Source: Bryobacterales bacterium (GTDB lineage Bacteria > Acidobacteriota > Terriglobia > Bryobacterales > Bryobacteraceae). Taken from it: a DNA stretch of 64,000 nt. The stretch is from contig JAFAQY010000106.1 of NCBI GenBank assembly GCA_019261985.1, forward strand, positions 22,214 through 86,213, read 5' to 3'. The notes under the pieces were generated by a model. It made no database searches, had not been told where the DNA came from, and worked only from the letters and a program-made list of their open reading frames with translations. This document shows, in pieces, positions 1 to 64,000 of this stretch. The position numbers and the translations under genes were made by a program. Within the stretch, counting starts at the first letter, position 1; each line of letters opens with the position of its first letter.

Positions 1-921
1 CTTTGCTTGGGGTTTCGCCGCGCCGGGGAACGGCTGGGGCGTAACGTCCGCCGGCGTTAGACCCATGGCCCACTTGATTCCTTCGAGGACCATCTTTTGG
101 AATCGCGGATCGTCCCACGTGGCTTCGTCGTGCCCCCAGCCGATGTTGTACATCCGGCCCTTCCCATACTGGCGCGCCCAAACCACCGGAAAATCTCCAT
201 CGGCGCGGCGCGCGCGGTCTGCCGGGCTGAGCTTATCCGGATCGAGCCGCATAATCACGTGAACGTTATTGCGCGAATACGGCTCTTTGAGAACGGGGTG
301 TTGCTCGGTGAACTGAAATGGCGCGGGACCGAAAGCACTCGCGCCCGGGAATTTCGGGTCCTCTACGATGACTGTAGCGTTGGCATTGAACTCGCTGGAC
401 ATGGTGCCGCCAATAAGTTCGGCCCACTCCGGCCATTGATAGTAACCAACGGTTGCTGCGTGGCCGACAATGATGCCCTTTCCGTCATCGCGAACGAATG
501 AGAGTAAGTCCTCCTTTTGTTTGTCGGTGAAGGCGCCGATGCCGGCGGGCAGCAGGAATACCGCGTCATAGAAATCCAGCGTGCGGGCGTTCACGCTGCG
601 GCCCTGATAGCGCGGGCCCTGGCCGGGGATCTGATCTTTGGTGATCAATTGCGGGTCGGTGCGGATCATCGTCATGTACGCGCCCGATTCGCGTCCAAGC
701 CGCTCGACGGTTGCCAGCGCGTGGGAAATCGAATCGTGGTGAAAGCCTGTCGAAACATCGGCCACGGCCAGCAGCTTCTTTTTGCCAGCCCAGAAATTTG
801 CATCCGCGCCGCCACGTCCTTTGCCTTTCTGATCTTGCGGCGGCTGTGCCCGGAGGCCCCCGGCCACGATGGCAATCGCCAAGGTGGCGGCGGCGATGCT
901 GTATTTCAGTTGCTTACTCAT
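1..921 (-). CDS. ThuA-like secreted protein (trehalose-utilisation / class I glutamine amidotransferase-like fold); the 3' end runs off the window start
   Basis: Absent from the ORF track because there is no stop codon in the window. Reverse-strand translation from the ATG at 921..919 gives MSKQLKYSIAAATLAIAIVAGGLRAQPP (signal peptide), then ...GKGIIVGHAATVGYYQWPEW...DFPVVWARQYGKGRMYNIGWGHDE, which is typical ThuA-domain sequence. The frame stays open to base 1. Confidence 0.7.
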   Translation of the reverse strand, partial: MSKQLKYSIAAATLAIAIVAGGLRAQPPQDQKGKGRGGADANFWAGKKKLLAVADVSTGFHHDSISHALATVERLGRESGAYMTMIRTDPQLITKDQIPGQGPRYQGRSVNARTLDFYDAVFLLPAGIGAFTDKQKEDLLSFVRDDGKGIIVGHAATVGYYQWPEWAELIGGTMSSEFNANATVIVEDPKFPGASAFGPAPFQFTEQHPVLKEPYSRNNVHVIMRLDPDKLSPADRARRADGDFPVVWARQYGKGRMYNIGWGHDEATWDDPRFQKMVLEGIKWAMGLTPADVTPQPFPGAAKPQAK

Positions 922-935
922 TTGAGATTTTTTCC

Positions 936-2006
936 TCAATCCGGAACTCCGTTCACGGTGCGGATAACGCCGCGGTAAAAAGCGAGATCGCGGCGCATCG
1001 CCGCCAATAAATCCGCTTGTGGTATTTCCAGCTTCCACGATCCGAAATTCGTACCGAGGAGATTCACCGGGGGCTTACCCGGAGGATAGACTTCGTACTC
1101 GAAATACAATTCAATGGGCTGCCTGAAGTTGATCTCCTTCAGGTACGCGAAGAATCCTTGGAAATCCACGATACCCTCCCCAGGCCGGCAATATTTCGGC
1201 GACCAGCGTCCCGTGAACGGCGCGGACGGGAAATGCACCCACTGAAAATCCTTCAACGTTACGCTGCCGATCAAGCGGCGAGCAAGATGTGCCGACTCGA
1301 ACCACCCAGGGCCGCCTCGAACCGTCGCGTGTCCGATGTCATAGTTCATCCCAACGAAGCGGGGATCGAAATCGCGAATCATCGTCCACAGGTCCCACAC
1401 GGCGCCGCCGACCAGACCCGGATAGGAATGGGTGTGATAAAGAGCCGTTACCCCGTACTTTTCGTTGAGCCGCGCAAGCCGTCCGATACGCGCCGAGTAT
1501 TCCTCGAGCTGAGTGCGAAAATCGCGCTGGTAATCGTACCGAAAATTTGCGGCACGGTATGACGTCATCCCGACGCCTTTCATCGTCGCGATGATCGCCT
1601 CCGCGCGCGGGGAGTTATCGTCCAGAATTGCGGTCGTCAAGAAAGGAGCGCTCAGGCCTGCTTTTCGAGTGAGCTCTACCACGGTGGGCAGCTTCTTTTC
1701 GACATCCTCGGGAACAATATGCGCGCCGCCACGTACAGCCCATCCAATGCCATCGAAACCGGCTTCTTTGGCGAACGCAATCGCCGGTTCTACATCGGTC
1801 CACTGAAGGTGTCTGGCAAACAGGATCAGAGGAGGATTCCAGTCCAGCCTGTCCGGCGCCGGTACTTGTACCTGTACTTGCTGTTGCGCATCCGCAGCGG
1901 TTGCGGAGGCAAGAGTCCCTAGAGCGACACCCTGGAGCATTGCTCGCCTGGTGGCTTTATCCGCCTGAGCGGAATTGGAAACGCCGGGCGCGGGGTCGTT
2001 GCTCAC
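936..2006 (-). CDS. Tat-exported xylose isomerase-like TIM-barrel protein (sugar phosphate isomerase/epimerase family), paralog 1
   Basis: 356-aa ORF. Twin-arginine signal KATRRAMLQGVALGTLASATAADA. AP_endonuc_2-type motifs ALYHTHSYPG and NYDIGHATVRGG. Lies 15 nt downstream of the TonB receptor and 14 nt upstream of the ThuA-like gene. Confidence 0.8.
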   Translation of the reverse strand: MSNDPAPGVSNSAQADKATRRAMLQGVALGTLASATAADAQQQVQVQVPAPDRLDWNPPLILFARHLQWTDVEPAIAFAKEAGFDGIGWAVRGGAHIVPEDVEKKLPTVVELTRKAGLSAPFLTTAILDDNSPRAEAIIATMKGVGMTSYRAANFRYDYQRDFRTQLEEYSARIGRLARLNEKYGVTALYHTHSYPGLVGGAVWDLWTMIRDFDPRFVGMNYDIGHATVRGGPGWFESAHLARRLIGSVTLKDFQWVHFPSAPFTGRWSPKYCRPGEGIVDFQGFFAYLKEINFRQPIELYFEYEVYPPGKPPVNLLGTNFGSWKLEIPQADLLAAMRRDLAFYRGVIRTVNGVPD

Positions 2007-2021
2007 GTTGGTCCTTTCAGA

Positions 2022-5000
2022 TCAAAACACGATTTTCGCGGCGACCTGCATAATTCGGGGATCCTGAGCGGTCGAGATGATCCCGAAAGTTGTACCGCTG
2101 CTTAGCGACGTCCCCGGATTGTTGAACCGGGCGTGGTTAAACACGTTAAACGCCTCCCATCTGAAATTCAATTTGACGTTTTCGCGAATGACAAAAGATC
2201 GGGATAAGGCGGCATCCAGATTCCAAGCGCCTGGACCCACAAGAAGATTTCGCCCAGCGTTGCCGTAAGTGCCCGGGGCCTGCTTCGCGAACGCCGCAGT
2301 GTTGAACCACTGAGCAATTGTCGGGTTGGGTAGCGCTCCATTGCCGATTACGTTGGGACGATCGAGGCCTATACCGGTCAATGAGATATCTGTCCCGTCC
2401 GTGATGTTCAGGGGCGTGCCGGTGTAGGCGGTAAATATCGGCGATAGTTGCCAACCGCCAGCAATCCGCTGAACCCAGGCTGAGCTGAATTTCGGCGACT
2501 GCGTCACCGCTGAAAGGTTGAATACCTGCCGCCGGTCGAACGAGCAGCTTGCCCATTCCGCTCTCCGGTTGTTTGGATTTTGGTAGTAGTTTGTAATGTC
2601 CTGATTCGCCTCTCCCTGATCGAAACAATGCGACAGAGTGTAATTCGCCAGCACCGAGAAGCTATGGCTGAAGCGATGATTGAGGCTGAGCAGAAGTCCG
2701 TTGTAGCTGGCATTGCCGTTGTCGTCAATCATGATCGTGCTGCCGAAGTATTTTCCTGTACTCGGATTCGCGAGGATGAACACTCGCCGGCTCTCCTGAT
2801 TGCCCAGGGTCGCGCCGGGGCCGTACACGGCAGGATTCAGCTCATGACCGAGCCACTGGTGCGTCGTCTTGTTGCCTAGATACGTGGCGGATACGAGCCA
2901 GTCCGCGCCGAGCTGCTTCTGAAACGATACATTCCACTGCTGGACATAAGTGGCGTGCGCGTGCAGAGGTTCGAATACATAGGTCCCATCCAGCGGGAAC
3001 TGGAAGTTCGGGCCGGGCGTGCCCGAAGGGAATGGATTGCCGCCGGGATAATTCTGCCACGGGCTGCTCAGATTTACATTCGGTAGCGTGATGGTTTCTC
3101 CCCATGGCGGATTCAACGGTACGTGCAGTGTGTTCCATAGATACGCAGAATCCCAGAACATCCCGTAGCCGCCACGCAATGTTTCGGTCCCCTTACCGCG
3201 CGGATCGAGCACAAATCCAAAGCGCGGCGCGATGTCGCCATAGCGCGGGAACGTGTCGGACCGGCCCGGAAATCCAGCATCGCCCGGAAACGTCAGCCCG
3301 GGAGGCGCGAGCTTCAAAACCGTGCTGGTCTGCCCGGCGTAAAATTTCGCGGGGTCAAACTGCGATGCATAGCCGTATAGCTGATGCTGCGGAATAAACG
3401 GATCCCAACGGATGCCGAGATTTAGCTGAAGCCGCTTATTGACCTTCCAATTGTCCTGCGCGTAGAGCGAAGGAGCATTGGCGGCGTCGCGCGCAATCTG
3501 ACCGTTGCCCTGAAGGAACGTATCGACATTGCCGGTGAGGAAATCCGCCAGTGCATTCCCGGTTAACTGGCCGTTGAAAGTGAACCGCGGATTTTGCTGG
3601 AAGGGTCCATCGCCGTTCATCTGGGTATGCACCCAGCTCACTCCAAACGTCAATTGATGCGCGCCATGCGTCATGCCCAATTCGTCCCCCAAGGAAGAGA
3701 TATTCGTATACACCCATCCGGGGATTGAACTGAGAGTAAAATAGCCCGGCACTTGAATTTGACCGCTATAGTTCGGGATCGGCGAGTAGATATTCGAGCC
3801 AAGCTGAGCGATCGTGGGCACTCCGTTAGCTCCTACCCTCACAACGGCGGAGCGGGAGAAACTGGCGCGGAAGGAGTTCACAATAGTGGAGCTGATCAAG
3901 TGAGTGTCTCCCGCGGTGAGCGACTGGACCTGGTCCTGAAGGCCCGGGTTTCCCGCCGTCAGGAGGTTCGCAGTGTTGTAAAACGCATCGAGAGTGTAGT
4001 TGGTGACGAAATAGCGGAAGAAGATGGAGTCTTTCTCCGTGCGCTGCCAGTCCAGACGCCCAGTCCCTTGATACTCGTTGTCGATCTGCGGAATGCCATA
4101 AAGGATGCGCCCGCATGAATCCGCCGATACCGGCAGAAGGGAAAGAAATTTGAGGGCGATGGGATTCAGCATACTCTGTGGGATGACATTGTTCACCGCT
4201 CCGGAAGCGGCGTTCAATGTAACGGGGGTCCTTTGGCAGGGAGGGGACAAGATCGTTTGGAAATTCCCCTGCAGAACAGCAGCGGTTGGGACAAATGCTT
4301 GATTTGTTGCAGGAGCCGTCCTCTCCGTCGTGCCCTGGAATCCGGCGAAGAAGAACAGTTTGTCCTTTTTGATCGGACCGCCAATCACTCCACCGAATTG
4401 ATTGCGTTTCAGGGAATCGCGCGCGGGCGCAAAAAAGTTCCGCGCGTTAAACACGTAATTGCGCAGGAACTCGAAGGCGTCGCCGTGAACCGCGTTAGTT
4501 CCGGATTTTGTGATTACATTCACAGCGCCGCCCGGATGGCTTCCGTAATTGGCCGGCAGTGTGCTCGTCTCCACCTTGAATTCCTGCAAGGCATCGGGGA
4601 ATGGCAGAGGCATGCCGACATTGGTGCGCGGGTCGATATGCGTACTCCCATCGAGGAAATAGTTCGTTTGATTGCCCTGGCCGCCTGCCACCGAGAATGC
4701 GGCTACCGTAGGGTAATTGAGATTCGTTGCCACACCGCCACCGGTATTCACGACGGCAGCTCCCGAGAGCGCGATCAATTGTGCCGCGTTCCGTCCGTTC
4801 AACGGCAGATCTACGACACGCTGCTGATCGATCACCTGGCCGACGCTGGTGTTCTGGGTCTCCACCATGCCGGCATTTGCCCGCACTTCGATCTGTTCGG
4901 TAACCCCGCCGACTTTGAGCGTGACGTTGATCTGCGGATTGGTATTCACCTGGAGCACGATCCCGTTCTGCGTATAAGGAGTGAATCCGTCCTTCGCTAC

Positions 5001-5231
5001 CTGCAACTGGTATGGGCCGGCAACCAGGTTGGTCACGGCATACGAACCATCCGCCGCGGAGTCCAGCGTTCGGGATGCCGAGGTATCGGTATTCGTGATC
5101 GTGACTCGAGCCCCCGCTATGGCTGCGCCGCTCGCGTCCTGAATGATTCCGGAAATCTGTGAAACCGCCGCCACCTGTGCTACCACCGGAACGGCCACGC
5201 AAAGCAAAAGGCCTAGACGCATTTGTCGCAT
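2022..5231 (-). CDS. TonB-dependent receptor with N-terminal carboxypeptidase-regulatory-like domain (1 of 3)
   Basis: 1069-aa ORF with a signal peptide. ISGIIQDASGAAIAGARVTITNTDT...YAVTNLVAGPYQLQV is a CarboxypepD_reg fold, followed by plug-like LPLNGRNAAQL. The long beta-barrel ends in AAKIVF (terminal Phe). Roughly 50% identical over long stretches to the 10991-14269 paralog. Confidence 0.85.
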   Translation of the reverse strand: MRQMRLGLLLCVAVPVVAQVAAVSQISGIIQDASGAAIAGARVTITNTDTSASRTLDSAADGSYAVTNLVAGPYQLQVAKDGFTPYTQNGIVLQVNTNPQINVTLKVGGVTEQIEVRANAGMVETQNTSVGQVIDQQRVVDLPLNGRNAAQLIALSGAAVVNTGGGVATNLNYPTVAAFSVAGGQGNQTNYFLDGSTHIDPRTNVGMPLPFPDALQEFKVETSTLPANYGSHPGGAVNVITKSGTNAVHGDAFEFLRNYVFNARNFFAPARDSLKRNQFGGVIGGPIKKDKLFFFAGFQGTTERTAPATNQAFVPTAAVLQGNFQTILSPPCQRTPVTLNAASGAVNNVIPQSMLNPIALKFLSLLPVSADSCGRILYGIPQIDNEYQGTGRLDWQRTEKDSIFFRYFVTNYTLDAFYNTANLLTAGNPGLQDQVQSLTAGDTHLISSTIVNSFRASFSRSAVVRVGANGVPTIAQLGSNIYSPIPNYSGQIQVPGYFTLSSIPGWVYTNISSLGDELGMTHGAHQLTFGVSWVHTQMNGDGPFQQNPRFTFNGQLTGNALADFLTGNVDTFLQGNGQIARDAANAPSLYAQDNWKVNKRLQLNLGIRWDPFIPQHQLYGYASQFDPAKFYAGQTSTVLKLAPPGLTFPGDAGFPGRSDTFPRYGDIAPRFGFVLDPRGKGTETLRGGYGMFWDSAYLWNTLHVPLNPPWGETITLPNVNLSSPWQNYPGGNPFPSGTPGPNFQFPLDGTYVFEPLHAHATYVQQWNVSFQKQLGADWLVSATYLGNKTTHQWLGHELNPAVYGPGATLGNQESRRVFILANPSTGKYFGSTIMIDDNGNASYNGLLLSLNHRFSHSFSVLANYTLSHCFDQGEANQDITNYYQNPNNRRAEWASCSFDRRQVFNLSAVTQSPKFSSAWVQRIAGGWQLSPIFTAYTGTPLNITDGTDISLTGIGLDRPNVIGNGALPNPTIAQWFNTAAFAKQAPGTYGNAGRNLLVGPGAWNLDAALSRSFVIRENVKLNFRWEAFNVFNHARFNNPGTSLSSGTTFGIISTAQDPRIMQVAAKIVF

Positions 5232-5258
5232 GATTCAAACCCCCGCAGTGTTCGAGCG

Positions 5259-5321
5259 AGTGTAACCCTGTTTGCCCATAAGAACAACAAAGTAACGGTG
5301 CAACACCGTTAAACACGCTCG
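5259..5321 (-). promoter_or_regulatory. Sigma70-like promoter (-35 TTGTTC, 17-nt spacer, -10 TACACT) preceded by a conserved 30-nt palindromic element
   Basis: The gene-sense sequence is CGAGCGTGTTTAACGGTGTTGCACCGTTAC. Its core TAACGGTG-N3-CACCGTTA is a perfect 8-bp inverted repeat, and it ends 60 nt before the receptor ATG. The same element with the same spacing occurs at 14322-14351. Confidence 0.45.
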
Positions 5322-5390
5322 CAGACGATTGGAACTGCTTGCTCCGGCGCCAGCGCTGGTGATACGGTGTGCTAGAACTGGGCGACGATT

Positions 5391-7283
5391 ATGAAAACTC
5401 GAGAGGCTGGCTTAATTTTGATCCTGGCGGCTGGGGCCACGGAAGCTCTGGCTCAGACAACCTGGGCAGGATTCGGAGGCGACCCCGGTCATACACGATA
5501 CTCGACACTGAATCAGATCACTCCGGCGAACGTTGCGAAGCTCCGCCAGGCTTGGGCGTACGACCTGGGCAGCATGGGCCGTAAATGGGAAGCCACTCCG
5601 CTGGTCGTGGACGACGTGATGTACCTGACGCTGCCGCAAGGCGCCGACGGTGTGGTTGCGCTGGATCCGGTCACCGGAAAGCAGCTTTGGAAGTACGAAG
5701 CCAAGGACAGCCGCGGACGCTCGAACCGCGCCGTCTCGTACTGGCCCGGTGACGCAAAGACTCCGCCGCGTCTGCTGTTCGCCTCAGGCGACAAGCTGAT
5801 CGCCTTGTCCGCCAAGACTGGACAGCCTGTGAAGGAGTTTGGCGACAATGGTGTGGTCAACCTCCGGATTGGCGTTGCCGACAATTATCCGACCGGAGCC
5901 TACTCGTTCTCATCGCCGCCTGCGATCTACAAAGACTTGGCCATCCTCGGGCCTTCGACCCAGGAGACGGGACGCTATGGTCCTAGCGGAGATCCGCGAG
6001 CGTTTGATATTCGCACCGGCAAAATGATCTGGCGCTTTCACCTTGTTCCACGGCCGGGAGAGCCGAACGAAGGCACGTGGGGACCTGAGGGCTGGCAGGA
6101 GCGTTCCGGTCCAAGCATGTGGGGACTCATCAGCGTTGACACGGAACGCGGAATCGTCTTTCTTCCCGTGGGAAATCCGTCCAGCAGCTTTTATGGCGCG
6201 GACCGGCCGGGCACGAATCTGTATGCGAACTGCGTTCTGGCGCTCGACGCCGCCACGGGCAAGCTCTTATGGTATTTCCAAACCACGCATCATGATCTGG
6301 TCGATGCGGATCTGGCGGCCGCTCCGATTCTTTTCGACATTACCCGCAACGGCCGCAAAATTCCCGCTGTCGCGCAGGTGACGAAGCTGAACATGGTATT
6401 CATCCTCGATCGCCTCACCGGAAAGCCCATCTATCCGGTAGAGGAGCGGCCTGCGCCGAAGAGTACCGTGCCGGGTGAAGTAAGTTGGCCGACCCAGCCC
6501 TATACGGTCAAGCCCGCGCCTCTGGGACGTCTCTCCATTACGCGAGACGAACTGACTACGGTGACGCCCGAATCGCGGCAATTCTGTTTGGAGTGGTGGG
6601 ACAGGGAGCACATGCGTAACGAAGGCGTCTTTTCCAGCTACGGCTCCGAAGGTACGACCGTTATGTTTCCCGGGACCATCGGCGGCGGCAACTGGGGAGG
6701 CATGGCGTTCAATCCCCAGCTGGGCTATTTGTTCGTGAATATCAGTAATCTGGGAACAATCGGCAAACTCGCGCCCGTGCCGCCCAATTCGCGTAGGAGT
6801 GCACCGTCCGGCTTGCCGCCATTACCGGAAGTCGATTATTTAAACGGCCCTGCATATACTCGCTTCCAGGACGAAAATGGACTACCCTGTCAGCAACCGC
6901 CTTGGGGGGAACTGGCGGCGATTAACGTGAACACCGGCGACGTGGCCTGGAAGGTCCCTCTTGGAATTGTCGACTCGTTGGAAGCCAAGGGCATCACCAA
7001 TACCGGCACGCCCAATGTCGGCGGGGCAATCGCGACCTCCACCGGGCTGGTATTTATCGGGGCTACTCGCGATAAGCGGTTTCGGGCCTTTGACGCGAAA
7101 ACCGGGAAGCTGTTGTGGGAAACGAAACTGGAAGCCTCGGCTGCTGCTTCGCCCGTCACCTACCGCGGCAAGGACGGCAAGCAATACGTGGTTATTGCGG
7201 CGGGCGGACCGTCCGATGCCGGCCGCGGCACCGAGTTCGAAGGAAACTTCCCTCAGAAACTGATCGCGTTTTCCCTGCCGTAG
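5391..7283 (+). CDS. Soluble periplasmic PQQ-dependent dehydrogenase (8-bladed quinoprotein, glucose/quinate-dehydrogenase-like), paralog 1
   Basis: 630-aa ORF with a Sec signal peptide. N-terminal quinoprotein signature TWAGFGGDPGHTRYSTLNQITPANVAKLRQAW. Also YFQTTHHDLVDADL and repeated propeller W-motifs. Paralogous to 16649-18526. Confidence 0.85.
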   Translation: MKTREAGLILILAAGATEALAQTTWAGFGGDPGHTRYSTLNQITPANVAKLRQAWAYDLGSMGRKWEATPLVVDDVMYLTLPQGADGVVALDPVTGKQLWKYEAKDSRGRSNRAVSYWPGDAKTPPRLLFASGDKLIALSAKTGQPVKEFGDNGVVNLRIGVADNYPTGAYSFSSPPAIYKDLAILGPSTQETGRYGPSGDPRAFDIRTGKMIWRFHLVPRPGEPNEGTWGPEGWQERSGPSMWGLISVDTERGIVFLPVGNPSSSFYGADRPGTNLYANCVLALDAATGKLLWYFQTTHHDLVDADLAAAPILFDITRNGRKIPAVAQVTKLNMVFILDRLTGKPIYPVEERPAPKSTVPGEVSWPTQPYTVKPAPLGRLSITRDELTTVTPESRQFCLEWWDREHMRNEGVFSSYGSEGTTVMFPGTIGGGNWGGMAFNPQLGYLFVNISNLGTIGKLAPVPPNSRRSAPSGLPPLPEVDYLNGPAYTRFQDENGLPCQQPPWGELAAINVNTGDVAWKVPLGIVDSLEAKGITNTGTPNVGGAIATSTGLVFIGATRDKRFRAFDAKTGKLLWETKLEASAAASPVTYRGKDGKQYVVIAAGGPSDAGRGTEFEGNFPQKLIAFSLP

Positions 7284-7290
7284 CGGCAAA

Positions 7291-8241
7291 TCAGGCCAAG
7301 CCGGCTTGGCGCAATGCGGCCCGGAGAACTTGGAGATCTTTTTTCATCGCACCTAAGACCTGCTCGCGCGGCAGCGTGATCTTATCCTGCGCATTTTCTG
7401 CGCCGCCGTTGGGATATTCGGCTTGAATCTCCATCGGACCCGAGAAATTGATCTCGTTCAGGATCGCCACGAATTGTCCGAGCTGCACGTTCCCCTGGCC
7501 AAGCGGAGTGTAGTGCGGGCGCCAATCGCGGCCGTCCTGTCCCTTTTCGAGGTATGAATCCTTGACTGACACACCGGCAATATACGGTCCCGCGGCGCGG
7601 AGATTGTTGATCCAGGTTCCGCCGCCACCCGCGTTGGTCGCATGGCCGATATCGTAGTGGAAGCCGACGAGCTTGGGATCAAAATTCTTCAGCACATAAA
7701 GAAAGTCCCAGATCGCGGACCCTACTTGTGTGCCGGCGTAGTTATGGTACATGGCCGTCATTTTGTACTTCTCGTTTAACGCGGCCAGCTTTGCCACGCG
7801 TGGTTTCAAAGTATCCAGTTGCTCGATCACCGGCTTGCCGGCTTCGTAGCGGAACGTCCCCCACCAGTAGTATGTGATTCCGACTGATGCCGCCGCGCGG
7901 AGAATGTCTTCGGCATTGGGTGAATCGGCGTCGGTGATATTCGTGGTGATCGCGACAACTTGCAGGCCATGTTTGCGCACAGCGTCCACAAATGCCGGCA
8001 GTTCCTGCCCGACTTTGGCCGGGTTCACGTGACCTGGGTAGGCGCGAACAGTAATATCGAGGCCGTCGTATCCCATCTCCAACGCCGCTTCGGCGACTTC
8101 GTCAGGAGACCGAAGCCATTGCAGGTGCCTTGAATACGCGTCGATCTTTTGAGTCTTCTGGTTGTTGGGCGTCTGTTGCGCGCGGGTGGCCGTTGCCACC
8201 GCGACGCCAGCGCCGATTTTCAGCAACTCCCGGCGATTCAT
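7291..8241 (-). CDS. Tat-exported xylose isomerase-like TIM-barrel protein, paralog 2
   Basis: The ORF runs 7291-8259. The start is placed at the internal ATG (8241), giving MNRRELLKIGAGVAVATATRAQ (twin-arginine signal). Motifs AMYHNYAGTQ and HYDIGHATNAGGG. An alternative start lies at 8259. Confidence 0.8.
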   Translation of the reverse strand: MNRRELLKIGAGVAVATATRAQQTPNNQKTQKIDAYSRHLQWLRSPDEVAEAALEMGYDGLDITVRAYPGHVNPAKVGQELPAFVDAVRKHGLQVVAITTNITDADSPNAEDILRAAASVGITYYWWGTFRYEAGKPVIEQLDTLKPRVAKLAALNEKYKMTAMYHNYAGTQVGSAIWDFLYVLKNFDPKLVGFHYDIGHATNAGGGGTWINNLRAAGPYIAGVSVKDSYLEKGQDGRDWRPHYTPLGQGNVQLGQFVAILNEINFSGPMEIQAEYPNGGAENAQDKITLPREQVLGAMKKDLQVLRAALRQAGLA

Positions 8242-8331
8242 GCAGCTAGCATACGGCAAATTGGTGCTCTGAGGAGCGTTTTTACGGTTACATGATTGTT
8301 CGCCCCGATCGTGAATGCTACCATTTAGCGC

Positions 8332-9636
8332 TTGCGGCCCACTCGCGCCCGATATTGGGTGATTATCTTCGGGGTCACGATGGCGATTCTCGCTTTCGTC
8401 GACCGCGTCTGCATCTCGCAGGCTGCGCCCCTGATCGCACGGGATCTCAACTTCGATAAAGCCCAGATGGGCACGGTATTTGGAGCGTTCTTACTGAGCT
8501 ATGGCCTGTTCGAGATTCCCGGCGCATGGTATGGCGACTTGGTAGGCGCGCGTAAGGGGCTGATCCGGATCGTTTCCGGTTGGTCCTTGTTCACCGGGCT
8601 GACAGGCTGGGCCTGGAGTTTCCGGTCCATGGTCGCCATCCGGTTTTTGTTTGGAATTGGCGAGGCTGGCTGCTTTCCGATCATTACCAAAGCATTCCGG
8701 GTGTGGCTCCCGCTAAGGGAGCGGACTCGCGCGCAAGGAATCCTGTGGACCTCCGCCCGTTGGGGCGGCGCTTTCACGCCGCTCCTGGTTGTCTTGATTT
8801 TGCGCTACATGAGCTGGCGTTGGTCGTTCGTATTTTTTGCAAGCCTCGGGTTGGTGTGGGCTGCCCTGTTTTCGCGTTGGTATCGCGACGATCCCGCGAA
8901 GCATCCGCGTGTCAACGCAGCCGAGCGGGAATTGCTCGAGGACACTGACTCGAAAGCCATCGAGCCGCACGCCGTGCCTTGGAAGGCGCTGCTTCGATCA
9001 CGGTCAGTTCTCCTGTTGAGCCTCCAGTATTTCTTCGTTTCTTTCTCCTGGTACTTCTATCTCACCTGGCTGCCGACTTATTTGCAGGAACATCATCATT
9101 TGACATCGGAGCAGAGCGCGGCATACGCTGTTTTCCCGCTCCTGTTTTGCGGGATCGGATCGCTCTTCTGCGGATTCATCACGCAGCATGTCGTGAGGTG
9201 GACTGGCGATGTCCGGCGTACTCGGCGACTCATGGCCTCGATTGGTTTTCTGGGCGCGGGCTCTTTTCTTGCGCTGGCTACTCGAATGCCCGGCGTGAAC
9301 TCAACGATGTCGATGATGGCCGCGGCATGTTTTTTCAACGACCAGGTGGTGCCGCATTCATGGGCTTCGTGCATGGATATAGGAGGCAGGCGCGCGGCCT
9401 CTTCGGTCGCAGGCACGATGAACCTGATGGGCAATCTGGCGGGAACGGGTTCGTCCGTGTTGGGCGGCTATCTCTTGCAGCACTCGGGCAACGATTGGAA
9501 CTTGTTTATTTCGGTTCTCGCCGGTGTGTATTTTCTAGGGATTCTCTGCTGGCCGTTCATTGATCCCGAGACTCCGCTGGCCGAGCCTGCCGCGCGCGAT
9601 CAGGGTTTCATGCGATCGAGCGCAATCCGCGCATAG
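8332..9636 (+). CDS. MFS transporter (anion:cation symporter/acidic-sugar type)
   Basis: 434-aa ORF with about 12 predicted hydrophobic helices. N-terminal RARYWVIIFGVTMAILAFVDRVCIS and GDLVGARKG loop motifs are typical of ACS-family MFS transporters. The TTG start is the only start upstream of TM1. Confidence 0.75.
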   Translation: MRPTRARYWVIIFGVTMAILAFVDRVCISQAAPLIARDLNFDKAQMGTVFGAFLLSYGLFEIPGAWYGDLVGARKGLIRIVSGWSLFTGLTGWAWSFRSMVAIRFLFGIGEAGCFPIITKAFRVWLPLRERTRAQGILWTSARWGGAFTPLLVVLILRYMSWRWSFVFFASLGLVWAALFSRWYRDDPAKHPRVNAAERELLEDTDSKAIEPHAVPWKALLRSRSVLLLSLQYFFVSFSWYFYLTWLPTYLQEHHHLTSEQSAAYAVFPLLFCGIGSLFCGFITQHVVRWTGDVRRTRRLMASIGFLGAGSFLALATRMPGVNSTMSMMAAACFFNDQVVPHSWASCMDIGGRRAASSVAGTMNLMGNLAGTGSSVLGGYLLQHSGNDWNLFISVLAGVYFLGILCWPFIDPETPLAEPAARDQGFMRSSAIRA

Positions 9637-10991
9637 TAGGTTCGCTGAACAACTCCACCGGGCGAATAAGGAAAAGCGATGTGCGCAAACTTGCTGCCGC
9701 CCGTAATCGGTGTCGTAAAGTCGCCGCCTCCGAGGGAGTAGTTTCCCATCTGAACCAGCGGCGGGTAGGGCGAGGCTTCCGGGCTGATTTTGATCGTCGG
9801 ACCGAATTTTCCGTAATCCAACATCGCGGCGAACACGTTGTATGCGCCCGCTGCGCGAAAGCCTCTCCATGCGGCTAGAATGCGTCCATCGCTGGTGTAA
9901 CCAAGGCCGGGCATATCGGCGCTTGAAACGGGAGGTAGTCCGGGAGGCGGCGGTTGCGGCTCCGCCGACTTCCAAGTCTTGCCGTCGTCTTCAGTGAAGA
10001 AGATTTTGAGATTGCGGTGATCCGGAGTAAACCCGGTTACGGCGAAGTGTCCGGAATGCACCGGGTCCGCGGCGACCTGCGGGTAACGCACACGGCCTGT
10101 GGGATTCACCTCGGTTGAATCCGCGATCAGGTTGTAGGTGAAGCGCCGGCCTAAGTCTTTGCTGATTCCGAACACCAAGCACGGGCATTTTCGGCCCATT
10201 ACGGGGGTGGAACCGGCGAAGTAAACTGCCACGACGCTGCCCTGAGCCGCTGCGAAATCCGCGCCACGTCCCGGCCATTCCTTCGCGGCCGCGGGCTGAT
10301 AAACAGTGCCGAAGTTGAGGCCCTTATCGCTAGATGCCGCGAGATAGCCTTGAGCGGTGGAAAAGAAAGTTCCCGTTGCCGTGTCGGCAAGGCCTTTGGC
10401 GCCATCCCACGGAGTGTCCTGTGGCTCCTTGCCGCGCTCGATTCCCGTGACGCCCGGCGCGAATTTATCGACGGTGAGCCCGGGCACGCCCTTCGACCAA
10501 GTGGCCCCCCCGTCACGGGAAACGGCCACCATCTGCCGGCCCTGTTTGGGTTCAGGGCCAGTGACACCGTTCGCTGTGAATAGAGCACCACCGGCATAGA
10601 CGATGCCATCCGGCCCAAAGGCTGCCCACGGCGCATTGCAATACCAAAGCTCGGGCATCGTGGCGGAACGCCCCGTTCTAAGAACGGTCATCAGATTTGT
10701 ATCGCGGAACGTGACTCCTCCATCGTGCGAGATGGCGATGTGACAATCGGCGGTTCGGCTGCCCTTCGGGGCATTGGTGTCGATGGGGAGGGAATACAGC
10801 CGCCAGGCCACCGCGACGAGGTTGTCATCCTTGGGACTCGTTGCGACGAAGGGAAACGCAGACGCGAACTGGGGCCCATTTTGGCTGATATCGATGATTT
10901 CAACCCCCGGAGATGCTCCGGGTTCGGAAACCATTTGCGCGGTCACAATGGAGGCCAGCGCAGTTAGACAGACAACGCGGGAGAAGCTCAT
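9600..10991 (-). CDS. Secreted BNR/Asp-box beta-propeller protein (sialidase-like fold)
   Basis: 463-aa ORF with a signal peptide. Asp-box repeats SHDGGVTF, SRDGGATW, SSDKGLNF, SKDLGRRF and TEDDGKTW. Its ATG overlaps the TAA of the upstream TonB receptor (TAATG), indicating translational coupling. Confidence 0.75.
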   Translation of the reverse strand: MSFSRVVCLTALASIVTAQMVSEPGASPGVEIIDISQNGPQFASAFPFVATSPKDDNLVAVAWRLYSLPIDTNAPKGSRTADCHIAISHDGGVTFRDTNLMTVLRTGRSATMPELWYCNAPWAAFGPDGIVYAGGALFTANGVTGPEPKQGRQMVAVSRDGGATWSKGVPGLTVDKFAPGVTGIERGKEPQDTPWDGAKGLADTATGTFFSTAQGYLAASSDKGLNFGTVYQPAAAKEWPGRGADFAAAQGSVVAVYFAGSTPVMGRKCPCLVFGISKDLGRRFTYNLIADSTEVNPTGRVRYPQVAADPVHSGHFAVTGFTPDHRNLKIFFTEDDGKTWKSAEPQPPPPGLPPVSSADMPGLGYTSDGRILAAWRGFRAAGAYNVFAAMLDYGKFGPTIKISPEASPYPPLVQMGNYSLGGGDFTTPITGGSKFAHIAFPYSPGGVVQRTYYARIALDRMKP

Positions 10992-13900
10992 TAAAACACG
11001 TATTTCAGCGCGCCCTGAAGAATCCGCGGGTCGCGCGCGCTAAGAATCTGCCCGTAGGTGGGACTGTTCAGCGTCGCGTCGGGATTACCAAACCGCGCAT
11101 GGTTGAACACGTTGAAAGCCTCGGCGCGGAAGTCAATGCGGTTACGCTCCGTGATGCGAAAACTGCGCGATAGCGCTACGTCAACATTCCACGCTCCCGG
11201 CCCGGTGATCACGCCCACCCCCGAATTGCCCCAGCTTCCTGTCGGGGCGGGGACGAATGCGGACGTGTTGAACCATTTGGCGATGGACGGATTTGCCAGA
11301 TCCGGACCGGCGACAGCATTCGGGCGCGTGCCGCTGCCTGTGAGCGATGTATCGAAACCGGTTGCCGGCGTGACATGCGTTCCTGTCGCGGCAGTGAAGA
11401 TGGTCGATTCCTGCCAGTCGCCGAGTAGCCGCCGCGTCCAGCCGGCGGAGAATCTCGGCGTTCGAACCACACCTGTAAGATTGAAAACCTGACGGCGATC
11501 GGAAAGGCAATTGCCGTACTCGGCCTCGCGGTTGTTGGGGTCCTGAGGACTGGCTCCGCCATTGAGCGCAACTTCGTTTTCGGTCAGGCAGTGTGACCAC
11601 GTATAATTCGCCAGAACCGTAAAGCTGTGCGTGAAACGATGCTGAGCGGAGAGCAGCATCGCGTTGTAGGTCGCGATCGCGCCGTCGCCAAAAGGAGTAA
11701 CCGCGGAATAAGCAGCCGCCTTGGCGGGGTTCGACAGGTACAGGACTCGCCGGAAATTCGTGTTCGATTGATTCGAGCATGGTCCCGCGGCAGTTAGCCC
11801 ATATTGGCCGTCGGCGCAATTGCCTGGGATATAAATTGCAGGATTCAGCGGCTCGCCCATTTCGAGATGCAGAGTTCGATTCCCCAGATAAGAAGCTGAG
11901 AGCAGCCAGTCGCCGGCGACCTGCTTTTGCAGCGCGACATTCCACTGTTCCATGTAGGTTGGCTTCGGGTTCAATTTGAAGAAACCCAGTCCGCCCCCAA
12001 ACTGTGGAAAGGGCACATTGGCCGGCAGCGGACTGGGGAGCGGGAACGGGTTCGTTCCGTAAGTCGAGCCGGCGTAAGGATCCGAGAACCCGCCGGCCGG
12101 ATTCGGGATACTTACCGGATACGCAAAGGGAGCATGGGTTCCGTTTTGCAGAAATAAGGGCACGGCGCTATAAAAAATTCCGTAGCCTGCGCGGATCGTT
12201 TCGAGACCTTTCCCCCGAGGGTCGTAGACCACACCTATGCGCGGAGCGAATTCGGCCCAGCGGCTGTTGAAGTAGTGGTTTGCAGGCATGCCCGGATCGC
12301 CGACGAACAATGTTCCCGCCGGCGCGTTGGTGAATACCCGGCTATGAATGCCGGCGCTATACCATCCGGGGTCGAAGATGCTGACTTGCGGAACCGCCTT
12401 CCATGGCGAGACGTAAGGGTCCCATCGCAAGCCTGCGCTCACATTGAAACGCGAGCTGAGACGGATGTTGTCCTGCACGAAAAGCGAGGGGAACGTCAGC
12501 CGCTCATCGCCGATCTGGCCGTTGTTCTGCGAGAATGACGACGGTTTGCCGAGCAGGAAGTCGGCCAGCGAATTGCCCGTGTTCTGCCCGTTGAACGTGA
12601 AATTTCCGTTGCGTGAAAAATTGCCGAAGGAATTCAGCCGTGAATTCTGCCCAGTGGCCCCGAAGGCGATTTGATGCGCGCCGCGGATCCAATTGATCTG
12701 CTCGGAGAGCTGGTAATTGGTGGAAATCCACGGCCCGGGCGAGCAGTTCTGGCACACCGGCGTGAAATAGCTGGTGATGTTGATGAAGGCGTAGCCCGGC
12801 ACTCCCTGGGTAACATTCGCGCCCAGTTGTGTCGGCGTCGGGACGCCGGGCGGCGTGTACCGGATGACGGAGGTCCGGCTGAAGGACGCCCTGAAGGAGC
12901 TGATCATCCGCGGATTGATGACGAAATTCTCGCCGGCCACGGCTGAATTGACGCGATCCGCCAATCCGACGCTTGCGTCGGTGGACATGGTCAGCAGGTT
13001 GTCTGCGAAGTACGGCGGGTGCTGGTAATCGGTGATGAAATAACGCGCAAACACGGAATGTTTGTCGTTGACTTGCCAATCCGACCGGACGACGTACTGG
13101 TTTTCATGATCGCTGCTCGGGATTCCGTATGTGAGCTTCCCGCAGGGGTTCGACGATACAGGAATCAGTTTCAAGAGATTCAGCGCAACGGGATTGAGAA
13201 GGCTGGCCGGGACTTTGTTTCCGACGAAAGGAGCCTTGAGCGTGACATTTCCGCAGGAAGCGATTCCAGTAAAATCGCCCTGGAGAGCGGCGGCCGTGGC
13301 AACGAAGTTTATGTTTGCGGCGGGTGCGACTTTTTCGAAAGTGCCTTGATATCCCCCAAAGAAGAACAGCTTGTTCTTGATAATCGGTCCGCCTATCGTA
13401 CCGCCGAACTGATTGCGTTTGAGCGAATCGCGTGCCGGAGCAAAGAAGTTTCGCGCGTTGAGCGCGTAATTGCGGATGAACTCGAATGCGTCTCCGTGGA
13501 ATTGATTGCCGCCGCTTTTTGTGATCACGTTGATCACTCCGCCCGGCTGCGAACCGTAATTGGCCGGCAATGAGCTGGTTTCGACCTTAAACTCCTGAAG
13601 GGCGTCGGGAAACGGCATGGGAAGTCCGATATTGGAAATCGGGTCCATATGGTTGCCGCCGTCGAGCACGAACAGCGTCTGTCCGCCTTGGCCGCCCGCC
13701 ACCGAGAACGCTGAAGACGTTGGGTAGTTCTTGTTCGAGATGAGCGATTGACCCGCGCTGGTCGGCACGAAATCGTTTGCCGCCCCGGAGAGAGTTACCA
13801 GTTGTGTGACCTGGCGGCCATTCAGCGGAAGCTCGAGCACACGTTCCTGATCGATTACCTGCCCTATGCCGGGATTGTGAGTCTCCACTTGAGCCGCATT

Positions 13901-14269
13901 GGCCACGACTTCGATTTGCTGAGTAACCCCGCCCACGTTCAGTGTGATGTTGATCTGGGGATTCGTATTCACTTCCAGTACGATGCCGGACTGCATATAC
14001 GGCGCGAAGCCCTCTTTAGAACCTCGAAGCGCGTACGGCCCGGGAGGCAGGTTGGACAGGAGATATGAGCCATCCCGCCCGCTCTTGACGGTTCTGGCGA
14101 TGGCGGTGTTGGCGTTGGTGATCGTGATTTCGGCGTCAGGAATAACGGCGCCAGTCGCATCTTGGACGGTTCCGGAGACTTGGGAAACCTGGCTCGTCTG
14201 CCCCCAGGCGCTGCCGGCCCAAAGCAAGACAGCAATGAAGAGGGCAGCCGCAACACACGAACTCTTCAT
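10991..14269 (-). CDS. TonB-dependent receptor with carboxypeptidase-regulatory-like domain (2 of 3)
   Basis: 1092-aa ORF. Signal peptide, VSGTVQDATGAVIPDAEITITNANT, plug motif LPLNGRQVTQL, C-terminal GALKYVF. Confidence 0.85.
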   Translation of the reverse strand: MKSSCVAAALFIAVLLWAGSAWGQTSQVSQVSGTVQDATGAVIPDAEITITNANTAIARTVKSGRDGSYLLSNLPPGPYALRGSKEGFAPYMQSGIVLEVNTNPQINITLNVGGVTQQIEVVANAAQVETHNPGIGQVIDQERVLELPLNGRQVTQLVTLSGAANDFVPTSAGQSLISNKNYPTSSAFSVAGGQGGQTLFVLDGGNHMDPISNIGLPMPFPDALQEFKVETSSLPANYGSQPGGVINVITKSGGNQFHGDAFEFIRNYALNARNFFAPARDSLKRNQFGGTIGGPIIKNKLFFFGGYQGTFEKVAPAANINFVATAAALQGDFTGIASCGNVTLKAPFVGNKVPASLLNPVALNLLKLIPVSSNPCGKLTYGIPSSDHENQYVVRSDWQVNDKHSVFARYFITDYQHPPYFADNLLTMSTDASVGLADRVNSAVAGENFVINPRMISSFRASFSRTSVIRYTPPGVPTPTQLGANVTQGVPGYAFINITSYFTPVCQNCSPGPWISTNYQLSEQINWIRGAHQIAFGATGQNSRLNSFGNFSRNGNFTFNGQNTGNSLADFLLGKPSSFSQNNGQIGDERLTFPSLFVQDNIRLSSRFNVSAGLRWDPYVSPWKAVPQVSIFDPGWYSAGIHSRVFTNAPAGTLFVGDPGMPANHYFNSRWAEFAPRIGVVYDPRGKGLETIRAGYGIFYSAVPLFLQNGTHAPFAYPVSIPNPAGGFSDPYAGSTYGTNPFPLPSPLPANVPFPQFGGGLGFFKLNPKPTYMEQWNVALQKQVAGDWLLSASYLGNRTLHLEMGEPLNPAIYIPGNCADGQYGLTAAGPCSNQSNTNFRRVLYLSNPAKAAAYSAVTPFGDGAIATYNAMLLSAQHRFTHSFTVLANYTWSHCLTENEVALNGGASPQDPNNREAEYGNCLSDRRQVFNLTGVVRTPRFSAGWTRRLLGDWQESTIFTAATGTHVTPATGFDTSLTGSGTRPNAVAGPDLANPSIAKWFNTSAFVPAPTGSWGNSGVGVITGPGAWNVDVALSRSFRITERNRIDFRAEAFNVFNHARFGNPDATLNSPTYGQILSARDPRILQGALKYVF

Positions 14270-14321
14270 GGAGTTACTCCCTTCTGATCTGCGGTTACGC
14301 TAACACGGCCGGGCGCATTTT

Positions 14322-14395
14322 CGAGCGTGTTTAACCGTGCTGAACCGTTACATGGAGCGCTCTCCATTGCTCGTGCGTTTTGTTCGGGTTAGAAT
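14322..14395 (+). promoter_or_regulatory. Conserved 30-nt palindromic element followed by a sigma70-like promoter (-35 TTGCTC at 14367, 17-nt spacer, -10 TAGAAT at 14390)
   Basis: CGAGCGTGTTTAACCGTGCTGAACCGTTAC ends 59 nt before the MBL-hydrolase ATG. It matches the element at 5292-5321 at 26 of 30 positions, in the same gene-sense orientation and with the same spacing. Confidence 0.45.
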
Positions 14396-14410
14396 CGCTC
14401 AGATCGAACT

Positions 14411-15499
14411 ATGAGAATCATTGGCGCAGTAAGCATTGCCTTGGCCGTGATTTCGCAGGCGCAGGATTCCTCTAGCGCGCCCCCGGGAGCCGGCCGGGGT
14501 GGGCGGGGCCCTTCGCCGAACCTCCCGACGAAAGCACAATGGGATTCAAACGCGAAGACTCAAGAGTACGTGGCCAAGGCCAAAGCGATCGCGGGAGACG
14601 ATCCTGATCTCCAATTCGACTTTGGGATCTTTTGTCAGCCTTCCGGGGGCTCGACGAACGAGGACCGGGCCAAGATTGGCGTTCCCAACAGTCTGCCGCA
14701 CCTCACTGCTTATCCGACGCCGAATCCGAAAGCTTCGTTAGGAATCCAGCGCCTCTTCGACAACTTCTACTGGATCGGTGACACCGGTGTTGGAGCGTGG
14801 CTGATCACGTCAAACGACGGCTACATTTTGTTCGACTCTCTGAATAACGAAGATGAAGCGCGCGACGTGCTGGTTCCGAGTATGAAAAAGGCTGGTCTTG
14901 ATCCGGCCAAGATCAAGTACATGGTGTTCGGGCATTACCACTTGGACCACACCGGGGGCGGCCTCTACATCCAATCCAATTACCACCCGAAAGTCGTCAT
15001 GGGCCGCGACGATTGGGAGCTATATTTCAAAACCATGCAGTCGGGATCGGGGCAAGCGGCGCGGCTCGCGAACAAGACGCCGATGAAGCGGGACATCGAT
15101 GCAACAGATGGAATGAAGATCACCGCCGGCGACGTCACTGCGACCATCTACGAGATGACAGGCCACACACCAGGCTCGATCGGGATGATTGTTCCCGTAA
15201 AATACCAGGGCCGGGCGCACCCGATTCTCTTGGTGACTGCTGCTACAGACGTTCACAATCGCGAATCCTTTATCGGCGGCTATGAGCACATCTGGGATAT
15301 CGGCATCCAGAACAAAGTGGAATCGGTAATGCAGGTTCATCCGAATACCAACATGAATCTACTTGCCCGGACGAAATACGTCAGCGAAAACTATCCCCCG
15401 GCGAAAAATCCGCTGCTCTATGGCGCCGATCGGACGAAGAAGTACATCGAGATAATGCGGGCGTGCACACTGGGCCGCATGGAGGCTCTGGGATGGTAA
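14411..15499 (+). CDS. Secreted MBL-fold metallo-hydrolase
   Basis: 362-aa ORF with a signal peptide. Metallo-beta-lactamase motif GHYHLDHTGG, plus a downstream HTPGS. Confidence 0.8.
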   Translation: MRIIGAVSIALAVISQAQDSSSAPPGAGRGGRGPSPNLPTKAQWDSNAKTQEYVAKAKAIAGDDPDLQFDFGIFCQPSGGSTNEDRAKIGVPNSLPHLTAYPTPNPKASLGIQRLFDNFYWIGDTGVGAWLITSNDGYILFDSLNNEDEARDVLVPSMKKAGLDPAKIKYMVFGHYHLDHTGGGLYIQSNYHPKVVMGRDDWELYFKTMQSGSGQAARLANKTPMKRDIDATDGMKITAGDVTATIYEMTGHTPGSIGMIVPVKYQGRAHPILLVTAATDVHNRESFIGGYEHIWDIGIQNKVESVMQVHPNTNMNLLARTKYVSENYPPAKNPLLYGADRTKKYIEIMRACTLGRMEALGW

Positions 15500-16641
15500 T
15501 GCGCATGCGCAGGCGCGAGCTTCTCAAATCGGGCGCAGCCGTGTTGCTGGCAGGATGGGCGCGCCCCGCGTTTACTCAGGCAAAATCCTCGGGAAAATTC
15601 TCTCTCGATGTCTACTCGCGCAGCCTGCAATGGCTCCGAACGCCCGCGGAGGTGGCCAAGGCGGTAACCGAAATCGGCCTGAATAGCGTGGATCTAACGG
15701 TTATGCCTTATCCGGGTCACGTTGATCCCGCCAAGGTGAAAACGGATCTGCCGAGGTTCGTAAAAGACCTCGGCGACGGCGGCATCACGGTATCGGCGAT
15801 TACGTGTCCAATAACGGATGCGGATTCGTCCGACGCGGAAGCTATCATTGGGACCGCCTCATCAGCCGGGATTCGATATTACAGTTGGGGTGGATTTCGC
15901 TATGACGATAAGAAGCCCTACCAAGTGCAGCTCGACGCACTGAAACCGCGTGTGGAGAGGTTAGCGCGGCTAAATGAGAAGCACAATATCAAGGCTCTGT
16001 ATCAGCCGCGTGCCGGGGCGATGAATATCGGTACGGCGTTTTTCGATTTGTTAGACGTGCTGAAGGAATTCGACCCGCGATTCGTCGCTTTCCGGTACGA
16101 TACGGGGAGTCTCGTGCAAACGACTCCGGACCTACAGGCTCTCCAATTGCGCATGGGCGGCCGTTATATCGGCGGTATCGCGCTAAACGATGCCGCGGTG
16201 AAGCTTGACCTGCCGGTATGGCATCAGGGCGCTTACCAGGGAACGCCCGAGCAACAGATCGGCGCGTCCAGCGGCGGCGACAACACGGGCAAGGACGGCG
16301 GGAATCCGCTGGCGCTCGGAGGCGGAGGCCGGCCGCTTCCTTATCATGTTCATCCCGTGCCCGTCGGGACCGGCATGATCGATTTGACGCTGATCGGCAA
16401 GACGCTGAAGGAAATCGGCTTCGAAGGACCGGCCGAATGTCAGGCAGAGTGGCCCCTCGGCGGCGCGGAGATCGGAAACGACAAGATCACGTTGCCGCGC
16501 CAGACAGTGTTGGGCCAAATCAAACACAATCGCCTAATGGTGGAACAGGCATTCGCGCCGGCATGGAATATCAACATAGCCCAGCCGCCGTTTATGCAGC
16601 GCGGCGCCAAAACCGCATCCGGGCCGGATCCCGAGCAGTGA
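15493..16641 (+). CDS. Tat-exported xylose isomerase-like TIM-barrel protein, paralog 3
   Basis: The ORF track starts at 15463. The likely start is the ATG at 15493 or 15499, overlapping the MBL stop (ATGGTAATG). MVMRMRRRELLKSGAAVLLAGWARPAFTQA is a twin-arginine signal. The TIM-barrel body carries a Gly-rich insert. Confidence 0.8.
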   Translation: MVMRMRRRELLKSGAAVLLAGWARPAFTQAKSSGKFSLDVYSRSLQWLRTPAEVAKAVTEIGLNSVDLTVMPYPGHVDPAKVKTDLPRFVKDLGDGGITVSAITCPITDADSSDAEAIIGTASSAGIRYYSWGGFRYDDKKPYQVQLDALKPRVERLARLNEKHNIKALYQPRAGAMNIGTAFFDLLDVLKEFDPRFVAFRYDTGSLVQTTPDLQALQLRMGGRYIGGIALNDAAVKLDLPVWHQGAYQGTPEQQIGASSGGDNTGKDGGNPLALGGGGRPLPYHVHPVPVGTGMIDLTLIGKTLKEIGFEGPAECQAEWPLGGAEIGNDKITLPRQTVLGQIKHNRLMVEQAFAPAWNINIAQPPFMQRGAKTASGPDPEQ

Positions 16642-16648
16642 GGAATCG

Positions 16649-18526
16649 ATGACTAAGTCTGTATTTTCGCTCCTGACAATCGTGTTAGCCGCGCCGGTAT
16701 TTTCAGCGGAGGGAGATTGGTACACCGTCGGAGGCGATTTCGGCCACACGAAATATTCATCGCTCAAGCAGATTACGACCGCGAACGTTTCGCATCTGGC
16801 GCCGGCATGGAGCTTCGACGCGGGCGGGGGCGAGGTTACTCCGATCGTCATCGATGGTGTGATGTATTACCCCGCCGGAAGCAAGATCGTTGCGCTTGAG
16901 GCACACACGGGCAAGGTGCTGTGGCAGACCGATATGAGCAACTTGATCCCGGCTACGCCCGAAATGCTGGTGAATCCCGCGCGCGCCGCGGGCCTTCCCG
17001 CGGGACGAGGCGCGCAGGCTTCGAACAACGCATTCCTGCGGCTGGGTAATAGCGCAAAATATGGGGTCTCCATGTGGACCGACGGCGGCGCGACTCCGCC
17101 GCGCATTGTGGTGGCAACCACCGGCGGCTATCTGATCCAGCTTGATGCCAAGACGGGCGCGCTCTACAAGGATTTCGGGCAGCGCGGCGCACTCGATCTC
17201 AGGATCAACGCCATGGAGAAATTCTCATCGAGCGACTACACGCCTGGGATGCTTCCCACGATTTACAAGAATCTGGCCATCATCGCTCCGCGCACTGGCG
17301 AGCAGGGCCGTTACGGTACGCCCGGCGATGCGCGAGCTTTCGATCTCGGCACGGGAAAAGAGGTCTGGCGCTTTCACGTTGTGCCGCATCCGGGAGAGCC
17401 GAATTTCGGCACGTGGGGCCTCGACGGATGGCAGGACCGCCGCGGCCCCGGAAGTTGGGTCCCTATGACCGTGGACTTCGCAAGCGGCACGATTTTCATG
17501 GCGACGGGCAATGCGACGGATCAAGATTACGGCGCGCCCCGCCCCGGCGACAATCTGTATTCGAGCAGCCTGGTGGCTATCGACGCCGCAACCGGCAAAT
17601 TGCGCTGGTACTTTCAAACCACGCATCACGACATCTACGATTGGGACCTCAATTCCCCGCCGGTTCTCGCAGACATCACCGCCAACGATGGAAAGAAAGT
17701 CGCGGCGGTATTGCAGAACACCAAGCAAGGGTATCTGTTCGTGCTGGATCGCGTCACCGGCAAGCCGATCCTTCCGATTGAGGAGAGGCCGGTTCCTCCC
17801 AGCGACGCGCCGGGTGAAGTCACCTCGCCAACCGAACCCGTCCCGTTGAAACCGCCTCCGTTAGGACGTGTGAGTCTGAGCCGCGACGAAGTCGCAAACC
17901 TTTCGCCGGAGAGCCACAAATTCTGCCTGGACATTTACGACAAAGTTCTTCAGGCAGGCGAGGGTACGCCGTATTCGATGGTTCCAACGCTGGTGTTTCC
18001 TAGCTCCACGGGCGGCGGCACATTCGCCGGAGCTACCTATGATCCGAATTTGAACTACATCTTCGTGAACGACAAGGAAGTGGGCACCATTGCCATGCTC
18101 ACTCCGCAGCTTTCTTCGAACACCTTCGAATCGCTGGCAAAATCGAAACTCCCGTTCGTCGATCGGAACGGATATCCGTGCTCGACGCCTCCTTGGGGAG
18201 AACTGATGGCCGTGAATGCCGCAACGGGCGACATCGTCTGGCGTCAACCGCTGGGCGAGTACAAAGAACTCACCGCCAGGGGCATCCCGAAAACAGGCAC
18301 GGAGAATTCGGGCGGGTCCATCGCCACGGCGGGCGGGCTGCTTTTTATAGCGGCGTCGCAAGATAAGATGTTCCGCGCGTTCGAGTCGCGCACGGGGAAG
18401 GAACTGTGGAGCGCGGACCTGCCTGCGAATGGGAACGCAACTCCTTCGACGTTTCTCGGCAAGGATGGCAAACAATATGTCGCGATCTGTACCAGCCGGG
18501 GAGTGGCGGCCTTCCGGCTACCGTAG
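16649..18526 (+). CDS. Soluble periplasmic PQQ-dependent dehydrogenase, paralog 2
   Basis: 625-aa ORF. GAGGAA ribosome-binding site, signal peptide, DWYTVGGDFGHTKYSSLKQITTANVSHLAPAW, YFQTTHHDIYDWDL. Confidence 0.85.
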   Translation: MTKSVFSLLTIVLAAPVFSAEGDWYTVGGDFGHTKYSSLKQITTANVSHLAPAWSFDAGGGEVTPIVIDGVMYYPAGSKIVALEAHTGKVLWQTDMSNLIPATPEMLVNPARAAGLPAGRGAQASNNAFLRLGNSAKYGVSMWTDGGATPPRIVVATTGGYLIQLDAKTGALYKDFGQRGALDLRINAMEKFSSSDYTPGMLPTIYKNLAIIAPRTGEQGRYGTPGDARAFDLGTGKEVWRFHVVPHPGEPNFGTWGLDGWQDRRGPGSWVPMTVDFASGTIFMATGNATDQDYGAPRPGDNLYSSSLVAIDAATGKLRWYFQTTHHDIYDWDLNSPPVLADITANDGKKVAAVLQNTKQGYLFVLDRVTGKPILPIEERPVPPSDAPGEVTSPTEPVPLKPPPLGRVSLSRDEVANLSPESHKFCLDIYDKVLQAGEGTPYSMVPTLVFPSSTGGGTFAGATYDPNLNYIFVNDKEVGTIAMLTPQLSSNTFESLAKSKLPFVDRNGYPCSTPPWGELMAVNAATGDIVWRQPLGEYKELTARGIPKTGTENSGGSIATAGGLLFIAASQDKMFRAFESRTGKELWSADLPANGNATPSTFLGKDGKQYVAICTSRGVAAFRLP

Positions 18527-19502
18527 TTTGACACGCCGCGCTGCGCTGCGCGTGGGCGCCGGTCTTCTCGCGGCGGCTCGGATGCGGGCTGCCGGTAAGC
18601 GAATTCCGCTAGGCGGGAATGTTATCCTTCCCGGCGCCACGGCCGTCTCAACTCTGGACGGACAGATTGGATACCGTGAGATTGACGACCCGGTTGTTCT
18701 CGCGCAAGAGCACAAGCGGCTCGGCTACACGGCTGCCTTCTGTCCCGAGGCGCGTCCGGGCGACACGGCAAGAGTGAATGCGATCCGCAAAGCTTTCGCG
18801 GACGTAGACGTGCTGATCGCGGAGGTCGGCGCATGGCGCAACATGATGACGCCTGATCCTGGCGCCAAGAAAGCGAATCTCGAATACGTAATGCAGCGGC
18901 TGGCTCTGGCCGACGAGCTGGGCGTGAAATGCTGCGTGGACATCGCTGGTTCATTCGATGGCAACACCTTGTCCGGGCCCCATCCCAAGAACCTTTCCAA
19001 AGAGTTCTTCGATGGCACCGTGGAAAACTGCCGGAAGATTCTGGACACTGTAAGACCCAAAGTTGCCAAATTCTCGATCGAGATGAAAGCCTGGGATATC
19101 CCTGACGGGCCGGATTCTTATCTGGAGCTCATCCGCGCCATTGACCGGACAACGTTCGGCGTACATATCGACATCTGCAACATCATTAGTTCGCCGATCC
19201 GGTACTACAACAATACCGCGCTCATTCATGAAACCTTCCAGAAACTTGGCAGGTGGGTGTTGTCCTGCCACGCGAAGGATCTTCGTTGGGTTCCACAGGT
19301 CAACGTAAATTTCGAAGAGGTCCCGCCGGGTGACGGCGGCATCCCGGGGCAGGGCGGCGGAGTGGATTACCATGCCTACTTGACTGAGGTGGCCAAGCTC
19401 GGCGTTCCACTGATGCTGGAACACTTCAACACGAACGAAGAGTTTTTGAGAGGTGCACGATATATCCGCAGCGTGGCAGGGAAACTAGGCCTCTCTATCT
19501 AA
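18477..19502 (+). CDS. Tat-exported xylose isomerase-like TIM-barrel protein, paralog 4
   Basis: The ORF track starts at 18429. The ATG at 18477 has an AAGGA sequence 11 nt upstream. An alternative TTG at 18528 lies right after the PQQ gene stop. Twin-arginine signal SLTRRAALRVGAGLLAAARMRAAG. TIM-barrel body with CHAKDL and LMLEH. Confidence 0.7.
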   Translation: MSRSVPAGEWRPSGYRSLTRRAALRVGAGLLAAARMRAAGKRIPLGGNVILPGATAVSTLDGQIGYREIDDPVVLAQEHKRLGYTAAFCPEARPGDTARVNAIRKAFADVDVLIAEVGAWRNMMTPDPGAKKANLEYVMQRLALADELGVKCCVDIAGSFDGNTLSGPHPKNLSKEFFDGTVENCRKILDTVRPKVAKFSIEMKAWDIPDGPDSYLELIRAIDRTTFGVHIDICNIISSPIRYYNNTALIHETFQKLGRWVLSCHAKDLRWVPQVNVNFEEVPPGDGGIPGQGGGVDYHAYLTEVAKLGVPLMLEHFNTNEEFLRGARYIRSVAGKLGLSI

Positions 19503-20051
<549 letters not shown>

Positions 20052-20204
20052 TACGCAAGGGTATCTGACATTGCTTCCGCTCAGACGGTGTCTGTTGGGG
20101 AGCCGGTTTGGCAACCAGTCAGACGCAAGCCGGACCGCGAGCGTTGGAACCACGGGGGTATTGGCTTACTATGGCGATCCGAAAGGGGAGGTTGGCGTCC
20201 GGGA

Positions 20205-21299
20205 TCAAGGTAAAACGACCATGCCGCCGGTCATGTCATTATTCAAATCCCACGTCGTTTCGTGCTTAAACGTGACGGCATCGTAAACGTCGATCTCGAA
20301 TCCCGCCCCGTACATGTATAGCTTCGCGCCGTTGGCTGAAATTCCGAAACTGTACCGCGATCTGCAGGGCACTTCACCAGTGCGGGCGAGTTTACTGGTG
20401 CCAAGATCGAGCCCCCAAAATTCGCAGCGCTTGTTGCCTAGGGTTCCGTTCGTGATAACGGTGTAGCCCATTTTCTTATCCGGCGTGACGCGCAGATTCG
20501 TCATTGCGACCGGCGCTGGGCCCATGGCCGTGAAATCGAACTTTCTGGTGTTGAGGTCGAATCGCGCCAAGCCGAATACGCGATTGTGAACGATCGGATC
20601 GGAAAAATTGAATATCGCGACGTGTTCTCCCGGTTGGCTAATCGATTCCAGAAGACCTCCGAGTCCGAGATTTTCGATCGCGGGAGCGTCCGGCTGCGCG
20701 AGATCGATCTTCTCAACGATGCTGAAGTCGGAGGAATTCAGCACGGTTACCGTGGATCCGAATTGATAGAGGTATTTTCCGTCCGGAGAGACTTCGAATC
20801 CGCCACCGTTGCGGCCGCCACCCCCTCCTCCGCGCCCCCCCCGGCCGGGCTCATCTTCGGGCTGATCCACCGTCTTCACGATCTTCTGCTGCGCCATGTC
20901 GATGATCGTGTATTTAGGTTTACCGATCGCGTAACGGTCGATTTGCTTCGTGATTTCAATCGTCGAAGCGTAAAGCAGCTTTCCTTCTGGGTCCGGAGCG
21001 CCTCCATTTATCCGATACCGGTGGGTTGCATCGTCCAACACAAAATGATTCGTAATCTTGCGCGAGGCGAGGTCTAGAACTTCGAACCCACTATGGTCAT
21101 TCGTGCTTACGATAATGGATTTTCGATCGTACGAGAGCCGCAAGCCCCTGGGAAGTCCCGTTACCAGATGAATTCGGTCAACGATTTTGCCCTGAGCTTC
21201 ATCGATTACGAGAATCCGATCCGGATACGCGCCGGCGAAAATCGTGCCTCCGCTCGCGATGGCCGAAATAAGACCGAGACTAACGAAAATTAGCTTCAT
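20205..21299 (-). CDS. qhpB: QHNDH beta subunit-like 7-bladed beta-propeller (locus 1)
   Basis: The ORF runs 20205-21374. The start is placed at MKLIFVSLGLISAIASG (signal peptide), 23 nt after the qhpC stop. Propeller-like repeats are present, and the gene sits immediately downstream of qhpA-D-C. Contains a Gly/Arg-rich insert, GRGGRGGGGGGRNGGG. Confidence 0.7.
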   Translation of the reverse strand: MKLIFVSLGLISAIASGGTIFAGAYPDRILVIDEAQGKIVDRIHLVTGLPRGLRLSYDRKSIIVSTNDHSGFEVLDLASRKITNHFVLDDATHRYRINGGAPDPEGKLLYASTIEITKQIDRYAIGKPKYTIIDMAQQKIVKTVDQPEDEPGRGGRGGGGGGRNGGGFEVSPDGKYLYQFGSTVTVLNSSDFSIVEKIDLAQPDAPAIENLGLGGLLESISQPGEHVAIFNFSDPIVHNRVFGLARFDLNTRKFDFTAMGPAPVAMTNLRVTPDKKMGYTVITNGTLGNKRCEFWGLDLGTSKLARTGEVPCRSRYSFGISANGAKLYMYGAGFEIDVYDAVTFKHETTWDLNNDMTGGMVVLP

Positions 21300-21322
21300 A
21301 ATCTTCACTCGGGAAACACCTG

Positions 21323-21694
21323 CTATGGGAACACCAAATCCAGGTTCCGCCAATCCTTCGTGGCGGCGGCGCACTTACCCGCCCAATCGGGATAGTTGTT
21401 CAAGTGATCGGGAACCTGCGCCGGCCAGAAACATGTGACGTAGCAATCATAGATATCGCGCTCCACCGGTTGGCACAATCCAGCGGTTCCACCGGAGGAA
21501 TCCACCTCCCATCCCGGAGAAAACGCCAGCGCGCATCCCATAGGCACGTGCGGACGTGGCGGGGGCGCCTGATTTGGTTGGTTCTGAAGAGCCACTACAT
21601 CATCGTCTGAATGTCGCTCCGATTGCGGCCGTATTGCGGGATCCATATGCTCGATGCGGCGCGCCTTTTTGTTTACTGCTCGCAAATGTTTCAT
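21323..21694 (-). CDS. qhpC: QHNDH gamma subunit precursor (cysteine tryptophylquinone and thioether-crosslinked peptide), locus 1
   Basis: The ORF track extends to 21799, but the ATG at 21694 overlaps the qhpD TGA (ATGA). The core is GCALAFSPGWEVDSSGGTAGLCQPVERDIYDCYVTCFWPAQVPD...DWRNLDLVFP. It carries Cys7/Glu16, Cys27/Asp33, Cys37, Cys41, Trp43 and Asp49 at canonical spacing (numbering as recalled from the Paracoccus/Pseudomonas enzymes). Confidence 0.8.
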   Translation of the reverse strand: MKHLRAVNKKARRIEHMDPAIRPQSERHSDDDVVALQNQPNQAPPPRPHVPMGCALAFSPGWEVDSSGGTAGLCQPVERDIYDCYVTCFWPAQVPDHLNNYPDWAGKCAAATKDWRNLDLVFP

Positions 21695-23130
21695 AGCGCC
21701 TTCCTTTCCGCGAATTTTTCCAGAAACTCTGGATTTTCCGCGCTGATGGTACCGAAAATGCGCAAACAGGTGTCCGTCCAATCCCTGATCCAATCGCAAT
21801 AATGCAAATTAGGATGGCCGGTGTCGCCGTAACGAACGAAAGCTTCGTGATGGCAGCCGCCGGCACACAGCGGGCGCGCCCAGCATGTGTGGCACTCGTA
21901 CTTGTTATTGATATGGCCGCGCTGCAGAAAATCCGTCTGTTTAGCGCGGTCCACTCCGGTAGCGATGTTGCCCATTGCGTGAGTATCGGAATCGACGAAG
22001 CGATGGCACGGAGCGATATCTCCAGACGGCCCTACTCCCATCAGGCCCAAGCCGGCGCCGCACGGATGGGATTTGTTGACTCCTTGATAAAGCTCGGCGA
22101 TCGTGTCGCTCACGTTGGTGAACCCGTGCATTTCGCCACGCAGCGCATATTCCAGGTATTCGCCCGCGAGGATGTGGAACTGTTCCAACACTCCGTTCAT
22201 ACCTGGCTCATTGATGGCGTACAAACGATCGGGCGAAGTGGTGACGGGTGCGAATCCGACTTCATGAAAGCCAAGGTCGTCTTTCAAGTGCCTGTAAATG
22301 CGCACTACATCCGTCACGCCATTCGTCAACGTAACCCGCGCCGTAATGGGACGGGTGCGGTGGCCGTGAATCAGCGCTTTCACCCGCGGCTCAATCACGT
22401 CGTAGCTTCCACGGCCGTTCGCGAAAACTCGCAGCTTATTATGCAGGTCGGGTGGACCATCCATGCTTACGGTCACGCCGATTCGGTTTTCCGAGAGGAA
22501 TTCGATAATTGCGGGAGTGAGCAGCGTCGCATTGGTGGTCAAACTGAAATCGATGCTCCGGCTCTTGGCGGCCGCGCGCGCGTTGGCATAGGTCACAACA
22601 CGCTTGAGCAACGGAAAGTTCATCAGCGTTTCCCCGCCGAAGAACGTGATATGCACGGCCCGCCGGCCGGAGGAATTCTCGAGCAGAAAGTTCACCGAGC
22701 CCTTAGCGGTCTCAATGTCCATGAACTTCGGCTTGCCGTCCGGAGTCGCTACCTTGTCTTCTCCGAACTCATAGCAATACTGACACGACAGGTTGCACTG
22801 GTTGGTGAGGTTCATCACCAGACTTTGCATGGGAAAGTCTGGTGGAGGCGGCTCCAATGGCTCGGTTTCCGCATGGACCGGCACGATCGCCCGCACTTGC
22901 GCTAGCTCGTCTATCAATTCCGCTGCATCGTTATAGGCGAAGTCGCGTTGCATCAGTCCCGCGACGAGTTCCTCGCGAGTCGCTCGCTTCCCGGCAAGCT
23001 CGCCGACCACCGCGGCCGCATCGGAATCTATTTCGAAGATGGCCCCCGCAGGAACTACATACAGGAACTTGCGGCCGCCGCCTTCAAAACTGTGAAACTC
23101 GCCCAGCCGGTACGCTGCGCCCGCACTCAC
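21691..23130 (-). CDS. qhpD: Radical SAM/SPASM peptide-crosslinking maturase, locus 1
   Basis: CNLSCQYCYE is the CX3CX2C radical SAM motif. The C-terminal SPASM cysteines are CGAGLG...CHRF...CHTCWARPLCAGGCHHE. The likely GTG start at 23130 overlaps the qhpA stop (GTGA). The ORF track's TTG at 23154 is the alternative. Confidence 0.85.
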   Translation of the reverse strand: MSAGAAYRLGEFHSFEGGGRKFLYVVPAGAIFEIDSDAAAVVGELAGKRATREELVAGLMQRDFAYNDAAELIDELAQVRAIVPVHAETEPLEPPPPDFPMQSLVMNLTNQCNLSCQYCYEFGEDKVATPDGKPKFMDIETAKGSVNFLLENSSGRRAVHITFFGGETLMNFPLLKRVVTYANARAAAKSRSIDFSLTTNATLLTPAIIEFLSENRIGVTVSMDGPPDLHNKLRVFANGRGSYDVIEPRVKALIHGHRTRPITARVTLTNGVTDVVRIYRHLKDDLGFHEVGFAPVTTSPDRLYAINEPGMNGVLEQFHILAGEYLEYALRGEMHGFTNVSDTIAELYQGVNKSHPCGAGLGLMGVGPSGDIAPCHRFVDSDTHAMGNIATGVDRAKQTDFLQRGHINNKYECHTCWARPLCAGGCHHEAFVRYGDTGHPNLHYCDWIRDWTDTCLRIFGTISAENPEFLEKFAERKAL

Positions 23131-24917
23131 TTGGTCACCTCCGGTTGGTCCCAACGTATGTAAGTAGGAATCGTCACCACAAGATAAGACTTGCCCACCA
23201 GCGGCTTCCCATCTTTATCTTTCTCGTTCTTTGCAGTTGCCACTACCCAGACGTTGCCGTAATTGTTTCGGCTGAATTTGCGCTGGGGGTTGGGACCGTC
23301 GAGGTTGGGAGTGAATAGACCGTGGCCGTCGAGCGTTCCTACGAATTCCTTGTCGTCGTCGCCGAAAACGGAATAGAACTCCTCGATAGACCAACTGACA
23401 TCTATGGGTCCTAATTCAATGTCGTCGCCGGTGCGCAGCTTACCGTCTTCGCCGCGGTGGTACGCCATTACTTCGAGTTGCTGATAGCCCTTGGGATGTG
23501 GAGATTTTGAATCGCCACCCAACCGCGCTAGCGAAGCTTCAGGTAACACCTTGATGTAATCCACCTTGTCGTAAACGGCAAGAGCACCCTCCAGCACCGA
23601 ATTCCGGAATGACACATCGCGCTTTCCCGGAACAGCGGTGGAAGCGACATCTAACTGCGCAACAATTTCGGTGGACGTGTGGGAAGCGATCGACTTTACC
23701 GTGATGCCCGAACCAAAATCCAAATCCCCAACGGCAACCTGCGCGGGCAGATTGCTCCCGATTAACCGTAGTTGCTGGCCCTGCGATCCCGTTTTGACCG
23801 AATAACGATCGATCGTGAGCAACGTGGGTTCCGGGGTAGCGCGTTTGAGCGTCACGTCCACGCCGAATTCCTGATACTCGCCCCAGAACCACCGGCCTTG
23901 CGCCCAGGTCTGATCCGGCGAGATCCACAGTGCCTCGCGCATTTCGGCCGATAGATCGTTCGGGACCGGGTTGGCTGGAGCGGATGTGCCTTTAGAACGG
24001 CCGCGCCAAGAGTAGCCTGCATATACCAATCCCGTGCCGATTCTTGAAATGGCGGCTCCGCCGCCGACCGGCTGCAACTTAAGAGAAGTCGTAAATTCGT
24101 CGTCGGCAGCTCCGGGCGAGATGATCAACTCGCCGTGGTATTTTCCATGTCCGGGGATATGCGCGGAAATCAACCACCGGCCTGCGATTTTGGGCGATCG
24201 CATGCGCGCGCGCCACGCGGCCCACTCCGGAGTGCGCAAGCCGTAATTCTTGCCAAGAAAGTCGAGCGTGATGTCGAGAGAAATGTTTGCCGCGTTCGCC
24301 GCGGCAGCGGCATCGCCACCGCCGCCGCCCTCGCCGCCTCCGTTAGGTCCCGCGCCGTTTCTTCGAAACGCCGCGTCTGCCTGCTGATAGAGCGCCGAAT
24401 GCAGATCGGCGAGCAAGGACCACTCCGCGCGCGTCCGGCGCCACTGGAATGGACGTCCCAGAGCATGACAGTTCATGCAGGTAGCACGAATGGAGTCGTT
24501 TGGGATGGTTTCATCCTGAATGCGATGCTCGGCCATATACATCACGGGCTTAGCTTCTTCCGGCGCCAAACCGTGAGACGCGCTCAGGTATTTCACGATC
24601 GCCTTGGCGTCGGCCGGCTCGAGCGTGAGCCCGTTCAGGCGCACCATGCGTTTGATGGCCTCTTCCCACCCCTCCGGAGTGGTGCGAATCCACGAAATTC
24701 GCGTTAAATTGTCCTTCTCGTCCTTCCGGTGACAGCTCGAGCACTTGCTGACGGTGAGGGTGTCTGTGACAGGGATTCCCTCTTCCTGAGCTTCGGCCGC
24801 GCCGCCGCGGCCGGTGGCGTTGCCCCCTCCGCGTCCATTGCCTCGGCCTTGGCAAAAGGCCGGAGAGGACAGCGTGATTATCCCTAACACGAGACCAATG
24901 GCGATCGAATTCTTCAT
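23127..24917 (-). CDS. qhpA: QHNDH alpha subunit-like di-heme cytochrome c protein, locus 1
   Basis: 596-aa ORF with a signal peptide. Two CxxCH motifs (CSSCH, CMNCH) lie in an N-terminal domain containing RISWIRTTPEGWEEAIKRM, followed by long beta-rich domains. Two Gly-rich low-complexity inserts are present. Confidence 0.8.
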   Translation of the reverse strand: MKNSIAIGLVLGIITLSSPAFCQGRGNGRGGGNATGRGGAAEAQEEGIPVTDTLTVSKCSSCHRKDEKDNLTRISWIRTTPEGWEEAIKRMVRLNGLTLEPADAKAIVKYLSASHGLAPEEAKPVMYMAEHRIQDETIPNDSIRATCMNCHALGRPFQWRRTRAEWSLLADLHSALYQQADAAFRRNGAGPNGGGEGGGGGDAAAAANAANISLDITLDFLGKNYGLRTPEWAAWRARMRSPKIAGRWLISAHIPGHGKYHGELIISPGAADDEFTTSLKLQPVGGGAAISRIGTGLVYAGYSWRGRSKGTSAPANPVPNDLSAEMREALWISPDQTWAQGRWFWGEYQEFGVDVTLKRATPEPTLLTIDRYSVKTGSQGQQLRLIGSNLPAQVAVGDLDFGSGITVKSIASHTSTEIVAQLDVASTAVPGKRDVSFRNSVLEGALAVYDKVDYIKVLPEASLARLGGDSKSPHPKGYQQLEVMAYHRGEDGKLRTGDDIELGPIDVSWSIEEFYSVFGDDDKEFVGTLDGHGLFTPNLDGPNPQRKFSRNNYGNVWVVATAKNEKDKDGKPLVGKSYLVVTIPTYIRWDQPEVTK

Positions 24918-25078
24918 AGCGGCCCCTCAGGTACAACCGGAATGCCTCCCCGGCGCGGAAGGCTTAAGCGATTCAGATAACTTGGACGGGGGTTGGAAGT
25001 CCGACTTGGACTATTGCGGTTACGCCGCCGCAGCCTACATCGGCTGCATGCTGGCGCGAGTGCTTCTATTTCCTATCT

Positions 25079-25106
25079 ATTGTTGGATAACACTCGGATA
25101 ATGTCA
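25079..25106 (-). promoter_or_regulatory. Candidate sigma70 promoter for qhp locus 1 (-35 TTGACA, 16-nt spacer, -10 AACAAT)
   Basis: Reverse-strand sequence TTGACATTATCCGAGTGTTATCCAACAAT, about 160 nt upstream of the qhpA ATG. The spacer contains the direct repeat GGATAA-N5-GGATAA (plus-strand view). Called on sequence pattern only. Confidence 0.3.
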
Positions 25107-25125
25107 ACGCTTGTTCTGCATATTT

Positions 25126-26253
25126 CTATTGTTTTTGTCCGGCCAATGCTAATACCGAGTATGCCGTCGCCGCGTCACTCATAAACCGTCCGGCGTCGGA
25201 TGTGGGATCGCGTTGTTTGTTCAGCGAGGTCGCGATCCACCGGCCTGTATCCCGGTCCTGATTTTTGGAGAGCCATCCAAGAGCACTCTTCAAATGCGGT
25301 TCGCCGGTTGAGGTCCCGGCCCGCTCTAGCGCGAGCGCCACGAGTCCGGTGGCATAACCATCGCTGTTTGTATCGAGCTCGGTCGAATCCCTGCGCTTCC
25401 AGCCTCCAATTACCACGGACGAGGTGCTCCAGCCGCCATCGCTCCGCTGTTTACTAAAAAGCTCGTTCACAATCGCTGTTCGGTCGGAGGGCTGCAGAAT
25501 CCCAGGTACACCAGCCCCTGCCCAGAGCAGCACGGCTTTGTTCAACAACGATTGGCGCGCAGCATTCCGCGCGAGATAGCCGGCGAGTAAAGCTACATTC
25601 GCCTTAACCTGTGCTTCTGACTGGTACTCCCTGGGCGCGTTGCCTACAGCGATCGCCGCCAGCGTCGCACCCCAGAATTGCGAATCGTCCGCTTCCCACG
25701 GCTCGTTGTGAAAATTCAGCCAGGTAAAGGCGCCCGCGGAATCGCCGGTTTTAAGTTGCAAGGCCCACATGTTTTCAAAAGCCTTGCGGGCATCGTCGCC
25801 GAGCTTGCCATCGCGCGTATCATAGCTCGACAGGACCAGCGCGTTAAGAACGGATTCCGTGCCTCGGGCCTCGGCCGTCTTCGGCGGCCCATTCTTTTCG
25901 TCACTGTAGAAGGGCAGGGCCTCGGGCCAGATGCGAATGCGCTTGGCCACGTTCGCGATCAATTTGCGTTCACCGGCTGAGGGGCCGTTCTCGGAAAGTC
26001 GCGCGCGCAAAGCCGGCCGCCCCAGGGCGTAAGGAACAGCTGTGTGGCACGAAATACAAAACGTATCGTGATCTCGAGCGGCGGATGGCCAGGTTGTCCA
26101 CCACTCGAATCGCTGGTCCAAGTACGCGGCCGCGGCTTTGGCATTCCATGAAGCCGCCGTATTGGCGGAGTCCGAGGCATCCGCGGCAAACGAAGCCGCG
26201 GGTACTAGCAGGCATGCAACCGAAAGCGGAATAGTCTTCTTCATTGACCTCAC
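25126..26253 (-). CDS. Secreted protein with one CxxCH heme-binding motif and prenyltransferase/terpene-cyclase-like alpha/alpha-toroid repeats
   Basis: 375-aa ORF with a signal peptide. CISCH motif near the N-terminus. Repeats such as RSDGGWST and SDGYATGLVALALERAG are typical of the squalene-cyclase/prenyltransferase repeat fold. Function unknown. Confidence 0.5.
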   Translation of the reverse strand: MRSMKKTIPLSVACLLVPAASFAADASDSANTAASWNAKAAAAYLDQRFEWWTTWPSAARDHDTFCISCHTAVPYALGRPALRARLSENGPSAGERKLIANVAKRIRIWPEALPFYSDEKNGPPKTAEARGTESVLNALVLSSYDTRDGKLGDDARKAFENMWALQLKTGDSAGAFTWLNFHNEPWEADDSQFWGATLAAIAVGNAPREYQSEAQVKANVALLAGYLARNAARQSLLNKAVLLWAGAGVPGILQPSDRTAIVNELFSKQRSDGGWSTSSVVIGGWKRRDSTELDTNSDGYATGLVALALERAGTSTGEPHLKSALGWLSKNQDRDTGRWIATSLNKQRDPTSDAGRFMSDAATAYSVLALAGQKQ

Positions 26254-26304
26254 CTCTTCTGACCTAACCTCCTCGGCTGCTTCCGAATATACGATATTTG
26301 TGCG

Positions 26305-29300
26305 TCAAAAGCTCAGCCGCCCTGTAACCTGGATCGAGCGGGGGCCCCCGTTTTCCTGCGATTGAACGTTGTTGAGGCTGGAGAATCCCGCTGTACCGAT
26401 ACTGAGATTCGAAGGGACTGCGTAATTGGGGTGGTTAATCGCGTTGGAGGCTGCTGCTCCAATCTGAATCTTCATGCGCTCCTTAACCTGAAATGACTTG
26501 AACAACGAAAGCGAAACGGCCTGTGTTCCGGGCCCGACGACGGCGCCGACGGGCGAATCGCCCGGACGGCCAATGTTGTTCGCCGGCTTTACGAATGCGG
26601 CAGGATTAATCCAGCCGCCAATGCCCTGGTTGGCGGGATAGAGAGGAATGCCGGAAACGATATCGGCGCGTCCCGCTCCGGAGGTGTTCACCGAGTTGTT
26701 GCCGGAAGGATCGGCTCCGGGTGCGATCACGGTCAAGAATGGCCCGGTTTGAAATAGCAACACACCGGAAAGTTCCCAACCCCCAATAAGCGCATCCATG
26801 AAACCGTTCGCGTTGCCGAACAGCATTCGGTTGTGGCCGAAAGGCATTTCATAAAGAAACGTCGTGAGAAAGCGATTCCTGTGAGTGAAAGAGACGTTAC
26901 CGTAATCGAGATTGAGGTTGTAAATATCGGTTACGGTTCCTCCGGCTTGGGTTGCGAATGCCGTGGGGTTGTAGCCTTGTCCATTCGAAAGATTCTTGGC
27001 AAAGGTATAGCTGCTGGCGAATTGCAGGCCGTGCGACATCCGCTTATTGGCCGCGACGGTAAAGGCGTTGTAGTTGCTGCGGGCTCCCGTGCTTTCCTGC
27101 GCAATGTATGCCCACAACGGATAGGCCGAGCCTGCGGCGGCTTTAGCAAAGCCAATCGTATTCGGAGCAACCTGCGCCAGGTTTTGGGTATATCCGATAT
27201 CGGAGCCGTGATTTCCGTCGTAAGTCAGCCGAAGACCGGTGTTAAAGCCCAGCGCTCGCTCAATTGTTAAATTCCACTGCTGCACATACGGGTCGTGATA
27301 ATGGACATCCGCTGAGAGCTGAAAACTCTGCGTGCCTGGTTGCGACAAATTTGCCGGGAAGGGATTCGCCAGCGTTAGCGCCGGAGTCCCGCCTACGATC
27401 GTATTCGTGTAGCTGCCGACGCTGCTTGATTGTACGGCCCATCCGGCGCTCGTGAGGGTTCCCAACATGGCTTCGATAAATCTGCCATATCCGCCGCGAA
27501 TGACTGTTTTGTCATTCCTGAATGGCCGCCAGGCGAAACCTATGCGCGGACCAAAGCTGGTTTTATCTGAATAATGAAGGGTATTGGGTAGACCCGCCTG
27601 GCCGGCGCTCAGGATCGGAGTTGGCGCGATCGATCCGGCAAATACAGAGTCCACTGGCGCGTGGTTAGATACCGCCACTGCTCCGTGCACCGTTACACCG
27701 TTAACGATCGAATAGGAGTCCGGAAGAAATACGGCCATGTTGTTCCAGGCATCGGTAAACGGAGGATGGTACTCCCAGCGCATGCCGTAATTGACGGTGA
27801 GGAACGGACTCACTTTCCAATCGTCTTGGGCAAACACCGCGTAATGGACGGCGCTCCCGTTGGAGTCCGGCGCATCGACGATGCCGACGCCGGTGCGGTC
27901 GGGAATCCCCAGCAGGAAAGCCTGGTACGGATTGAGACCCGTTACGGAGCCGTTAAAAGTGTACTGGCCCGCGCGGTTGCCCGCGAATACATTGCTGAAA
28001 TACGCGGAGAGCCGCCGAATGTCGCCTCCAAATTTGTACGAATGGGAGCCCTTGGTCCAGGTGATATTGTCGATCAATTGCTTGGTTTGAGAACGCGATA
28101 CAGAACTGGCGGTGGAACTGGTTGACTGAAAACCAGTGATAGTGAAGGTGGGGGTAGCGCTGCCCACGGGCGGATCGGGCAAGGGGACGCCAATCGCAGA
28201 GGTTATAGCCGTTGCGTTGATACCGGTACTGGTGATGACACGGGTAGCCGTAATGCCCACCCGCAATTCGTTCACGACCGTGGGCGAGATCACCCAATTG
28301 TGCGCGCCCGTGAAAGCATAATCCATTTCCGGCTGATGCGTACCGCCCGCGAGAATCGTCCCTGTGGAGGATGGTGGATTTGTAATGTCCTTGTACTTAT
28401 ACGTTCCGCGGACGAATAAGGTCTGCTTGGGCGTGATCACCTGGTCGATCCGCGCGTCAGCCTGATTGCTGCTGATCGGCGTGGGAAAATTCACTGCGTA
28501 GTTGTTTGCGATAGCGTTCGCCGGTCCCGTGTTCGGAAGAGGAAACAAATAGTTGAGCGCCGCCAATGAAACCGGCGAAATTTGGCTCAGGGGGATCTGG
28601 CCGAGCTTATAAACCGACAGGTCTCCACTGCGCAACGCCAGCGATGGGACACTTTGGACGATGAACTGCTGGCGCGGCAACTGCAGCCCTTCGTAACTCA
28701 TGAAGAAGAACGTTTTGTCCTTTCCGTGATAGAGACGCGGGAGCACCACCGGTCCACCGAGATACCCGCCATAGTTATTCATATGAATCTGCGAAACTGT
28801 CGCGCTGAAAGGATTGCGGGCGTTCATATCGGTATTTTGAAGATTCTCGTAAACGCCGCCGTGCAGCGAATTCGTTCCGCTTTTGGAAATAGTGGTGATA
28901 TCGCTGACGCCGCCGAACTCAGCGGCATTGTTAATCTGACTAACGCGGATTTCTTCGATAGTTCCGAAGGACGGGAACAATTCAGCGATCGGCGCTTCGC
29001 TTCGCACGCTCATTGTGCTGATGCCGTCAATGGTGATGGAGAGCTGGCTTGGTTTGGTTCCGGCCACCGAAAGAGCACCCGCGCCGTCCGTCTGCACTCC
29101 GGATTGCGTGGTCAGCGTTGAGATCGCGCTAGTCGAGCCAAGCGCGCGCGAACCGATCGCGACCGGAAGATCAACCAGCTCGCGTCCGCTCTTCGTCTCC
29201 GCGATGTTCGAAACTTCCGTCGTGATCACCGCAACATTGGTCGAAGTCACATCGACGGTCTGCACCTGTCCCGCGACTACCAGAGCGCCATCCGCGCGAA

Positions 29301-29616
29301 GAGTCTCGCGCGCGAGCAGCGACAAATTCTTCAGCATAAGGGGTTGAAAACCCGGCGCCTCCAGCACGATCTCATACATTCCCGGCTCGAGATTCACAAT
29401 CGAATAGCTACCTTCTTTGTCCGTCACTACGGACCGTTTCACGCCCGTGCCGGTGTTGGTGACGGTAACGATGCAATCGGCGATCACGGCCCCGGATGGA
29501 TCGCGCACAGAGCCGACGAACGATCCGAAGGTTGATTGCGCCGCCGCAAAAGATACGCAAAGCAAAAGAGTAATAAGGCCGGTGATTACCTGGCGGGAAT
29601 TCTTAGATCTATACAC
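26305..29616 (-). CDS. TonB-dependent receptor with carboxypeptidase-regulatory-like domain (3 of 3)
   Basis: The ORF track starts at a TTG at 29631. The GTG at 29616 is preceded by GGAGGAG 6-8 nt upstream. Sequence shows a signal peptide, FGSFVGSVRDPSGAVIADCIVTVTNTGTG and a C-terminal TGRLSF. Confidence 0.85.
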   Translation of the reverse strand: MYRSKNSRQVITGLITLLLCVSFAAAQSTFGSFVGSVRDPSGAVIADCIVTVTNTGTGVKRSVVTDKEGSYSIVNLEPGMYEIVLEAPGFQPLMLKNLSLLARETLRADGALVVAGQVQTVDVTSTNVAVITTEVSNIAETKSGRELVDLPVAIGSRALGSTSAISTLTTQSGVQTDGAGALSVAGTKPSQLSITIDGISTMSVRSEAPIAELFPSFGTIEEIRVSQINNAAEFGGVSDITTISKSGTNSLHGGVYENLQNTDMNARNPFSATVSQIHMNNYGGYLGGPVVLPRLYHGKDKTFFFMSYEGLQLPRQQFIVQSVPSLALRSGDLSVYKLGQIPLSQISPVSLAALNYLFPLPNTGPANAIANNYAVNFPTPISSNQADARIDQVITPKQTLFVRGTYKYKDITNPPSSTGTILAGGTHQPEMDYAFTGAHNWVISPTVVNELRVGITATRVITSTGINATAITSAIGVPLPDPPVGSATPTFTITGFQSTSSTASSVSRSQTKQLIDNITWTKGSHSYKFGGDIRRLSAYFSNVFAGNRAGQYTFNGSVTGLNPYQAFLLGIPDRTGVGIVDAPDSNGSAVHYAVFAQDDWKVSPFLTVNYGMRWEYHPPFTDAWNNMAVFLPDSYSIVNGVTVHGAVAVSNHAPVDSVFAGSIAPTPILSAGQAGLPNTLHYSDKTSFGPRIGFAWRPFRNDKTVIRGGYGRFIEAMLGTLTSAGWAVQSSSVGSYTNTIVGGTPALTLANPFPANLSQPGTQSFQLSADVHYHDPYVQQWNLTIERALGFNTGLRLTYDGNHGSDIGYTQNLAQVAPNTIGFAKAAAGSAYPLWAYIAQESTGARSNYNAFTVAANKRMSHGLQFASSYTFAKNLSNGQGYNPTAFATQAGGTVTDIYNLNLDYGNVSFTHRNRFLTTFLYEMPFGHNRMLFGNANGFMDALIGGWELSGVLLFQTGPFLTVIAPGADPSGNNSVNTSGAGRADIVSGIPLYPANQGIGGWINPAAFVKPANNIGRPGDSPVGAVVGPGTQAVSLSLFKSFQVKERMKIQIGAAASNAINHPNYAVPSNLSIGTAGFSSLNNVQSQENGGPRSIQVTGRLSF

Positions 29617-30048
29617 GTTACGCTCCTCCAAAGAAGATTTGTTTCCTTCGTGGGTAGCGCGAACGCTGCGCGACGGATACGGTTCGCTAAAAACTGGAAA
29701 AAATCTGTCCCGGCCGGAGGGACATCATTTGGGAGTGACTCAACTCGGTCACCGTTACGTTTTCTCGCATGTGGAGAACGTAAGCTGAATAGTCATTGAT
29801 TCTAACATCCACGGCAAAGAACTTCAATGGCGAACAAATCACTAGATTGAATCATCGCGATAAAAAAGAATTATTGGCGGCACCCAACTTTGTTGGAAAC
29901 AAAAAATGTTTAAAATCCGCGCTGTTCGATTTATACTTGCATGAAGACCCGCGTCGGTCCCGCCTAAGCAGGCTGCTGTCCGCACGTTCCGGCTAAGAGA
30001 ACAACCCCTTCTCTGAGAAATTCTCAATTCCAAATTCGAGGTGAGCCG

Positions 30049-31473
30049 GTGATCCGTTGGATCGTAGCAGCGGGAGTTGCGCTGTGTATCGCAGCCGTAG
30101 GTCAGCCTGGCGGTTTGCCATTCACGATCGAGGCGGTTGAGAACGTGAGTGCCCATTTCCCCGGTGCGCCGAAGCTGCAATCGTTTGCCTGGGCACAGTG
30201 GGATGGCAAGTGGATTTTTATCGGGGGCAGAACCACGGGATACCACGGCGTCGGGGCCGCGGACGCGGATTTTCCCCGCGCCGGCAGCAACGACAGGATC
30301 TGGGTGATCGATCCTTCCTTAGCGAAGACTTACAGCTTCCCGCTGGCGAGTCTGCCCAGCGCCTTGACAGCTGTTAAAGACCAATGGCTATCCAGCAATC
30401 TTCTGTTTTTTCAGGACAAAAGCACGTTATATCTGGCGGGCGGCTACGGAGCGAACTCGAATGGAAAGTTAGTCACGTATCCGGTTCTATCGCGGGTCGA
30501 TCTGCAAGCTCTGGTGAAGGGTGTTGTCGCCGGAACGGATACGTTCTCCGACACGATCCGATGGACCACAAGTACTCTGGTGCAGTCGGCCGGAGGCGAG
30601 TTGCTGAAGCTCGATGACGGTTCGTTTTATCTTGCCGGAGGACACGTGTTCACAGGAAGTTATCGGGATTTCGAAGCGGGGAATGAACAGGAGACGAAAA
30701 CTGCGTCGCAGAAGTACCTGGGGGAGATCCGGAGGCTGAAGTTAACCGATGCGGGTGGGCGCCCGTACGTTGACTTGATCGAGCGCTACGCCGATCCGGA
30801 ATTCGCCCGACGCGATTTAAACGCAGGCCTGATTATCCTTCCCGACGGACACTCTCTCGGCGCGGCAATTTATGGCGGCGTGTTCACGCGAGAGCAGCTC
30901 AATTTTTCGAAGCCCATTTATTGGGACGCCTTTACAAGCCCTCACGTAGATGAGTATGAGCAGAAGATGAGTGCCTATTCCTGTGCCACCGTCCAGATGT
31001 TCGATCCGGATTCGAAAACCATGTACACGACGTTTTTCGGGGGTATCAGCCGGTGGACCTGGGACGAGAAGAAAAGTGTGTTTGTCCAAGCACCATTGGT
31101 GGGCGATAAGACCAAAACCGTTTACCTCGACGGCATGCCGTGGATCGACCAGATTTCTACACTTGCTCGCCATGGCGGCCATAGCGAGGAGTTCGTTCAG
31201 TCTTCTCGTCTGGGCGGATTCGTTGGAGCGAACGCGGCGTTTCTGCCGGTGGCTGGATTGAAAAGAATACGGGCGGATGCGCCGGTTTACGATCTCTCCG
31301 CGCTGCGCGGAAAGCGAACTCTGATTGGTTATATTTACGGCGGCATCCGTGCGTTTCCGCGTGAATTTCCTTATCTCGAAAGCTCGCCTTCCTACAGCGC
31401 AGGGAACGTGCCTACCAAACCGAACGATCTGATTCTGGCCGTGTACATCACGGTCCCGGCATCGCGGCGCTAA
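30049..31473 (+). CDS. Secreted Kelch-like beta-propeller protein (hypothetical)
   Basis: 474-aa ORF with a GTG start and a signal-like N-terminus. Recurring Kelch-like motifs: WIFIGGRTTGYHG, LYLAGGYGAN, FYLAGGHVF, AAIYGGVF, TTFFGGIS, GYIYGGI. Confidence 0.45.
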   Translation: MIRWIVAAGVALCIAAVGQPGGLPFTIEAVENVSAHFPGAPKLQSFAWAQWDGKWIFIGGRTTGYHGVGAADADFPRAGSNDRIWVIDPSLAKTYSFPLASLPSALTAVKDQWLSSNLLFFQDKSTLYLAGGYGANSNGKLVTYPVLSRVDLQALVKGVVAGTDTFSDTIRWTTSTLVQSAGGELLKLDDGSFYLAGGHVFTGSYRDFEAGNEQETKTASQKYLGEIRRLKLTDAGGRPYVDLIERYADPEFARRDLNAGLIILPDGHSLGAAIYGGVFTREQLNFSKPIYWDAFTSPHVDEYEQKMSAYSCATVQMFDPDSKTMYTTFFGGISRWTWDEKKSVFVQAPLVGDKTKTVYLDGMPWIDQISTLARHGGHSEEFVQSSRLGGFVGANAAFLPVAGLKRIRADAPVYDLSALRGKRTLIGYIYGGIRAFPREFPYLESSPSYSAGNVPTKPNDLILAVYITVPASRR

Positions 31474-32189
31474 ACCCCGGCTTCGGAGGCGAGCGCCGCG
31501 CCCAAGAGGTCCGCGTTAACAGACTCGCGGGCACGCAGCACGAACCCCGTCATATTCGCCACCGCGAAGCTGATCCCGTGCAGATTACGCTCGCGCGGCA
31601 TCCCCGGAAGCGAGCGCGGGTAGCCCGAAGCGTAATAACAGCCGTTTTTCAGGTAATAGCGGTCACGCGGGCAATCCCAATCGAGACCCACGCCAATGAC
31701 TCCGGGAAGACTTCCAGGAAGGCACAATTGCCCATTGGCTTCATAGGCCGCAACAATTATCGTTCCCCGCGCGGCAGCGTTTTCTATTAAAGCTCGGAAC
31801 CGGCTCTGGTATTCGAGCTTCAAGGTTCCGAGGCTCAGATTGACGACATCTACGCCTTTTGCCAAGCTCCACTCGATTGCCGCAATAAGAGCCGGCGTTG
31901 AGGTGCGCAGCGAGTTGTGAAACAGTTTTACGGCAAAATAGTCCGCGTCAGGAGCCTTCTCCTGGATTGCGGCCATTACGGCGGTGCCGTGGCCCAGCAT
32001 GTCCACAAACGAATCTTCCTCTAGCTCGCCGGGTCCGAACACCGAAACGCCGCCCGACACGCCCCGGATATGTGGATGGCGAGCGTTCACGCCGCTGTCG
32101 ATGACCGCGGCACGCAGACCACGGCCCGATGCTCCTGGAAAGGGCAGAGCCTGGCTGGCCTCAGGACTGGAGTATGGGGTCGAGGACAT
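31470..32189 (-). CDS. qhpE: Small subtilisin-like serine protease (gamma-leader peptidase type)
   Basis: 239-aa ORF. S8-type catalytic triad contexts AVIDSGVNARHPH (Asp), LGHGTAVMAAI (His) and HGISFAVANMTG (Ser). There is no signal peptide, and the gene overlaps the 3' end of the ABC exporter gene by 29 nt. Confidence 0.7.
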   Translation of the reverse strand: MSSTPYSSPEASQALPFPGASGRGLRAAVIDSGVNARHPHIRGVSGGVSVFGPGELEEDSFVDMLGHGTAVMAAIQEKAPDADYFAVKLFHNSLRTSTPALIAAIEWSLAKGVDVVNLSLGTLKLEYQSRFRALIENAAARGTIIVAAYEANGQLCLPGSLPGVIGVGLDWDCPRDRYYLKNGCYYASGYPRSLPGMPRERNLHGISFAVANMTGFVLRARESVNADLLGAALASEAGV

Positions 32190-33879
32190 GCGTAATCTTC
32201 ATTTGGGTGATTTGGGCGCGCGCAGATTCGATCTCGATCACGCAATCGGCGCTGGCTGCCAATGCCGGGCGGTGGGTGATGACGATCAGTGTCGAACCGG
32301 GCAATGCATCGCGCAGATTTGAAGCCACCAGTCTTTCGGTTTCGGAATCAAGGGCCGATGTGGGCTCGTCAAGAATGAGCACGCGCGGACGGCGCAGCAA
32401 GGCGCGCGCTAGGGCGATCCGTTGCCTTTCGCCGGCGGATAGGGCTAGACCCCGCTCCCCGGTCTTGGTTCCATAGCCTTCGGGAAGCCGTTCGATCAAC
32501 TCGCCCAGACCGGCGGCGCGAGCGGCTTGGTCGATCCGATCATCGCCGGCATCGGGAAGAGCATAGGAGATGTTCTCGCGGATGCTCGTATTGAACAAAT
32601 ACGGCGACTGGTCCACTAGCATCACTTGGCCGCGCAAATCGTCGAGCGAGACCGCTCGTAGATCGTGGCCATCCAGCAGGATTCGCCCACGATCCGGATC
32701 CAGATAGCGGACCAGAAGGTCGGCAAGAGTAGATTTGCCGGCGCCGCTTGGTCCTAAGATGGCGCAGAACGCTCCGGCCGGAATCTCGAGAGAAACATCT
32801 TCAAGAACGGGCTTGCGGTCATATTTGATGGAAACGTTTTCTAGACGAAAATGACCTTGAACCAACGCAAGCCGAGTTGGCGGCTCAGCTTCACGAACCT
32901 CGGCGGGCGTATCGAAAAGCTCGAAAACCCGGCCTAGCGAAACCCGGGCCGAGGCCAGTCCGGACGTCATGCTCATCAGGTTCTGGATGGGGGACAACAG
33001 GCGCATATGGTAGGCCATAAAGGCCACCATCGTGCCGACGGACATGGCGCCATTGATAATCAGCCACCCTCCATAAAGAAACACGGCGGCGGTAGCAGCC
33101 GTTAGAATCGCGCCCGGCAGCGCACCAGTCATAAACGATGCGATTTGCGCGTCGAGCATGGTTCGTACAAAGGCGTCGTTGCGTTCCTTAAAACGCGCCG
33201 TCTCGTGCTTATTGGCGCGGAGCGAAACAACAACCCGCATGCCCAGAATCGTCTCCACAAACAAACTGCCCAGATCCGCGCTGCGTTCCCGCAGGGCCTT
33301 CGTGAAGGCAGTGAGCTTACGCTGATACCGGCGGAAGGTGTAAAGGCAAGCAGGAATAAAAACGACACTTACAAAGAATAGGCGCCAGTTCAGCAACAGC
33401 ATCATGAAAATGCTGCCGAACAGAAAGACAACGTTCGAAAGGACGGAAAGCAGCGTATCGGCCGATACGCGCTGTATCTCGCCGACATCGTTGTTCAGGC
33501 GGGACATCAGATCGCCAAGCCTGAAGCCGGCGTAAAACCGGGGCGATAGCGTCTGCAAATGACGGAACAGAGCCAGCCGCATATCGAAGAGCATCGCGGC
33601 CGAGACCTTTACATAGCGGTAGCTCGAAAGAATATTGAGGAGAAAACTCAACACGCTCGCGCCGAACATTAAACCCGCCACGCGAACCAGAGCGTGCATG
33701 TCGCGCTTCAAAAGCGCGCTGTCGATAAGGAGCTTGGAGATGTACGGCTGAACCAATCCCAGGCACGTGGCAGCGAGACTGATCGCGAGGATCAGGACCA
33801 GCCGCCCCGTGTAGGGATGAAGAAAAACCCAAAGTCTGCGCCAATGGCGCCATTGGGCTACGCCTGCGCCGGCTTCCAT
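32161..33879 (-). CDS. qhpF: ABC exporter with fused permease and ATPase (gamma-subunit exporter type)
   Basis: 572-aa ORF. Six-helix TMD, then Walker A GPSGAGKST, signature LSAGERQR and Walker B LILDEPTS. Lies directly downstream of qhpB of locus 2. Confidence 0.75.
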   Translation of the reverse strand: MEAGAGVAQWRHWRRLWVFLHPYTGRLVLILAISLAATCLGLVQPYISKLLIDSALLKRDMHALVRVAGLMFGASVLSFLLNILSSYRYVKVSAAMLFDMRLALFRHLQTLSPRFYAGFRLGDLMSRLNNDVGEIQRVSADTLLSVLSNVVFLFGSIFMMLLLNWRLFFVSVVFIPACLYTFRRYQRKLTAFTKALRERSADLGSLFVETILGMRVVVSLRANKHETARFKERNDAFVRTMLDAQIASFMTGALPGAILTAATAAVFLYGGWLIINGAMSVGTMVAFMAYHMRLLSPIQNLMSMTSGLASARVSLGRVFELFDTPAEVREAEPPTRLALVQGHFRLENVSIKYDRKPVLEDVSLEIPAGAFCAILGPSGAGKSTLADLLVRYLDPDRGRILLDGHDLRAVSLDDLRGQVMLVDQSPYLFNTSIRENISYALPDAGDDRIDQAARAAGLGELIERLPEGYGTKTGERGLALSAGERQRIALARALLRRPRVLILDEPTSALDSETERLVASNLRDALPGSTLIVITHRPALAASADCVIEIESARAQITQMKITHVLDPILQS

Positions 33880-33991
33880 TTAGCTTGTCCCGAGAACTGT
33901 ATCCAAACTCGGGCGGACGCCCAGGCCCGCGCCGGAATCCACATAGGCCCGCGGTCCATGGGGACCACCCCACAGGGTATGAGATCGAACA

Positions 33992-35110
33992 TCAGCTACC
34001 TGATAACGTTATCAGATTTGTGGTGGTGTCTTTGTTGAGGTACAGCAGCTTGGTGGATTTCAACGTTTTCGTATCGTAGAACTCGATCGTCGAACCGCCG
34101 CCATACACCAGCAGCTTCGATCCGTCGCTGCTGATCGAAAAACGGAAGTTTACGCGAGCGGGAAGAAACTCTCTCTTGATCACCTTATGCGCGGCAACGT
34201 CCCATACCCACCACTCCGTAACGCGATTCGCGCCCGTGTTGTACACCATTAGCGAATAGCCGAGCTTACGGTCGGGTGAAAGAGCAAAACCCACCATCGG
34301 GAAAGCCGGCCCCAGCGGTGTGTATTCCACCTTCTTGGTTGCCAAATCGATTGTGGCCATGCCGATCGTCTGTTTGTGAACGGCTGCATCCACCGAGGTG
34401 AACACGTTCGTCACAGTCCCGGCAGCGTCGTTTGGATCGTCGTTCGCGGCCAGCCGGTAGGGAGATGCGCCCGGGTACTCCGGCTTCGCCAGTTCGATAC
34501 GGTCGACTTCATGAAGATCGCTCAAATCGAAGACGACGACGTCGTCATCGAATACATACAGTAGCTTGCCGTCGGGCGAAATCTTGTAAGTCGCGCCGAA
34601 ACCAAAGCCATCGTCGTACCCTTTGGGGAAGGGCATTGACTGAACGATCTTTTTATCCTGCAGGTCGATTTTCACGAATATCGGAGGATCGTTCCGATAT
34701 TGGTCGATCTCTTTAACGGTTACCTTCATCGTGGTGTACACGTACCGTCCTGCTGGATCGACCGCGAGGCCGGAAAAGTTGCGGCCGCCCGCCCGCAACA
34801 TGCGCGGAATGCTCTTTCCATCCGAGAGCGGAAAACTGCTGACAATCTGGCGCGAAGCGAGATCGACCGTCTCGAAATCGAGTTGCGTGGTGACCAGGTG
34901 AAGCTTGGTTTTATCCGCGGATAAGACTGTGGTGCGGGGAATGCCGCCAAGCGGGATTTCACCAACGATATCGCCCGTGCTCTCGTTAATGATGAGAAGT
35001 TTCTTATCGAGCGTTCCGACATACATCAAGCCCTTTAAGCTCGCTGGCGTTTGCCCCAAGCACAAGGCCGAGGCCAAAACGACGGTTCCAAACAATCGCG
35101 TGACTCCCAT
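33992..35110 (-). CDS. qhpB: QHNDH beta subunit-like beta-propeller (locus 2)
   Basis: 372-aa ORF with a signal peptide. Alignable along its length with 20205-21299 (for example LHLVTTQLDFETVDLASRQIV against the locus 1 equivalent). Starts 15 nt after the qhpC stop. Confidence 0.7.
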   Translation of the reverse strand: MGVTRLFGTVVLASALCLGQTPASLKGLMYVGTLDKKLLIINESTGDIVGEIPLGGIPRTTVLSADKTKLHLVTTQLDFETVDLASRQIVSSFPLSDGKSIPRMLRAGGRNFSGLAVDPAGRYVYTTMKVTVKEIDQYRNDPPIFVKIDLQDKKIVQSMPFPKGYDDGFGFGATYKISPDGKLLYVFDDDVVVFDLSDLHEVDRIELAKPEYPGASPYRLAANDDPNDAAGTVTNVFTSVDAAVHKQTIGMATIDLATKKVEYTPLGPAFPMVGFALSPDRKLGYSLMVYNTGANRVTEWWVWDVAAHKVIKREFLPARVNFRFSISSDGSKLLVYGGGSTIEFYDTKTLKSTKLLYLNKDTTTNLITLSGS

Positions 35111-35125
35111 CTGTGTTGCCTCTCG

Positions 35126-35473
35126 TTACGGATAAACGACATCCACGTTGCGCCAATCGTTGACGGCTGCGCTGCACTTGTCCGTCCACGAAGGATTGTT
35201 GCTGACATGATCCGGAACTTGCGCGGGCCAGGCACAGCCTAGATAGCAGTCAAAGAGATCCCGCTCCACGGGCTGGCACAGGCCTGCCGTTCCGCCCGAA
35301 ACATCCACTTCCCAGCCGGGGTTAAACGAGAGCGTGCATCCCAGCGGGTAGTAAACGCGCCCGGATTTGGAAGCGTCGGACTCTTGTTGCAGCGCCTGCA
35401 CATCGCCCAATTCGGCGAAGCGTACCCGCTCCATGTTGCGAGCCTTCTGATTAAACGGTTGCAGCGATTTCAT
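35126..35473 (-). CDS. qhpC: QHNDH gamma subunit precursor, locus 2
   Basis: The ORF track extends to 35581. The start is placed at the ATG at 35473, with an AAGGA sequence 6 nt upstream and 11 nt after the qhpD stop. The core GCTLSFNPGWEVDVSGGTAGLCQPVERDLFDCYLGCAWPAQVPD...DWRNVDVVYP has all canonical crosslink residues. Confidence 0.8.
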   Translation of the reverse strand: MKSLQPFNQKARNMERVRFAELGDVQALQQESDASKSGRVYYPLGCTLSFNPGWEVDVSGGTAGLCQPVERDLFDCYLGCAWPAQVPDHVSNNPSWTDKCSAAVNDWRNVDVVYP

Positions 35474-35484
35474 GAGTGGTCCTT

Positions 35485-36927
35485 TCAGTCGTTGAAGCGC
35501 TCCAAAAACTTTGGATTGCCCATGCCGATCTCCGCATAAATGTGGAGACAAAGATCGATCCATCCGCGCACGCGATCGCACTGCTTCAATAGCGACGCGG
35601 AGGTATTGCCGTGATTAATGAACGATTCGTGATAGCAGCCTCCCGCGCATACGGGACGCACCCAGCAGGTGTGACAGTCCGGCCGCGCCCCGATATGATG
35701 CTGTTCCAGAAACTCCCGCCGGGCTTCGTGATCGATGCCGCCTTTCACCACGTTGCCCATCTGCGCGACGGGCGCGTCAACAAACCGGTGGCACGCACCG
35801 ATGTCTCCCGATGTGCCAACGCCAAGCATTCCGAGTCCGGCTCCACAGGTATAGGCCTTGCTGACTCCCGAATGAAGCTCCTTAAGAGTGTCGGTGACGT
35901 TAGTGAAGCGGTGGTGGCGACCCTTGAGAGCGTGGTCCCGATATTCGTACGCCAGATCCGCGAATTCGCCGAGGATATCGTCCATGGTTTCGCCGCCGAT
36001 GTGATAGAGGCGGTCGGGACTGGCAGTCGCCGGCGAAAATCCTACACCCGCGAAATCGAACTCCTGGGTCAGATGATCGTAGATTCGCCGCACATGGCGA
36101 ACACCGCTGCTAAGAGTCACTCTGGCGCCGATGGAATTTGTTTTGTGCCGCGCCAGCAGCATTTTTATCTTGGGAGCGATGACATCGTAGCTGCCGCGGC
36201 CATTGTGAAAAACGCGCATGCGATCGTGCAATTCTTTATCGCCGTCGATGCTGACGGTTACCCCGAAACGATGCTCAGCAAGAAAATCCGCGATCTCTTC
36301 CGTCAGAAGCGTCGCGTTGGTAGTTAGACTGTAATCGACCGCTTTGCCCTCCGACGCCGCCTTCGCATCCGTATAAGCCACTGTGGACTGCATCAGCGGG
36401 AAATTCAAGAGAGATTCACCGCCGAAAAAAGTCACGTGCAGCTTGGGGCGTCCGGCCGACTCGCGAAACAAAGTGTCTATCGCGGCCTGCGCGACCGGAT
36501 CGGTCATGTACTTCGGCTTGTCTTTTGTAATGGCGATTTTGTCCGGGCTGTACTCGTAGCAGTATCCGCAGCTCAGGTTGCACTGATTGGTGAGGTTCAG
36601 GACCACGCGCTGCAGAGGAAAATCGCCAGCCGGTATTGACGGAAATTTTGGACGTCCATCGCCGGAAGTCAGAACGTCGTAATACGTCATCTCTTCAAGG
36701 ATGGCTTCGATTTCGTCTGGAGCGTAACGCCGTTCAGTAAACCAAGAGACCAGCTCCCCACGATCGAGCGGACCAAGGGGAAACGCGTCGAAAATCTCTT
36801 TCGAAAGCCCGTCTAAACGGAACACAGCCCCGCTGGGGACCAGATAGAGAAAGTCAGCATCCGCAACTCTGAACCGGTGATGTTCAGACTGCCGGTAAGC
36901 CGTCGCGGCAGGTTCGCAAGCAGTCAT
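35485..36927 (-). CDS. qhpD: Radical SAM/SPASM peptide-crosslinking maturase, locus 2
   Basis: 480-aa ORF. CNLSCGYCYE motif and SPASM cysteines CGAGLG...CHRF...CHTCWVRPVCAGGCYHE. Its ATG overlaps the qhpA TGA (ATGA). Confidence 0.85.
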   Translation of the reverse strand: MTACEPAATAYRQSEHHRFRVADADFLYLVPSGAVFRLDGLSKEIFDAFPLGPLDRGELVSWFTERRYAPDEIEAILEEMTYYDVLTSGDGRPKFPSIPAGDFPLQRVVLNLTNQCNLSCGYCYEYSPDKIAITKDKPKYMTDPVAQAAIDTLFRESAGRPKLHVTFFGGESLLNFPLMQSTVAYTDAKAASEGKAVDYSLTTNATLLTEEIADFLAEHRFGVTVSIDGDKELHDRMRVFHNGRGSYDVIAPKIKMLLARHKTNSIGARVTLSSGVRHVRRIYDHLTQEFDFAGVGFSPATASPDRLYHIGGETMDDILGEFADLAYEYRDHALKGRHHRFTNVTDTLKELHSGVSKAYTCGAGLGMLGVGTSGDIGACHRFVDAPVAQMGNVVKGGIDHEARREFLEQHHIGARPDCHTCWVRPVCAGGCYHESFINHGNTSASLLKQCDRVRGWIDLCLHIYAEIGMGNPKFLERFND

Positions 36928-38747
36928 TGCTGAGCGACCTCGGGCTGGTCGTAAAGCGTGTAATTCGGGACAGTCACTACCAGGTACGATTTGGCCTTGT
37001 GGGTGACTCCTGCGGCATCTTTATAGGTGGCAACAGCCCAGACGTCGCCGTAGTTGTCTACGCCGAAGTTACTGTTGACCTTTTTGCGTTCGGGGTTGGG
37101 ACCTTCAAAGCTGGGCGTGAACAAGCCCGAATCGTCGATCTTCCCCACGAACAGGATGTCATCGTCGTCAGGGGTTGAAAAGAACTCCTCCATCGACCAT
37201 TGGGCGCTTACGGGTCCTAAATCCAGATCGTCGGCAGTGTGAGGCTTGCCATCGGGACCGGCGGCGTATGCTCGCGCTTCATATTGCGCAAACTCTTTGG
37301 GCCACTTAATGCCACCGAGCCGCGAAATCTGCGCGTTCGGGCTCACCTCAATGTAGGCGATCTTGTCGTACACGGCCAGGGCTTTAATCTTGCCGGCGCG
37401 GCCGATGGTCAGATCCCGCATGCCTACCGGAGCTTTTGCGGCAATGTCAACTTCGATGGTCGCCAATGTAGGGGTTGCGTTGACGACTTTCGTGACCGTA
37501 ATGCCGGGGCCGAATATGAAATCGGACGGTTGCAGCGATGACGGAAGATTGCCGCCAAATATCTTTACCTGACCGTGCGAAGGAGACTGAAGGGCCGATA
37601 TATCCGTACCCAGGATCGCCGGTTCTGCGCTAGCACGCACCAGATGCACATCCATGCCAAGCTCGCCGAAACCGCTCCAGAACCAGCGGCCGTCCATGCT
37701 GTTGCCATCGCGGGAAACCATCATGGCCTCGCGCCATTCAGCTGGAATACCACTGGCCGCGGTGACCGGCGCCGACGCCGCCGTAACCGGAAGGGGACTC
37801 ATGGCCGCAGCCCCGGAACGGCCGCGCCAGCTATAGCCGGTGTACACGATGCTCTTGCCGGTGAGCTTCAGGCTAGCTCCGGAACTCGCGTAAGTCAGCT
37901 GTGTTGTCGTCGAAAAAAGATCGTCGGATGCTCCGGGCGTAATCACAACCTGGCCGTAGATGCGTCCGCGACCCGGCTGATAGGCGGACACAAGCCACGT
38001 TCCCGCGAGTTTAGGCGCTCGCATAGCGGCGCGCCAAGCCGTCCATTCAGGAGTAATCAGCGGTTGGCTGGTTGCAAGATAATCGACAGCGATAGCGCCA
38101 GGCGCTTTTGCATTTACGGCGGAAGCTGCCGTGGCTCGAGGCGCTTCACGATTAATACCACCGGTATCGTTCGCTGTCAGGTGTACCGGCGCTTCCTCGA
38201 TCGGTACAGCCTTGGTGCGCTGCGGGCGGAACACGTTCTCCGCGCTCGGGAACATGCCGATGTGCATCGCCAGTAACTTTTGATAATCCTCGCGCGTTCG
38301 GCGCTGAGCTAAAACGCGGCCGATGTTGTGACAGTTGTTGCACGTTTTCTGAAGGGCCGGATTCGAAACATGATCGTCCTGATAGCCTTGGGTCCGGTGC
38401 TCCACCTCCCAGAACCCTGCCGCCATTTCTTCCGGCGCCAAGCCGTTGTTGTTGCTAAGGTAGCGGACGATGTCCCGCACTTCTTGCGGTGTGGCCGAAA
38501 GCCCGTTCAGCCGGATCATGCGTTTAATCGCCTGTTCCCAGACCTCGGGAGTCGTACGGATGTAAGAGATTCGGGTCATCAACCCGGCGGGGTCGCGCCG
38601 GTGGCAACCACCGCATTTGCTGATCGTCAACTGATCGTTTATAGGAATTCCCGCCACGTCAGGCTGCGAGCCGCTCTGCGCGTGAACGATGCTAAGTGCC
38701 ATGAAAAGCAGGCCTGCAACACCGACAAATCGTGCATGACTGGACAT
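36924..38747 (-). CDS. qhpA: QHNDH alpha subunit-like di-heme cytochrome c protein, locus 2
   Basis: 607-aa ORF with a signal peptide. CGGCH and CNNCH motifs, RISYIRTTPEVWEQAIKRM. The C-terminal SYLVVTVPNYTLYDQPEV matches the locus 1 C-terminus. Confidence 0.8.
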   Translation of the reverse strand: MSSHARFVGVAGLLFMALSIVHAQSGSQPDVAGIPINDQLTISKCGGCHRRDPAGLMTRISYIRTTPEVWEQAIKRMIRLNGLSATPQEVRDIVRYLSNNNGLAPEEMAAGFWEVEHRTQGYQDDHVSNPALQKTCNNCHNIGRVLAQRRTREDYQKLLAMHIGMFPSAENVFRPQRTKAVPIEEAPVHLTANDTGGINREAPRATAASAVNAKAPGAIAVDYLATSQPLITPEWTAWRAAMRAPKLAGTWLVSAYQPGRGRIYGQVVITPGASDDLFSTTTQLTYASSGASLKLTGKSIVYTGYSWRGRSGAAAMSPLPVTAASAPVTAASGIPAEWREAMMVSRDGNSMDGRWFWSGFGELGMDVHLVRASAEPAILGTDISALQSPSHGQVKIFGGNLPSSLQPSDFIFGPGITVTKVVNATPTLATIEVDIAAKAPVGMRDLTIGRAGKIKALAVYDKIAYIEVSPNAQISRLGGIKWPKEFAQYEARAYAAGPDGKPHTADDLDLGPVSAQWSMEEFFSTPDDDDILFVGKIDDSGLFTPSFEGPNPERKKVNSNFGVDNYGDVWAVATYKDAAGVTHKAKSYLVVTVPNYTLYDQPEVAQQ

Positions 38748-39191
38748 CGGTTATTTCCCCTTCCGTTTCTGAGAGCGCACCGCTCACAACACATCGTCAC
38801 TTCACGAGGACGGACGTTTGCTTCAGGCGAAGAGCAAGATAATGCGAAAGACGGGAGACGAGGTCCGGCGTGGACTACAGAGGCGCTCACGCAAACACTG
38901 TGTGAGCGCAAACGGGCAGAGCCGCGAGGTACTCGCGAAAAGTCAATCTAGCATGGCCGGGATTTTCTGTCAATGCCGTTCTGAAAATTACATATTGCAT
39001 CTCAACAAATGCGCGTGTTATAGCTCTAGAAGTCCGGTATTCGCCGCGTTTGTTGCGAAATTGCCCCTGTCAGGTTAGTGTCGAGCTGATCCCGCGCTCA
39101 GCCGCGCTGTGCCCCGACGCCCTCTTTTCCCCTGTTTGGACCGAAATCGTCAGCCTTTACAGATTGAACTGAATTTCCTTTACGAGGGCAA

Positions 39192-40526
39192 ATGAGTTTG
39201 AAACTGCATTCCCCGCATCTTGGCGTACCGGTCATCGTCCTGCTTGTAGTTTCGGCCGCCGCTCAAATCAATCCGGGCGCCATTGGGCGCAAGGCGCTTG
39301 ACGATCTGCTTGCGCAGCGCTTTTCCGAGTTGCGGGAACTGTTTGACACCGCTATGAAGGAGAACTTGACTCCCGATGTTCTCCGCGGCAGAGTCAGCTC
39401 GGAACTGGCGACTTTTGGTAAACCGGAAACGATCGGCGAACCCGTCGTGGGCCATGAAGGGCAGCTCACGGTGGTTACTCTCCCGGTAACGTTTTCGAAG
39501 ACCAAAGTGAATGTTCAGTTTCATATTCACGAATCCGGCGAACTGGCGGCTATCCACTTCCGGCCCGCAGATTCAGCGCCTCCGGTGGCGTGGCAGCGGC
39601 CTGCCTACAGCAACCCGAATGCATTCCAAGAGCGAGCGATCACCATCGGCAACGAGCCCTGGAAGCTGGGTGGAACATTCACCGTACCGAAAGGAAAGGG
39701 GCCATTCCCGGCTGTGGTTCTGGTGCATGGTCCAGGTCCGAACGACCGGGATGAATCGATGCGGGCCAACAAGGTCTTCGCGGACATCGCGGAAGGGCTC
39801 TCATCGCGCGGTATTGCCGTATTGAGATACGACAAACGCACGCTGGTCTACGGACGGCAAATGAGCGAGCGCGAGTTTACGTTGCGCGAGGAAATCATCG
39901 AAGATGCGTTAGCGGCTGCTGCCTTCCTGCGCGCGCAGCCCGAAATAGACCGCGGGAAAATTTATCTGCTCGGCCACAGCCTGGGTGGATACGCAGCTCC
40001 GCGGATCGCCCGCGAGGATGGCAAGTTCGCTGGAGTAATTTTTCTCGCTGCTAATGCGCGCCCGATTCAGGAACTGGTTCTGGAGCAAACGCGATATTTG
40101 GCCGCGGCCGGCGCGCTGTCTCCCGATGAGGCCCAGAAACGGCTGGACGCTTTGAAGATAGAAACGGAAAAACTGAACGCGCTAGAACCGGGGAAAGCGA
40201 ATCCGCCCGTAGTATTGGGGCTACCCTCAGCCTGGCTCCTTGATGTGAAGTCTTACGATCCCGTGGCCGAAGCGGCGCGTCTGTCAATTCCGCTTTTATT
40301 TCTCCAAGGCGGCCGCGATTTTCAGGTCGGCATGAAAGATTTCGAGCAGTGGAAATCGAGGCTTGGGGCGCAACCGAACGCAACCTTCCACTCTTATCCC
40401 GACTTGAATCACCTATTTATTTCGGGAAAGGCCAGGAGCGTACCGGCCGAGTACCTCATTCCCGGCAACGTGTCGGCGGATGTGATCGCCGCGATTGCGG
40501 ATTGGATCGCGGCCGGTGGAAACTAG
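39192..40526 (+). CDS. Secreted alpha/beta-fold serine hydrolase
   Basis: 444-aa ORF with a signal peptide and an N-terminal helical domain. Nucleophile elbow GHSLGG, with downstream GGRDFQV and LNHLF (acid and His contexts). Confidence 0.75.
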   Translation: MSLKLHSPHLGVPVIVLLVVSAAAQINPGAIGRKALDDLLAQRFSELRELFDTAMKENLTPDVLRGRVSSELATFGKPETIGEPVVGHEGQLTVVTLPVTFSKTKVNVQFHIHESGELAAIHFRPADSAPPVAWQRPAYSNPNAFQERAITIGNEPWKLGGTFTVPKGKGPFPAVVLVHGPGPNDRDESMRANKVFADIAEGLSSRGIAVLRYDKRTLVYGRQMSEREFTLREEIIEDALAAAAFLRAQPEIDRGKIYLLGHSLGGYAAPRIAREDGKFAGVIFLAANARPIQELVLEQTRYLAAAGALSPDEAQKRLDALKIETEKLNALEPGKANPPVVLGLPSAWLLDVKSYDPVAEAARLSIPLLFLQGGRDFQVGMKDFEQWKSRLGAQPNATFHSYPDLNHLFISGKARSVPAEYLIPGNVSADVIAAIADWIAAGGN

Positions 40527-40534
40527 CCGGGCGT

Positions 40535-41536
40535 TTATGCGACGGCCTCAAGCTGAAAACCGTTCAGTCGATAGCGAAACGGGGGAAATCGCGCCAGTCT
40601 TTCGGCGCACCAAGCCAAGCCACGTTCAAGGGCGTGCAATTCCGCGGTCCACCACGGCCCATCGCCACCGCTCCGATAAAAACCAATACAGTTCGCGAGG
40701 TGCCGGTGAAAGCCGGCGGTCAAGCGCGATTCGTAATGCGCAAACACATGATCCGCTGACTCCCCGTTGGATATGGCACGGACGGCAGCAGCGGCTAGAA
40801 CGGCTTCGCGCACGGCATGCGCGGTACCGTCTCCACAGATTGGATCGAAAGCGAGCGCGGCCGTGCCGCAGGCCAGCCATCGCCTGTCCTCAGCGCAGCC
40901 GCAAAGCGGGATCATTATTCTCGGGTGGGCAGGGAATTCGCCATTGGGCGCATGAACGTATCGGATTTGCTTTGCGATCAGCCGGCTGCCTTCGAGCGGA
41001 GCGCCGCAGACACCGCCAACGCAAAGTAGCGACCCTGTGCTATCTTCGCTTCCGATCAAGAATAGCCAACCGTCCTCAGCCGATTCGACCCAGCAGCCAG
41101 GTTCGCCGGCGGTGTTCAATTCAACCGAATAAGCGCGGGCCGTTCGCGTGCCGAAACGTTGCTCCGCCGCTCCGGGCGGAGATGGACGTGAAGAAAAGAT
41201 CTCCCACTCCGATGGGCGCGGCACGGCGGCGATTGGGATGGCCGGCCGGATATGGTCCAACAGTATTTTCTCAGAGACAACCACAGCGGAATGCGGTAAA
41301 ACGACGGGTTCGGCTTGCGAACCCCAGAGGACAGTCCTGTGTTGAATGCGCGGCAGCTCTCGAAAGAGGTCCCGATGTCCGAAAACATCCGCCATCAATT
41401 TAATCGCGGCCTCGCTGAGCATCACGGCCGGCACGCGGGGACGGCTGGAAGCTTCGAGCTCCACGGGAACCCCGGCTCGATGTAAAATATGCGCGCAGCA
41501 ATATGCGGCTACTCCGTCGCCGCGAACCAGGACCAT
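40535..41536 (-). CDS. FAD-dependent monooxygenase-like flavoprotein, candidate QhpG/LodB-type tryptophylquinone biogenesis enzyme
   Basis: 333-aa ORF. The N-terminal Rossmann beta-alpha-beta is MVLVRGDGVAAYCCAHILHRAGVPVELE (a GxGxxA variant). The second FAD motif is ACGTAALAFDPICGDGTAHAVREA (GD...DP type). The assignment to cofactor biogenesis rests on context. Confidence 0.45.
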   Translation of the reverse strand: MVLVRGDGVAAYCCAHILHRAGVPVELEASSRPRVPAVMLSEAAIKLMADVFGHRDLFRELPRIQHRTVLWGSQAEPVVLPHSAVVVSEKILLDHIRPAIPIAAVPRPSEWEIFSSRPSPPGAAEQRFGTRTARAYSVELNTAGEPGCWVESAEDGWLFLIGSEDSTGSLLCVGGVCGAPLEGSRLIAKQIRYVHAPNGEFPAHPRIMIPLCGCAEDRRWLACGTAALAFDPICGDGTAHAVREAVLAAAAVRAISNGESADHVFAHYESRLTAGFHRHLANCIGFYRSGGDGPWWTAELHALERGLAWCAERLARFPPFRYRLNGFQLEAVA

Positions 41537-43162
41537 GTGATCAGGATAACGAAGGCACTACTCCCGATAATCCTGCTGCTGACTCGTGTAGCTGGTCAGT
41601 CGCCCGCGCCAGAGGAGGGCATTCCCGTTACCGATCCGTTGGTCATCGCGAAATGTGGCCCTTGCCACGCAAAAGACGACCGCGGAAATCTGGAGCGAAT
41701 TTCGTGGATGCGGACCACGCCCGAAGGCTGGCAGGAGGCATTACGAAAAACAGTGCTGGATGGACGTCTTACGATCGCGCCGGCCGAAGCGCGTGCCGTT
41801 GTGAAATCGCTAAGCGGAAGTCACGGATTGGCGCCTGAGGAAGCGCAGCCTGTGGCGTATTACGCGGAGCGCCGAATTCAGGAGGAAGGCATCGATGACG
41901 ACAATCCACTGACGTCGTGTACGAAATGCCACCCCGCGGCTCGACCGCTTTCGTGGAGGCGGTCGCCGAAGGAGTGGGAGCAATTCGTCGAAACGCATGC
42001 GAAGGAATACAAGTTCGATTTGAACCCGCGGACGATTACGGCTCTCAGTAAAACCACTTCGCTTCATACGCCCGAGTGGACGGGATGGAGCGCCCGCACG
42101 GCTCGCCCGGACCTGAGTGGCCGCTGGTTAGTCACGGCCCATTTGCATGGTGGCGGAAAATACACGGGTGAGCTGCAAGTGGAGCGCGGTAGCGCCCCGG
42201 ACGAGTTCAGCACGCGCATAAAACTGAAATCCACAAAGAATGGCTTCGAAGTCGTCCGCACGGGCCAAACTGTAATATTCGGAGGTTATCAATGGCGTGG
42301 CCGGTCTCGAGGAGTTAATCCTCCTAACAGCCCTGAGGATGCTTCCAATGAGGCGCGTGAGTCGCTGTGGTTCTCGCCTGATTTAACCCGCGCCGAAGGC
42401 CGTTGGTTCTGGGGGCAATACCAGGAATTCGGGTTTAACGTGGAACTACGGCGACCCTCGACTGGAGCGACCCTGCTCGCTATCGACAGCCAATCGCTCA
42501 AGATAGGCTCGAAATCTAATGCGATTCGGCTTATCGGCGACAATTTCGCCGCTCAGGTGAGTCCTGCCGATCTAAGCTTTGGCCCCGGCGTGACGGTACG
42601 GCGAATCGTTTCCGGCAACGCAACGGAAATCGTGGTTGAAGTGGATGTCGCCGCAAATGCGACGCCACGCAAGAACGATGTCTCGCTGCACGGGTCGGTT
42701 CTGAAAGGCAGGCTTGCGATCTACGATCGCGTCGATTACCTGAAGGTCACCCCGGAATCATCGCTTGCCGCGTTCGGCAATGCCAATTATCAACGGGGCT
42801 TTGGAATTTTCGAAGCGATCGGATTTCAGCGCGGCCCGGATGGCAAGGCTCACACGGCCGACGATCTCGACCTAGGGCCGATAGACGCGACTTGGTCGAT
42901 GGAGGTCTTTTATGCCGTCGATTCGAGTGGCAACGACAAAATCGGCAAAGTCAGCACAGCCGGTCTCTTCACTCCCGCCGCGGACAATCCTGGAGTGAAT
43001 TATGACATTTGGGTCATCGCGACGGCGGTGAAAGAATTTAGCAAAGACGCGCGTCCTTTGGTGGGTAAAGGTTATGTCGTGGTGACGGTTCCCGAGTACA
43101 CGTTTAATGGACGACGCTATATACGCGACCTGGACCGCTGGATCGAGGAGGGCACCTGGTAA
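41537..43162 (+). CDS. Third, orphan QHNDH alpha subunit-like di-heme cytochrome c protein
   Basis: The ORF track starts at the ATG at 41489. The GTG at 41537 gives a cleaner signal peptide (VIRITKALLPIILLLTRVAGQ). CGPCH and CTKCH motifs, RISWMRTTPEGWQEALRK, and alignment along its length with the two qhpA products. No gamma, beta or radical SAM gene is adjacent. Confidence 0.65.
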   Translation: MIRITKALLPIILLLTRVAGQSPAPEEGIPVTDPLVIAKCGPCHAKDDRGNLERISWMRTTPEGWQEALRKTVLDGRLTIAPAEARAVVKSLSGSHGLAPEEAQPVAYYAERRIQEEGIDDDNPLTSCTKCHPAARPLSWRRSPKEWEQFVETHAKEYKFDLNPRTITALSKTTSLHTPEWTGWSARTARPDLSGRWLVTAHLHGGGKYTGELQVERGSAPDEFSTRIKLKSTKNGFEVVRTGQTVIFGGYQWRGRSRGVNPPNSPEDASNEARESLWFSPDLTRAEGRWFWGQYQEFGFNVELRRPSTGATLLAIDSQSLKIGSKSNAIRLIGDNFAAQVSPADLSFGPGVTVRRIVSGNATEIVVEVDVAANATPRKNDVSLHGSVLKGRLAIYDRVDYLKVTPESSLAAFGNANYQRGFGIFEAIGFQRGPDGKAHTADDLDLGPIDATWSMEVFYAVDSSGNDKIGKVSTAGLFTPAADNPGVNYDIWVIATAVKEFSKDARPLVGKGYVVVTVPEYTFNGRRYIRDLDRWIEEGTW

Positions 43163-43167
43163 TACGG

Positions 43168-43536
43168 TTGCGTTTAGCCGGTCTTCTGCTACCAGCGGTG
43201 GCCCTCGCCCATCATGGTTTGGCGGTGTTCGATCGGACCACCCCAATCACGCTCATCGGAACAGTCACGGAGTTCCACTTCACCAATCCTCACTGCATCA
43301 TCGACTTCGACGTTAAGGCCGGCAACGGCCGGTTGCAGAAATGGCAAGGCGAGCTGACCAGCCCTCTCCATTTGAAGGGCTGGACCGCAACTTCGCTCGA
43401 AGCAGGGAACCAAGTTAAAATCACGGGTTATCGCGCCAAGAGCGGAGCATATTACGTCTGGATTACGCGGCTGGTTTCATCGAATGGTAAAGAGATCCGC
43501 ACGAACGGCGACAATCTGATTCCAGAAACACCATAG
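43168..43536 (+). CDS. Small secreted DUF6152-like protein
   Basis: 122-aa ORF with a TTG start 5 nt after the upstream stop. Signal peptide, then AHHGLAVFDRTTPITLIGTVTEFHFTNPHCIIDF. This resembles the AHH..FD...G.V....NPH pattern I recall for DUF6152 proteins; the family call is from memory. Confidence 0.5.
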   Translation: MRLAGLLLPAVALAHHGLAVFDRTTPITLIGTVTEFHFTNPHCIIDFDVKAGNGRLQKWQGELTSPLHLKGWTATSLEAGNQVKITGYRAKSGAYYVWITRLVSSNGKEIRTNGDNLIPETP

Positions 43537-43889
43537 CGCGTACCAAAGTTCCATAGAAGCCGTGACTACCCGTCCGATTCCATGCCGTTGACCAGGGTAG
43601 AAGTCCACTTAATCGAAGTAATCCGCTCGGTCAAACCTCTCTTCAAGAACTGGGCGCTGGCCGTTCATTCCGCGATTCTGAGTTGGCTGCCTTTCCGCTC
43701 TATGGACAAGAAGATTGTCCTGAGATTCAGCGTTCCATTGACAACGGAACGCGCGCGCGCCGCATCCCGGAAAAGATAGCCGGCGGTCTAGAATCAAAGC
43801 TCTTTGGAAGCTAAACAACCATACGAAGATGTCGAATCGGCAGGGTACATACCGGACGCGGAATTTCGCCAATCGCATGAAAAAAATGG

Positions 43890-43920
43890 TGGCTCCCCGG
43901 CGTGGATTCGAACCACGAAC
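43890..43920 (-). other. tRNA 3' fragment (T-arm, acceptor 3' strand and CCA) with no 5' half; a possible att-site remnant
   Basis: The reverse strand reads CGTGG-TTCGAAT-CCACG-CCGGGGA-G-CCA, followed by CCATTTTTT. No matching 5' acceptor strand (TCCCCGG), D-arm or foldable anticodon arm lies upstream. Confidence 0.5.
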
Positions 43921-44050
43921 TTGACAGGTTTTTGAAGGCTCACAACTTGTTGATTCTAAAAAGTCGTTGAAGTCATCAAAAGCACCAAAAGCAGGCATTT
44001 GGTACAAAAACTGTAAAAAATTTTTACCCCAATCGGATGCACGTCCCGCT

Positions 44051-44470
44051 TCAATGGTTTTGCGGGAATTTTTTTAGGTAAGCTCGCAGCTCATCCAGTA
44101 CCTTGCGAAAGGCGGCGAGCCGTTTTTCATCCGTTCCCTCGATTGCGGCTGGATCGTTGAAGCTGTGATGAAGGCGGACAGCCTTTCCGAAGAACACAGG
44201 ACAGCTCTCTTTCGCGTTGTCGCAGACCGTCAGCACATAGTCAAAATTTTGGCTCGCGAACTCATCAACATGCTTCGAGCGGTGGGATGTGATGTCGATG
44301 CCGACTTCCTTCATGACCGCTATCGCCTCGGGACGCACAGTGCTTGGTTTTGTTCCCGCGCTTTCCACCGTGAAGCGGTGCCCCGCGTCGTGCCGCAGCA
44401 GTCCTTCGGCCATCTGCGAACGCGCAGAATTGCCCGTGCACAGGATGAGCACCCGTTTCTTATCTTCCAT
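44051..44470 (-). CDS. arsC: Arsenate reductase, LMW-PTP/thioredoxin-coupled type
   Basis: The ORF track extends to 44623. The start is placed at MEDKKRVLILCTGNSARSQMAEG (CX5R P-loop). A CDNAKESC pair supplies the downstream cysteines. Confidence 0.85.
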   Translation of the reverse strand: MEDKKRVLILCTGNSARSQMAEGLLRHDAGHRFTVESAGTKPSTVRPEAIAVMKEVGIDITSHRSKHVDEFASQNFDYVLTVCDNAKESCPVFFGKAVRLHHSFNDPAAIEGTDEKRLAAFRKVLDELRAYLKKFPQNH

Positions 44471-45182
44471 GCGATAGCTCCTTCTCAGAGTGAGGCACCA
44501 CGACATCCTGCGCCTGTTTCGGTAGCGACGGCACCAGCCACCGGAAAAGAAACGTCGCGGCAAAAGCGCCCGCGAGCTGGGCCGCCATAAAGCCCGGAGC
44601 ATCGGCGGGACGGATACCGACAAAGGTATTCGTGAACGCCCGAGCGAGTGTCACGGCCGGATTAGCGAACGATGTGGACGCGGTGAACCAGTACGCGCCG
44701 GTAATGTATAGCCCGACAGCCAACGGAACAGCTTCCGTGCGCAGCCGCCCGCACCCCCAGATAACCGAGAGCAGCCCGAAAGTAGCGATGAACTCACTGA
44801 GGAGCTGCGAGCCGCCAGCCCTCACGTGCTGCTATACCTGTAGCACAGGCTCCGCGAACATCAGATGAGCAGCCCAAACACCGAGAATGGCGCCCACGGC
44901 TTGCGCCACGATGTAGCCCGGAACATCGCGCCATCGCATCCCGCTCTGGCTTGCATCCGCGAGCGTCACGGCCGGATTGAAATGCGCGCCGGAAATCACG
45001 CCGAAAGTAAAGATGAGCGTGACCAGCGTCGCGCCCGTCGCCAGCGTATTCGCGAGAAGCGCGATAGCGACATTACCGCCGCTCAGGCGCTCGCCCATGA
45101 CGCCAGAACCAACGACAGCCGCCAGCAGCAGCGCCGTACCAAGCAGCTCTCCCGTAAGACGGCGCGCCAGTGTCATGAGCAA
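44460..45182 (-). pseudogene. MIP/aquaglyceroporin (AqpS-like arsenite channel) interrupted by one in-frame TAG
   Basis: ORFs 44832-45182 (first NPA: HFNPAVT) and 44460-44825 (second NPA: FANPAVT) are in the same frame. They are separated only by the TAG at 44832-44834. Read-through gives ...EPVLQV*QHVRAGGSQLLSEFIATFGL. Confidence 0.7.
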
Positions 45183-46035
45183 CAGCCGGGCGCGCAGCAG
45201 ACTTCCGGCTTTTTCGCGCGAACAAAGGCACTCATGAACTTGTCTTGTACGAGCGGCGCGACCGCATCCACGTCGAGGCCTTGGCCAGTCAGAAACTGCC
45301 GCGCATCTTCGATGTTGTAAATCCGCGTGGGTTCAACGTCGATCGCATCGAACCCGGCTTTCGCCAACCGCTTAATGTAATCCGTTTCCTCAAGCGCACC
45401 CGCAATGCAGCCGACCCACAGCTCCATGCTTTTCCTGATTTCGGCCGGAACCGCTCCCCGCACGACGACATCAGAAACGGCAAATCGCCCACCCGGCTTC
45501 AGCACACGGAAGGCCTCTCTGATCACCCGGTCCTTATCGCCTGAGAGGTTGATAACGCAATTCGAAATGATGACGTCGACAGAGTTGTCATGAAGCGGGA
45601 TGTTCTCGATCTCGCCTTTGAGAAATTCGACATTCGTCAAGCCGCTCTTGCGTTTGTTCTCTTCGGCGAGCGCCAGCATTTCATTGGTCATGTCGAGCCC
45701 GTAGGCCTTCGCCGTGGGACCGACGCGCTTTGCCGAGAGGAGAACGTCGATACCGCCGCCCGAACCAAGGTCGAGCACGGTTTCACCGGCCTTCAGTTCA
45801 GCCAGCGCGGTCGGATTGCCGCAGCCGAGCGACGCGAGAAGGGCCTTTTCCGGCACGCCGCTTTTCTGCGCTTCATCGTAAAGATCCGAGGTGATGGGGT
45901 CACATGACGAAGAAGCAGCGCCTTCGCAGCAACTCGCTTTGGAGCAGCAATCCGCGGCAGTCCTTCCCCGGTACGAACACGCTTCGCCGCTTCGCCGTAT
46001 TTGTCTTGAACGATTTCCTTCACATCAGAACTCAT
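45173..46035 (-). pseudogene. arsM: Arsenite S-adenosylmethionine methyltransferase with a frameshift in a G4 run
   Basis: The ATG at 46035 has an AGGAGA ribosome-binding site and gives MSSDVKEIVQDKYGEAAKRVRTGEG. The expected continuation [70 protein letters not shown] lies in a different frame after the CCCC run at 45966-45969. Adding a single base would restore the frame. Confidence 0.75.
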
Positions 46036-46044
46036 TGGTATCTC

Positions 46045-47884
46045 CTATTTGCAGCAGAGGATTTTTTCCGGCTGCACAGCCTTGTTCCGTGTACAACATT
46101 CGGCGTAAAGGAAACCGAGAAGGTCCTGCGCCGCCTCGGTCCAAGTGCCGCCGCTCATAGGCGTGTTGTTGGAGATGCTGGCGGAAACCACTCCAGGGAG
46201 TTGTTCAATTCGATCCACAACGTCCTTAAAGAAAACCGTTAATTGCGGGGGCCGGCTGGCCCCGCGTTGCTCATTGAGACTCGCAACCAACACCCCTTCG
46301 CGTTGGAATCCGGGATCTAGAGCTTGAAGGTTCCGAAGAGTTCGAATGAACAGCCCCGCTCCCGTCACCAGCACCAGTGACAGAGCCACTTGAACGGTCA
46401 CCAGCAACGACAAAATGCGCGAGGGTGAGGGTGCCACCCGCCACTCTGGTTTAAAAGCTATTAGCTGCGTAGCGGATCCGGCTGTTTGAAGTGCCGGTAC
46501 AAGCCCAAACAGAATCGCCGAGGCAATGGATATTGCGCCGGTAAAAGCCAACACATTGGCGTTCGGAGTCAAATCGAATGCGATTTTAAAAGGTCCGCTT
46601 GAGATGACGGCGAGCAATGCCCGGCTGGCGCACACCGCCAAAACCAATCCTGATGCGGCGCCCACAAGCGCAACCAAAAGGCTTTCGGTTAAAAGCTGGC
46701 GCACGATGCGCCCCCGCTTGGCGCCGATCGCCAGCCGGATTCCAATCTCATGCTGCCGTGCCGTTCCGCGAGCCAGTAGCAGATTCGCAATGTTCGCGCA
46801 GCAAATGAGCAGAATCACCGCTACGATCGTCATTAGAACCTGCAAGGGCCGTTCGAACATTGTCCGTAGAAATGTCCACCCGGTTCCGCCCGGCTTTAAA
46901 TCCAGCCTCGCCGAGCGGATTTGATCTTGAAAGGCTTGGCAACCCCGGCGACATGGCGGCCGTAGCGATTTGGGGCCAAGCCGCGGCTAAGCGCGACTTA
47001 GCTACCGCAATCGACACGCCTTTCTGCGGGCGCGCCAGCACTCGTAGCCAGTTATTGCCGGCGCCAAGGAGCACACCGCCGTTGACGTTCATTGGGAGCA
47101 TGGCCGCGAGCGGCAGCGTGATATTGGCGACGGCTCCGACATCGGCCCCGGTGAAACCGGGTGGGCTTACCCCGGCAATGGTGACCGGGTATCCACCGAT
47201 CAATAACTTTTGTCCCAGCGCTTGTGGATCGCCTTTGAACTCGTGTTGCCAATATTCATAGCTGAGCACGGCCACTACCGGCGAGCCTGGCTGGTCGTCG
47301 TCGCGTGTTAGCAATCGCCCGGCTATGGGTTTCACGCCGAGGGTCTCATAAAAAGCTCCCGTTACCCAAGCTCCAGGAACGCGCCTTAGAGAGCCTGGCA
47401 ATCCGACGTTGAACCCGGCGCTGCTGAAGCCCGCGGCGGCCGCGAAGACCTCTTTCTGGCCGGCTAATGCTCGAACCATCGGATAACTGAAACTTTCGCG
47501 CGGAGAAGCTGCACCGGGAGTTCGTACGATTACCTGAACTAATTCCTGCGGACGGTCGACCGGCAACCAACGCAGCAGGAGCGCATCGATGAACGTAAGA
47601 ATGGCTGTATTTACGCCGATTCCAAGAGCGAGCGAGATCACCGCTGTAGCCGCGAACCCCGGGCTTTTTTGCAGCGTTCGCACCGCGTAGCGCACATCGC
47701 GCACACATTCTTCCAACCAGGTCCAACCCAACGCTTCGCGCCTACTCTCCGCAGCCAGGGTGAGGTTACCGAGTTCGCCAGGGTTTGCGATCGCCGCAAG
47801 CGATTCCAGCTCTTCACGCATTTCCCGCTCTTCGGCGCGCCGGAAAGCCGGGAGCAGATACGCCAATCTTCGCCAGAAGCTCAT
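46045..47884 (-). pseudogene. ADOP-type (acidobacterial duplicated orphan permease) MacB_PCD/FtsX permease, frameshifted and 3'-truncated
   Basis: The N-terminus MSFWRRLAYLL...VRYAVRTLQKSPGFAATAVISLALGIG is typical of ADOP proteins. The frame changes at the CCCC run at 46943-46946; removing one base joins ...AAMSPG to CQAFQDQIRSARLDLKPGGTGWTFLRTMFERPLQVLM. The protein ends about 110 aa into the second periplasmic domain, with no second FtsX domain. Confidence 0.7.
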
Positions 47885-47893
47885 ACAGACCCC

Positions 47894-48214
47894 CTACAAA
47901 GCCGGACCCATCACGCGCGAAATTGCAGTGGCAAACTCCGCCCATTTGGAATGCTCTTCCACCAGTTGCTTGCGGCCCGCGGGCGTTAAGCGGTAGTACT
48001 TCGCCCGGCGGTTGTGCTCCGAAGTCTCCCATTTTGCCGATATCCAGCCTTTGAGCTCCAGCCGCTTTAACGCCGGATAAAGCGAACCGAATTCAATGTC
48101 CAAGACCTCCTTCGATAAGCTCCGGATGGCTTTCGCGATGCCATAGCCATGCAGCGGCCCCAGAGCGAGCGTTTTCAGAACGAGCATGTCGAGCGTGCCT
48201 TGGAGCAGATCCAT
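47894..48214 (-). CDS. PadR-family transcriptional regulator (acidobacterial ADOP-associated type)
   Basis: 106-aa ORF. LDMLVLKTLALGPLHGYGIAKAI...GSLYPALKRLELKGWI is a PadR winged helix. Lies 9 nt upstream of the permease. Confidence 0.85.
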   Translation of the reverse strand: MDLLQGTLDMLVLKTLALGPLHGYGIAKAIRSLSKEVLDIEFGSLYPALKRLELKGWISAKWETSEHNRRAKYYRLTPAGRKQLVEEHSKWAEFATAISRVMGPAL

Positions 48215-48602
48215 ACGAAGACAGTCTATATAAAGACGTTCTGAATATCAAGCCTTTTTTGGGCGTGGCAAGTAGCGATTGCCGTACATGCGTCGGCAAC
48301 GTTCAGGTCAGCGAGAAGAAACCGCGCAAGGCCCAAGAGCCATGGGCATCTCGCGCGAGCCCCCACTGTTGGGACTGGGCCGCCCCCACCAGGGCTGAAT
48401 TGGAGGATTTCACGTCACCGCTCAGGCGGGCTTAAGCCTGCTCCACCATACCTCAGAGCGTGGCGCTGAAATGCTCTGTAAAACGGGTGTAACAAGCAAT
48501 GTTGTAGAATGATGTTTTAGGCGGAGGTGGGTCTTCTCGAGTAGCCTGCTCCCCAGTTTCGGACGCAGCGTAGGCCAACAGATCGGCGGCCAAAACCACG
48601 GC

Positions 48603-49406
48603 GTGGTGACCGATGGCGTGCGGCACGCCATGAGAAGGGCAGTTTGCGGTCTTCTCGACCTCCTCTTCCCGGACGAATGCAGGATCTGCGAACAGCCGCT
48701 GCACGAAATTTCTCGCATCCCGGTTTGCCTTTATTGCCTAAAACAGCCGCAAGCACTTGATGCCGAATTTTTCTGCCGGACGTGCCGCACACCATTTCTA
48801 AACCGTTATCCCCTGGATGAAACCGGCCAGTGCTCGCTGTGCCGGCTGGGGCTGAACGGTTTTGACGATGTCTATTCCGCGGGAGCCTACGAAGGAAATC
48901 TGCGCAAACTGATTCACCTTTTCAAATTCGAGGGCGTGCGGCCGCTGGCGCGGCCGCTGGGGAATTTCCTCGCGCAAGTTCTGCCTCGAGAGCAGCGTTT
49001 CGACGCGATCGTACCGATGCCCTTGCACTGGCGGCGCCGGTGGCAGCGCGGGTTTAACCAATCCGAGTTACTGGCGCGCGAAATCAGCCGGCGATGGAAC
49101 GTGCCGTTGCGCAGTCCGGTCCGCCGCAAGAAAGCCACCGTCCCGCAAGCGGGCCTGACCAGCGCACAGCGCCGTAAGAATGTCCAAGGCGCATTCGAGG
49201 TCAAGCGCGGGCCGCGCCTGGACGGGCTCAGTATTCTGTTGATCGATGATGTTCTAACGACCGGCGCAACGGCGAGCGCATGCGCACGAGCACTCAAACG
49301 CGGGGGCGCGGCGCGAGTTTCTCTGCTTACGCTGGCCCGCCGCGACCGCCGCGGGGGAATGGACGTTCAAACCAATTCTCTTGCATCCGCTGCTGGAGGT
49401 TCATGA
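48603..49406 (+). CDS. comF: ComF-family protein (double zinc ribbon plus phosphoribosyltransferase domain)
   Basis: Cysteine pairs CRIC...CLYC...CRTC...CSLC, and PRT motif LLIDDVLTTGATASA. A GTG start at 48603 or an ATG at 48630 are both possible. Confidence 0.75.
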   Translation: MVTDGVRHAMRRAVCGLLDLLFPDECRICEQPLHEISRIPVCLYCLKQPQALDAEFFCRTCRTPFLNRYPLDETGQCSLCRLGLNGFDDVYSAGAYEGNLRKLIHLFKFEGVRPLARPLGNFLAQVLPREQRFDAIVPMPLHWRRRWQRGFNQSELLAREISRRWNVPLRSPVRRKKATVPQAGLTSAQRRKNVQGAFEVKRGPRLDGLSILLIDDVLTTGATASACARALKRGGAARVSLLTLARRDRRGGMDVQTNSLASAAGGS

Positions 49407-49409
49407 GAA

Positions 49410-49943
49410 ATGATGGCTCTAAGCCAAGAACGCTTGCACCGTCCCGTACTGGTTCTCAACTCCAGTTACGAGCCGATCAATGTCTGCGCCGCGCGCCGCG
49501 CGTTGGTGCTGGTGCTTAAAGGAGTCGCCGCGGCCGAGGAGCATTCGAGCGGCCATGTGCATTCCGCGCGCCACGCCGTCCGCGTGCCGAGCGTGATTCG
49601 CCTGCTCGAGTACCGCCGCATTCCTCACCAGACTCGCGCCTTGTCGCGGAAAAATATCCTGATGCGCGACCGCTACACGTGCCAGTACTGCCATAAAACT
49701 CTTAACTCGTCCGAGCTTACTCTCGACCATGTGATTCCACGCTCCCGCGCGGGCGAGACTACGTGGGAAAATCTGGTAGCTTGCTGCCACCCCTGCAATA
49801 ACCGCAAAGGTAGCCGCACGCCGGAGGAAGCGGGCATGCGCCTGGCTCGCGCGCCCCGTCCGTTCAGCCTCCATACCAGCCGGCACCTGATGCGTCTGCT
49901 GGGCAAAAGCGACGATCAGTGGCGGAAGTATCTCTTTTACTAA
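49410..49943 (+). CDS. HNH endonuclease-family protein
   Basis: 177-aa [11 protein letters not shown]...[30 protein letters not shown] is the HNH/McrA-type motif. Starts 3 nt after comF. Confidence 0.75.
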
Positions 49944-50048
49944 TTGCCGAAAGCGGGAGGTAAGCTCCCGAACATCGTGGGCACGCAACAAAAGCGGCGC
50001 GGCCCCGGTAGGAGTCGCGCCGCCTTTCGCTGCTGCAATGGACAAGCG

Positions 50049-50468
50049 TTATTCAGCCGCGCTGCGGGTCAGCGGCACAGCCACAGTTCGGGCCTCTTCG
50101 CTGCCCGCCGCCTTCGGGGACTTCAGTTCGTACCCGGCTTCCGAATTTCCAACCTGGATCTTCATAAGAGCACATTCATTGGCCTGGCATTTGAATTCCA
50201 GCTTGGATGGGTCCGAAGCCCGGCTTTCGCTCTGCTGGCCCATCGCGACCATGGTCTTCTTGCCGGTTGCCCGGTCTTGGAACACCCAGACCACCGGATT
50301 GGTGCTCGGGCGTACGACTTTATAATCGCCCGCCGTCAGAACGGTCTTGGAGTTGACCTTGAATGAGAAGGGGATGCTTGCGATCAGGTTGCTCTGAGCC
50401 GAAGCGGTTGCAGTAGCCGCAATCAAGGTGGCTGCCGCGGTGATTAAGTTGAATTTCAAACTGTTCAT
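50049..50468 (-). CDS. Small secreted hypothetical protein
   Basis: 139-aa ORF with a clear signal peptide (AATATASAQ), beta-rich, containing IPFSFKVNSKTVLTAGDYKV. No recognisable catalytic motif. Confidence 0.5.
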   Translation of the reverse strand: MNSLKFNLITAAATLIAATATASAQSNLIASIPFSFKVNSKTVLTAGDYKVVRPSTNPVVWVFQDRATGKKTMVAMGQQSESRASDPSKLEFKCQANECALMKIQVGNSEAGYELKSPKAAGSEEARTVAVPLTRSAAE

Positions 50469-50647
50469 TTTCGTTCTCCTCTCCGGCCTTGCGACCGTTT
50501 GTTTTCGAATGCTAAAGAGGGTGCAATCCGCGCGCCACGAACGCCGGCGAATGTAAGTGGATGAATATTCGTGCTTTGAAGCTCTCGGACGGTTCGCACG
50601 CTAACTTGCCGGTTCGCATTCCCTAACCAAACCGTTAAAGTGGAAGT

Positions 50648-51778
50648 TTGCTCTTCTTTTCAATTTGCGTCGCGTTGTTGGCGGGGTCGCTCGTCTACTC
50701 GATCCTGACGATCATTGCCGCGCGCAAATATCTCGCATCACGGCTGCCTCCGGTGCCCGCGAACCCCGAGCCGATCAGCATATTGAAGCCGCTCTCCGGT
50801 CTCGATCTGAATCTCGAAGCAAACCTGCGGACATTTTTCGACCAGGAATACCCGGGCTTTGAAATCTTGTTCGCTGTCCGGCACGACGAAGATCCCGCCG
50901 CGCGAGTAGCGGCGAAATTGATCCGGGAGTATCCGCAAATTCCGGCGCGCCTGCTGATCACAGGCGAGCCTCCGTATCCGAACGCGAAGGTTTATAGCCT
51001 TGATCGCATGTTAGCCGCGGCATCGCATGATCTTGTAGTCATGAGCGACAGCGATATTCGCGTCGGTCCGGATTTGCTGAAGATCGCGGCAGCCGAGTTT
51101 CAAGATCCGCAAGCAGGCATAGGCACATGTCCTTACCGCGCGGTAGCGGGAGACAGCTTTTGGTCGCGGCTTGAAGCCATCGGCATGAACACGGATTTCA
51201 TGGCTGGAATCCTGGTGGCGCGCATGATCGAAGGAATGCAGTTCGCGGTGGGACCGACTATCATCGCCCGGCGGCACGTGCTGGAATCGATCGGCGGGTT
51301 TAACCGTCTTAAGGACTACCTTGCGGAGGATTTCGTAATGGGGCAGTTCGCGGCGCGGGCGGGCCACGGAGTGCTCCTGTCGTCCTATGTAATCGAGCAT
51401 CACATCGGCGCTGCGGATTTCCGCCACAACGTAGCCCATCGCTTACGGTGGGTTCGAAGCACGCGCCGCTCACGGCCGCTCGGTTATTTGGGACAGATTT
51501 TTACGATGCCTTTGCCGCTCGCGATCCTCACCGTTTCTTTTAACCCGGCATGGTGGCCTCTGCTGCTCCTCACGGTGGTCCTCCGGTACGCGGCGGCATG
51601 TGCGGTTGCGGCGGGCGTACTGAGCTCGAAAGTAAATTGGACTCTGCTTCCGTTTGAGGATTTGGCTGCCTTCTGTTTCTGGGTCGCCGGCTTTTTCGGA
51701 AGCACCATCACATGGCGCGGCCGCCGCTACCGCCTGCTTGAAGATGGGCGGTTTGAGGCCCTTGATCGAAGTCATTGA
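50648..51778 (+). CDS. Membrane glycosyltransferase, family 21-like (ceramide glucosyltransferase / HpnI-like)
   Basis: 376-aa ORF with a TTG start and an N-terminal TM helix. PISILKPLSGLD...EILFAVRHDEDPA...NAKVYSL...VMSDSDIRV is typical of GT21/HpnI enzymes. C-terminal TM helices are present. Confidence 0.65.
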   Translation: MLFFSICVALLAGSLVYSILTIIAARKYLASRLPPVPANPEPISILKPLSGLDLNLEANLRTFFDQEYPGFEILFAVRHDEDPAARVAAKLIREYPQIPARLLITGEPPYPNAKVYSLDRMLAAASHDLVVMSDSDIRVGPDLLKIAAAEFQDPQAGIGTCPYRAVAGDSFWSRLEAIGMNTDFMAGILVARMIEGMQFAVGPTIIARRHVLESIGGFNRLKDYLAEDFVMGQFAARAGHGVLLSSYVIEHHIGAADFRHNVAHRLRWVRSTRRSRPLGYLGQIFTMPLPLAILTVSFNPAWWPLLLLTVVLRYAAACAVAAGVLSSKVNWTLLPFEDLAAFCFWVAGFFGSTITWRGRRYRLLEDGRFEALDRSH

Positions 51779-51787
51779 TTCCTTATA

Positions 51788-52192
51788 TCAAAGATTTGCG
51801 ATATCGAAATCTGCAATTGCCCGACTGGCCAGTGCCACCAGAGTCCACAAAAGCACGCAAATGAACCAACCAGCGCGCCCGCGGCGTAATGGCGACAATT
51901 GACATAAGATCGCAACTGGAAATAGGGCCATCTTGACTCGAAACGCCGGATTGGCCAAGTAGCGCGGCGTATCGGCGAAAAACATCGCCAGGCCCGTGAT
52001 TAGCAGCAGCAACAAGCCGGAATGCGTCCACCGCCTGAGAATTCGGCCGCTCTTCGACAATGCGGCCGTCCCTACAAACATGGCCAGCCCGGCCAAATGT
52101 AACGACTCGATGAATGGGAACAGCCACGTATTTTTCACACGTACTTTCCCGCAGTAGATTAGCAGAAACTCGCGCGAACCCGGGCACGTCAC
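51788..52192 (-). CDS. Hypothetical small membrane protein
   Basis: 134-aa ORF with 3-4 hydrophobic helices (LAGLAMFVGTAAL, LLLLLITGLAMFF, WFICVLLWTLVALA). An alternative overlapping frame, 51783-52241, is less protein-like. The start is uncertain. Confidence 0.35.
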   Translation of the reverse strand: MTCPGSREFLLIYCGKVRVKNTWLFPFIESLHLAGLAMFVGTAALSKSGRILRRWTHSGLLLLLITGLAMFFADTPRYLANPAFRVKMALFPVAILCQLSPLRRGRAGWFICVLLWTLVALASRAIADFDIANL

Positions 52193-52231
52193 ATGTAAGA
52201 TGTCCTGGTAGACTTGAATTTTGTCTGCAGT

Positions 52232-53410
52232 ATGAGGTCATACAGCTTTTTCGGAGGAGCTTTTCTTTCTTTGTGCTGCGCGACCGGAGCGCTGGTTTCG
52301 GCGCAAACGGCCCAAATCTCCCTGGGTCCTCAAACTGTGCAGCCGGACGGGATGATAACAGCGCCGGTTCTGCTTGCTTCTGAAGGTCTTCAAGTCTCGG
52401 CCGTTCAGTTCGACCTCACGTTCGACAGCACCGTGAACACCATCGCGCCGAATCCGGATTCAAGCTCCAACTCGTCGTCGAAGGGCGTGAGTAACGCGCA
52501 TACGAATGGCCCCGGAATCCGCGTGCTGCTGACCGGCATGAACCAAAATGCGATTCCCGATGGCCCACTGGCAAGCATAGTTATTGCGCCTGTTTCCTCG
52601 GGTTTCTCAGGCGTGCTTAATCTGTCGAATGCCGCGGCCAGCGATCCGAACGGGAGTGCTGTCGCAATCTCCGGGCCGGCAGCACCGCCGCCGCCCGTTT
52701 CTCTAACAATCGTCAATGCTGCAGCCCCATGTGAGGCCTCATCCACACCTTGCACGCCGGCTGGCGCCATCGCCCCGGGGGAGATCGTTTCGCTCTTCCA
52801 AAGCGGCATTTTACCGGCATCGGTCCAAACTAGCGCCCCCGATCCCAATGTGTCCGTGTCATTCAACGGAACATCCGTTGCCTTGCTCTATACCGGTCCG
52901 AATCAAATAAATGCCGTGACGCCATTTGGCTTGGCTGGACAGTCCAGCGCCGCGGTCGTGGTGTCCTATCAAGGTCAACAGGTGGCGCAGACCACGGTGA
53001 GCGTCGCGCCAAGCGCTCCGGCTGTTTTTACGGTTGATGCTTCGGGTATGGGACAAGCCGTCGTGTTCAATCAGGACGGAACGCCGAATTCTGCGTCCAA
53101 TCCCGCGGCAATCGGGTCGACCGTAAGCCTATACGCCACAGGCGCGGGGCTTTTTCAAAATCCCGCGCTGACCGACGGCGAAATCGTACCAGCCGGGTCG
53201 ACCTCCACGCCCGCGCTGAAAGTCTTCATGGTGCTCGGGGGCGGGGACGTCAACAACGTTCCCTATACTGGGCCAACCCCTGGCATGATCGCCGGCATCC
53301 TCCAGATTAAGTTCGTGATCGGCTCGAACGTGAGTCCCGGCTCCGCGGTTCCTCTGTGGGTAAACGTTGGAGGGGTCCGCAGCCCCACGGTTACGATTGC
53401 CGTGCGCTAG
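52232..53410 (+). CDS. Secreted protein with a cohesin-like N-terminal domain and a Solibacter-type uncharacterised C-terminal domain
   Basis: The ATG at 52232 gives MRSYSFFGGAFLSLCCATGALVSAQ (signal peptide). LQVSAVQFDLTFDSTV is cohesin-like. The C-terminal YTGPTPGMIAGILQIKFVIGSNVSPGSAVPLWVNVGGVRSPTVTIAVR matches the Solibacter C-terminal domain pattern (recalled as TIGR03437). Confidence 0.6.
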   Translation: MRSYSFFGGAFLSLCCATGALVSAQTAQISLGPQTVQPDGMITAPVLLASEGLQVSAVQFDLTFDSTVNTIAPNPDSSSNSSSKGVSNAHTNGPGIRVLLTGMNQNAIPDGPLASIVIAPVSSGFSGVLNLSNAAASDPNGSAVAISGPAAPPPPVSLTIVNAAAPCEASSTPCTPAGAIAPGEIVSLFQSGILPASVQTSAPDPNVSVSFNGTSVALLYTGPNQINAVTPFGLAGQSSAAVVVSYQGQQVAQTTVSVAPSAPAVFTVDASGMGQAVVFNQDGTPNSASNPAAIGSTVSLYATGAGLFQNPALTDGEIVPAGSTSTPALKVFMVLGGGDVNNVPYTGPTPGMIAGILQIKFVIGSNVSPGSAVPLWVNVGGVRSPTVTIAVR

Positions 53411-53557
53411 CCAGTCCGTGATGGCTGGGCTGTAAAGCAGACGCTCGACGCTAGCCTCATCGGCAGCGTGAGCCCCACCGTTGCGGCCAGCCTCGGGAGT
53501 ACGGATTACGACTCGGTGCGCCGGCGTTCGTAGGATCATCTAAGTAGGAGAACTGCC

Positions 53558-55621
53558 ATGAATCTCACGATCCGAGCGGGCGTTGTTACTTCCCTCGCCT
53601 TTTTCGCGGCAAATGGCTGGGCCGAGGAAGGCATGTGGACCTTCGATAACCCACCGGTAAAACAACTGCAGGACAAATATCGCTTCACGCCCACAAAAGA
53701 GTGGCTCGATCACGTGCGGCTGGCGAGCGTCCGCCTGAACGACGGCGGCTCGGGCTCCTTCGTGAGTCCGCACGGCTTGCTGCTCACGAACCATCACGTC
53801 GCGCGAGGGCAGTTGCAAAAAAACTCCACTCCGGAGCACGATTACATCGCCAATGGATTTTACGCCGCAACTCCGGATCAAGAGATCAAATCGCCGGACC
53901 TGGAGATCAATGTCCTGATATCGATGGAAGACGTCACCGCTCGCGTGCGCGATGCGGTGAAGCAGGCCAAATCGGCGGAAGACCAGTACAAATCGCGGCA
54001 GGCCATAATCGCGCAGATCGAGCGCGAAAGCCAGCAGAAGACCGGTCTGCGCTCCGACGTAGTGACGCTTTACGGCGGCGGGGAGTACTGGCTCTACCGC
54101 TACAAAAAGTACACCGATGTGCGCATTGTGTTCGCGCCGGAGCAACAGATCGCGTTTTATGGAGGCGATCCCGACAACTTCACCTACCCGCGGTATGACC
54201 TGGACATGGCTCTATTCCGCGTTTACGAGAACGGCAAACCGATCGACAGCACCCAATATTTGAAATGGAATCCGAAGGGGGCGGCCGACGAAGAGCTGGT
54301 CTTTGTTTCTGGAAATCCCGGCGCGACATCCCGGCTCGATACCGTGGCGCAGCTCGCAAATGAACGCGACACCATTGAACCCATTCTGATTAAACGAACC
54401 AACGACCGTATCGCTACGCTGAAAAACTTCGCGGGGCTGGGATCGAATCAAGCTCTTGAGGCCGGGTCGCGAATATTCAATCTGGAGAATTCAAAGAAGG
54501 TTTACGACGGCCGTCTGCGAGGGCTCAAGGACCCGGCCATCTTCGGGAAGAAGCAAAAAGAAGAGGACGATTTCAAGGCGCGGGTGATGGCGAATCCGCA
54601 GTGGAAGGCGGCATCCGGCAATGCCTGGCAGGAGATCGCAGACGCACAGAAAAAAGCCGTCTCTCGCGTGAAAGAGCAATTCTTCCGCGATCTGGATTCC
54701 ACCCTGGCCAGTTACGCTGGGGTAATCGTGCAATACGTGGCCGAAGTCAAAAAGCCGGATGGCGAGCGGCTCCCGGGTTATCACGATTCGCAGCTGGAGT
54801 CGCTGAAATTCAGGTTGCTATCGAAGGCTCCCGTTTATCGCGATTTGGAAATCGCAACCATGACCGGCGCTCTGGAACTCAGTCTTTCCGAGTTGGGCGC
54901 GAGCGATCCTTTTGTGAAGGCGGTGCTGGAGGGCAGGACCCCCACTCAGGCCGCGACAGAACTGGTGACCGCCACCAAGCTGACCGACGCGGCGGTTCGG
55001 CAGCAGCTTCTGGATGGGGGCGAAGCCGCGGTAATGGCCTCGAACGATCCGATGATCGTGCTCGCGCGCAAGCTCGATCCCATGCGCCGGGAACTAATCA
55101 AGTGGAACGAGCAGAACGTGACGAGTGTGGTGCAAAGGGCGGGGGAGCAACTAGGGAGGGCGCGATTTGATGTTTACGGAAAATCGACGTATCCCGATGC
55201 CACGTTCACGCTTCGGCTGAGCTATGGCCAAATGAAGGGCTATCCCATGAACGGGACCATTGCTCCGTACAAGACGACCCTGTTCGGGCTTTACGACCGG
55301 GCCAACAGCTTCAATTTCCAAGAGCCATTCGATTTGCCGGCCCGATACAAGGAGGGCAAGTCGAAGCTGGATCTATCCACCCCCATGAATTTTGTCAGCA
55401 CCAATGACATCATCGGGGGCAACTCCGGATCGCCGGTGATCAACCGCAACGGCGAGATTGTGGGTTTGATTTTTGACGGAAACATCGAGTCGCTGGTCGG
55501 CGATTTCGTTTATGACATCGCGGAGAACCGCGCCGTTGCGGTGCACACATCGGTGATGACCGAGGTGCTAACCAAGCTCTACGGCGCACAGAAGCTGGTG
55601 GACGAATTACTGAACCCCTAA
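53558..55621 (+). CDS. S46-family serine peptidase (dipeptidyl-peptidase 7/11-like)
   Basis: 687-aa ORF with an AGGAGA ribosome-binding site and a signal peptide. N-terminal EEGMWTFDNPP, His context LLLTNHHVA, and catalytic Ser context IGGNSGSPVINRNGEIVGLIFDGN. Confidence 0.85.
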   Translation: MNLTIRAGVVTSLAFFAANGWAEEGMWTFDNPPVKQLQDKYRFTPTKEWLDHVRLASVRLNDGGSGSFVSPHGLLLTNHHVARGQLQKNSTPEHDYIANGFYAATPDQEIKSPDLEINVLISMEDVTARVRDAVKQAKSAEDQYKSRQAIIAQIERESQQKTGLRSDVVTLYGGGEYWLYRYKKYTDVRIVFAPEQQIAFYGGDPDNFTYPRYDLDMALFRVYENGKPIDSTQYLKWNPKGAADEELVFVSGNPGATSRLDTVAQLANERDTIEPILIKRTNDRIATLKNFAGLGSNQALEAGSRIFNLENSKKVYDGRLRGLKDPAIFGKKQKEEDDFKARVMANPQWKAASGNAWQEIADAQKKAVSRVKEQFFRDLDSTLASYAGVIVQYVAEVKKPDGERLPGYHDSQLESLKFRLLSKAPVYRDLEIATMTGALELSLSELGASDPFVKAVLEGRTPTQAATELVTATKLTDAAVRQQLLDGGEAAVMASNDPMIVLARKLDPMRRELIKWNEQNVTSVVQRAGEQLGRARFDVYGKSTYPDATFTLRLSYGQMKGYPMNGTIAPYKTTLFGLYDRANSFNFQEPFDLPARYKEGKSKLDLSTPMNFVSTNDIIGGNSGSPVINRNGEIVGLIFDGNIESLVGDFVYDIAENRAVAVHTSVMTEVLTKLYGAQKLVDELLNP

Positions 55622-55625
55622 ACGA

Positions 55626-55666
55626 AAAAGCCACGGGGCGGCCGCCGAAACAAACCAGCCCCGTGG
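55626..55666 (-). terminator. Rho-independent terminator of the flagellin gene
   Basis: A 9-bp GC-rich stem (CCACGGGGC at 55631-55639 pairing with GCCCCGTGG at 55658-55666) is followed on the minus strand by CTTTTTCG. It begins 31 nt after the flagellin stop. Confidence 0.6.
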
Positions 55667-55696
55667 GTTAAGTAGTAGGAGGAAAAAGCGTCAGGC

Positions 55697-58600
55697 TTAC
55701 CCGTGCTGCAGTAATGACAGAACCTGTTGCGGCGCCGAGTTGGCCTGCGCGAGCGCCGCGATGCCCGCCTGCAACATAATTTGAGCCTTGGTCAGATTGG
55801 CCGATTCGGTGGCCAGGTCGGCGTCGCGGATGGTAGACTCCGCAGCCGAGAAATTGGTCAATTGCGAGTTGGCCAGGTTGATCGCGTAATTGAATTGGTT
55901 TTCTCCACGGCCGACTACGGCTTGCGCGGAGCCGAGCCTCGTGACCGCGGCTGCCAAGGAAGTCGCCGCCGCTTCGGCCGAAGACAGCGTACTTATGTCG
56001 GAAGTGGAGCCGCCCGCCGCTCGCGTTGAATCGACGGTGACGCCTTGCGCGCCACCGGAGCTCATCCCGGCTCCATCGCCTGTGCTGCCGATGGAAACCT
56101 GGAAGTTGTTCAGCGTGCTCATGAACTTGATCTGCTCGGTGCCGGAGGAATTGTCTTTGATGGCAACGATCTTCTGGAGGGTGGTGTTGTTGCTCTGCTG
56201 AAGCGCAGTGTTGATCGCGCTAATCGCCTGGTCGATGGTTTGGCCGTTGCGGGATGTCGCGTTATCTTGCAGCGTGACTGACAACGATTGCTGAACCCCA
56301 TTGTTGTCCAATGCCGCGATGGTAACCGTCTGTTGATCGGAGCCATTCACGATCGGGGTGAAGGTCAAGTCTGAGGTTTCGCTGGCCCCTCCTACGTCTA
56401 TCTGCGCCGCATTCGCCGGTGCGGGGCTGCTGACGTTCCCGGTAAAGGTCTTGCCGGAGACGCCGTAACCCGTATCTGCCAACTCACCTGTGAAAGTACT
56501 GTTGTTCGTGATTCCAAGGTTGGCATTGCCCGTTCCCGTGGTGAAGCCGACGGACGCGCCTGTGCCCGCAGCCGCTGTGGTGAACTTCAAAAATCCTTGG
56601 GCGTCGCTCGCTACGGTGAGCCCGCTAGCGGTGAAGGCGGTAGCGATATTGGCAAGAGTCGAAGTTGCGCCCAATGTCGCGGTTTGAGCAGTGCCGCCGT
56701 TGACTGTATAAAGCACGTTGCCGCCAGTGGTTACACTGGAGTTCGCGGCGACTCCGGCCGTTTCGGTATCGGCATTCAGGCCGAGATTCGTCCGAGCGTC
56801 GTGCGAGGCCGCCGCCGTCAGAGCAACGCTTGAGTTTGTGCCGGTGCTATTGGACGTGATCACGATTTTATTCGCGCTGTTGATGCTGGCGGTCGCGCCG
56901 ATATTGTTGGACAAGAACTCAGTATTAAGCATGTCTGCGACTTGCTGCCGCGTGTAGGTGCCCGCGGCTAGCGTAATGGTAGTGGCGCCGCCGCTGTCTA
57001 CATTGATTTTCAACGAATCGTTGGTGCCGGCCGTAATTGTGGTGCTTGCACCAAGCGCCGCGTTCCCCACGGCAGTGCCTGAAGTCGCGTTCGCCTGGAA
57101 AGTGGCGTTGCCGGAAGCGACTCCGACAATCGTGCTCGCCGCAACCGCGCCGCTTCCGATGGCGTTCAGGCGGAAGTAAGTGCCGTTCGTAGACTGGATG
57201 CTCAACTGACCGCCGGAAAAAGTGGCCTTCATGCCGGCGGCTTGCAGACCGGCATCCTGCGAAAACTTTTGGTTAAGGTATGCGGCGATGTTCGCCCCCG
57301 AACGCGAAGTGCCGTTCACGGCTGCCCCCGCGGTCAGGCCGAGATCGCTGTTCGTGGTCAGCACCTGCACGCTCGAGGCCGCGCCCGATGTGGTGGATGT
57401 GAACTGCAGTGCGTTGTTAACCACCGTCGCCACATTCGACCCTACGGCGGCATTGATCTGATTCGCGACATCGCTCAGCGCGACCTTTGTGCCGGTGTTC
57501 AACGTCACATCGGTAATGCTTCCGTTAACCGCAAGGCTGAGATATCTGTTGTTGTTGGTAATCGCGGAAACCACTCCGCCCGTAACGGCTGAGCCGGTGG
57601 TCGTTGCAGCCGTTGCATCACCCGCATTACTCGGGCCATCCGCCAGATTCACGGCAATGGAATGAGTATTCGAAGCCTGCCCGCCTAGCGAAATCTCGAA
57701 CGTGCTGGTTCCGACGGCGGTAGCGTTGTTGTACGTTGTTCCAACGCTAAAGTCCGAGCCCGTGAGGCTGGTGTAATCCACGGCATTATTGGCGCCGTTC
57801 ACGAACGAACCGAACCCGAACATATTTTGCGCATCGCCCGTCACATCCACGCTGAAAGCCTCACCCTTATTGGATGTGAACGTGAGGCCGTCACCCGCCG
57901 TGGACGTGGTTAGATTAATGCCGGCCGCCTTTAAATTGGCGTCTGCGGAAACGGCGGAGTTCAGCGCCGAAATGGCCTGGTCGATGGTTTCAGTCGCGGT
58001 CGTGGTCAGGCTGATGTTGGTGGGGCTGGATTGTCCGGCGCCTTTGAATTGGAACGTGATCGTCCCGGCTCCAGCGGTTCCAAAAGTAGTCCCGCTAGCC
58101 GCTGAGTTCGCGGCGGCCATGACCTGCGTGTTTAGGGAAGCACCCGTCGAAGCACTTGCGGCGGTTGCAGTAGTGGTAGAAAGGCCGAGGTTGGTCGCCA
58201 AGGTTGTTGAAGAGATCGCCACGCTCGAATTACTGCTGTTGTTCTTGCTCTGGATCACGATCTGGTCGCCCTGCAGGGACGCCACCCCGTAATTAGCGAA
58301 ATGTAATCCAGCGCCCGTGTCGTTGTTCAAGTCCTTTACGATTTGAGCTTTGGAAACGCTCGCCCCGGAGGTCACGTTCACGCTAAAGGTGGGGCCGCCG
58401 TCCACGGACAGCGTAAGTGTGTTCGCCGTGCCGCCGCTGTTGGTCGCGATGGTCGCGTTGGAATCCGTTCCTTCGACCGAGGCGTTTACACCGAAATTTC
58501 CGAGTAGGGCATTCCCCATCCGGTCGCCCGCCTCCACCTGGAACGCCGCGGTGGAAGAGTTAAAGGTGAGCTGCTGCTTGCCTGTAGCATCCGTACTGAT

Positions 58601-59434
58601 CGAAGCGACAACATTTGCGTTCTTCAAAGCCGTGGCCTGCTGCGTGCCGGCGCCCTCCGCGCTCTGAATCGCTGCGTTGACCGCCGTTACAAGATCCGAG
58701 GTGCTCCCCAGATTGGCAGTGTCTACGCTGATCTGAATGCCGTTACCGGAAAATCCTGGGCCTTTCAGATAGAAGGTCGTATGGCCCGGGTTCGCCTCAG
58801 AGGCGGTGTTGGTGGCGTTCCCCAGAATACTTGCCAGACTCGTCGTGGGCGAACCGGCGCCGATATCCGTGCCGCTAATACCACTCGCCTGCACGCCGCT
58901 CAGCCCGAGACTCGCCGTGTCGACAGTCGAGTGGCTCAAATCGATCGCGACACTACCGTTCTGCGTGGCGCTGACGCCATTTGAGGACTGGCCCCCGCCG
59001 ATCAGCACGCTAAGATTTTTCGCGAAGGTGCCTCCATTATTTAGCCCGATCGCCTGCGCCTGCCGGTCGATTTCCGTCAAGACGCTTTGAAATTCGTTGT
59101 TCAGCACGTTCCGGTCTCCCGTGAACGTGCCCGAGGCGGATTGCGTGGCCAGCGTTTGGGCGCGGTCCAGAAGCTGCGAGATGTTATTCAAGCCGCCATC
59201 GGCAATCTGCAACTGGCTCAAACCGTCATTGGCGTTTTGAATACCCTGCGTCAAAACCGCTTCCTGCGAGCGGTACTGGTTAGCAATCGCCAACCCGGCA
59301 GCGTCATTGCCCGAGTTTACGATACGCAGACCGGATGTCACCTCGCTAATTGTCTGGTTTAAGAAATTCTGCGTCTGCCCCAAATACTGCCGCGATTGCA
59401 ATGACGCGATGTTGGTGTTAATGCTAAACGACAC
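55697..59434 (-). CDS. Giant flagellin (1245 aa)
   Basis: GTG start. The N-terminal D0/D1 region is MSFSINTNIASLQSRQYL...GLRIVNSGNDAAGLAIANQ. The C-terminal D1/D0 region is AQAVVGRGENQFNYAINLANSQLTNFSAAESTIRDADLATESANLTKAQIMLQAGIAALAQANSAPQQVLSLLQ. The roughly 950-aa central region is Ser/Thr/Ala/Gly/Asn-rich and internally repetitive. Confidence 0.85.
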   Translation of the reverse strand: MSFSINTNIASLQSRQYLGQTQNFLNQTISEVTSGLRIVNSGNDAAGLAIANQYRSQEAVLTQGIQNANDGLSQLQIADGGLNNISQLLDRAQTLATQSASGTFTGDRNVLNNEFQSVLTEIDRQAQAIGLNNGGTFAKNLSVLIGGGQSSNGVSATQNGSVAIDLSHSTVDTASLGLSGVQASGISGTDIGAGSPTTSLASILGNATNTASEANPGHTTFYLKGPGFSGNGIQISVDTANLGSTSDLVTAVNAAIQSAEGAGTQQATALKNANVVASISTDATGKQQLTFNSSTAAFQVEAGDRMGNALLGNFGVNASVEGTDSNATIATNSGGTANTLTLSVDGGPTFSVNVTSGASVSKAQIVKDLNNDTGAGLHFANYGVASLQGDQIVIQSKNNSSNSSVAISSTTLATNLGLSTTTATAASASTGASLNTQVMAAANSAASGTTFGTAGAGTITFQFKGAGQSSPTNISLTTTATETIDQAISALNSAVSADANLKAAGINLTTSTAGDGLTFTSNKGEAFSVDVTGDAQNMFGFGSFVNGANNAVDYTSLTGSDFSVGTTYNNATAVGTSTFEISLGGQASNTHSIAVNLADGPSNAGDATAATTTGSAVTGGVVSAITNNNRYLSLAVNGSITDVTLNTGTKVALSDVANQINAAVGSNVATVVNNALQFTSTTSGAASSVQVLTTNSDLGLTAGAAVNGTSRSGANIAAYLNQKFSQDAGLQAAGMKATFSGGQLSIQSTNGTYFRLNAIGSGAVAASTIVGVASGNATFQANATSGTAVGNAALGASTTITAGTNDSLKINVDSGGATTITLAAGTYTRQQVADMLNTEFLSNNIGATASINSANKIVITSNSTGTNSSVALTAAASHDARTNLGLNADTETAGVAANSSVTTGGNVLYTVNGGTAQTATLGATSTLANIATAFTASGLTVASDAQGFLKFTTAAAGTGASVGFTTGTGNANLGITNNSTFTGELADTGYGVSGKTFTGNVSSPAPANAAQIDVGGASETSDLTFTPIVNGSDQQTVTIAALDNNGVQQSLSVTLQDNATSRNGQTIDQAISAINTALQQSNNTTLQKIVAIKDNSSGTEQIKFMSTLNNFQVSIGSTGDGAGMSSGGAQGVTVDSTRAAGGSTSDISTLSSAEAAATSLAAAVTRLGSAQAVVGRGENQFNYAINLANSQLTNFSAAESTIRDADLATESANLTKAQIMLQAGIAALAQANSAPQQVLSLLQHG

Positions 59435-59442
59435 GGATTCGT

Positions 59443-59476
59443 CTCCTTTGATTAGTTACCGGAAATCCTTTCCCGG
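59443..59476 (-). promoter_or_regulatory. Flagellin 5' leader with two candidate CsrA-binding GGA sites (a hairpin loop and the Shine-Dalgarno sequence)
   Basis: The leader reads CCGGGAA-AGGA-TTTCCGG, a 7-bp stem presenting AGGA in a 4-nt loop (59459-59476). It continues CAAAGGAGAC, where GGA lies within the Shine-Dalgarno sequence (59443-59447), 8 nt before the GTG. Confidence 0.55.
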
Positions 59477-59492
59477 TTGCTTCACAAAGCTT

Positions 59493-59520
59493 TTATCGGC
59501 TGCTTTCGTAACTTTTTGAA
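59493..59520 (-). promoter_or_regulatory. Sigma28 (FliA)-type promoter for the flagellin gene
   Basis: The gene-sense sequence is TCAAAAAGTTACGAAAGCA-GCCGATAA. The -10 element is an exact GCCGATAA whose last three bases are the csrA TAA stop. CAAA lies 14 nt upstream as a weak -35. Confidence 0.45.
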
Positions 59521-59750
59521 GCCGGATCTTTCAAACACGCGCTTAAACGCCTGATTGCAACCGGGGGTATCTCGCGCGCTGCTTCGCGGTTCTGTTGGCG
59601 CGTGATCTGGATTTCTTTCCTTAGTACCGGCACCGATCGCGGCGCCCGGATTCCGAGCTTCACCTGGGAAACCGTGGCTTCCAATACCTCGACCTCCACG
59701 CCTTCGCCGATCAGCACAGCCTCCCCTGGCCTTCGCCGGATCACTAACAC
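59493..59750 (-). CDS. csrA: Carbon storage regulator CsrA (flagellar type)
   Basis: 85-aa ORF. MLVIRRRPGEAVLIGEGVEVEVLEATVSQVKLGIRAPRSVPVLRKEI is canonical CsrA. It overlaps fliW by 7 nt. Confidence 0.85.
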   Translation of the reverse strand: MLVIRRRPGEAVLIGEGVEVEVLEATVSQVKLGIRAPRSVPVLRKEIQITRQQNREAAREIPPVAIRRLSACLKDPASKSYESSR

Positions 59751-60277
59751 GTGTCCTCTGCGGCATCTTGCGGCTTAACCGAGCCCGGCGCGGACGGCCA
59801 AGGAGAGCTTCCACTGTGCCGCTTCTCGCTAACCGGGGCCGGCGAGATAAGGTGCCGGTGCGAATAGCGAGTATCGCTGCGCACAGCCTGCAAAGCCACG
59901 TGCGTTCGCACATTCACCACGATTGGGGCCAGCAAATTCGCGGTGAGCCGGCTGCCTTCCGCCAGGCATAAGATCGCTAAGCAGACGACGTCTTCGTCCA
60001 TAACCGGTCGCCGTGCGGTATCCAATCCAAGCGTCCTTAGATCTTCCCGGCTGATATCCAGCGAGTACCGGGCATCAACGGCCGGTACGGGCGCTGCCCA
60101 AAGGCGCAACTGCGGGGATTTGAGGCTTTGAAGGCAAACCACCGGCGCCAGATCCGCTGGCGCACTAACTGTGAAATGGCGATCCCGTTCGAATCCTGGA
60201 AGCCCGTCCGGGAAATAGAGGATCACCCGATCCCGCGCCAGGGAAGATCGAGCGAGGCAGACTTGAATGGAGGCCAT
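59744..60277 (-). CDS. fliW: Flagellar assembly factor FliW
   Basis: 177-aa ORF. ILYFPDGLPGFERDRHF...LTANLLAPIVVNVRTHVALQ is the FliW signature. Sits immediately upstream of csrA. Confidence 0.8.
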   Translation of the reverse strand: MASIQVCLARSSLARDRVILYFPDGLPGFERDRHFTVSAPADLAPVVCLQSLKSPQLRLWAAPVPAVDARYSLDISREDLRTLGLDTARRPVMDEDVVCLAILCLAEGSRLTANLLAPIVVNVRTHVALQAVRSDTRYSHRHLISPAPVSEKRHSGSSPWPSAPGSVKPQDAAEDTC

Positions 60278-60333
60278 CAGTGCAAATCAAGCACGCAAGT
60301 AGCCAACATTCGCGTCCGACGAACTAAAACAAT

Positions 60334-60393
60334 CTCTCGCAAAGCCCGCAAAGAAAACAAATCTCTTTGCGATCTTTGCGGGCTTTGCGAGAG
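60334..60393. repeat. Perfect 21-bp inverted repeat (hairpin with an 18-nt loop), related to a second partial copy at 60473-60530
   Basis: CTCTCGCAAAGCCCGCAAAGA (60334-60354) is the exact reverse complement of 60373-60393. On the minus strand it is followed by ATTGTTTTAG, so it may terminate the tannase transcript. The motif AATCTCT(C/A)GCAAAGCCC(C)GCAAAG recurs at 60473. Confidence 0.7.
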
Positions 60394-60536
60394 TATGAAT
60401 TGTGTTCCGTTGAGGGCCTATGGGGCGACGGAATCATCTCACTTCAATATTCGCGCCAGGATGAATTAAACCAATCTCTAGCAAAGCCCCGCAAAGGCCG
60501 CAAAGAAAAACAGATCTCTGCGAGAATGTGAATCGC

Positions 60537-62066
60537 TCAGGGCTTCGGCAGGCCACACGCGAAATTCTCGGCTCGGTCCGTGCTCCCCGACCCCTTCCAG
60601 TGCGCCTCCAGCGGATAAGGGCACAGCGGACGCGTGCGGTCCACCGCACCATTCGTTAAATGCGACGCAATCATTTGCTCCGGCGCCGAGCCTCGCTCTA
60701 TCCAATCCTCCAGCGCCTTTACCGAATCGAAGGTGTTCGGCCCCGGGCCGCCATTGCAGTGATACATGCCCGGAACCATAAACAACCGATAGAAGCTTTT
60801 GGTCTTATCCAAACCGCCATTGAATTGCACGGCGCTTTCGTAATAATTGATGCTATTCAGCGGCGAGATGTCGGGATCGGCATAACCGTGATACTGAATT
60901 AACTTGCCGCCGCGCCCACGGAATGCCGTCAGGTCCGGATTCATGTTGTTGAAAATCGGCCCCAGCTTTTTATCGATGAAATCGACGTCGCTATCGAATC
61001 CGTTCTCGCGTTGCCAGCGGAAGCCGCGGTAGTCCCAATTTGGATTCTCAAATCCGACATTTTGCAGAAACGGCATTCCCAAAACGGTATGCGACCCGCG
61101 TCCACGATCGGAACCTGTAATCCAGGTGCTCCATCCGCCCGCGCCCGCTTCCCCACCCGGCAGTACTCCGGGAAAAATCTGGTCGCCCGCCGGCGTCCGC
61201 CCGCCTTGGTAAATCTTCTTTACCGATTCCACCTGCGTGGACGTCAGGCAATCGGCGGCATCGCCAGCTTTGCAGAGCAGCGCGGAGGGGTCGAAATGAC
61301 AGCGGCGCGGATCATTGATCACTCCATCCTTAATTCCATCCAGAGCGTCACACGCCTTATAAACCGCTTCGCCGATGAGCTGCGTCTTGCTCGCCGGAAT
61401 ATAGCCGGACTCCATTGCCTGCGTAATCCAAAGGTGTCCGCCGAGATAAAGATGCGTCCAATAGTTCGCCGGGTCGCCGGCAATGATGCCGTCGAAGTCT
61501 TCCGGGTAGCGCTGCGCCTCGGTCAATGCCTCCTGCCCGCCTTGTGAGCAGCCGCTGAAATAAGAATGCTCCGGAGCGGCGCCGTAAAACGCCTGGATGA
61601 TCGCCTTATCCGCCTGCGCTGTCACGTGCACGGCGCGGTGGGCGAAATCGATGACCCGCTGCATGTGGCCAAGCGCCCAATGCCCATCGTTGTCCGCTGT
61701 GTGCCCGGTATCGGTGCTGCTGGAAGCGTAACCGCGACGCAGCGGATCGAGCATCGCGTTATAGTTGATCGTGCCTGCGAGACCGCCGTTGCCGACTTCC
61801 ATAAACTTGCGGTTCCAAGATCCAGGGAGCCATAGCTCGAAGTTCACTTCCGGCGCGATCACGCCCGCCACCCGGCAAAATCCCGGAACGCTCGCCGGCG
61901 GCGCCGCCCCCCGGCCTCCAGGCAGCGCAAACGAGCCGGCCGGAACAGAGGCGGCCATCGTAATCGTCGTGTTCGGAAGCGAGAGCTTCGTCAGGTTTTC
62001 GCACGGCTGCTGAGCAAGCAGGCGCAGGGAGCAAATCGAGAGGACGAAAACGAAGGCACGAATCAT
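60537..62066 (-). CDS. Tannase/feruloyl esterase-family alpha/beta hydrolase (secreted)
   Basis: 509-aa ORF with a signal peptide. FMEVGNGGLAG, nucleophile motif FSGCSQGGQEAL, and multiple conserved cysteines typical of the family. Confidence 0.8.
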   Translation of the reverse strand: MIRAFVFVLSICSLRLLAQQPCENLTKLSLPNTTITMAASVPAGSFALPGGRGAAPPASVPGFCRVAGVIAPEVNFELWLPGSWNRKFMEVGNGGLAGTINYNAMLDPLRRGYASSSTDTGHTADNDGHWALGHMQRVIDFAHRAVHVTAQADKAIIQAFYGAAPEHSYFSGCSQGGQEALTEAQRYPEDFDGIIAGDPANYWTHLYLGGHLWITQAMESGYIPASKTQLIGEAVYKACDALDGIKDGVINDPRRCHFDPSALLCKAGDAADCLTSTQVESVKKIYQGGRTPAGDQIFPGVLPGGEAGAGGWSTWITGSDRGRGSHTVLGMPFLQNVGFENPNWDYRGFRWQRENGFDSDVDFIDKKLGPIFNNMNPDLTAFRGRGGKLIQYHGYADPDISPLNSINYYESAVQFNGGLDKTKSFYRLFMVPGMYHCNGGPGPNTFDSVKALEDWIERGSAPEQMIASHLTNGAVDRTRPLCPYPLEAHWKGSGSTDRAENFACGLPKP

Positions 62067-62084
62067 GTGAGGAGTATATAAGAA

Positions 62085-63254
62085 CTACCGAGTAAGCGCT
62101 TGCGCCAAATCCTCGATGAGATCCTGCGCATTCTCCAATCCGATGGAACAACGGAGCAGATTCTGGGGAGTCTTCGATCCCGGTCCTTCGATCGACGCAC
62201 GGTGTTCGATCAAGCTGTGGGTGCCCCCGAGGCTGGTCGCGCGGGTAAACAGACGTACCCGCGCGGCCACGCCCATCGCTTCTTCCCGCCCACCGTGCAC
62301 CTGAAAGGAAAGCATCCCGCCCCCGCCCGGCATCTGCTTCTGCGCTGTTGCGTATCCGGGATGCGGCGGCAGGCCGGGATAAAACACCCGCTCCACCGCC
62401 GGATGCGTTTGTAAAAACCCCGCGATGGATTTTGCGTTCGCGCAATGCGCGCGCATGCGCCACGGAAGAGTGCTGATTCCCCGCAGCGTGAGCCAACAGT
62501 CGAACGGCGAGGGCGCCGCCCCGCCGAACATCAATGATTTCCGCGCCCGCTCGAAAAGATAATTGTCGCAGCGCGTGATCAGGGCGCCCCCCGTCGCGTC
62601 GCTATGCCCGCCGATGTATTTCGTGGTGGAGTGCCAAACCATGTCGATACCCCAGTCCAGTGGACGCTGAACGACAGGCGTGGTGAACGTCGCATCGCAC
62701 ACGCTGATCGCGTTCGCTTTCCGCGCGATCTGCGCTACGGCCTCAAGATCCGTAATTTTCAGCAGCGGGTTCGATGGCGTCTCAATCAGCACCAGCCTGG
62801 TATTTGGCCGAACCGCTTCGCGCACGGCGTCGAGATCGGTCATGTCCACGTAGCTTGTCTCGACGGGCCACTTGCCGAAAATACCGCCGATCAGCTGTCG
62901 CAGGCCGTAGTAAACATCGTCCGGCGCGATGATGTGGTCCCCGGGTTCCAGCCCTTGCACCAGCGCTGTCGCGACCGCCAGCCCCGATGAAAAAGCCAGT
63001 GATTCTTTGCCACCCTCCATGGCGGCCAGGCATTCCTCAAGCGACCTCCGTGAAGGATTTCCTTCGCGCGCATAGCTGAACCCGAGCGGGTACTCGCCGC
63101 TCGGGCTGCGCTCAAACGTAGTGGAAAGGTGGATCGGCGGCGTCACCGCTCCCGTGCCGGGATCGATCTGCCGTCCGGCATGCACCGCCAGCGTTTCGAT
63201 TTTCATAGCTTGCGCTTTAGGGCTATTCGCTTTAGGGCCATTCATGGATTGCAT
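62085..63254 (-). CDS. Cys/Met-metabolism PLP-dependent enzyme (cystathionine gamma-synthase/gamma-lyase family)
   Basis: 389-aa ORF. The PLP-lysine context is VWHSTTKYIGGHSDATGG. The N-terminal MKIETLAVHAG suggests the true start may be the ATG at 63206. Confidence 0.85.
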   Translation of the reverse strand: MQSMNGPKANSPKAQAMKIETLAVHAGRQIDPGTGAVTPPIHLSTTFERSPSGEYPLGFSYAREGNPSRRSLEECLAAMEGGKESLAFSSGLAVATALVQGLEPGDHIIAPDDVYYGLRQLIGGIFGKWPVETSYVDMTDLDAVREAVRPNTRLVLIETPSNPLLKITDLEAVAQIARKANAISVCDATFTTPVVQRPLDWGIDMVWHSTTKYIGGHSDATGGALITRCDNYLFERARKSLMFGGAAPSPFDCWLTLRGISTLPWRMRAHCANAKSIAGFLQTHPAVERVFYPGLPPHPGYATAQKQMPGGGGMLSFQVHGGREEAMGVAARVRLFTRATSLGGTHSLIEHRASIEGPGSKTPQNLLRCSIGLENAQDLIEDLAQALTR

Positions 63255-63345
63255 GGTAACCCGCGGCCATTACAGCAGCGGCCCACTATACTGAATTGAG
63301 CATTGCCCCTTCGAACGCCGCCCGCGATGCTGCGGGAATCCAACG

Positions 63346-64000
63346 ATGAATCTTCTCCTTTCGATTCTTGCTTCCGACATCCTGCCGGTTTTCGCAATCG
63401 CCGGCGCGGGATTTCTTCTGGCGCGATTCGCGGGAGTGGATGTAAAGATTCTGGCGCGGGTGGTGTTTTACTCGCTTTTGCCGTGCCTTGCCTTCCGGCT
63501 GCTCGTAACCTCAACTGCCTCCGGACCAAATGTTATCCGCCTGATGTTCCTCGCCGTGCTGATCATGGGCGCCATGGGCATTGTGGGATGCGTCGCCGGC
63601 AAGGCCCTCCGTCTGGACAGCAAGCTTCTGCGCGCGTTCATCATGATCGTGATGTTTTCAAATGGCGGGAACTACGGCCTTCCGGTGGTGAGGTTCGCAT
63701 TCGGCAACGAAGCCCTGACCTATGCGACGATTTTTTTCCTGACGGGCTCTGTAGTGACGTATGTTGCCGGAGCCTTCTTCGCGGGCAGCCACCGCAAAAA
63801 CATCGCCGGCGCTCTCGAAAAGGTCTGGAAAATGCCTTCGTTATACGGCATAGGATTGGCGCTGATTGTGCTCGCCATCGGCCGGCCCGTGCCGGAAGCG
63901 ATCATGCGCCCGATCGTCCTTCTTAGCGACGCCGCGCTTCCGCTCATGATCCTTGTCCTGGGTATGCAGCTTGAGCGCGCCGTCTGGCCCGCGCAACCCC
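63346..64000 (+). CDS. AEC-family (auxin efflux carrier-like) membrane transporter; the 3' end runs off the window end
   Basis: Absent from the ORF track because there is no stop codon in the window. The ATG at 63346 gives MNLLLSILASDILPVFAIAGAGFLLARF...MFSNGGNYGLPVV...LPLMILVLGMQL, a multi-helix AEC-like sequence, open to the window end. Confidence 0.7.
   Translation, partial: MNLLLSILASDILPVFAIAGAGFLLARFAGVDVKILARVVFYSLLPCLAFRLLVTSTASGPNVIRLMFLAVLIMGAMGIVGCVAGKALRLDSKLLRAFIMIVMFSNGGNYGLPVVRFAFGNEALTYATIFFLTGSVVTYVAGAFFAGSHRKNIAGALEKVWKMPSLYGIGLALIVLAIGRPVPEAIMRPIVLLSDAALPLMILVLGMQLERAVWPAQP

Follow-up and report, generated by a model that had tools for sequence, protein, structure and literature searches.

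A candidate one-regulon island for periplasmic oxidation and elimination of glycosides, combining soluble PQQ dehydrogenases with Tat-exported TIM barrels

The window analyzed here, the whole stretch of 64,000 nucleotides from contig JAFAQY010000106.1 of a soil acidobacterium of the Bryobacterales, raises the question of whether the quinoproteins and exported xylose-isomerase-fold barrels encoded at its left-hand end serve one pathway. An initial annotation had read this region as a periplasmic route in which glycans would be oxidized by PQQ enzymes and then cleaved. All the genes that it listed (two PQQ dehydrogenases, four TIM barrels, two TonB receptors, and a ThuA, an MBL, a BNR and an MFS protein) were recovered with Pfam profiles. 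The features are as follows.

1..921, minus strand: ThuA-like protein, Sec signal (PF06283, 104 bits; N-terminus MSKQLKYSIAAATLAIAIVAGG)
936..2006, minus strand: TIM1, IolE-like xylose-isomerase-fold barrel, Tat signal TRRAML, H-x-H motif (PF01261)
2022..5231, minus strand: TonB-type outer-membrane receptor TBDR1, first gene of the TBDR1-TIM1-ThuA-PQQB-DUF1080-VOC operon (PF25183, 705 bits, and CarboxypepD_reg; OMP_b-brl_4)
5293..5311, no strand: predicted palindromic operator TAACGGTG-N3-CACCGTTA between the TBDR1 operon and PQQ1 (pattern search)
5391..7283, plus strand: PQQ1, soluble anchor-less quinoprotein of the glucose/quinate/shikimate dehydrogenase family (PF01011, 645 bits; TIGR03074, 474 bits; alignment with E. 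coli Gcd)
7291..8241, minus strand: TIM2, IolE-like barrel, Tat signal MNRRELLK (PF01261 and a weak TAT_signal match)
8332..9636, plus strand: MFS importer, anion:cation symporter (galactonate-type) family (TIGR00893, 212 bits versus 51 bits for the aromatic-acid family)
9600..10991, minus strand: exported BNR/sialidase-like propeller (weak matches to BNR and BNR_2)
10991..14269, minus strand: second TonB-type receptor TBDR2, 50% identical to TBDR1 (Pfam and BLAST)
14332..14350, no strand: predicted palindromic operator TAACCGTG-N3-AACCGTTA between the TBDR2 operon and the MBL-TIM3-PQQ2-TIM4 operon (pattern search)
14411..15499, plus strand: exported metallo-beta-lactamase-fold hydrolase MBL, B3-like (PF00753; NF033105, 92 bits versus a cut-off of 240)
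15493..16641, plus strand: TIM3, Tat-signal paralogue, RRRELLK (substitutions at three near-invariant residues)
16649..18526, plus strand: PQQ2, second soluble quinoprotein, 47% identical to PQQ1 (profile match; Gcd alignment)
18528..19502, plus strand: TIM4, distinct xylose-isomerase-fold family, Tat signal MTRRAAL, epimerase-like (PF01261; E-D-H-E metal tetrad)

The stop codon of the ThuA gene lies 1–3 nt before the window start (stop at C81:22211), and the gene set listed above is the right-hand half of an island of ∼40 kb that continues for a further ∼20 kb upstream. In total, the island encodes four PQQ dehydrogenases of the glucose/quinate family without membrane anchor, three TonB-type receptors, two ThuA proteins (of four ThuA-like sequences in the genome), one exported VOC protein, three IolE-like TIM barrels with Tat signals and one epimerase-like TIM barrel. 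All genome copies of TIM1–3 and TIM4 are located in it, as is the sole DUF1080 protein of the genome, encoded just outside the window. TIM1, ThuA, the PQQ dehydrogenase PQQB and the DUF1080 protein belong to the same operon, TBDR1-TIM1-ThuA-PQQB-DUF1080-VOC, with intergenic gaps of 5–38 nt; a second operon in the window comprises MBL-TIM3-PQQ2-TIM4. The predicted operator consensus TAACSGTR-N3-5-HACSGTTA occurs at four sites in the 6.5-Mb genome, all of them at divergent promoters of the island (DHQase/TBDR0, ALDH/CitE, TBDR1/PQQ1 and TBDR2/MBL), and matched none of 100 shuffled sequences. Through this shared predicted operator the island forms a single putative regulon, to which TPP-enzyme, aldehyde-dehydrogenase, CoA-transferase and CitE-like genes are also tied. 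Every protein proposed as periplasmic carries a Sec or Tat signal, and none is present on these four cytoplasmic proteins. The island encodes no classical glycoside hydrolase, no Gfo/Idh/MocA reductase to handle a 3-keto-sugar, and no cytochrome c or other electron acceptor.

As initially annotated, PQQ1 and PQQ2 are soluble paralogues. The PQQ enzymes of the island yielded TIGR03074 scores of 393–505 bits, below the family cut-off, versus 220–305 bits for the alcohol-dehydrogenase family. Their alignment with E. coli Gcd spans the whole catalytic domain at 31–36% identity; Asp466 and Lys493 of Gcd are invariant and Trp404 is also conserved, whereas His262 and His775 are not. As in the membrane PQQ glucose/quinate/shikimate dehydrogenases (E. 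coli Gcd, Acinetobacter QuiA; TIGR03074), the eight-bladed propeller aligns over its full length and the Cys-Cys pair is missing; the N-terminal five-helix membrane anchor of those enzymes, in contrast, is replaced by a Sec signal. Because of the TIGR03074 scores, the identity to Gcd, the retained Asp466 and Lys493 and the absent Cys-Cys pair, the assignment to the sugar/cyclitol rather than the alcohol type, on which the earlier reading depended, is supported at the sequence level. A much weaker match was obtained with TIGR04528 (acido-empty-quinoprotein; 189–278 bits), the NCBIfam family for ‘empty’ quinoprotein paralogues in Acidobacteria, and the genome contains ∼40 paralogous PQQ propellers, of which many stand alone or have a TonB receptor as their only partner. 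Genes for PQQ synthesis, already reported as absent from the window, were not found in the genome (98.8% complete) either: genome-wide searches gave no match to PqqC or the TENA/PqqC family, and matches to PqqB and PqqE were far below the curated cut-offs. Judged by its genes, the genome is unable to make PQQ.

The four TIM barrels had been described as paralogues, which holds for TIM1–3 (pairwise identity 28–42%) and not for TIM4, which has no similarity to them detectable by BLAST. Each barrel carries the twin-arginine motif originally assigned to it (TRRAML, NRRELL, RRRELL and TRRAAL, respectively). These motifs are not start-codon artefacts, since the N-terminal RR is at least 90% conserved among 44 homologues of TIM1–3 and 30 homologues of TIM4. 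The starts are credible: TIM1 begins with GTG preceded by the ribosome-binding site AAAGGA, and TIM4 most likely with the TTG at 18528, one base past the PQQ2 stop. TIM1 contains the motifs YHTH, YDIGH, LKD and FEY; its H-x-H, D and E occupy the AL1/BT1 positions for metal ligand, substrate-binding His, metal ligand and catalytic Glu (10.1101/2024.03.25.586180). The β7 His that serves as metal ligand in AL1/BT1 is present in IolE, 3tva, 3p6l and AsbF and replaced by Ser or Ala in TIM1–3. By sequence, TIM1–3 are closer to IolE and uncharacterised structures than to AL1 or AtHYD; their best characterised relatives are IolE (E 7e-9) and AsbF (E 6e-5), and the Glu metal ligand of AsbF is a His in TIM1–3. 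TIM3 carries H166Q, H200S and K227N (TIM2 numbering) at otherwise near-invariant family residues. In TIM4, the invariant residues E185, D215, H248 and E298 form the canonical E-D-H-E metal tetrad. Fold searches with TIM2 (758 homologues; AlphaFold2 model with pLDDT 92) and TIM4 returned flat lists over the whole superfamily, at Z 27–23 for TIM2 and at Z 24.6–21.7 for TIM4, the latter with ketose 3-epimerases as best matches (Z 24.6). The comparison favours lyases over neither epimerases nor dehydratases and cannot assign function. The proposal that the barrels are eliminases was not borne out by fold, where eliminases were not singled out, and TIM1–3 lack the β7 His of AL1/BT1.

A pathway of related composition has been described in gut bacteria, and we regard the island as an unstudied variant of it. 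BT2156–BT2160 of Bacteroides thetaiotaomicron and AL1–AL5 of Alistipes constitute a periplasmic 3-keto-glycoside oxidise-eliminate-hydrate pathway (PMC8121099; 10.1101/2024.03.25.586180). DUF1080 is the family of its 3-keto-glucoside lyase/hydratase BT2157/AL2 (PMC8121099; 10.1101/2024.03.25.586180), and such enzymes have an exported oxidoreductase and a TIM barrel of the IolE type as partners (PMC8121099; 10.1101/2024.03.25.586180; PMC9007349). In the island, too, these three components are encoded together and all bear signal peptides; His, Asp and Glu of the TIM barrel match ligand and catalytic positions of AL1. The oxidant, however, would be a respiration-linked PQQ quinoprotein instead of an enzyme of the Gfo/Idh/MocA type that is exported by Tat and recycles a tightly bound NAD internally; the barrels are Tat-exported, whereas AL1 uses Sec, and TIM1–3 lack the β7 His ligand; a partner reductase is absent; and the island further includes TonB receptors, ThuA, VOC, MBL, dehydroquinase and a CoA-dependent branch in the cytoplasm. 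ThuAB/thuEFGKAB of Sinorhizobium and Agrobacterium act in disaccharide 3-dehydrogenation (as cited in PMC8121099). A ThuA-family gene likewise lies beside a dehydrogenase gene in three places over the island and the G153 cluster described below; unlike those systems, the island has no ThuB (Gfo/Idh/MocA), its ThuA proteins carry signal peptides and adjoin PQQ enzymes, and uptake would be by TonB receptors rather than an ABC transporter.

The gene set of the TBDR1 operon recurs at 63–81% identity in a genome of a different family of the same class (G153), in nearly the same order except that VOC and DUF1080 are swapped; that cluster includes a feruloyl-type esterase and a homologue 76% identical to MBL. 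Across 80 genome loci of the TIM1–3 family, the commonest neighbour is a Tat-exported Gfo/Idh/MocA oxidoreductase (27 loci); a PQQ dehydrogenase is found in 17, in 10 of them immediately next to the TIM gene and on the same strand. ACS-type MFS transporters, to which the island importer is homologous, adjoin the family in 17 loci, TonB receptors in 16 and GH29 fucosidases in 9; other neighbours are LacI or GntR-FCD regulators, SDRs and enolase-superfamily proteins of the acid-sugar-dehydratase type. Because PQQ enzymes (17/80) alternate with Gfo/Idh/MocA enzymes (27/80) beside the TIM family, the data suggest that they replace the latter as oxidant in the known 3-keto-glycoside route.

Among the accessory proteins, the BNR propeller is translationally coupled to TBDR2, and the Atlas clusters closest to it bear the names BNR glycosyl hydrolase or sialidase family. 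MBL, scoring far below the beta-lactamase cut-offs, may be a lactonase or an esterase. The VOC protein shows a weak similarity to extradiol dioxygenases. The dehydroquinase of the island is the only type II enzyme of the genome, which encodes a type I enzyme elsewhere; type II enzymes occur in just 5 of 201 genomes of the class, and in G135 the gene immediately precedes a PQQA homologue. Its signal peptide hinges on start-codon choice, and its closest relatives have none. Quinate/shikimate catabolism (qui/qsu) employs a PQQ quinate dehydrogenase, a dehydroquinase and a dehydroshikimate dehydratase. The island shares with it a same-family quinoprotein paired with dehydroquinase, and xylose-isomerase-fold barrels nearby; in contrast, its quinoprotein is soluble, its dehydroquinase may be exported, its barrels belong to neither the AsbF nor the QuiC type and β-ketoadipate pathway genes are not found nearby. 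Quinate-like or acidic compounds, and not neutral glycans, are at least in part indicated as substrates by the dehydroquinase, the anion-type MFS transporter and the CoA-dependent genes of the regulon; the first two make quinate-like compounds or sugar acids possible substrates.

Beside the observed gene content, export signals, shared operator, conserved synteny and PQQ/Gfo partner alternation, we infer the substrates, position of oxidation, electron acceptor and every downstream step as follows. Outside the cytoplasm, the island probably degrades sugars from plants or ring compounds similar to sugars, by PQQ oxidation followed by splitting. In the specific form that we prefer, and to which we give an even chance, it is a one-regulon periplasmic ‘oxidise, then eliminate’ catabolic island for glycosides via 3-keto intermediates, with a quinate-like arm. 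Substrates would enter through the three TonB-type receptors. The four soluble quinoproteins, which correspond to the catalytic domains of membrane glucose/quinate dehydrogenases minus the anchor, would oxidize a hydroxyl group of the ring to a ketone, with the respiratory chain receiving the electrons. The keto intermediate would then be cleaved or rearranged by exported carbonyl-dependent enzymes (TIM1–3, the DUF1080 protein, TIM4 and the type II dehydroquinase) through β-elimination, hydration or epimerisation, with ThuA, the VOC protein and the MBL hydrolase as possible helpers. Acidic products may be brought in by the galactonate-type MFS transporter; their breakdown in the cytoplasm would fall to the TPP enzyme, aldehyde dehydrogenase, CoA-transferase and CitE-like lyase of the regulon. 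Glycosides of plants or microbes are the most probable substrates, with PQQ enzymes replacing Gfo/Idh/MocA or FAD dehydrogenases; the arm formed by TBDR0-PQQA, the dehydroquinase and ThuA probably serves for cyclitol acids resembling quinate. The initial interpretation is partly supported: the sugar/cyclitol type of the PQQ enzymes, Tat signals, Gfo/PQQ alternation and the DUF1080 operon speak for an oxidise-then-cleave glycan route, and the fold comparison, the missing β7 His, the lack of a glycoside hydrolase, the dehydroquinase, the anion-type transporter and the CoA-dependent genes do not support it.

It is unlikely, in our view, that the whole island degrades carbocyclic polyols (quinate, shikimate, chlorogenate-derived quinate, inositols) and not glycosides. 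The PQQ enzymes would then be soluble quinate/inositol dehydrogenases; the dehydroquinase and IolE-like barrels would dehydrate keto-cyclitols in the manner of inosose or dehydroshikimate dehydratase, the VOC protein or TPP enzyme would open the ring, and the MFS transporter would import acids. TIGR03074 is indeed the glucose/quinate/shikimate family, an accessory dehydroquinase is linked to PQQA here and in G135, IolE and AsbF are the best characterised relatives of TIM1–3, carboxylated cyclitols fit an anion-type transporter, and the VOC likeness to extradiol dioxygenases and the esterase in the G153 cluster agree with it. ALS-like TPP enzymes such as IolD and cyclohexane-1,2-dione hydrolase cleave cyclic 1,2-diones, which adds the island TPP enzyme to this list. 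Known quinate or inositol routes, however, give DUF1080 and ThuA no role, and the neighbours of the TIM family elsewhere are of the carbohydrate type (Gfo/Idh/MocA, GH29, LacI or GntR-FCD, enolase superfamily). Moreover, TIM1–3 carry His at the Glu ligand of AsbF, the transporter scores poorly against the aromatic-acid family, and no iolB, iolC, iolJ or protocatechuate-pathway genes were seen in the island.

Classical mGDH chemistry is rather less probable still: free aldoses, whether taken up or set free in the periplasm, would be oxidized there at C1 to lactones, which MBL would hydrolyse as a lactonase, (keto-)aldonic acids would enter through the galactonate-type transporter for cytoplasmic degradation, and the barrels would isomerise or epimerise keto-acids. 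The identity to E. coli glucose dehydrogenase with retained catalytic residues, an exported MBL hydrolase within the PQQ2 operon, the ACS-family transporter, an aldehyde dehydrogenase nearest to lactaldehyde dehydrogenase, and the enolase-superfamily, SDR, GntR-FCD and GH29 partners of the TIM family in relatives are consistent with this scheme. Yet it leaves no role for DUF1080, ThuA, dehydroquinase and four exported barrels, and enolase-superfamily partners are absent from the island; TIM-barrel chemistry also requires a ketone beside the reacting carbon, and C1 oxidation gives none. We consider it very improbable that there is no common pathway, with independent paralogues piled up and some or all propellers being cofactor-less ‘empty’ quinoproteins. 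The many propeller paralogues, the missing PQQ synthesis genes and the TIGR04528 matches would fit such a pile-up. Against it stand the much higher TIGR03074 scores, the four island-restricted copies of one operator, the confinement to the island of all TIM1–3 and TIM4 copies, the sole DUF1080 gene and two of the four ThuA-like sequences, the preservation of the gene set, largely in the same order, in another family, and TIM-PQQ adjacency in several lineages, a Sphingomonas among them.

Open reading frame calling and Pfam/NCBIfam scans of the window recovered all genes listed in the initial annotation:

1-921, minus strand: ThuA
936-2006, minus strand: TIM1, a xylose-isomerase-fold barrel
2022-5231, minus strand: TonB-type receptor (TBDR1)
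5391-7283, plus strand: PQQ1, a quinoprotein
7291-8241, minus strand: TIM2
8332-9636, plus strand: MFS transporter
9600-10991, minus strand: BNR propeller
10991-14269, minus strand: second TonB-type receptor (TBDR2)
14411-15499, plus strand: MBL-fold hydrolase
15493-16641, plus strand: TIM3
16649-18526, plus strand: PQQ2
18528-19502, plus strand: TIM4

On contig C81 the window starts at position 22214. Two further PQQ paralogues were detected by tblastn immediately upstream of the window (denoted PQQA and PQQB). The upstream 20 kb of the contig (stretch L009) carries, in order, a ThuA protein with a signal peptide, a type II dehydroquinase, a third TonB-type receptor (TBDR0), PQQA, an acetolactate-synthase-like TPP enzyme, an aldehyde dehydrogenase, a CitE-like acyl-CoA lyase, a family III CoA-transferase, an exported two-domain VOC protein, a DUF1080 protein and PQQB. 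The feature is real, and the cluster, here called the island, is twice the size of the stretch first described. Every copy of the TIM1-3 family and of TIM4 in the genome lies inside it, as do the sole DUF1080 gene and two of the four ThuA-like sequences (104 and 128 bits). Because L009 holds the VOC, DUF1080 and PQQB genes, the minus-strand operon that begins in the window reads TBDR1-TIM1-ThuA-PQQB-DUF1080-VOC, with gaps of 5-38 nt. Details of two of the upstream genes:

L009:4877-5446 (C81:7176-7745): type II dehydroquinase with a signal-peptide-like N-terminus MTRRVVLWLALACFAPALHS
L009:17091-17894, minus strand: DUF1080 protein with a signal peptide, 5 nt after PQQB (PF06439, 98 bits; cut-off 26.8)

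Oxidation-elimination cutting of sugar linkages is a recent discovery, reported from gut bacteria in 2021-2024. In B. thetaiotaomicron and Alistipes, C3 of the glycoside is first oxidised by an exported Gfo/Idh/MocA enzyme, the aglycone is eliminated by an IolE-like TIM barrel from beta-anomers or by a DUF1080 protein from alpha-anomers, and the resulting glucal is then hydrated by a DUF1080 protein (PMC8121099; 10.1101/2024.03.25.586180). In Caulobacter, DUF1080 also partners the FAD enzyme LacABC (PMC9007349), and the partner of ThuA in rhizobia is ThuB (as cited in PMC8121099). The TIM1-ThuA-PQQB-DUF1080 operon has all parts of the 3-keto-glycoside pathway except the oxidant, in whose place stands a quinoprotein; as in that pathway, the DUF1080 protein is encoded together with an oxidoreductase, here PQQB. 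No Tat Gfo/Idh/MocA C3-oxidoreductase was found in the island, and the sole tblastn match to a Tat-Gfo query (24% identity) lies on another contig, C95. Two ThuA proteins are present, but the island has no ThuB-like gene, and the known pathway has no counterpart of the co-regulated TPP enzyme, aldehyde dehydrogenase, CoA-transferase and CitE-like lyase. A limited literature search returned no paper linking PQQ enzymes with 3-keto-glycosides or DUF1080.

Co-regulation is suggested by the palindrome TAACSGTR-N3-5-HACSGTTA, whose four occurrences genome-wide all fall in divergent intergenic regions of the island (dehydroquinase/TBDR0, ALDH/CitE, TBDR1/PQQ1 and TBDR2/MBL). The spacer is 5 nt at the dehydroquinase/TBDR0 site and 3 nt at the other three; none of 100 shuffles gave a match. 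Since the four sites lie at the promoters of both groups of genes, this candidate operator ties the periplasmic genes and four cytoplasmic genes (TPP enzyme, aldehyde dehydrogenase, CitE-like lyase and CoA-transferase) to one predicted regulator. The island itself yielded no regulator gene, and LacI and GntR queries from related clusters had no match on contig C81.

Judged by sequence, the four quinoproteins are of the sugar/cyclitol type and not of the alcohol type, in agreement with the sugar oxidation initially proposed for them. All four matched TIGR03074 best, with 393-505 bits, below its curated cut-off of 832, over the catalytic part (profile positions about 150-783), compared with 220-305 bits for the alcohol-dehydrogenase family TIGR03075. 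They share 31-36% identity with Gcd, the membrane PQQ glucose dehydrogenase of E. coli, and Asp466, Lys493 and Trp404 are invariant in the alignment. Instead of a membrane anchor they have a signal peptide of 20-30 residues, and the alignment to Gcd starts at about residue 165. The Cys-Cys pair of methanol and ethanol dehydrogenases is absent from all four, as is any haem motif, and alcohol dehydrogenases of the PDB align to their N-terminal half only. The Asp-x-Asp lanthanide signature was discarded as an indicator because E. coli Gcd has it too.

The absence of pqq biosynthesis genes, first noted for the window, extends to the whole genome, a 6.5-Mb draft that is 98.8% complete: a search that gave signals in control genomes returned no PqqC/TENA-family match here, and what matched PqqB and PqqE was far below cut-off. 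Other bacteria are known to scavenge PQQ (PMC12124388). About 40 PQQ-propeller paralogues are encoded in the genome, and around eleven of those outside the island TonB receptors were the sole recurrent neighbours; paralogues adjoining TonB-type receptors lie on contigs C67, C14, C125 and C26. Neither a c-type cytochrome gene nor another electron acceptor was found in the island.

All four TIM barrels have a conserved arginine pair followed by a hydrophobic stretch at the N-terminus and are predicted Tat substrates. The twin-arginine motifs reported initially are not start-codon artefacts, the pair being at least 90% conserved N-terminally in 44 homologues of TIM1-3 and 30 homologues of TIM4; a possible start of TIM4 is a TTG one base past the PQQ2 stop, giving MTRRAAL. 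Of the four barrels described as paralogous, TIM1-3 are indeed paralogues (28-42% identity), whereas TIM4 represents a separate family. One metagenomic contig (236 kb) carries 85%-identical homologues of both TIM2 and TIM4.

Conserved residues of the TIM1-3 family (TIM2 numbering) are H39, R66, H71, H166, D197, H200, K227, D228 and E275. A histidine replaces the first metal-binding glutamate of most relatives, as in IolE (YHHH), and TIM1 has an H-x-H; the beta-7 position is Ser or Ala, as opposed to His in 3tva, IolE, 3p6l and AsbF. In AL1/BT1, lyases of the known pathway, His178, Asp211 and His237 are the metal ligands, the substrate is bound by His180, and Glu272 takes the C2 proton (10.1101/2024.03.25.586180). 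TIM1-3 fit three of four positions (H166, D197 and E275) and differ by the Ser or Ala at the beta-7 His, a position equated with AL1 His237 by motif spacing and not by direct alignment. Judged by these residues, TIM1-3 may work like AL1; they are not members of its subfamily. TIM3, the only one of the 44 with Gln, Ser and Asn at the near-invariant His166, His200 and Lys227, keeps D197, D228 and E275 and may have lost its activity or taken on another role. In TIM4 the canonical Glu-Asp-His-Glu tetrad is present, as it is in epimerases.

Models of TIM2 (pLDDT 92) and TIM4 (pLDDT 88) are both clear xylose-isomerase-fold barrels. The structural comparison with eliminases and epimerases proposed at the outset leaves function undecided because the fold lists (Foldseek, VIA-align) are flat; no functional assignment of either model was possible from them. 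Matches to TIM2 span Z 27.2-23.1 and comprise SCO6571, BDI_1903, Art22, AtHYD (25.8; a 2-hydroxy-3-keto-glucal hydratase), UlaE, ketose epimerases, YcjR (23.7), IolE (23.2) and the lyase AL1 (23.1), and those to TIM4 span Z 24.6-21.7, with ketose 3-epimerases on top. The lists also take in mannonate dehydratase and endonuclease IV, and the absence of AsbF among the best 50 fold matches listed for either model is uninformative. Profile searches against PDB sequences found nothing close, TIM4 matching 3tva only (E 1.6e-4). The TIM1-3 alignment profile matched AsbF with E 6e-5, though these proteins carry His at AsbF Glu134 and are devoid of the beta-7 His; TIM4 has the full metal tetrad, yet no sequence match to AsbF.

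A genome from another family of the same class (G153) shares this gene set, with the order almost unchanged and 63-81% identity: TBDR-PQQA-ThuA-PQQ2-TIM2-TIM3-MBL-PQQB-TBDR1-TBDR-TIM1-ThuA-PQQB-VOC-DUF1080. The island may have moved between families. G153 additionally contains a GntR regulator, a TPP enzyme of 72% identity, a feruloyl-type esterase and an MFS transporter. Within the family to which the window belongs, TIM homologues reach at most about 49-55% identity, compared with 63-81% for the island's proteins on contig C18 of G153 (loci L149, L051, L052 and L150). Terriglobus roseus DSM 18391 has a TIM homologue of 55% identity.

We further clustered, without prior labels, the neighbours of TIM1-3 homologues at 80 loci of species-representative genomes, mostly Terriglobia, plus a Sphingomonas, Bacteroidota and a Phycisphaerae genome.

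Neighbours of TIM1-3 homologues
27 of 80 loci: Tat-exported Gfo/Idh/MocA oxidoreductase
17 of 80 loci: PQQ dehydrogenase
5 of 80 loci: both of these
17 of 80 loci: ACS-type MFS transporter
16 of 80 loci: TonB-type receptor
15 of 80 loci: SDR
13 and 10 of 80 loci: Tat-signal enolase-superfamily proteins (two groups)
9 of 80 loci: GH29 alpha-L-fucosidase

On these counts, the TIM1-3 family is habitually paired with an exported oxidoreductase, PQQ enzymes alternating with the Gfo type. The PQQ gene is on the same strand as the TIM gene and directly adjacent to it in 10 of the 17 PQQ loci, and in others of them the PQQ enzyme is fused to a cytochrome c domain.

Five loci from Acidobacteriaceae MAGs (L101, L103, L112, L125 and L131) share the arrangement TonB receptor, GH29 fucosidase(s), GntR/FCD regulator, ACS-type MFS transporter, cytochrome-c-fused PQQ dehydrogenase and TIM, followed in L101 by two exported ThuA genes; the arrangement resembles the same module in a fucoside-related form. 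Twin-arginine enolase-superfamily (MR_MLE) proteins are immediate neighbours of the TIM family at 23 loci (L043, L044, L077, L090, L124 and others). The enolase superfamily is normally cytoplasmic, and exported members are unusual.

The dehydroquinase scored 164 bits with NF003807 (cut-off 130) and 152 bits with TIGR01088, just below the cut-off of 170. It is the sole type II enzyme of a genome that also encodes a type I enzyme. Because type II enzymes are rare in the class (5 of 201 sampled genomes) and one directly precedes a PQQA homologue in genome G135, the gene points to quinate-like substrates for its arm of the island. As proof of a periplasmic quinate pathway it is weakened, since no signal peptide is present in its nearest relatives (from G196, G159 and G135) and translation of the island gene could begin at an internal TTG; its predicted export is therefore uncertain.

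The oxidise-then-cleave route of the initial annotation thus stands in part. In its favour are the pairing with exported oxidoreductases and, as the strongest support, the TIM1-ThuA-PQQB-DUF1080 operon, which hinges on a gene outside the window. The dehydroquinase, the MFS transporter, which is of the galactonate (anion) type (212 bits versus 51 bits for the aromatic-acid family), and the CoA-type genes do not fit a simple glycoside route. Because a quinoprotein takes electrons away for good, its products would stay oxidised; the MFS, TPP, aldehyde dehydrogenase, CoA-transferase and CitE-like genes would make sense if the remaining paralogues oxidised these products further, if the MBL or VOC protein opened rings or hydrolysed lactones, and if keto acids were imported. 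The most likely reading of the island is a PQQ-driven form of the oxidise-then-eliminate route, and a quinate-type arm within it is probable.

Tentatively, and in a form that may well prove wrong, the anchor-less quinoproteins, as members of the glucose/quinate family, could act as respiration-coupled 3-dehydrogenases of glycosides or cyclitols. They would feed exported beta-eliminases, namely the IolE-like Tat TIM barrels, the DUF1080 protein and the dehydroquinase, with PQQ being scavenged. The oxidised ring products would enter an undescribed TPP- and CoA-dependent breakdown. Overall, this would amount to PQQ-dependent, non-hydrolytic cleavage of glycans and cyclitols by PQQ-scavenging Acidobacteria.

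Little is known of the carbon sources of Acidobacteria, a group that ranks among the most abundant in soil. If the route is PQQ-driven, breakdown of glycans or plant acids would be linked directly to respiration, and a role would emerge for some of the dozens of unexplained acidobacterial quinoprotein paralogues and for three large families that lack annotation, namely the Tat TIM barrels, the exported ThuA proteins and the DUF1080 proteins. Growth on such substrates would then need PQQ from neighbouring organisms, which could matter for cultivation. As a well-defined regulon with four operator sites, the island offers a testbed for these ideas.

At one island edge, L009:855-1937 encodes a 360-residue protein with a Lys/Ala-rich, histone-H1-like N-terminus. 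Immediately after the island lies a minus-strand quinohaemoprotein amine dehydrogenase cluster (window positions 20205-26253):

20205-21374, minus strand: beta-propeller subunit-like gene
21691-23154, minus strand: radical-SAM maturase
23127-24917, minus strand: alpha subunit with two haem motifs
25126-26253: 375-residue exported protein with one CxxCH motif, next after the amine dehydrogenase genes

Follow-up and report, generated by a model that had tools for sequence, protein, structure and literature searches.

QHNDH biogenesis serves as a model for protein-derived cofactors and for RiPP-like maturation. To our knowledge, work on it has been confined to proteobacterial operons present in a single copy, and the usual view is that each maturation enzyme is encoded alongside its substrate since it acts a single time. 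The window examined here (the whole 64-kb stretch of Bryobacterales DNA that was analysed) raises the question of how a second set of QHNDH structural genes might be matured when no protease, exporter or flavoprotein gene lies within it. We favour the following answer, at a probability of about 0.6: set 2 is an intact, selectively maintained type-2 QHNDH cassette, an old Bryobacterales paralog whose radical SAM enzyme QhpD2 is private and whose QhpE, QhpF and QhpG are shared with a neighbouring set 1. The initial annotation of this DNA held that multi-copy QHNDH loci had not been described functionally, and we likewise found no description of multi-copy qhp loci in the literature searched.

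An intact second set of structural genes

Set 2 lies at 20205-24917 on the minus strand and consists of four intact ORFs encoding alpha2, the radical SAM/SPASM protein QhpD2, gamma2 and beta2.

20205-21299, minus strand: qhpB2, beta subunit, 364 aa from MKLIF, 7-bladed propeller with signal peptide
21323-21694, minus strand: qhpC2, gamma subunit precursor, 123 aa (leader of ~47 aa and core of 76 aa)
21691-23130, minus strand: qhpD2, radical SAM/SPASM maturase, 479 aa, GTG start overlapping the A2 stop as GTGA
23127-24917, minus strand: qhpA2, di-heme alpha subunit, 596 aa, signal peptide, two Gly-rich inserts

The initial annotation had described a second complete A-D-C-B set with GTGA and ATGA overlaps and an alpha subunit bearing CSSCH and CMNCH motifs, and the ORFs were found just so, with the C2 ATG overlapping the D2 stop as ATGA. 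We compared their products with the qhpABCDEFG(R) operon of Paracoccus denitrificans and Pseudomonas putida (PDB 1JJU, 1JMX; PMC7876137). Like its counterparts there, alpha2 is a di-heme protein with the same four domains (PF09098, PF14930, PF09099 and PF09100), and its heme motifs lie at residues 59 (CSSCH) and 147 (CMNCH). Against the TIGR03908 cutoff of 274 bits it scores 510, and its full length can be aligned with 1jmx_A (E 1.9e-61). QhpD2, whose gene again sits between those for alpha and gamma, exceeds the TIGR03906 cutoff (628 bits versus 453); it has a CNLSCQYC motif and 8 further Cys, and all 11 Cys align with those of its set-1 counterpart, D1. The gamma2 precursor scores 131 bits on NF037958 (cutoff 50). 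Aligned with 1jju_C and 1jmx_G, gamma2 keeps C7, E16, C27, D33, C37, C41, W43 and D49 (1JJU numbering) and thus has the Cys37/Trp43 precursor of CTQ and the thioether pairs Cys7-Glu16, Cys27-Asp33 and Cys41-Asp49, as in the proteobacterial enzymes. Set 2 departs from those enzymes in its longer gamma leader (~47 residues versus 28), in gamma residue 42 (Phe versus Trp), in an extra fifth conserved Cys in gamma and in the Gly-rich inserts of alpha and beta, which in B2 include a disordered loop at 150-166.

The beta subunit is the most elusive of the four by sequence. B2 scores below the curated QH_beta cutoff (TIGR03907: 51 bits versus 223), as B1 does, and a sequence-only PDB search with phmmer failed to place it (1jju_B, E 0.097). 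With an AlphaFold model of B2 (pLDDT 80, pTM 0.79), Foldseek returned 1jju_B (E 5e-21) and 1jmx_B (E 1.8e-16) as the best PDB chains at TM 0.70-0.77, and the QHNDH beta subunits came out clearly ahead of other propellers. Judged by its modelled fold, B2 is a QHNDH-type beta subunit with the beta-propeller of the proteobacterial enzymes. It shares 18% identity with the P. denitrificans and P. putida beta subunits, a divergence great enough for it to escape both curated models and public annotation. Acidobacterial QHNDH beta subunits carry the labels 'hypothetical' or 'YncE-like' in public annotation.

Comparison with three related loci, L001, L003 and L004 (loci of relatives are given L numbers throughout), yielded dN/dS values of 0.02-0.14 for all four set-2 genes, with dS saturated, and by this measure all four are under purifying selection. 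Every QHNDH family model scores set 2 above set 1. The GC content of set 2 (0.55-0.57 versus ~0.58 for the window) gives no sign of foreign origin.

Age of the two sets

Set 1 lies at higher coordinates in the window, on the same strand, with a third alpha-like gene (A3) beyond it on the opposite strand.

31470-32189, minus strand: qhpE, subtilisin-like leader protease of the E1 clade, NF049966 162 bits (cutoff 165)
32161-33879, minus strand: qhpF, ABC exporter of the F1 clade, ABC_membrane and ABC_tran domains
33992-38747, minus strand: set 1 structural genes qhpA1, qhpD1, qhpC1 and qhpB1, in the gene order A1-D1-C1-B1-F1-E1
33992-35110, minus strand: qhpB1
35126-35473, minus strand: qhpC1
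35485-36927, minus strand: qhpD1
36924-38747, minus strand: qhpA1
40535-41536, minus strand: qhpG-like flavoprotein, 333 aa, NF049967 63 bits (cutoff 240)
41489-43162, plus strand: A3, third alpha-like gene, TIGR03908 388 bits
43168-43536, plus strand: DUF6152 gene, directly after A3

Both sets and A3 fall within 23 kb, in keeping with the initial annotation, which had placed two full sets and a third alpha in a 25-kb stretch. Set 1 (31470-38747 with F and E) resembles set 2 in its A-D-C-B order, its functional residues and its fifth gamma Cys; unlike set 2, it continues from B straight into F and E. Twenty metagenome loci keep the order A1-D1-C1-B1-F1-E1.

The two sets are only distantly alike: the alpha subunits share 44% identity, the QhpD proteins 47%, the gamma subunits 54% and the beta subunits 32%. 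A deep split separates the D1 and D2 clades in the D tree, and the F and E trees are also deeply split; the D, F, E and G trees are neighbour-joining trees, midpoint-rooted and without support values. A genome scan gave at least 80 loci, and all 80 of those listed are D2-type, carrying D2 orthologs with 71-86% QhpD identity and keeping the order A2-D2-C2-B2 wherever the contig covers the genes; D1-type loci were taken from a metagenome scan. On this comparative evidence, sets 1 and 2 are deep, separately conserved lineages in Bryobacterales, and set 2 is an old paralog that is widespread in soil Acidobacteria (Bryobacterales). Alignment and trees had been proposed as a way to date a local duplication; what the D, F and E trees point to instead is these two lineages.

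These data bear on the view that set 2 is no longer expressed or is decaying, or else arose recently by local duplication of set 1 and has not diverged in function. Such a view could draw on the lack of E, F and G from set 2 and on promoter-like sites that are not above the chance count in the region. We consider it very improbable: the ORFs are intact and joined by translationally coupled overlaps, all functional residues are kept, dN/dS is low, set-2 orthologs occur in every listed genome locus, and set 2 outscores set 1 on the family models. We rejected a pseudogene on the first of these grounds (intact ORFs, functional residues, dN/dS) and a recent local duplicate on the 32-54% identity and the deep tree splits.

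One protease, one exporter and one flavoprotein gene

The initial annotation saw no exporter, protease or flavoprotein genes belonging to set 2, and tblastn of the 64-kb window bears this out, finding none inside set 2. The window holds one qhpE, one qhpF and one qhpG-like gene, with E and F attached to set 1; no extra E, F, G or gamma copies were found in it, nor was an F2/E2 copy or remnant downstream of B2 or elsewhere in the window. Using identical proteins on GCA_019242875.1 to extend the window edges, we found no qhp genes in ~10 kb to the left and ~3.5 kb to the right, bringing the coverage to ~77 kb of a multi-megabase genome. Accessory qhp copies could exist elsewhere in the genome, given that the coverage is 64 kb plus ~13 kb.

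The product of the qhpG-like gene matches 7ctq_A at E 2.5e-4 over its residues 120-321 (146-367 of 7ctq_A). Most of the winged-helix domain that P. putida QhpG has at its C-terminus is absent from it. Homologs of the gene adjoin qhp genes in many related loci.

The absence of qhpE, qhpF and qhpG from set 2, which sets it apart from the P. denitrificans and P. putida operons, is best read through its closest relatives. In the D tree, the window D2 is sister to those of L001 and L003, where we saw no E, F or G in the 11 kb and 21 kb available, respectively. This trio is sister to a clade of L004, L007, L014, L020, L021 and L076, in which F2 directly follows B2 and is followed by E2 where the contig reaches; qhpG adjoins A2 in L004, L014, L020 and L033. 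In the F and E trees, F2 and E2 form their own clades linked to set-2 operons. Because the set-2 operons of the sister clade carry F2/E2 and those of the window, L001 and L003 do not, the absence of E, F and G from set 2 is read as a secondary and fairly recent loss. The self-contained type-2 loci (for example L004, L014 and L020; also L007 and L076) are true set-2 orthologs with the same gene order, and window set 2 is 76-82% (D2), 70-76% (A2), 76-78% (C2) and 70-73% (B2) identical to them. They keep an F2 that is 55-57% and an E2 that is 44-49% identical to the window F and E, and L004, L014 and L020 have a flavoprotein gene next to A2; the window lineage has lost these genes from set 2.

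Could set 2 then draw on the genes of set 1? The window E and F fall in the set-1-linked clades (E1 and F1); the G tree is poorly resolved and places the window G with neither set. Two convergent sets each are found in L066, L106 and L109: a single G and F lie beside A2 and a single E beside B1 in L066, and a single E follows B1 in L106 and L109, which have no F on the contig. Moreover, F1/E1-clade genes lie beside type-2 structural genes in L017, L018, L024, L025, L030, L057 and L058, with no type-1 structural genes found within 21 kb. Since these F1/E1 genes adjoin type-2-only structural genes, genes of this type do accompany type-2 cassettes, though type-1 structural genes in such hybrid loci could sit just outside the 10-kb flanks. 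Processing and export of gamma2 in trans by the set-1-linked E and F is plausible because the window has a single E, F and G, its E and F belong to set-1 clades, and other contigs have similar layouts.

Alternatively, set 2 might be self-sufficient, with F2/E2/G2-clade genes of its own elsewhere in the genome and nothing shared with set 1. The distinct F2/E2 clade linked to set-2 operons, the coverage of ~77 kb in a multi-megabase genome and the spacing of accessory genes in relatives all speak for this possibility. Among full 21-kb set-2 loci, 18/45 have none of E, F and G in the 10 kb on either side of D2; unlinked accessory genes would therefore be normal in Bryobacterales, and the nearness of the set-1 genes is no proof of their use. 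We nevertheless regard self-sufficiency as unlikely, because neither an F2/E2 copy nor a remnant turned up after B2 or anywhere in the window, in L066, L106 and L109 two sets enclose or flank a single G, F and E, and the hybrid loci have F1/E1 genes beside type-2 structural genes only.

Gamma leaders and QhpD specificity

The initial annotation had estimated by eye that the mature gamma cores are about 70% identical, close to the 67-70% that we computed, and had called the leaders strongly different. The latter part holds for overall identity (38.5%, with an 8-residue indel that leaves the set-1 leader the shorter) and is otherwise overstated, because the family-wide N-terminal motif and the Arg at the predicted cleavage site are common to both; the leaders are thus alike where it probably matters. 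Conservation of the motif [LI][KR]x[VIL]NxKA extends throughout the gamma family, including the proteobacterial precursors. In C2, the ~47 residues N-terminal to the predicted mature start carry it as LRAVNKKARRIE, together with a DVVALQ motif, and the two sets have MKxLxxxNxKARxxE and DVxALQ in common. With the cleavage position placed by its distance from the mature N-terminus of 1JJU, the P1 residue is predicted to be Arg in both gamma types, within GRVYYPLGC in set 1 versus QRPHVPMGC in set 2. The cleavage-proximal sequence of C2 is typically RPHVPMGC, alike in E2/F2 genomes and in the F1-linked loci examined.

The initial annotation had also asked whether D1 and D2 are each specific for their own leader while QhpE and QhpF are shared. 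A private QhpD for each set with a common QhpE and QhpF fits the comparative data. The leader specificity is the less secure half of that proposal, as the family-wide N-terminal leader motif means that D1 and D2 may cross-react; a second D may then be kept for dosage and not for specificity. QhpD is reported to be a single-turnover enzyme, as are QhpE and QhpG, and to form a stable QhpCD complex, and its binding is reported to require the leader (PMC7876137). Were the D proteins interchangeable, each would be retained for dosage, since a QhpD that stays bound to QhpC in a stable complex is needed in stoichiometric amounts. The retention of both leader motifs in C1 and C2 favours interchangeability, and so do the D-less A-C-B sets that adjoin a D2-bearing set in L036 and L047, from which it follows that one D can serve two gammas.

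Three comparisons weigh on the other side. The N-terminal region is the most divergent part of D, with 26% identity between D1 and D2 over the N-terminal 100 alignment columns versus 53% over the rest, and the gamma leader has diverged more than the core (38.5% versus 67% identity). The D-less sets also keep the C2-type leader of their neighbour: that of L036 is C2-type, and in L047 the gamma portion on the contig, leader included, nearly matches the neighbour's gamma. This is as expected if the leader has to match the available D. We therefore hold interchangeable D proteins to be the weaker reading, though one to be taken seriously, and retain a private QhpD2 in our preferred account.

A proposed shared maturation route and its costs

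Under the preferred reading, gamma2 would be made with its ~47-residue leader, which QhpD2 would grip through its divergent N-terminal domain while installing the three thioether cross-links. The single QhpG-like flavoprotein would hydroxylate Trp43, the single QhpE would cut off the leader after the conserved Arg, and the single QhpF would export gamma2. In the periplasm, gamma2 would join Sec-exported alpha2 and beta2 to give a second amine dehydrogenase isoenzyme. Its substrate pocket probably differs from that of set 1, because residue 42, next to the cofactor Trp, is Phe in set 2, where set 1 has Ala and the crystallised enzymes have Trp. Across relatives, every C1 has Ala at this position, and the C2 sequences that were inspected have Phe or Tyr. 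Diversification of substrate or redox partner, which the initial annotation had suggested, is plausible in the light of this difference.

Because QhpE and QhpG are reported to be single-turnover enzymes, the output of set 2 would be tied stoichiometrically to how strongly the set-1 locus is expressed. The same logic may extend to the Bryobacterales at large as a modular economy, for which we see even odds: interchangeable cassettes of alpha, gamma and beta with a private, leader-matched QhpD (some without one) would be served by one communal module of E, G and exporter for at least two isoenzymes. Were this true, the type-2 isoenzyme would be matured wholly in trans by E1/F1 and the single G-like protein, expression of the set-1 operon would put a stoichiometric ceiling on the yield of this isoenzyme, and E and G would recognise only the features common to both gammas, namely the P1 Arg and the loop of residues 39-51. 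RiPP clusters in which one protease and exporter serve several precursor peptides follow a like logic, with a leader-dependent radical SAM maturase, a dedicated leader protease and ABC export. The likeness is a functional analogy and not homology of the whole system: the 'peptide' of the qhp system is an enzyme subunit, and sharing would be stoichiometrically costly here because QhpE and QhpG are reported to act only once.

The locus thereby offers a natural experiment, with two divergent gamma precursors, two radical SAM enzymes and one protease, exporter and hydroxylase. It makes it possible to test which step is leader-specific, which steps tolerate a different core (Ala42 versus Phe42) and how enzymes that act only once are divided among the isoenzymes.

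Regulation and neighbouring genes

Two genes and a promoter-like site lie upstream of set 2.

25079-25107, minus strand: promoter-like site TTGACA-17-AACAAT in the 208-bp gap upstream of A2
25126-26253, minus strand: exported mono-heme (CISCH) protein with a squalene-hopene-cyclase-like C-terminal repeat
26305-29631, minus strand: TonB-dependent-receptor-like outer-membrane protein (CarboxypepD_reg and OMP_b-brl_4), upstream of set 2 on the same strand

A similar promoter-like site lies upstream of A1 at 38945-38973. The region has no more such sites than shuffling would lead one to expect, so the one upstream of A2 is only suggestive. The sequences upstream of A1 and A2 have just one 8-mer in common and no common regulatory motif was found there; Rfam gave no matches, and we noticed no gene for an AraC-type regulator (qhpR, through which qhp expression is amine-inducible) among the annotated ORFs of the window.

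The pair formed by A3 and the DUF6152 gene recurs in L016, L024, L026, L028, L046, L082, L086, L092, L105 and L106. TonB-dependent-receptor-like and mono-heme protein genes upstream of the structural genes set set 2 apart from the P. denitrificans and P. putida qhp operons, and a homolog of the former precedes A2 or A1 in many related loci. Abundant soil Acidobacteria thus carry several predicted periplasmic amine dehydrogenases beside TonB-dependent-receptor-like genes, which bears on amine and organic-nitrogen turnover in soils. The mono-heme protein gene adjoins A2 orthologs in many related loci, and the CISCH protein may be co-transcribed with set 2 or serve as its redox partner.

Set 2 is a complete structural set with its maturase

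Set 2 of the quinohemoprotein amine dehydrogenase (QHNDH) genes consists of four consecutive genes:

23127-24917, minus strand: A2, alpha subunit, 596 aa
21691-23130, minus strand: D2, radical SAM/SPASM maturase QhpD; GTG start codon, GTGA overlap with the A2 stop
21323-21694, minus strand: C2, gamma subunit, 123 aa; ATG start, ATGA overlap with the D2 stop
20205-21299, minus strand: B2, beta subunit, 364 aa from MKLIF; begins 23 nt past the C2 stop

These coordinates and overlaps match exactly the placement in the initial annotation, and the two heme motifs claimed there for A2 lie at residues 59 (CSSCH) and 147 (CMNCH). A2, D2 and C2 pass their NCBIfam equivalog cutoffs (510 bits vs 274, 628 vs 453 and 131 vs 50) and outscore their set-1 counterparts (A1 448, D1 520, C1 116 bits). 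All four alpha-subunit Pfam domains were found in A2, and its alignment with 1jmx_A runs from one end to the other (E 1.9e-61). Aligned with 1jju_C and 1jmx_G, C2 keeps Cys7, Glu16, Cys27, Asp33, Cys37, Cys41, Trp43 and Asp49, as does C1. D2 carries the radical SAM motif CNLSCQYC and eight more cysteines, all of which align with D1. Signal peptides are present in A2 and B2. Gly-rich, low-complexity inserts also occur in A2, an Arg-containing one after the signal peptide and an Ala-rich one mid-protein.

The beta subunit, the one member in doubt, was recognized by structure. B2 scores 51 bits on TIGR03907 (cutoff 223; B1 scores 45), and a sequence search retrieved 1jju_B at E 0.097 only. An AlphaFold model built from 48 sequences (pLDDT 80, pTM 0.79) found 1jju_B (E 5e-21) and 1jmx_B (E 1.8e-16) as its top PDB matches, at TM 0.70-0.77, with generic propellers ranking well behind. 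A Gly/Arg-rich loop at residues 150-166 is disordered in the model; aligned beta2 orthologs keep a Gly-rich stretch at the same position in their consensus. Publicly, B2 orthologs (proteins P0122-P0240) are named 'hypothetical protein' or 'DNA-binding beta-propeller fold protein YncE'. The curated QH_beta model misses the beta subunits of this lineage, so automated annotation would make such operons look incomplete.

Since A2, D2 and C2 pass family cutoffs and the B2 model matches QHNDH beta chains, set 2 is a complete structural set plus maturase. Every structural feature of QHNDH membership was found; a qhpE and qhpF of its own are lacking, and the one G-like gene in the window is a tentative qhpG. 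Judged from sequence, the most likely product of set 2 is a second amine dehydrogenase isoenzyme in the periplasm.

Age and conservation of set 2

Set 2 is a paralogous lineage of the known QHNDH system, not a new kind of system. Identity between sets is 43.5% for A1/A2, 47.5% for D1/D2, 53.7% for C1/C2 and 32.3% for B1/B2. The initial annotation had proposed a phylogeny of D1 and D2; run as a neighbour-joining tree, it splits deeply into D1 and D2 clades. Together, this split and the 32.3-53.7% paralog identity rule out set 2 as a recent duplicate of set 1.

Scanning a single genome per species returned 339 QhpD relatives. Each of the best 80 of these 339 (L001-L080) is a D2 ortholog, 71-86% identical. 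Nearly all carry the label Bryobacterales, Solibacteraceae or another Acidobacteriota MAG; L061 carries the label Solirubrobacteraceae. All 80 keep the order A2-D2-C2-B2 wherever the contig covers these genes. Scanning metagenomes with D1 revealed 40 D1-type loci (67-100% identity), with a conserved arrangement of G, A1-D1-C1-B1-F-E and then a convergent gene without family match (labelled 'kelch'); metagenomic locus L081, a fragment, has the same sequence as the window. Compared with L001, L003 and L004, the four set-2 genes give dN/dS of 0.02-0.14, with dN far under dS, values that are rough because dS is saturated. The GC content of set 2 is unremarkable.

A published statement places the qhp operon in >1300 species, with variable gene arrangement. 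As the initial annotation had supposed, the searched literature holds no account of multi-copy qhp loci, and none of accessory-gene sharing between qhp sets.

Protease, exporter and flavoprotein genes were probably lost from set 2

Using tblastn with every qhp protein, we found one E, one F and one G-like gene in the 64-kb window, none of them inside set 2:

31470-32189: E, leader protease qhpE; 162 bits on the QhpE model, cutoff 165
32161-33879: F, ABC exporter qhpF; sole copy in the window
40535-41536: G-like flavoprotein gene, 333 aa; 63 bits on the QhpG model, cutoff 240

Aligned with P. putida QhpG (7CTQ), the G-like protein spans residues 146-367 and so lacks most of the C-terminal winged-helix domain. 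In P. putida QhpG, the proposed gamma-binding pocket is walled on one side by that domain. Many related loci have a homolog of the G-like protein beside their qhp genes.

In their tree, the exporters split into two deep clades. F1 contains the window F and exporters placed after B1; in self-contained type-2 loci, where G is often close by, F2 comes straight after B2 (A2-D2-C2-B2-F2-E2; adjacent in 17 loci). The protease tree shows the same two-way split, and the G tree does not resolve G by set. In the D tree, the window D2 is sister to L001 and L003, which contain a TonB-dependent-receptor-like gene, a mono-heme gene and A2-D2-C2-B2; E, F and G are absent from the 21 kb of sequence available at L003 and the 11 kb at L001. 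This trio is sister to a clade (L004, L007, L014, L020, L021, L076) in which F2 directly follows B2, as does E2 where the contig reaches; qhpG adjoins A2 in L004, L014, L020 and L033. The simplest reading of these comparisons is that F2/E2 and an adjacent qhpG would have been lost fairly recently from a full type-2 locus in the window lineage. No F2, E2 or qhpG remnant was detected at set 2 by tblastn across the 64-kb window.

Downstream of the window B2 lies a RibD_C-like gene (19503-20153), absent from all related loci compared. Many relatives' type-2 operons instead have an EstD-like alpha/beta hydrolase gene with a DUF3887 N-terminus directly after B2, often overlapping its stop; the window copy (39192-40526) is encoded on the opposite strand, in the interval from A1 to G.

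Putative sharing of E, F and G in trans

We favour the reading that E, F and G are shared in trans by both sets, to which gene content and sequence lead us to assign a probability of roughly 0.55-0.6. Three loci (L066, L106, L109) contain both sets, convergently arranged. In L066 a single G and a single F adjoin A2, and a single E adjoins B1; on the L106 and L109 contigs a single E follows B1 and F is absent. F1/E1-clade genes adjoin type-2 structural genes in seven further loci (L017, L018, L024, L025, L030, L057, L058). The order is G-F1-E1, mono-heme gene, receptor-like gene, A2-D2-C2-B2 in L024, L025 and L030, and A2-D2-C2-B2, hydrolase gene, then E1, F1 and G on the opposite strand in L017 and L018. 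Type-1 structural genes were not found within 21 kb at these seven hybrid loci, though they could sit just outside. Near the cleavage site, C2 (typically RPHVPMGC) is the same in many E2/F2 genomes and in the F1-linked loci examined. When residues are counted N-terminally from Cys7, as in the mature 1JJU and 1JMX chains, Arg is predicted at P1 in both gamma types, Arg47 in gamma2 and Arg39 in gamma1, with cleavage between QR and PHVPMGC in C2 and between GR and VYYPLGC in C1.

A separate F2/E2 set hidden elsewhere in the genome would also supply set 2, and we regard this as unlikely. Speaking for it, E, F and G are all missing within 10 kb of D2 in 18/45 full-length set-2 loci, indicating that unlinked accessory genes are common, and only about 77 kb of the source genome is covered. 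Proteins identical to the window's occur on two shorter MAG contigs of GCA_019242875.1 (L123 and L124; JAFAVA010000008.1 and JAFAVA010000498.1), placing the same organism, fragmented, in that public assembly. An aldehyde dehydrogenase gene lies about 9 kb left of the window on a GCA_019242875.1 contig.

QhpD, QhpE and QhpG are reported to act with a single turnover, which the authors tie to these enzymes being encoded with their substrate (PMC7876137). If E and G are shared in trans, single turnover would tie set-2 output to expression of the set-1 locus. As a twist on a known system, the organisation of set 2 would make a good experimental system.

Gamma leaders and QhpD specificity

QhpD binding is reported to require the gamma leader (PMC7876137). 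D1 and D2 are 26% identical over the first 100 alignment columns, the presumed leader-binding region, and 53% over the rest. The C1 and C2 leaders share 38.5% identity with an 8-residue indel; the mature cores, estimated by eye at about 70%, compute to 67-70%. Beside full type-2 sets, L036 (1324-4547) and L047 (1-2083) carry an extra A-C-B set without a radical SAM gene. The L036 D-less set has a C2-type leader. In L047 the contig covers the leader and core N-terminus of the D-less gamma, and this part closely resembles the neighbouring gamma, being almost identical, although both alphas share only about 55% identity with A2. A leader that has to suit whichever D is present would give this pattern. 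Counting against strict specificity, MKxLxxxNxKARxxE and DVxALQ are kept in both C1 and C2 leaders; [LI][KR]x[VIL]NxKA is found across gamma-family representatives, Pseudomonas-like ones included. Given single turnover, the second D could be kept for dosage as well as specificity.

Residue 42, beside the cofactor Trp, is Trp in the crystallised enzymes, Ala in 38/38 C1 and Phe or Tyr in the C2 inspected, making a different substrate pocket in the set-2 enzyme plausible. This residue lies in a loop docked into QhpG (PMC7876137). Both window gammas (21323-21694, 35126-35473) and every full-length ortholog seen have a fifth Cys (KC, six residues before the Asp of DW), absent from the two crystallised QHNDH enzymes but common in other gamma-family representatives. 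Its spacing to Asp matches that of the Cys27-Asp33 cross-link, so this Cys could conceivably take part in a fourth thioether or in a bond between subunits.

Neighbouring genes and regulation

Two genes upstream of set 2 recur beside relatives' set-2 operons:

26305-29631, same strand as set 2: TonB-dependent-receptor-like outer-membrane protein
25126-26253, same strand as set 2: exported mono-heme protein, 375 aa, one CISCH

The mono-heme protein could be a redox partner; its C-terminal stretch resembles squalene-hopene cyclase repeats (2sqc_A, E 1.3e-5). Its gene adjoins qhp operons in either orientation. Promoter-like sites lie in the 208-bp gap before A2 and before A1, and such sites are not enriched vs shuffled sequence. 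No upstream motif shared by A1 and A2 was found, and no Rfam elements.

The third alpha gene, A3 (41489-43162), had been called an orphan. It is instead half of a conserved pair with a DUF6152 gene, which always follows it in relatives (window pair 41489-43536). A3 is nearer A2 (46.8% identity) than A1 (33.4%). As listed, the A3 ORF and the divergent G overlap by 48 nt at their starts, so A3 probably begins near 41537.

The window's left half (2022-29631) forms an island in which periplasmic quinoprotein dehydrogenases are paired with TonB-dependent-receptor-like outer-membrane proteins:

5391-7283 and 16649-18526: PQQ dehydrogenases
2022-5231, 10991-14269 and 26305-29631: CarboxypepD_reg/OMP_b-brl_4-type proteins

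Xylose-isomerase-like TIM-barrel proteins are also encoded in this island.

Follow-up and report, generated by a model that had tools for sequence, protein, structure and literature searches.

A probable quinohemoprotein amine dehydrogenase operon within a larger qhp supercluster of a Bryobacterales genome

The DNA analysed here, referred to as the window, is a stretch of 64,000 nucleotides. Its proteins have identical counterparts among the GenBank MBV94006xx entries and match Bryobacterales MAG records exactly. The source is a Bryobacterales genome from soil. Between positions 31470 and 38747, six genes run in one direction, all on the minus strand, and all six open reading frames of the tightly packed set given in a preliminary description were recovered (Table 1). 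The genes for the alpha subunit and the radical SAM protein are joined by an ATGA overlap (CAGCAATGACTG), the coupling proposed earlier. Gaps of 11 nt (D-C), 15 nt (C-B) and 112 nt (B-F) separate the following genes, and the F and E genes overlap by 29 nt. We established gene content, family membership and conserved modification residues, and synteny over about 80 acidobacterial genomes.

Table 1. Features of the qhp region and its neighbours in the window
Feature	Coordinates	Strand	Basis
qhpA2, di-haem alpha precursor, 607 aa	36924..38747	-	TIGR03908, Pfam, 1jmx_A match
qhpD2, radical SAM/SPASM thioether-forming maturase, 480 aa	35485..36927	-	TIGR03906; ATGA-coupled to qhpA2
qhpC2, gamma-subunit precursor, 115 aa	35126..35473	-	NF037958, PF08992
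qhpB2, divergent beta-propeller beta subunit, 372 aa, signal peptide	33992..35110	-	homologue profile, position after qhpC
qhpF-like ABC exporter, 572 aa	32161..33879	-	PF00664 + PF00005; synteny
qhpE-like small subtilase, 239 aa, no signal peptide	31470..32189	-	NF049966, PF00082
Compact qhpG homologue (flavoprotein Trp dihydroxylase), 333 aa	40535..41536	-	7ctq_A profile and fold matches
qhpA1, alpha of second cassette, 596 aa	23127..24917	-	TIGR03908 510.4 bits; 44% identity to A2
qhpD1, maturase of second cassette, start codon uncertain	21691..23154	-	TIGR03906 627.9 bits; 47% identity to D2
qhpC1, gamma precursor of second cassette, 123 aa	21323..21694	-	NF037958 129.8 bits; 54% identity to C2
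qhpB1, beta of second cassette	20205..21299	-	TIGR03907 50.7 bits (under cut-off); 32% identity to B2
Orphan third QhpA-like di-haem protein, 557 aa	41489..43162	+	TIGR03908 388.2 bits (cut-off 274); four Pfam alpha domains
DUF6152 protein paired with orphan alpha	43168..43536	+	PF19649 72 bits
x474, secreted six-bladed Kelch-type propeller	30049..31473	+	AF2 model + Foldseek
EstD-like alpha/beta hydrolase with DUF3887 domain	39192..40526	+	NF041096 352 bits (cut-off 600); Pfam Hydrolase_4, DUF3887
x375, secreted CxxCH protein between TonB-dependent receptor and qhpA1	25126..26253	-	CISCH at residue 66
TonB-dependent-receptor-like outer-membrane barrel, upstream of cassette 1	26305..29631	-	PF25183 680.8 bits, PF13620

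The product of qhpA2 matched the alpha model of quinohemoprotein amine dehydrogenase (QHNDH), TIGR03908, with 447.9 bits (E 4e-134, cut-off 274), together with the four Pfam QHNDH alpha domains. It aligns to chain 1jmx_A (E 1.7e-55), relative to which it carries extra inserted segments at about 175-221 and 312-344. Its haem motifs, CGGCH (residue 45) and CNNCH (residue 136), account for all cysteines of the protein, and the N-terminus, judged by eye, is a Sec-type signal peptide. The GenBank record MBV9400640.1 is named QHNDH subunit alpha, and the A, D and C proteins of this MAG all carry QHNDH names there. For QhpD2, the score against TIGR03906 was 520.2 bits (E 4e-156, cut-off 453), and the sequence contains CNLSCGYC at residue 116 and eight C-terminal cysteines. 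The start of qhpC2 was placed at an ATG downstream of an AAGGA ribosome-binding site, which yields the 115 residues previously described, the first 39 or so forming the leader and the other 76 or so the core. This precursor was matched by PF08992 and by NF037958 (114.7 bits, E 2e-33, cut-off 50). In an alignment to 1jmx_G and 1jju_C, Cys7, Glu16, Cys27, Asp33, Cys37, Cys41, Trp43 and Asp49 are all kept, and by this comparison QhpC2 retains every residue that forms the three thioether links and the cysteine tryptophylquinone (CTQ). It has an additional Cys100; this fifth gamma cysteine is invariant and is absent from the two solved enzymes.

The A, D and C products pass their NCBIfam equivalog cut-offs, and the remaining ones stay below them. 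QhpB2 reached only 44.6 bits against TIGR03907 (cut-off 223). A profile built from 28 acidobacterial homologues, however, covers both solved QhpB chains over the full length: 1jmx_B (E 2.2e-15, profile 15-351 on chain residues 8-341) and 1jju_B (E 8.7e-15). In the acidobacterial loci qhpC always precedes qhpB. The exporter has one transmembrane and one nucleotide-binding domain and lacks a peptidase domain; its NCBIfam matches are to generic MsbA/HlyB-type models, each under the cut-off. The subtilase narrowly misses the QhpE model NF049966 (162.2 bits, E 1e-47, cut-off 165), with the second-best family at 65 bits, and its DSGV, HGT and GISFA motifs hold the Asp/His/Ser triad. The detached flavoprotein gene noted at 40.5 kb lies upstream of qhpA2 on the same strand, with the esterase gene between them, and proved homologous to QhpG in both sequence profile and fold. 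It scored 63.4 bits against NF049967 (cut-off 240); the best PDB match of a profile of its homologues is 7ctq_A (E 7.3e-10), which is also the first Foldseek match of its AF2 model (pLDDT 89.8; E 4.7e-15, TMq 0.69). Since a dedicated QhpF model is absent and the B, G and E proteins fall under their cut-offs, these four proteins are assigned as orthologues from profile and fold matches together with synteny.

LodB and GoxB, the flavoprotein maturases of the CTQ-containing oxidases LodA and GoxA, hydroxylate peptidyl Trp as QhpG does. The 40.5-kb product matches GoxB (38 bits) and LodB (30 bits) weakly; QhpG matches better in both sequence and fold. No LodA- or GoxA-type gene was found in the window.

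The earlier QHNDH reading is upheld by the curated models for alpha, gamma and QhpD, the gamma residues, the beta profile, the near-cut-off QhpE score, the QhpG matches and the MAG records. Failure of the alpha, beta and gamma products against QHNDH models, which had been named as grounds for abandoning it, was not observed. On the sequence evidence, it is highly probable that positions 31470-38747 form an operon for QHNDH, a periplasmic alpha-beta-gamma enzyme, together with its biogenesis genes. The maturation steps of QHNDH have been described (PMC7876137), and we infer the corresponding biochemical steps here by analogy with the Paracoccus and Pseudomonas system. QhpD2 would bind the QhpC2 precursor in the cytoplasm, Trp82 would be dihydroxylated by the compact QhpG homologue, and the leader would be cut off by the QhpE-like subtilase. 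The knotted peptide might then be exported via the ABC half-transporter and join Sec-exported di-haem QhpA2 and the propeller QhpB2 in the periplasm, where the Cys76-Trp82 quinone would be completed. From a primary amine the mature enzyme would produce an aldehyde and ammonia by oxidation, and the electrons would leave CTQ via the two haems for an acceptor in the periplasm.

Among the closest known systems is QHNDH with the operon qhpADCBEFGR in Paracoccus denitrificans and Pseudomonas putida (PDB 1JJU, 1PBY, 1JMX, 1JMZ; QhpG 7CTQ). Shared with it are the four-domain di-haem alpha, the propeller beta, the gamma core, likewise about 76 residues long, with the same four modified cysteines, Glu16, Asp33, Asp49 and Trp43, and a dedicated QhpD ATGA-coupled to qhpA. 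Both systems also include a cytoplasmic subtilase of small size, an ABC half-transporter and a flavoprotein whose fold resembles that of QhpG. Unlike in that system, the order is A-D-C-B-F-E, and the AraC-type QhpR, already reported missing, was not found among the window ORFs of at least 200 aa that were scanned. Further differences are a QhpG homologue about 100 residues shorter and encoded outside the operon, a beta subunit that has diverged too far for the equivalog model, a leader about 39 residues long instead of 28, the fifth gamma cysteine, the lack of Trp42, a supercluster that unites two cassettes with an orphan alpha, and recurrent extra neighbours (Kelch protein, monohaem protein, TonB-dependent receptor, esterase).

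Most of the points that the preliminary description called unusual prove typical of the acidobacterial lineage. Among the best 80 acidobacterial loci, A-D-C-B is contiguous in 73. The order B-F-E, with the exporter gene between qhpB and qhpE, occurs in 34 of the 65 informative loci, and B-E-F in none. A-D-C-B-F-E is the normal order in Acidobacteriota, and the F-E order is no anomaly; variability of qhp gene order and strands had already been published (PMC7876137). The alpha subunit is indeed larger than the Paracoccus and Pseudomonas enzymes, by about 110 residues, but this is due to loop insertions common to the lineage, in which 544-630 aa is usual. A G homologue adjoins the qhp cassette in 38/80 loci. 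MAG loci from Bryobacterales, Acidobacteriaceae and Solibacteraceae (e.g. L002, L003/L081, L085) share the gene order and the compact G, and L002 and L003 also the supercluster layout, with proteins 62-87% identical to those of the window. No substantial difference separates these loci from the window, which is one member of their lineage.

The operon sits within a 23-kb supercluster that comprises two A-D-C-B cassettes, one F/E/G set and an orphan gene of the QhpA-like kind that forms a pair with a DUF6152 gene. The second locus mentioned earlier, at 20.2-24.9 kb, is a real cassette, A1-D1-C1-B1; its gamma precursor shares all five cysteines with QhpC2, and QhpB1 is one of the members of the homologue profile aligned above to 1jmx_B and 1jju_B. 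When the window was searched against itself with tblastn, F, E and G each appeared exactly once, D, C and B twice each, and A three times. The single F/E pair claimed before is correct for the window, and that it serves both gamma paralogs is a fair inference within these bounds; the one E/F/G set may likewise mature the second-cassette gamma. One F/E set alongside two cassettes recurs in a related genome (L003/L081). The third alpha-like gene was missing from the first account. Its haem motifs are CGPCH and CTKCH, and no D, C or B gene adjoins it in the self-search. The adjacent DUF6152 protein has a predicted mature N-terminus HHG, and the pair is kept in 6/80 loci, plus L083.

The Kelch propeller, the monohaem protein and the TonB-dependent receptor are recurrent qhp neighbours. 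The protein x474 gave no Pfam, NCBIfam or PDB sequence match, and its AF2 model (pLDDT 86.5) resembles Kelch domains and YjhT in Foldseek. It adjoins qhpE in seven of the eight loci with a cassette of the A2-D2-C2-B2 kind (type 2), and also in L083 and L085. The monohaem protein x375, whose C-terminus is weakly squalene-cyclase-like (weak PF13243 match), adjoins qhp in 14 loci and keeps its CxxCH motif in 14/14 homologues. The receptor is followed by qhpA on the same strand in 17 loci, and the EstD-like gene comes after qhpB1-type genes in nine.

It is possible, though on balance doubtful, that the type 2 cassette together with x474 encodes a functionally diverged CTQ dehydrogenase, whose substrate class differs from that of type 1 and of the classic n-butylamine/phenylethylamine enzymes, both isozymes depending on one E/F/G set. 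The cassettes are old paralogues (32-54% identity; A 44%, D 47%, C 54%, B 32%), and among the 80 best loci type 2 occurs only in Bryobacterales and scores below type 1 on all QHNDH models. Gamma residue 42, adjacent to the CTQ Trp, is Ala/Gly in type 2 and Phe/Tyr in type 1, against Trp in the solved enzymes; x474 is found with type 2 in 7/8 loci but with type 1 in 1/72; and the single F, E and G would fit shared maturation. However, the catalytic and cross-link residues are the same in both types, x474 has no functional match, and additional E/F/G copies may lie beyond the window. Two cassettes within 18 kb with a single maturation set could also suggest that one is a redundant, decaying duplicate without a function of its own; this is very improbable, as all eight ORFs are intact with their catalytic motifs, both types are kept at 50-86% identity across many genomes, and the two-cassette layout is found again in L003/L081. 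Scarcely credible is a ranthipeptide- or sactipeptide-like RiPP cluster exporting a free cross-linked peptide: the generic RiPP layout does combine a radical SAM/SPASM protein with a small Cys-rich precursor, a protease and an ABC exporter, and QhpD2 reaches 266 bits with the PapB model and 216 bits with that for the SCIFF maturase, but both values are under those cut-offs whereas QhpD2 passes the QhpD model, the precursor, with Trp43 and every partner residue conserved, is a QHNDH gamma, and alpha and beta genes flank it in 73/80 loci. The PapB and SCIFF/ScfB maturases have a radical SAM core and a SPASM domain in common with QhpD2 and form Cys-to-carbon thioethers; unlike theirs, the product here is an enzyme subunit with a quinone cofactor.

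As a QHNDH locus, the cluster is genuine yet ordinary, and belongs to an already known kind of enzyme in which the catalytic small subunit is a cross-linked ribosomal peptide. The core genes were already named in GenBank and the variability of qhp order was published; what is new are the compact G, the supercluster, the recurrent neighbours and the fifth gamma cysteine.

The locus at 31470-38747 consists of six open reading frames (ORFs) on the minus strand, which all lie where the preliminary description had placed them (see the table). The genes of the alpha subunit and of the radical SAM/SPASM enzyme are coupled by the ATGA overlap proposed there. The following spacings are 11 nt (D-C), 15 nt (C-B) and 112 nt (B-F), the F and E genes overlap by 29 nt, and qhpC2 starts with an ATG seven bases 3' of an AAGGA sequence. 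Alpha2 contains exactly two CxxCH motifs, the expected CGGCH and CNNCH, and no other cysteine. It reached 447.9 bits with the NCBIfam model TIGR03908 (cut-off 274.35), contained the Pfam domains PF09098, PF14930, PF09099 and PF09100, i.e. the di-haem c domain and three beta-barrel domains, and matched 1jmx_A with an E-value of 1.7e-55. QhpD2 has a CX3CX2C motif and a Cys-rich C-terminus and scored 520.2 bits with TIGR03906, the maturation protein of quinohemoprotein amine dehydrogenase (QHNDH; cut-off 453). The gamma2 precursor scored 114.7 bits with the QHNDH gamma model NF037958 (cut-off 50) and was also found by the Pfam gamma domain.

Features of the qhp-related region (positions in the window; AF2, AlphaFold2; TBDR, TonB-dependent receptor)
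Feature	Position	Strand	Description
Alpha (QhpA2)	36924-38747	-	607 aa
Radical SAM/SPASM enzyme (QhpD2)	35485-36927	-	480 aa
Gamma precursor (QhpC2)	35126-35473	-	115 aa
Beta-propeller (QhpB2)	33992-35110	-	372 aa
ABC exporter (QhpF-like)	32161-33879	-	572 aa
Subtilase (QhpE-like)	31470-32189	-	239 aa
Fifth Cys codon, gamma2	35174-35176		Cys100
Fifth Cys codon, gamma1	21368-21370		Cys108
x375	25126-26253	-	375 aa, secreted; CxxCH; weak squalene-cyclase-like C-terminal region
TBDR-like (CarboxypepD_reg + OMP_b-brl_4)	26305-29631	-	in the same direction as the type-1 cassette and upstream of it
x474	30049-31473	+	474 aa, secreted; AF2 six-bladed Kelch propeller, pLDDT 86.5
EstD-like alpha/beta hydrolase with DUF3887	39192-40526	+	divergent from qhpA2
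QhpG homologue	40535-41536	-	333 aa; profile and fold matches to 7CTQ
Orphan third alpha	41489-43162	+	557 aa; TIGR03908 388 bits, all four alpha domains

While alpha, QhpD and gamma thus passed the family models, the beta subunits did not: B2 scored 44.6 bits and B1, its counterpart in the second cassette, 50.7 bits against the TIGR03907 cut-off of 223.2. In a single-sequence search of solved structures, B2 found 1jmx_B at an E-value of only 0.47. Because this match was weak, the single sequence was replaced by a profile of 28 acidobacterial homologues, which matched 1jmx_B (E-value 2.2e-15; profile positions 15-351, chain positions 8-341) and 1jju_B (E-value 8.7e-15) end to end. A higher-scoring match to 1l0q was discounted, as there the profile had matched a generic YVTN propeller locally and repeatedly. 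The gamma and beta genes are adjacent in 73 of the 80 best of 339 related loci. Beta2 therefore qualifies as a full-length relative of the solved QhpB propeller that is encoded beside gamma. Since alpha and gamma exceed their cut-offs and the beta family profile matches solved QhpB, the stretch is to be regarded as a QHNDH locus; all biochemical steps, including the formation of cysteine tryptophylquinone (CTQ) and the amine:acceptor oxidoreductase activity, are predicted from homology.

QHNDH is a textbook enzyme with a catalytic subunit that is made like a RiPP. The alternative that the locus makes a RiPP natural product of the ranthipeptide or sactipeptide type was rejected: QhpD2 scored 266 bits with PapB (cut-off 340) and 216 bits with the SCIFF maturase (cut-off 425), and the gene for the precursor encodes a QHNDH gamma subunit and not a free peptide.

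The subtilase, a candidate leader peptidase, scored 162.2 bits with the QhpE model NF049966, 2.8 bits below the cut-off of 165, and the next-best family reached 65 bits. Its Asp, His and Ser motifs are present and a signal peptide is absent. The ABC exporter, with one transmembrane and one nucleotide-binding domain and no peptidase domain, gave only generic NCBIfam matches; the conservation of its place between B and E agrees with an identity as QhpF, the putative gamma exporter. A detached flavoprotein gene had been proposed at 40.5 kb. The EstD-like ORF abutting this position was considered, but it encodes an esterase. The flavoprotein-like gene is the minus-strand ORF on the other side of 40.5 kb, a QhpG homologue that scored only 63.4 bits with NF049967 (cut-off 240). 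QhpG was nevertheless its best single-sequence match in the PDB, a profile of 20 sequences had 7ctq_A as its best PDB match (E-value 7.3e-10) over the GDAA..DP..G flavin motif, and both this and a GxGxxA motif are present. The AlphaFold2 model (pLDDT 89.8) had 7ctq_A as the top Foldseek match (E-value 4.7e-15, TMq 0.69). We read the protein, which is shorter than solved QhpG (432 aa), as a compact QhpG orthologue with a predicted role as Trp dihydroxylase. At 90% identity the compact family comprises at least 1,674 clusters; all have a length of about 330 aa and lack Pfam domains, and most carry the label hypothetical.

The core of gamma2 aligns without gaps to the gamma chains of Pseudomonas putida (1jmx_G) and Paracoccus denitrificans (1jju_C) and keeps all eight of Cys7, Glu16, Cys27, Asp33, Cys37, Cys41, Trp43 and Asp49. 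These residues predict the thioether pairs Cys7-Glu16, Cys27-Asp33 and Cys41-Asp49 and the CTQ pair Cys37/Trp43. In contrast to the characterised enzymes, the gamma leader has about 39 residues instead of 28, and Trp42 is replaced by Ala/Gly in type 2 and by Phe/Tyr in type 1. A further difference from the two solved enzymes is a fifth cysteine (Cys100 in C2), which is present without exception in the 80 acidobacterial gamma sequences. When 1.84 billion representative proteins were searched exhaustively, only 128 gamma-like representatives emerged; most intact ones have the fifth cysteine, and those of the Paracoccus/Pseudomonas type are without it. It is thus not specific to Acidobacteria, as it is found in most gamma clusters at 50% identity, some with a proteobacterial-like CWW motif. 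The cysteines of mature alpha2 are all haem-binding and mature beta2 has none, so that Cys100 has no disulfide partner inside the trimer. It lies six residues ahead of the invariant Asp106 of a DW motif (CxxxxxD), the same spacing as Cys27-Asp33, and a fourth thioether is possible.

For comparison, an alignment of QhpD1 and QhpD2 was used to scan species-representative genomes. This gave 339 loci, and the window proteins were mapped onto the best 80, all of which are from Acidobacteriota (Bryobacterales, Acidobacteriaceae and Solibacteraceae). The synteny survey suggested earlier bore out the layout: A-D-C-B is contiguous in 73 of these 80 loci, and a G homologue is present in 38. The F-E order, which had been taken as unusual, is the rule in this lineage, since B-F-E occurs in 34, and B-E-F in none, of the 65 loci whose sequence reaches 3 kb or more 3' of B. 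Published work already describes the order and strands of qhp genes as variable (PMC7876137). Alpha2 is indeed larger than the proteobacterial subunit, with two insertions relative to 1jmx_A (at about residues 175-221 and 312-344), but this is no oddity, as acidobacterial alpha subunits generally have 544-630 aa. Most of the supposed peculiarities of the locus are therefore typical of the lineage. Proteins of the window are identical to those of Bryobacterales MAG entries (GCA_019242875.1 and a 108,947-bp contig). GenBank names A, D, C and the orphan alpha as QHNDH proteins, beta and G as hypothetical, F as an ABC transporter and E as an S8 peptidase, and qhpA or QHNDH has previously been reported for Acidobacteria in metagenomic papers.

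With two A-D-C-B cassettes, the F, E and G genes and a third alpha gene, the qhp-related region extends over about 20.2-43.5 kb. The type-1 cassette (20.2-24.9 kb) and the type-2 cassette of the six-gene locus are old paralogues (identities A 44%, D 47%, C 54% and B 32%) and are separated by the TBDR-like barrel, x375 and x474. Among the best 80 of 339 loci, type 2 was found only in Bryobacterales, and type 1 is the widespread form. A self-search of the window yielded one each of F, E and G, two each of D, C and B, and three alpha genes. The supercluster layout is kept in the related loci L002 and L003/L081. In L041 and L056 the genes run G-F-E-x375-TBDR-A1-D1-C1-B1-esterase, which puts the type-1 cassette some 5 kb downstream of F-E-G in the same direction; the window resembles this arrangement, but with the type-2 cassette and an esterase placed between G and F. 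The idea that a single F/E pair serves two gamma paralogues holds in so far as the window has only one such pair. This and the L041/L056 layout support, but do not prove, that one E/F(/G) set processes both precursors. As QhpE has been reported to be a single-turnover, suicidal protease (PMC7876137), such sharing would have stoichiometric consequences.

The orphan alpha gene is transcribed divergently from the G gene, with a DUF6152 gene after it; the self-search of the window placed no gamma, beta or D gene beside it. For the DUF6152 protein of this pair (41489-43536, plus strand), the mature N-terminus is predicted to be HHG, and an NPH motif is conserved. Both genes are again found next to qhp clusters in L002, L003/L081, L046, L056, L063 and L083.

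Four neighbours lie outside the proteobacterial qhpABCDEFGR set: x474, x375, the TBDR and the esterase. The x474 protein had no Pfam, NCBIfam or PDB sequence match, and since Foldseek returned only generic Kelch and YjhT matches, no function was assigned. Its gene adjoins qhpE in 7 of 8 type-2 loci versus 1 of 72 type-1 loci, and lies directly downstream of qhpE in L085; x474 is a candidate for an extra component of the type-2 subtype. The gene for x375 sits between the TBDR and qhpA1 and neighbours qhp genes in 14 loci. All 14 homologues retain its CxxCH, and x375 may be a haem protein associated with the enzyme. A TBDR followed by qhpA on the same strand was found in 17 loci, and esterase homologues follow qhpB in nine. 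A part of these neighbours in substrate uptake or as electron acceptor is speculation. Two further TBDR-like genes with CarboxypepD_reg and OMP_b-brl_4 are present at 2022-5231 and 10991-14269 (both minus strand).

In agreement with the earlier remark that an AraC-type regulator is missing, no AraC/HTH_18 match was found among the scanned window ORFs of at least 200 aa. The enzyme is not defined by the amine-responsive, AraC-type QhpR, which has an accessory role in regulation. No Rfam family reached the gathering threshold in the whole window, and thus no known riboswitch or leader RNA was detected. Compared with shuffled sequence, promoter-like sites were not in excess (3 versus 4.1 expected), and terminator-like sites (19 versus 12.0 expected, sd 4.2) were judged not above expectation. 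TTGACA-17-TAGATT at 38973-38945 (minus strand), about 200 nt upstream of qhpA2, is a candidate promoter only.

Elsewhere in the window, two PQQ-type dehydrogenase propellers (5391-7283 and 16649-18526, both plus strand) form a second quinoprotein-rich region among four xylose-isomerase-like TIM-barrel genes and an MFS transporter; one also matches the 'acido-empty-quinoprotein' model below its cut-off. An arsenic-resistance-like group (44051-45856, minus strand) comprises an LMW-PTP/ArsC-like gene, a SAM methyltransferase with a Cys-rich tail and an aquaporin-like gene in two ORFs (44460-44825 and 44832-45182), possibly a frameshift. A MacB/FtsX-like permease (46045-47884, minus strand) likewise appears as two overlapping ORFs (46748-47884 and 46045-46860), which may reflect a frameshift or a pseudogene, and is adjoined by a PadR regulator (47894-48214). 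A flagellin-like ORF of 1,245 aa (55697-59434, minus strand) has Flagellin_N and Flagellin_C ends and about 1,000 central residues without a family match.

Overall, the observation is confirmed and the QHNDH interpretation supported, with the locus as one more, uncharacterised representative of a well-known system. Modest interest attaches to the supercluster of two cassettes and the maturation set that they would share, to the pairing of the orphan alpha with DUF6152, to the compact form of QhpG, to the fifth gamma cysteine and to the Kelch protein. A more far-reaching scenario, which we think improbable, is that in acidobacterial superclusters two diverged CTQ dehydrogenases and the orphan alpha/DUF6152 pair would share one E/F/G line for maturation and export with only QhpD being gamma-cognate, that Cys100 would form a fourth thioether made by QhpD or serve as a functional thiol, both absent from the two solved enzymes, and that type 2, with its Kelch protein and nearby TBDR, would have a substrate that is not a simple alkylamine. 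Three features of the region are leads on how far the maturation machinery can go, namely the putatively shared set for two gamma paralogues, the fifth cysteine, and the Kelch, monohaem and TonB-receptor neighbours, none of which overturns current knowledge.

To our knowledge, QHNDH has been studied biochemically in two Proteobacteria only. Acidobacteriota, which are dominant in soil, have many qhp loci (339 matches in species-representative genomes, the best 80 all acidobacterial), in which the A-D-C-B-F-E layout is stereotyped and the compact QhpG goes unnamed in databases. These results aid the annotation of beta, QhpG, QhpE and QhpF in acidobacterial genomes and the reading of amine and nitrogen turnover in soil.
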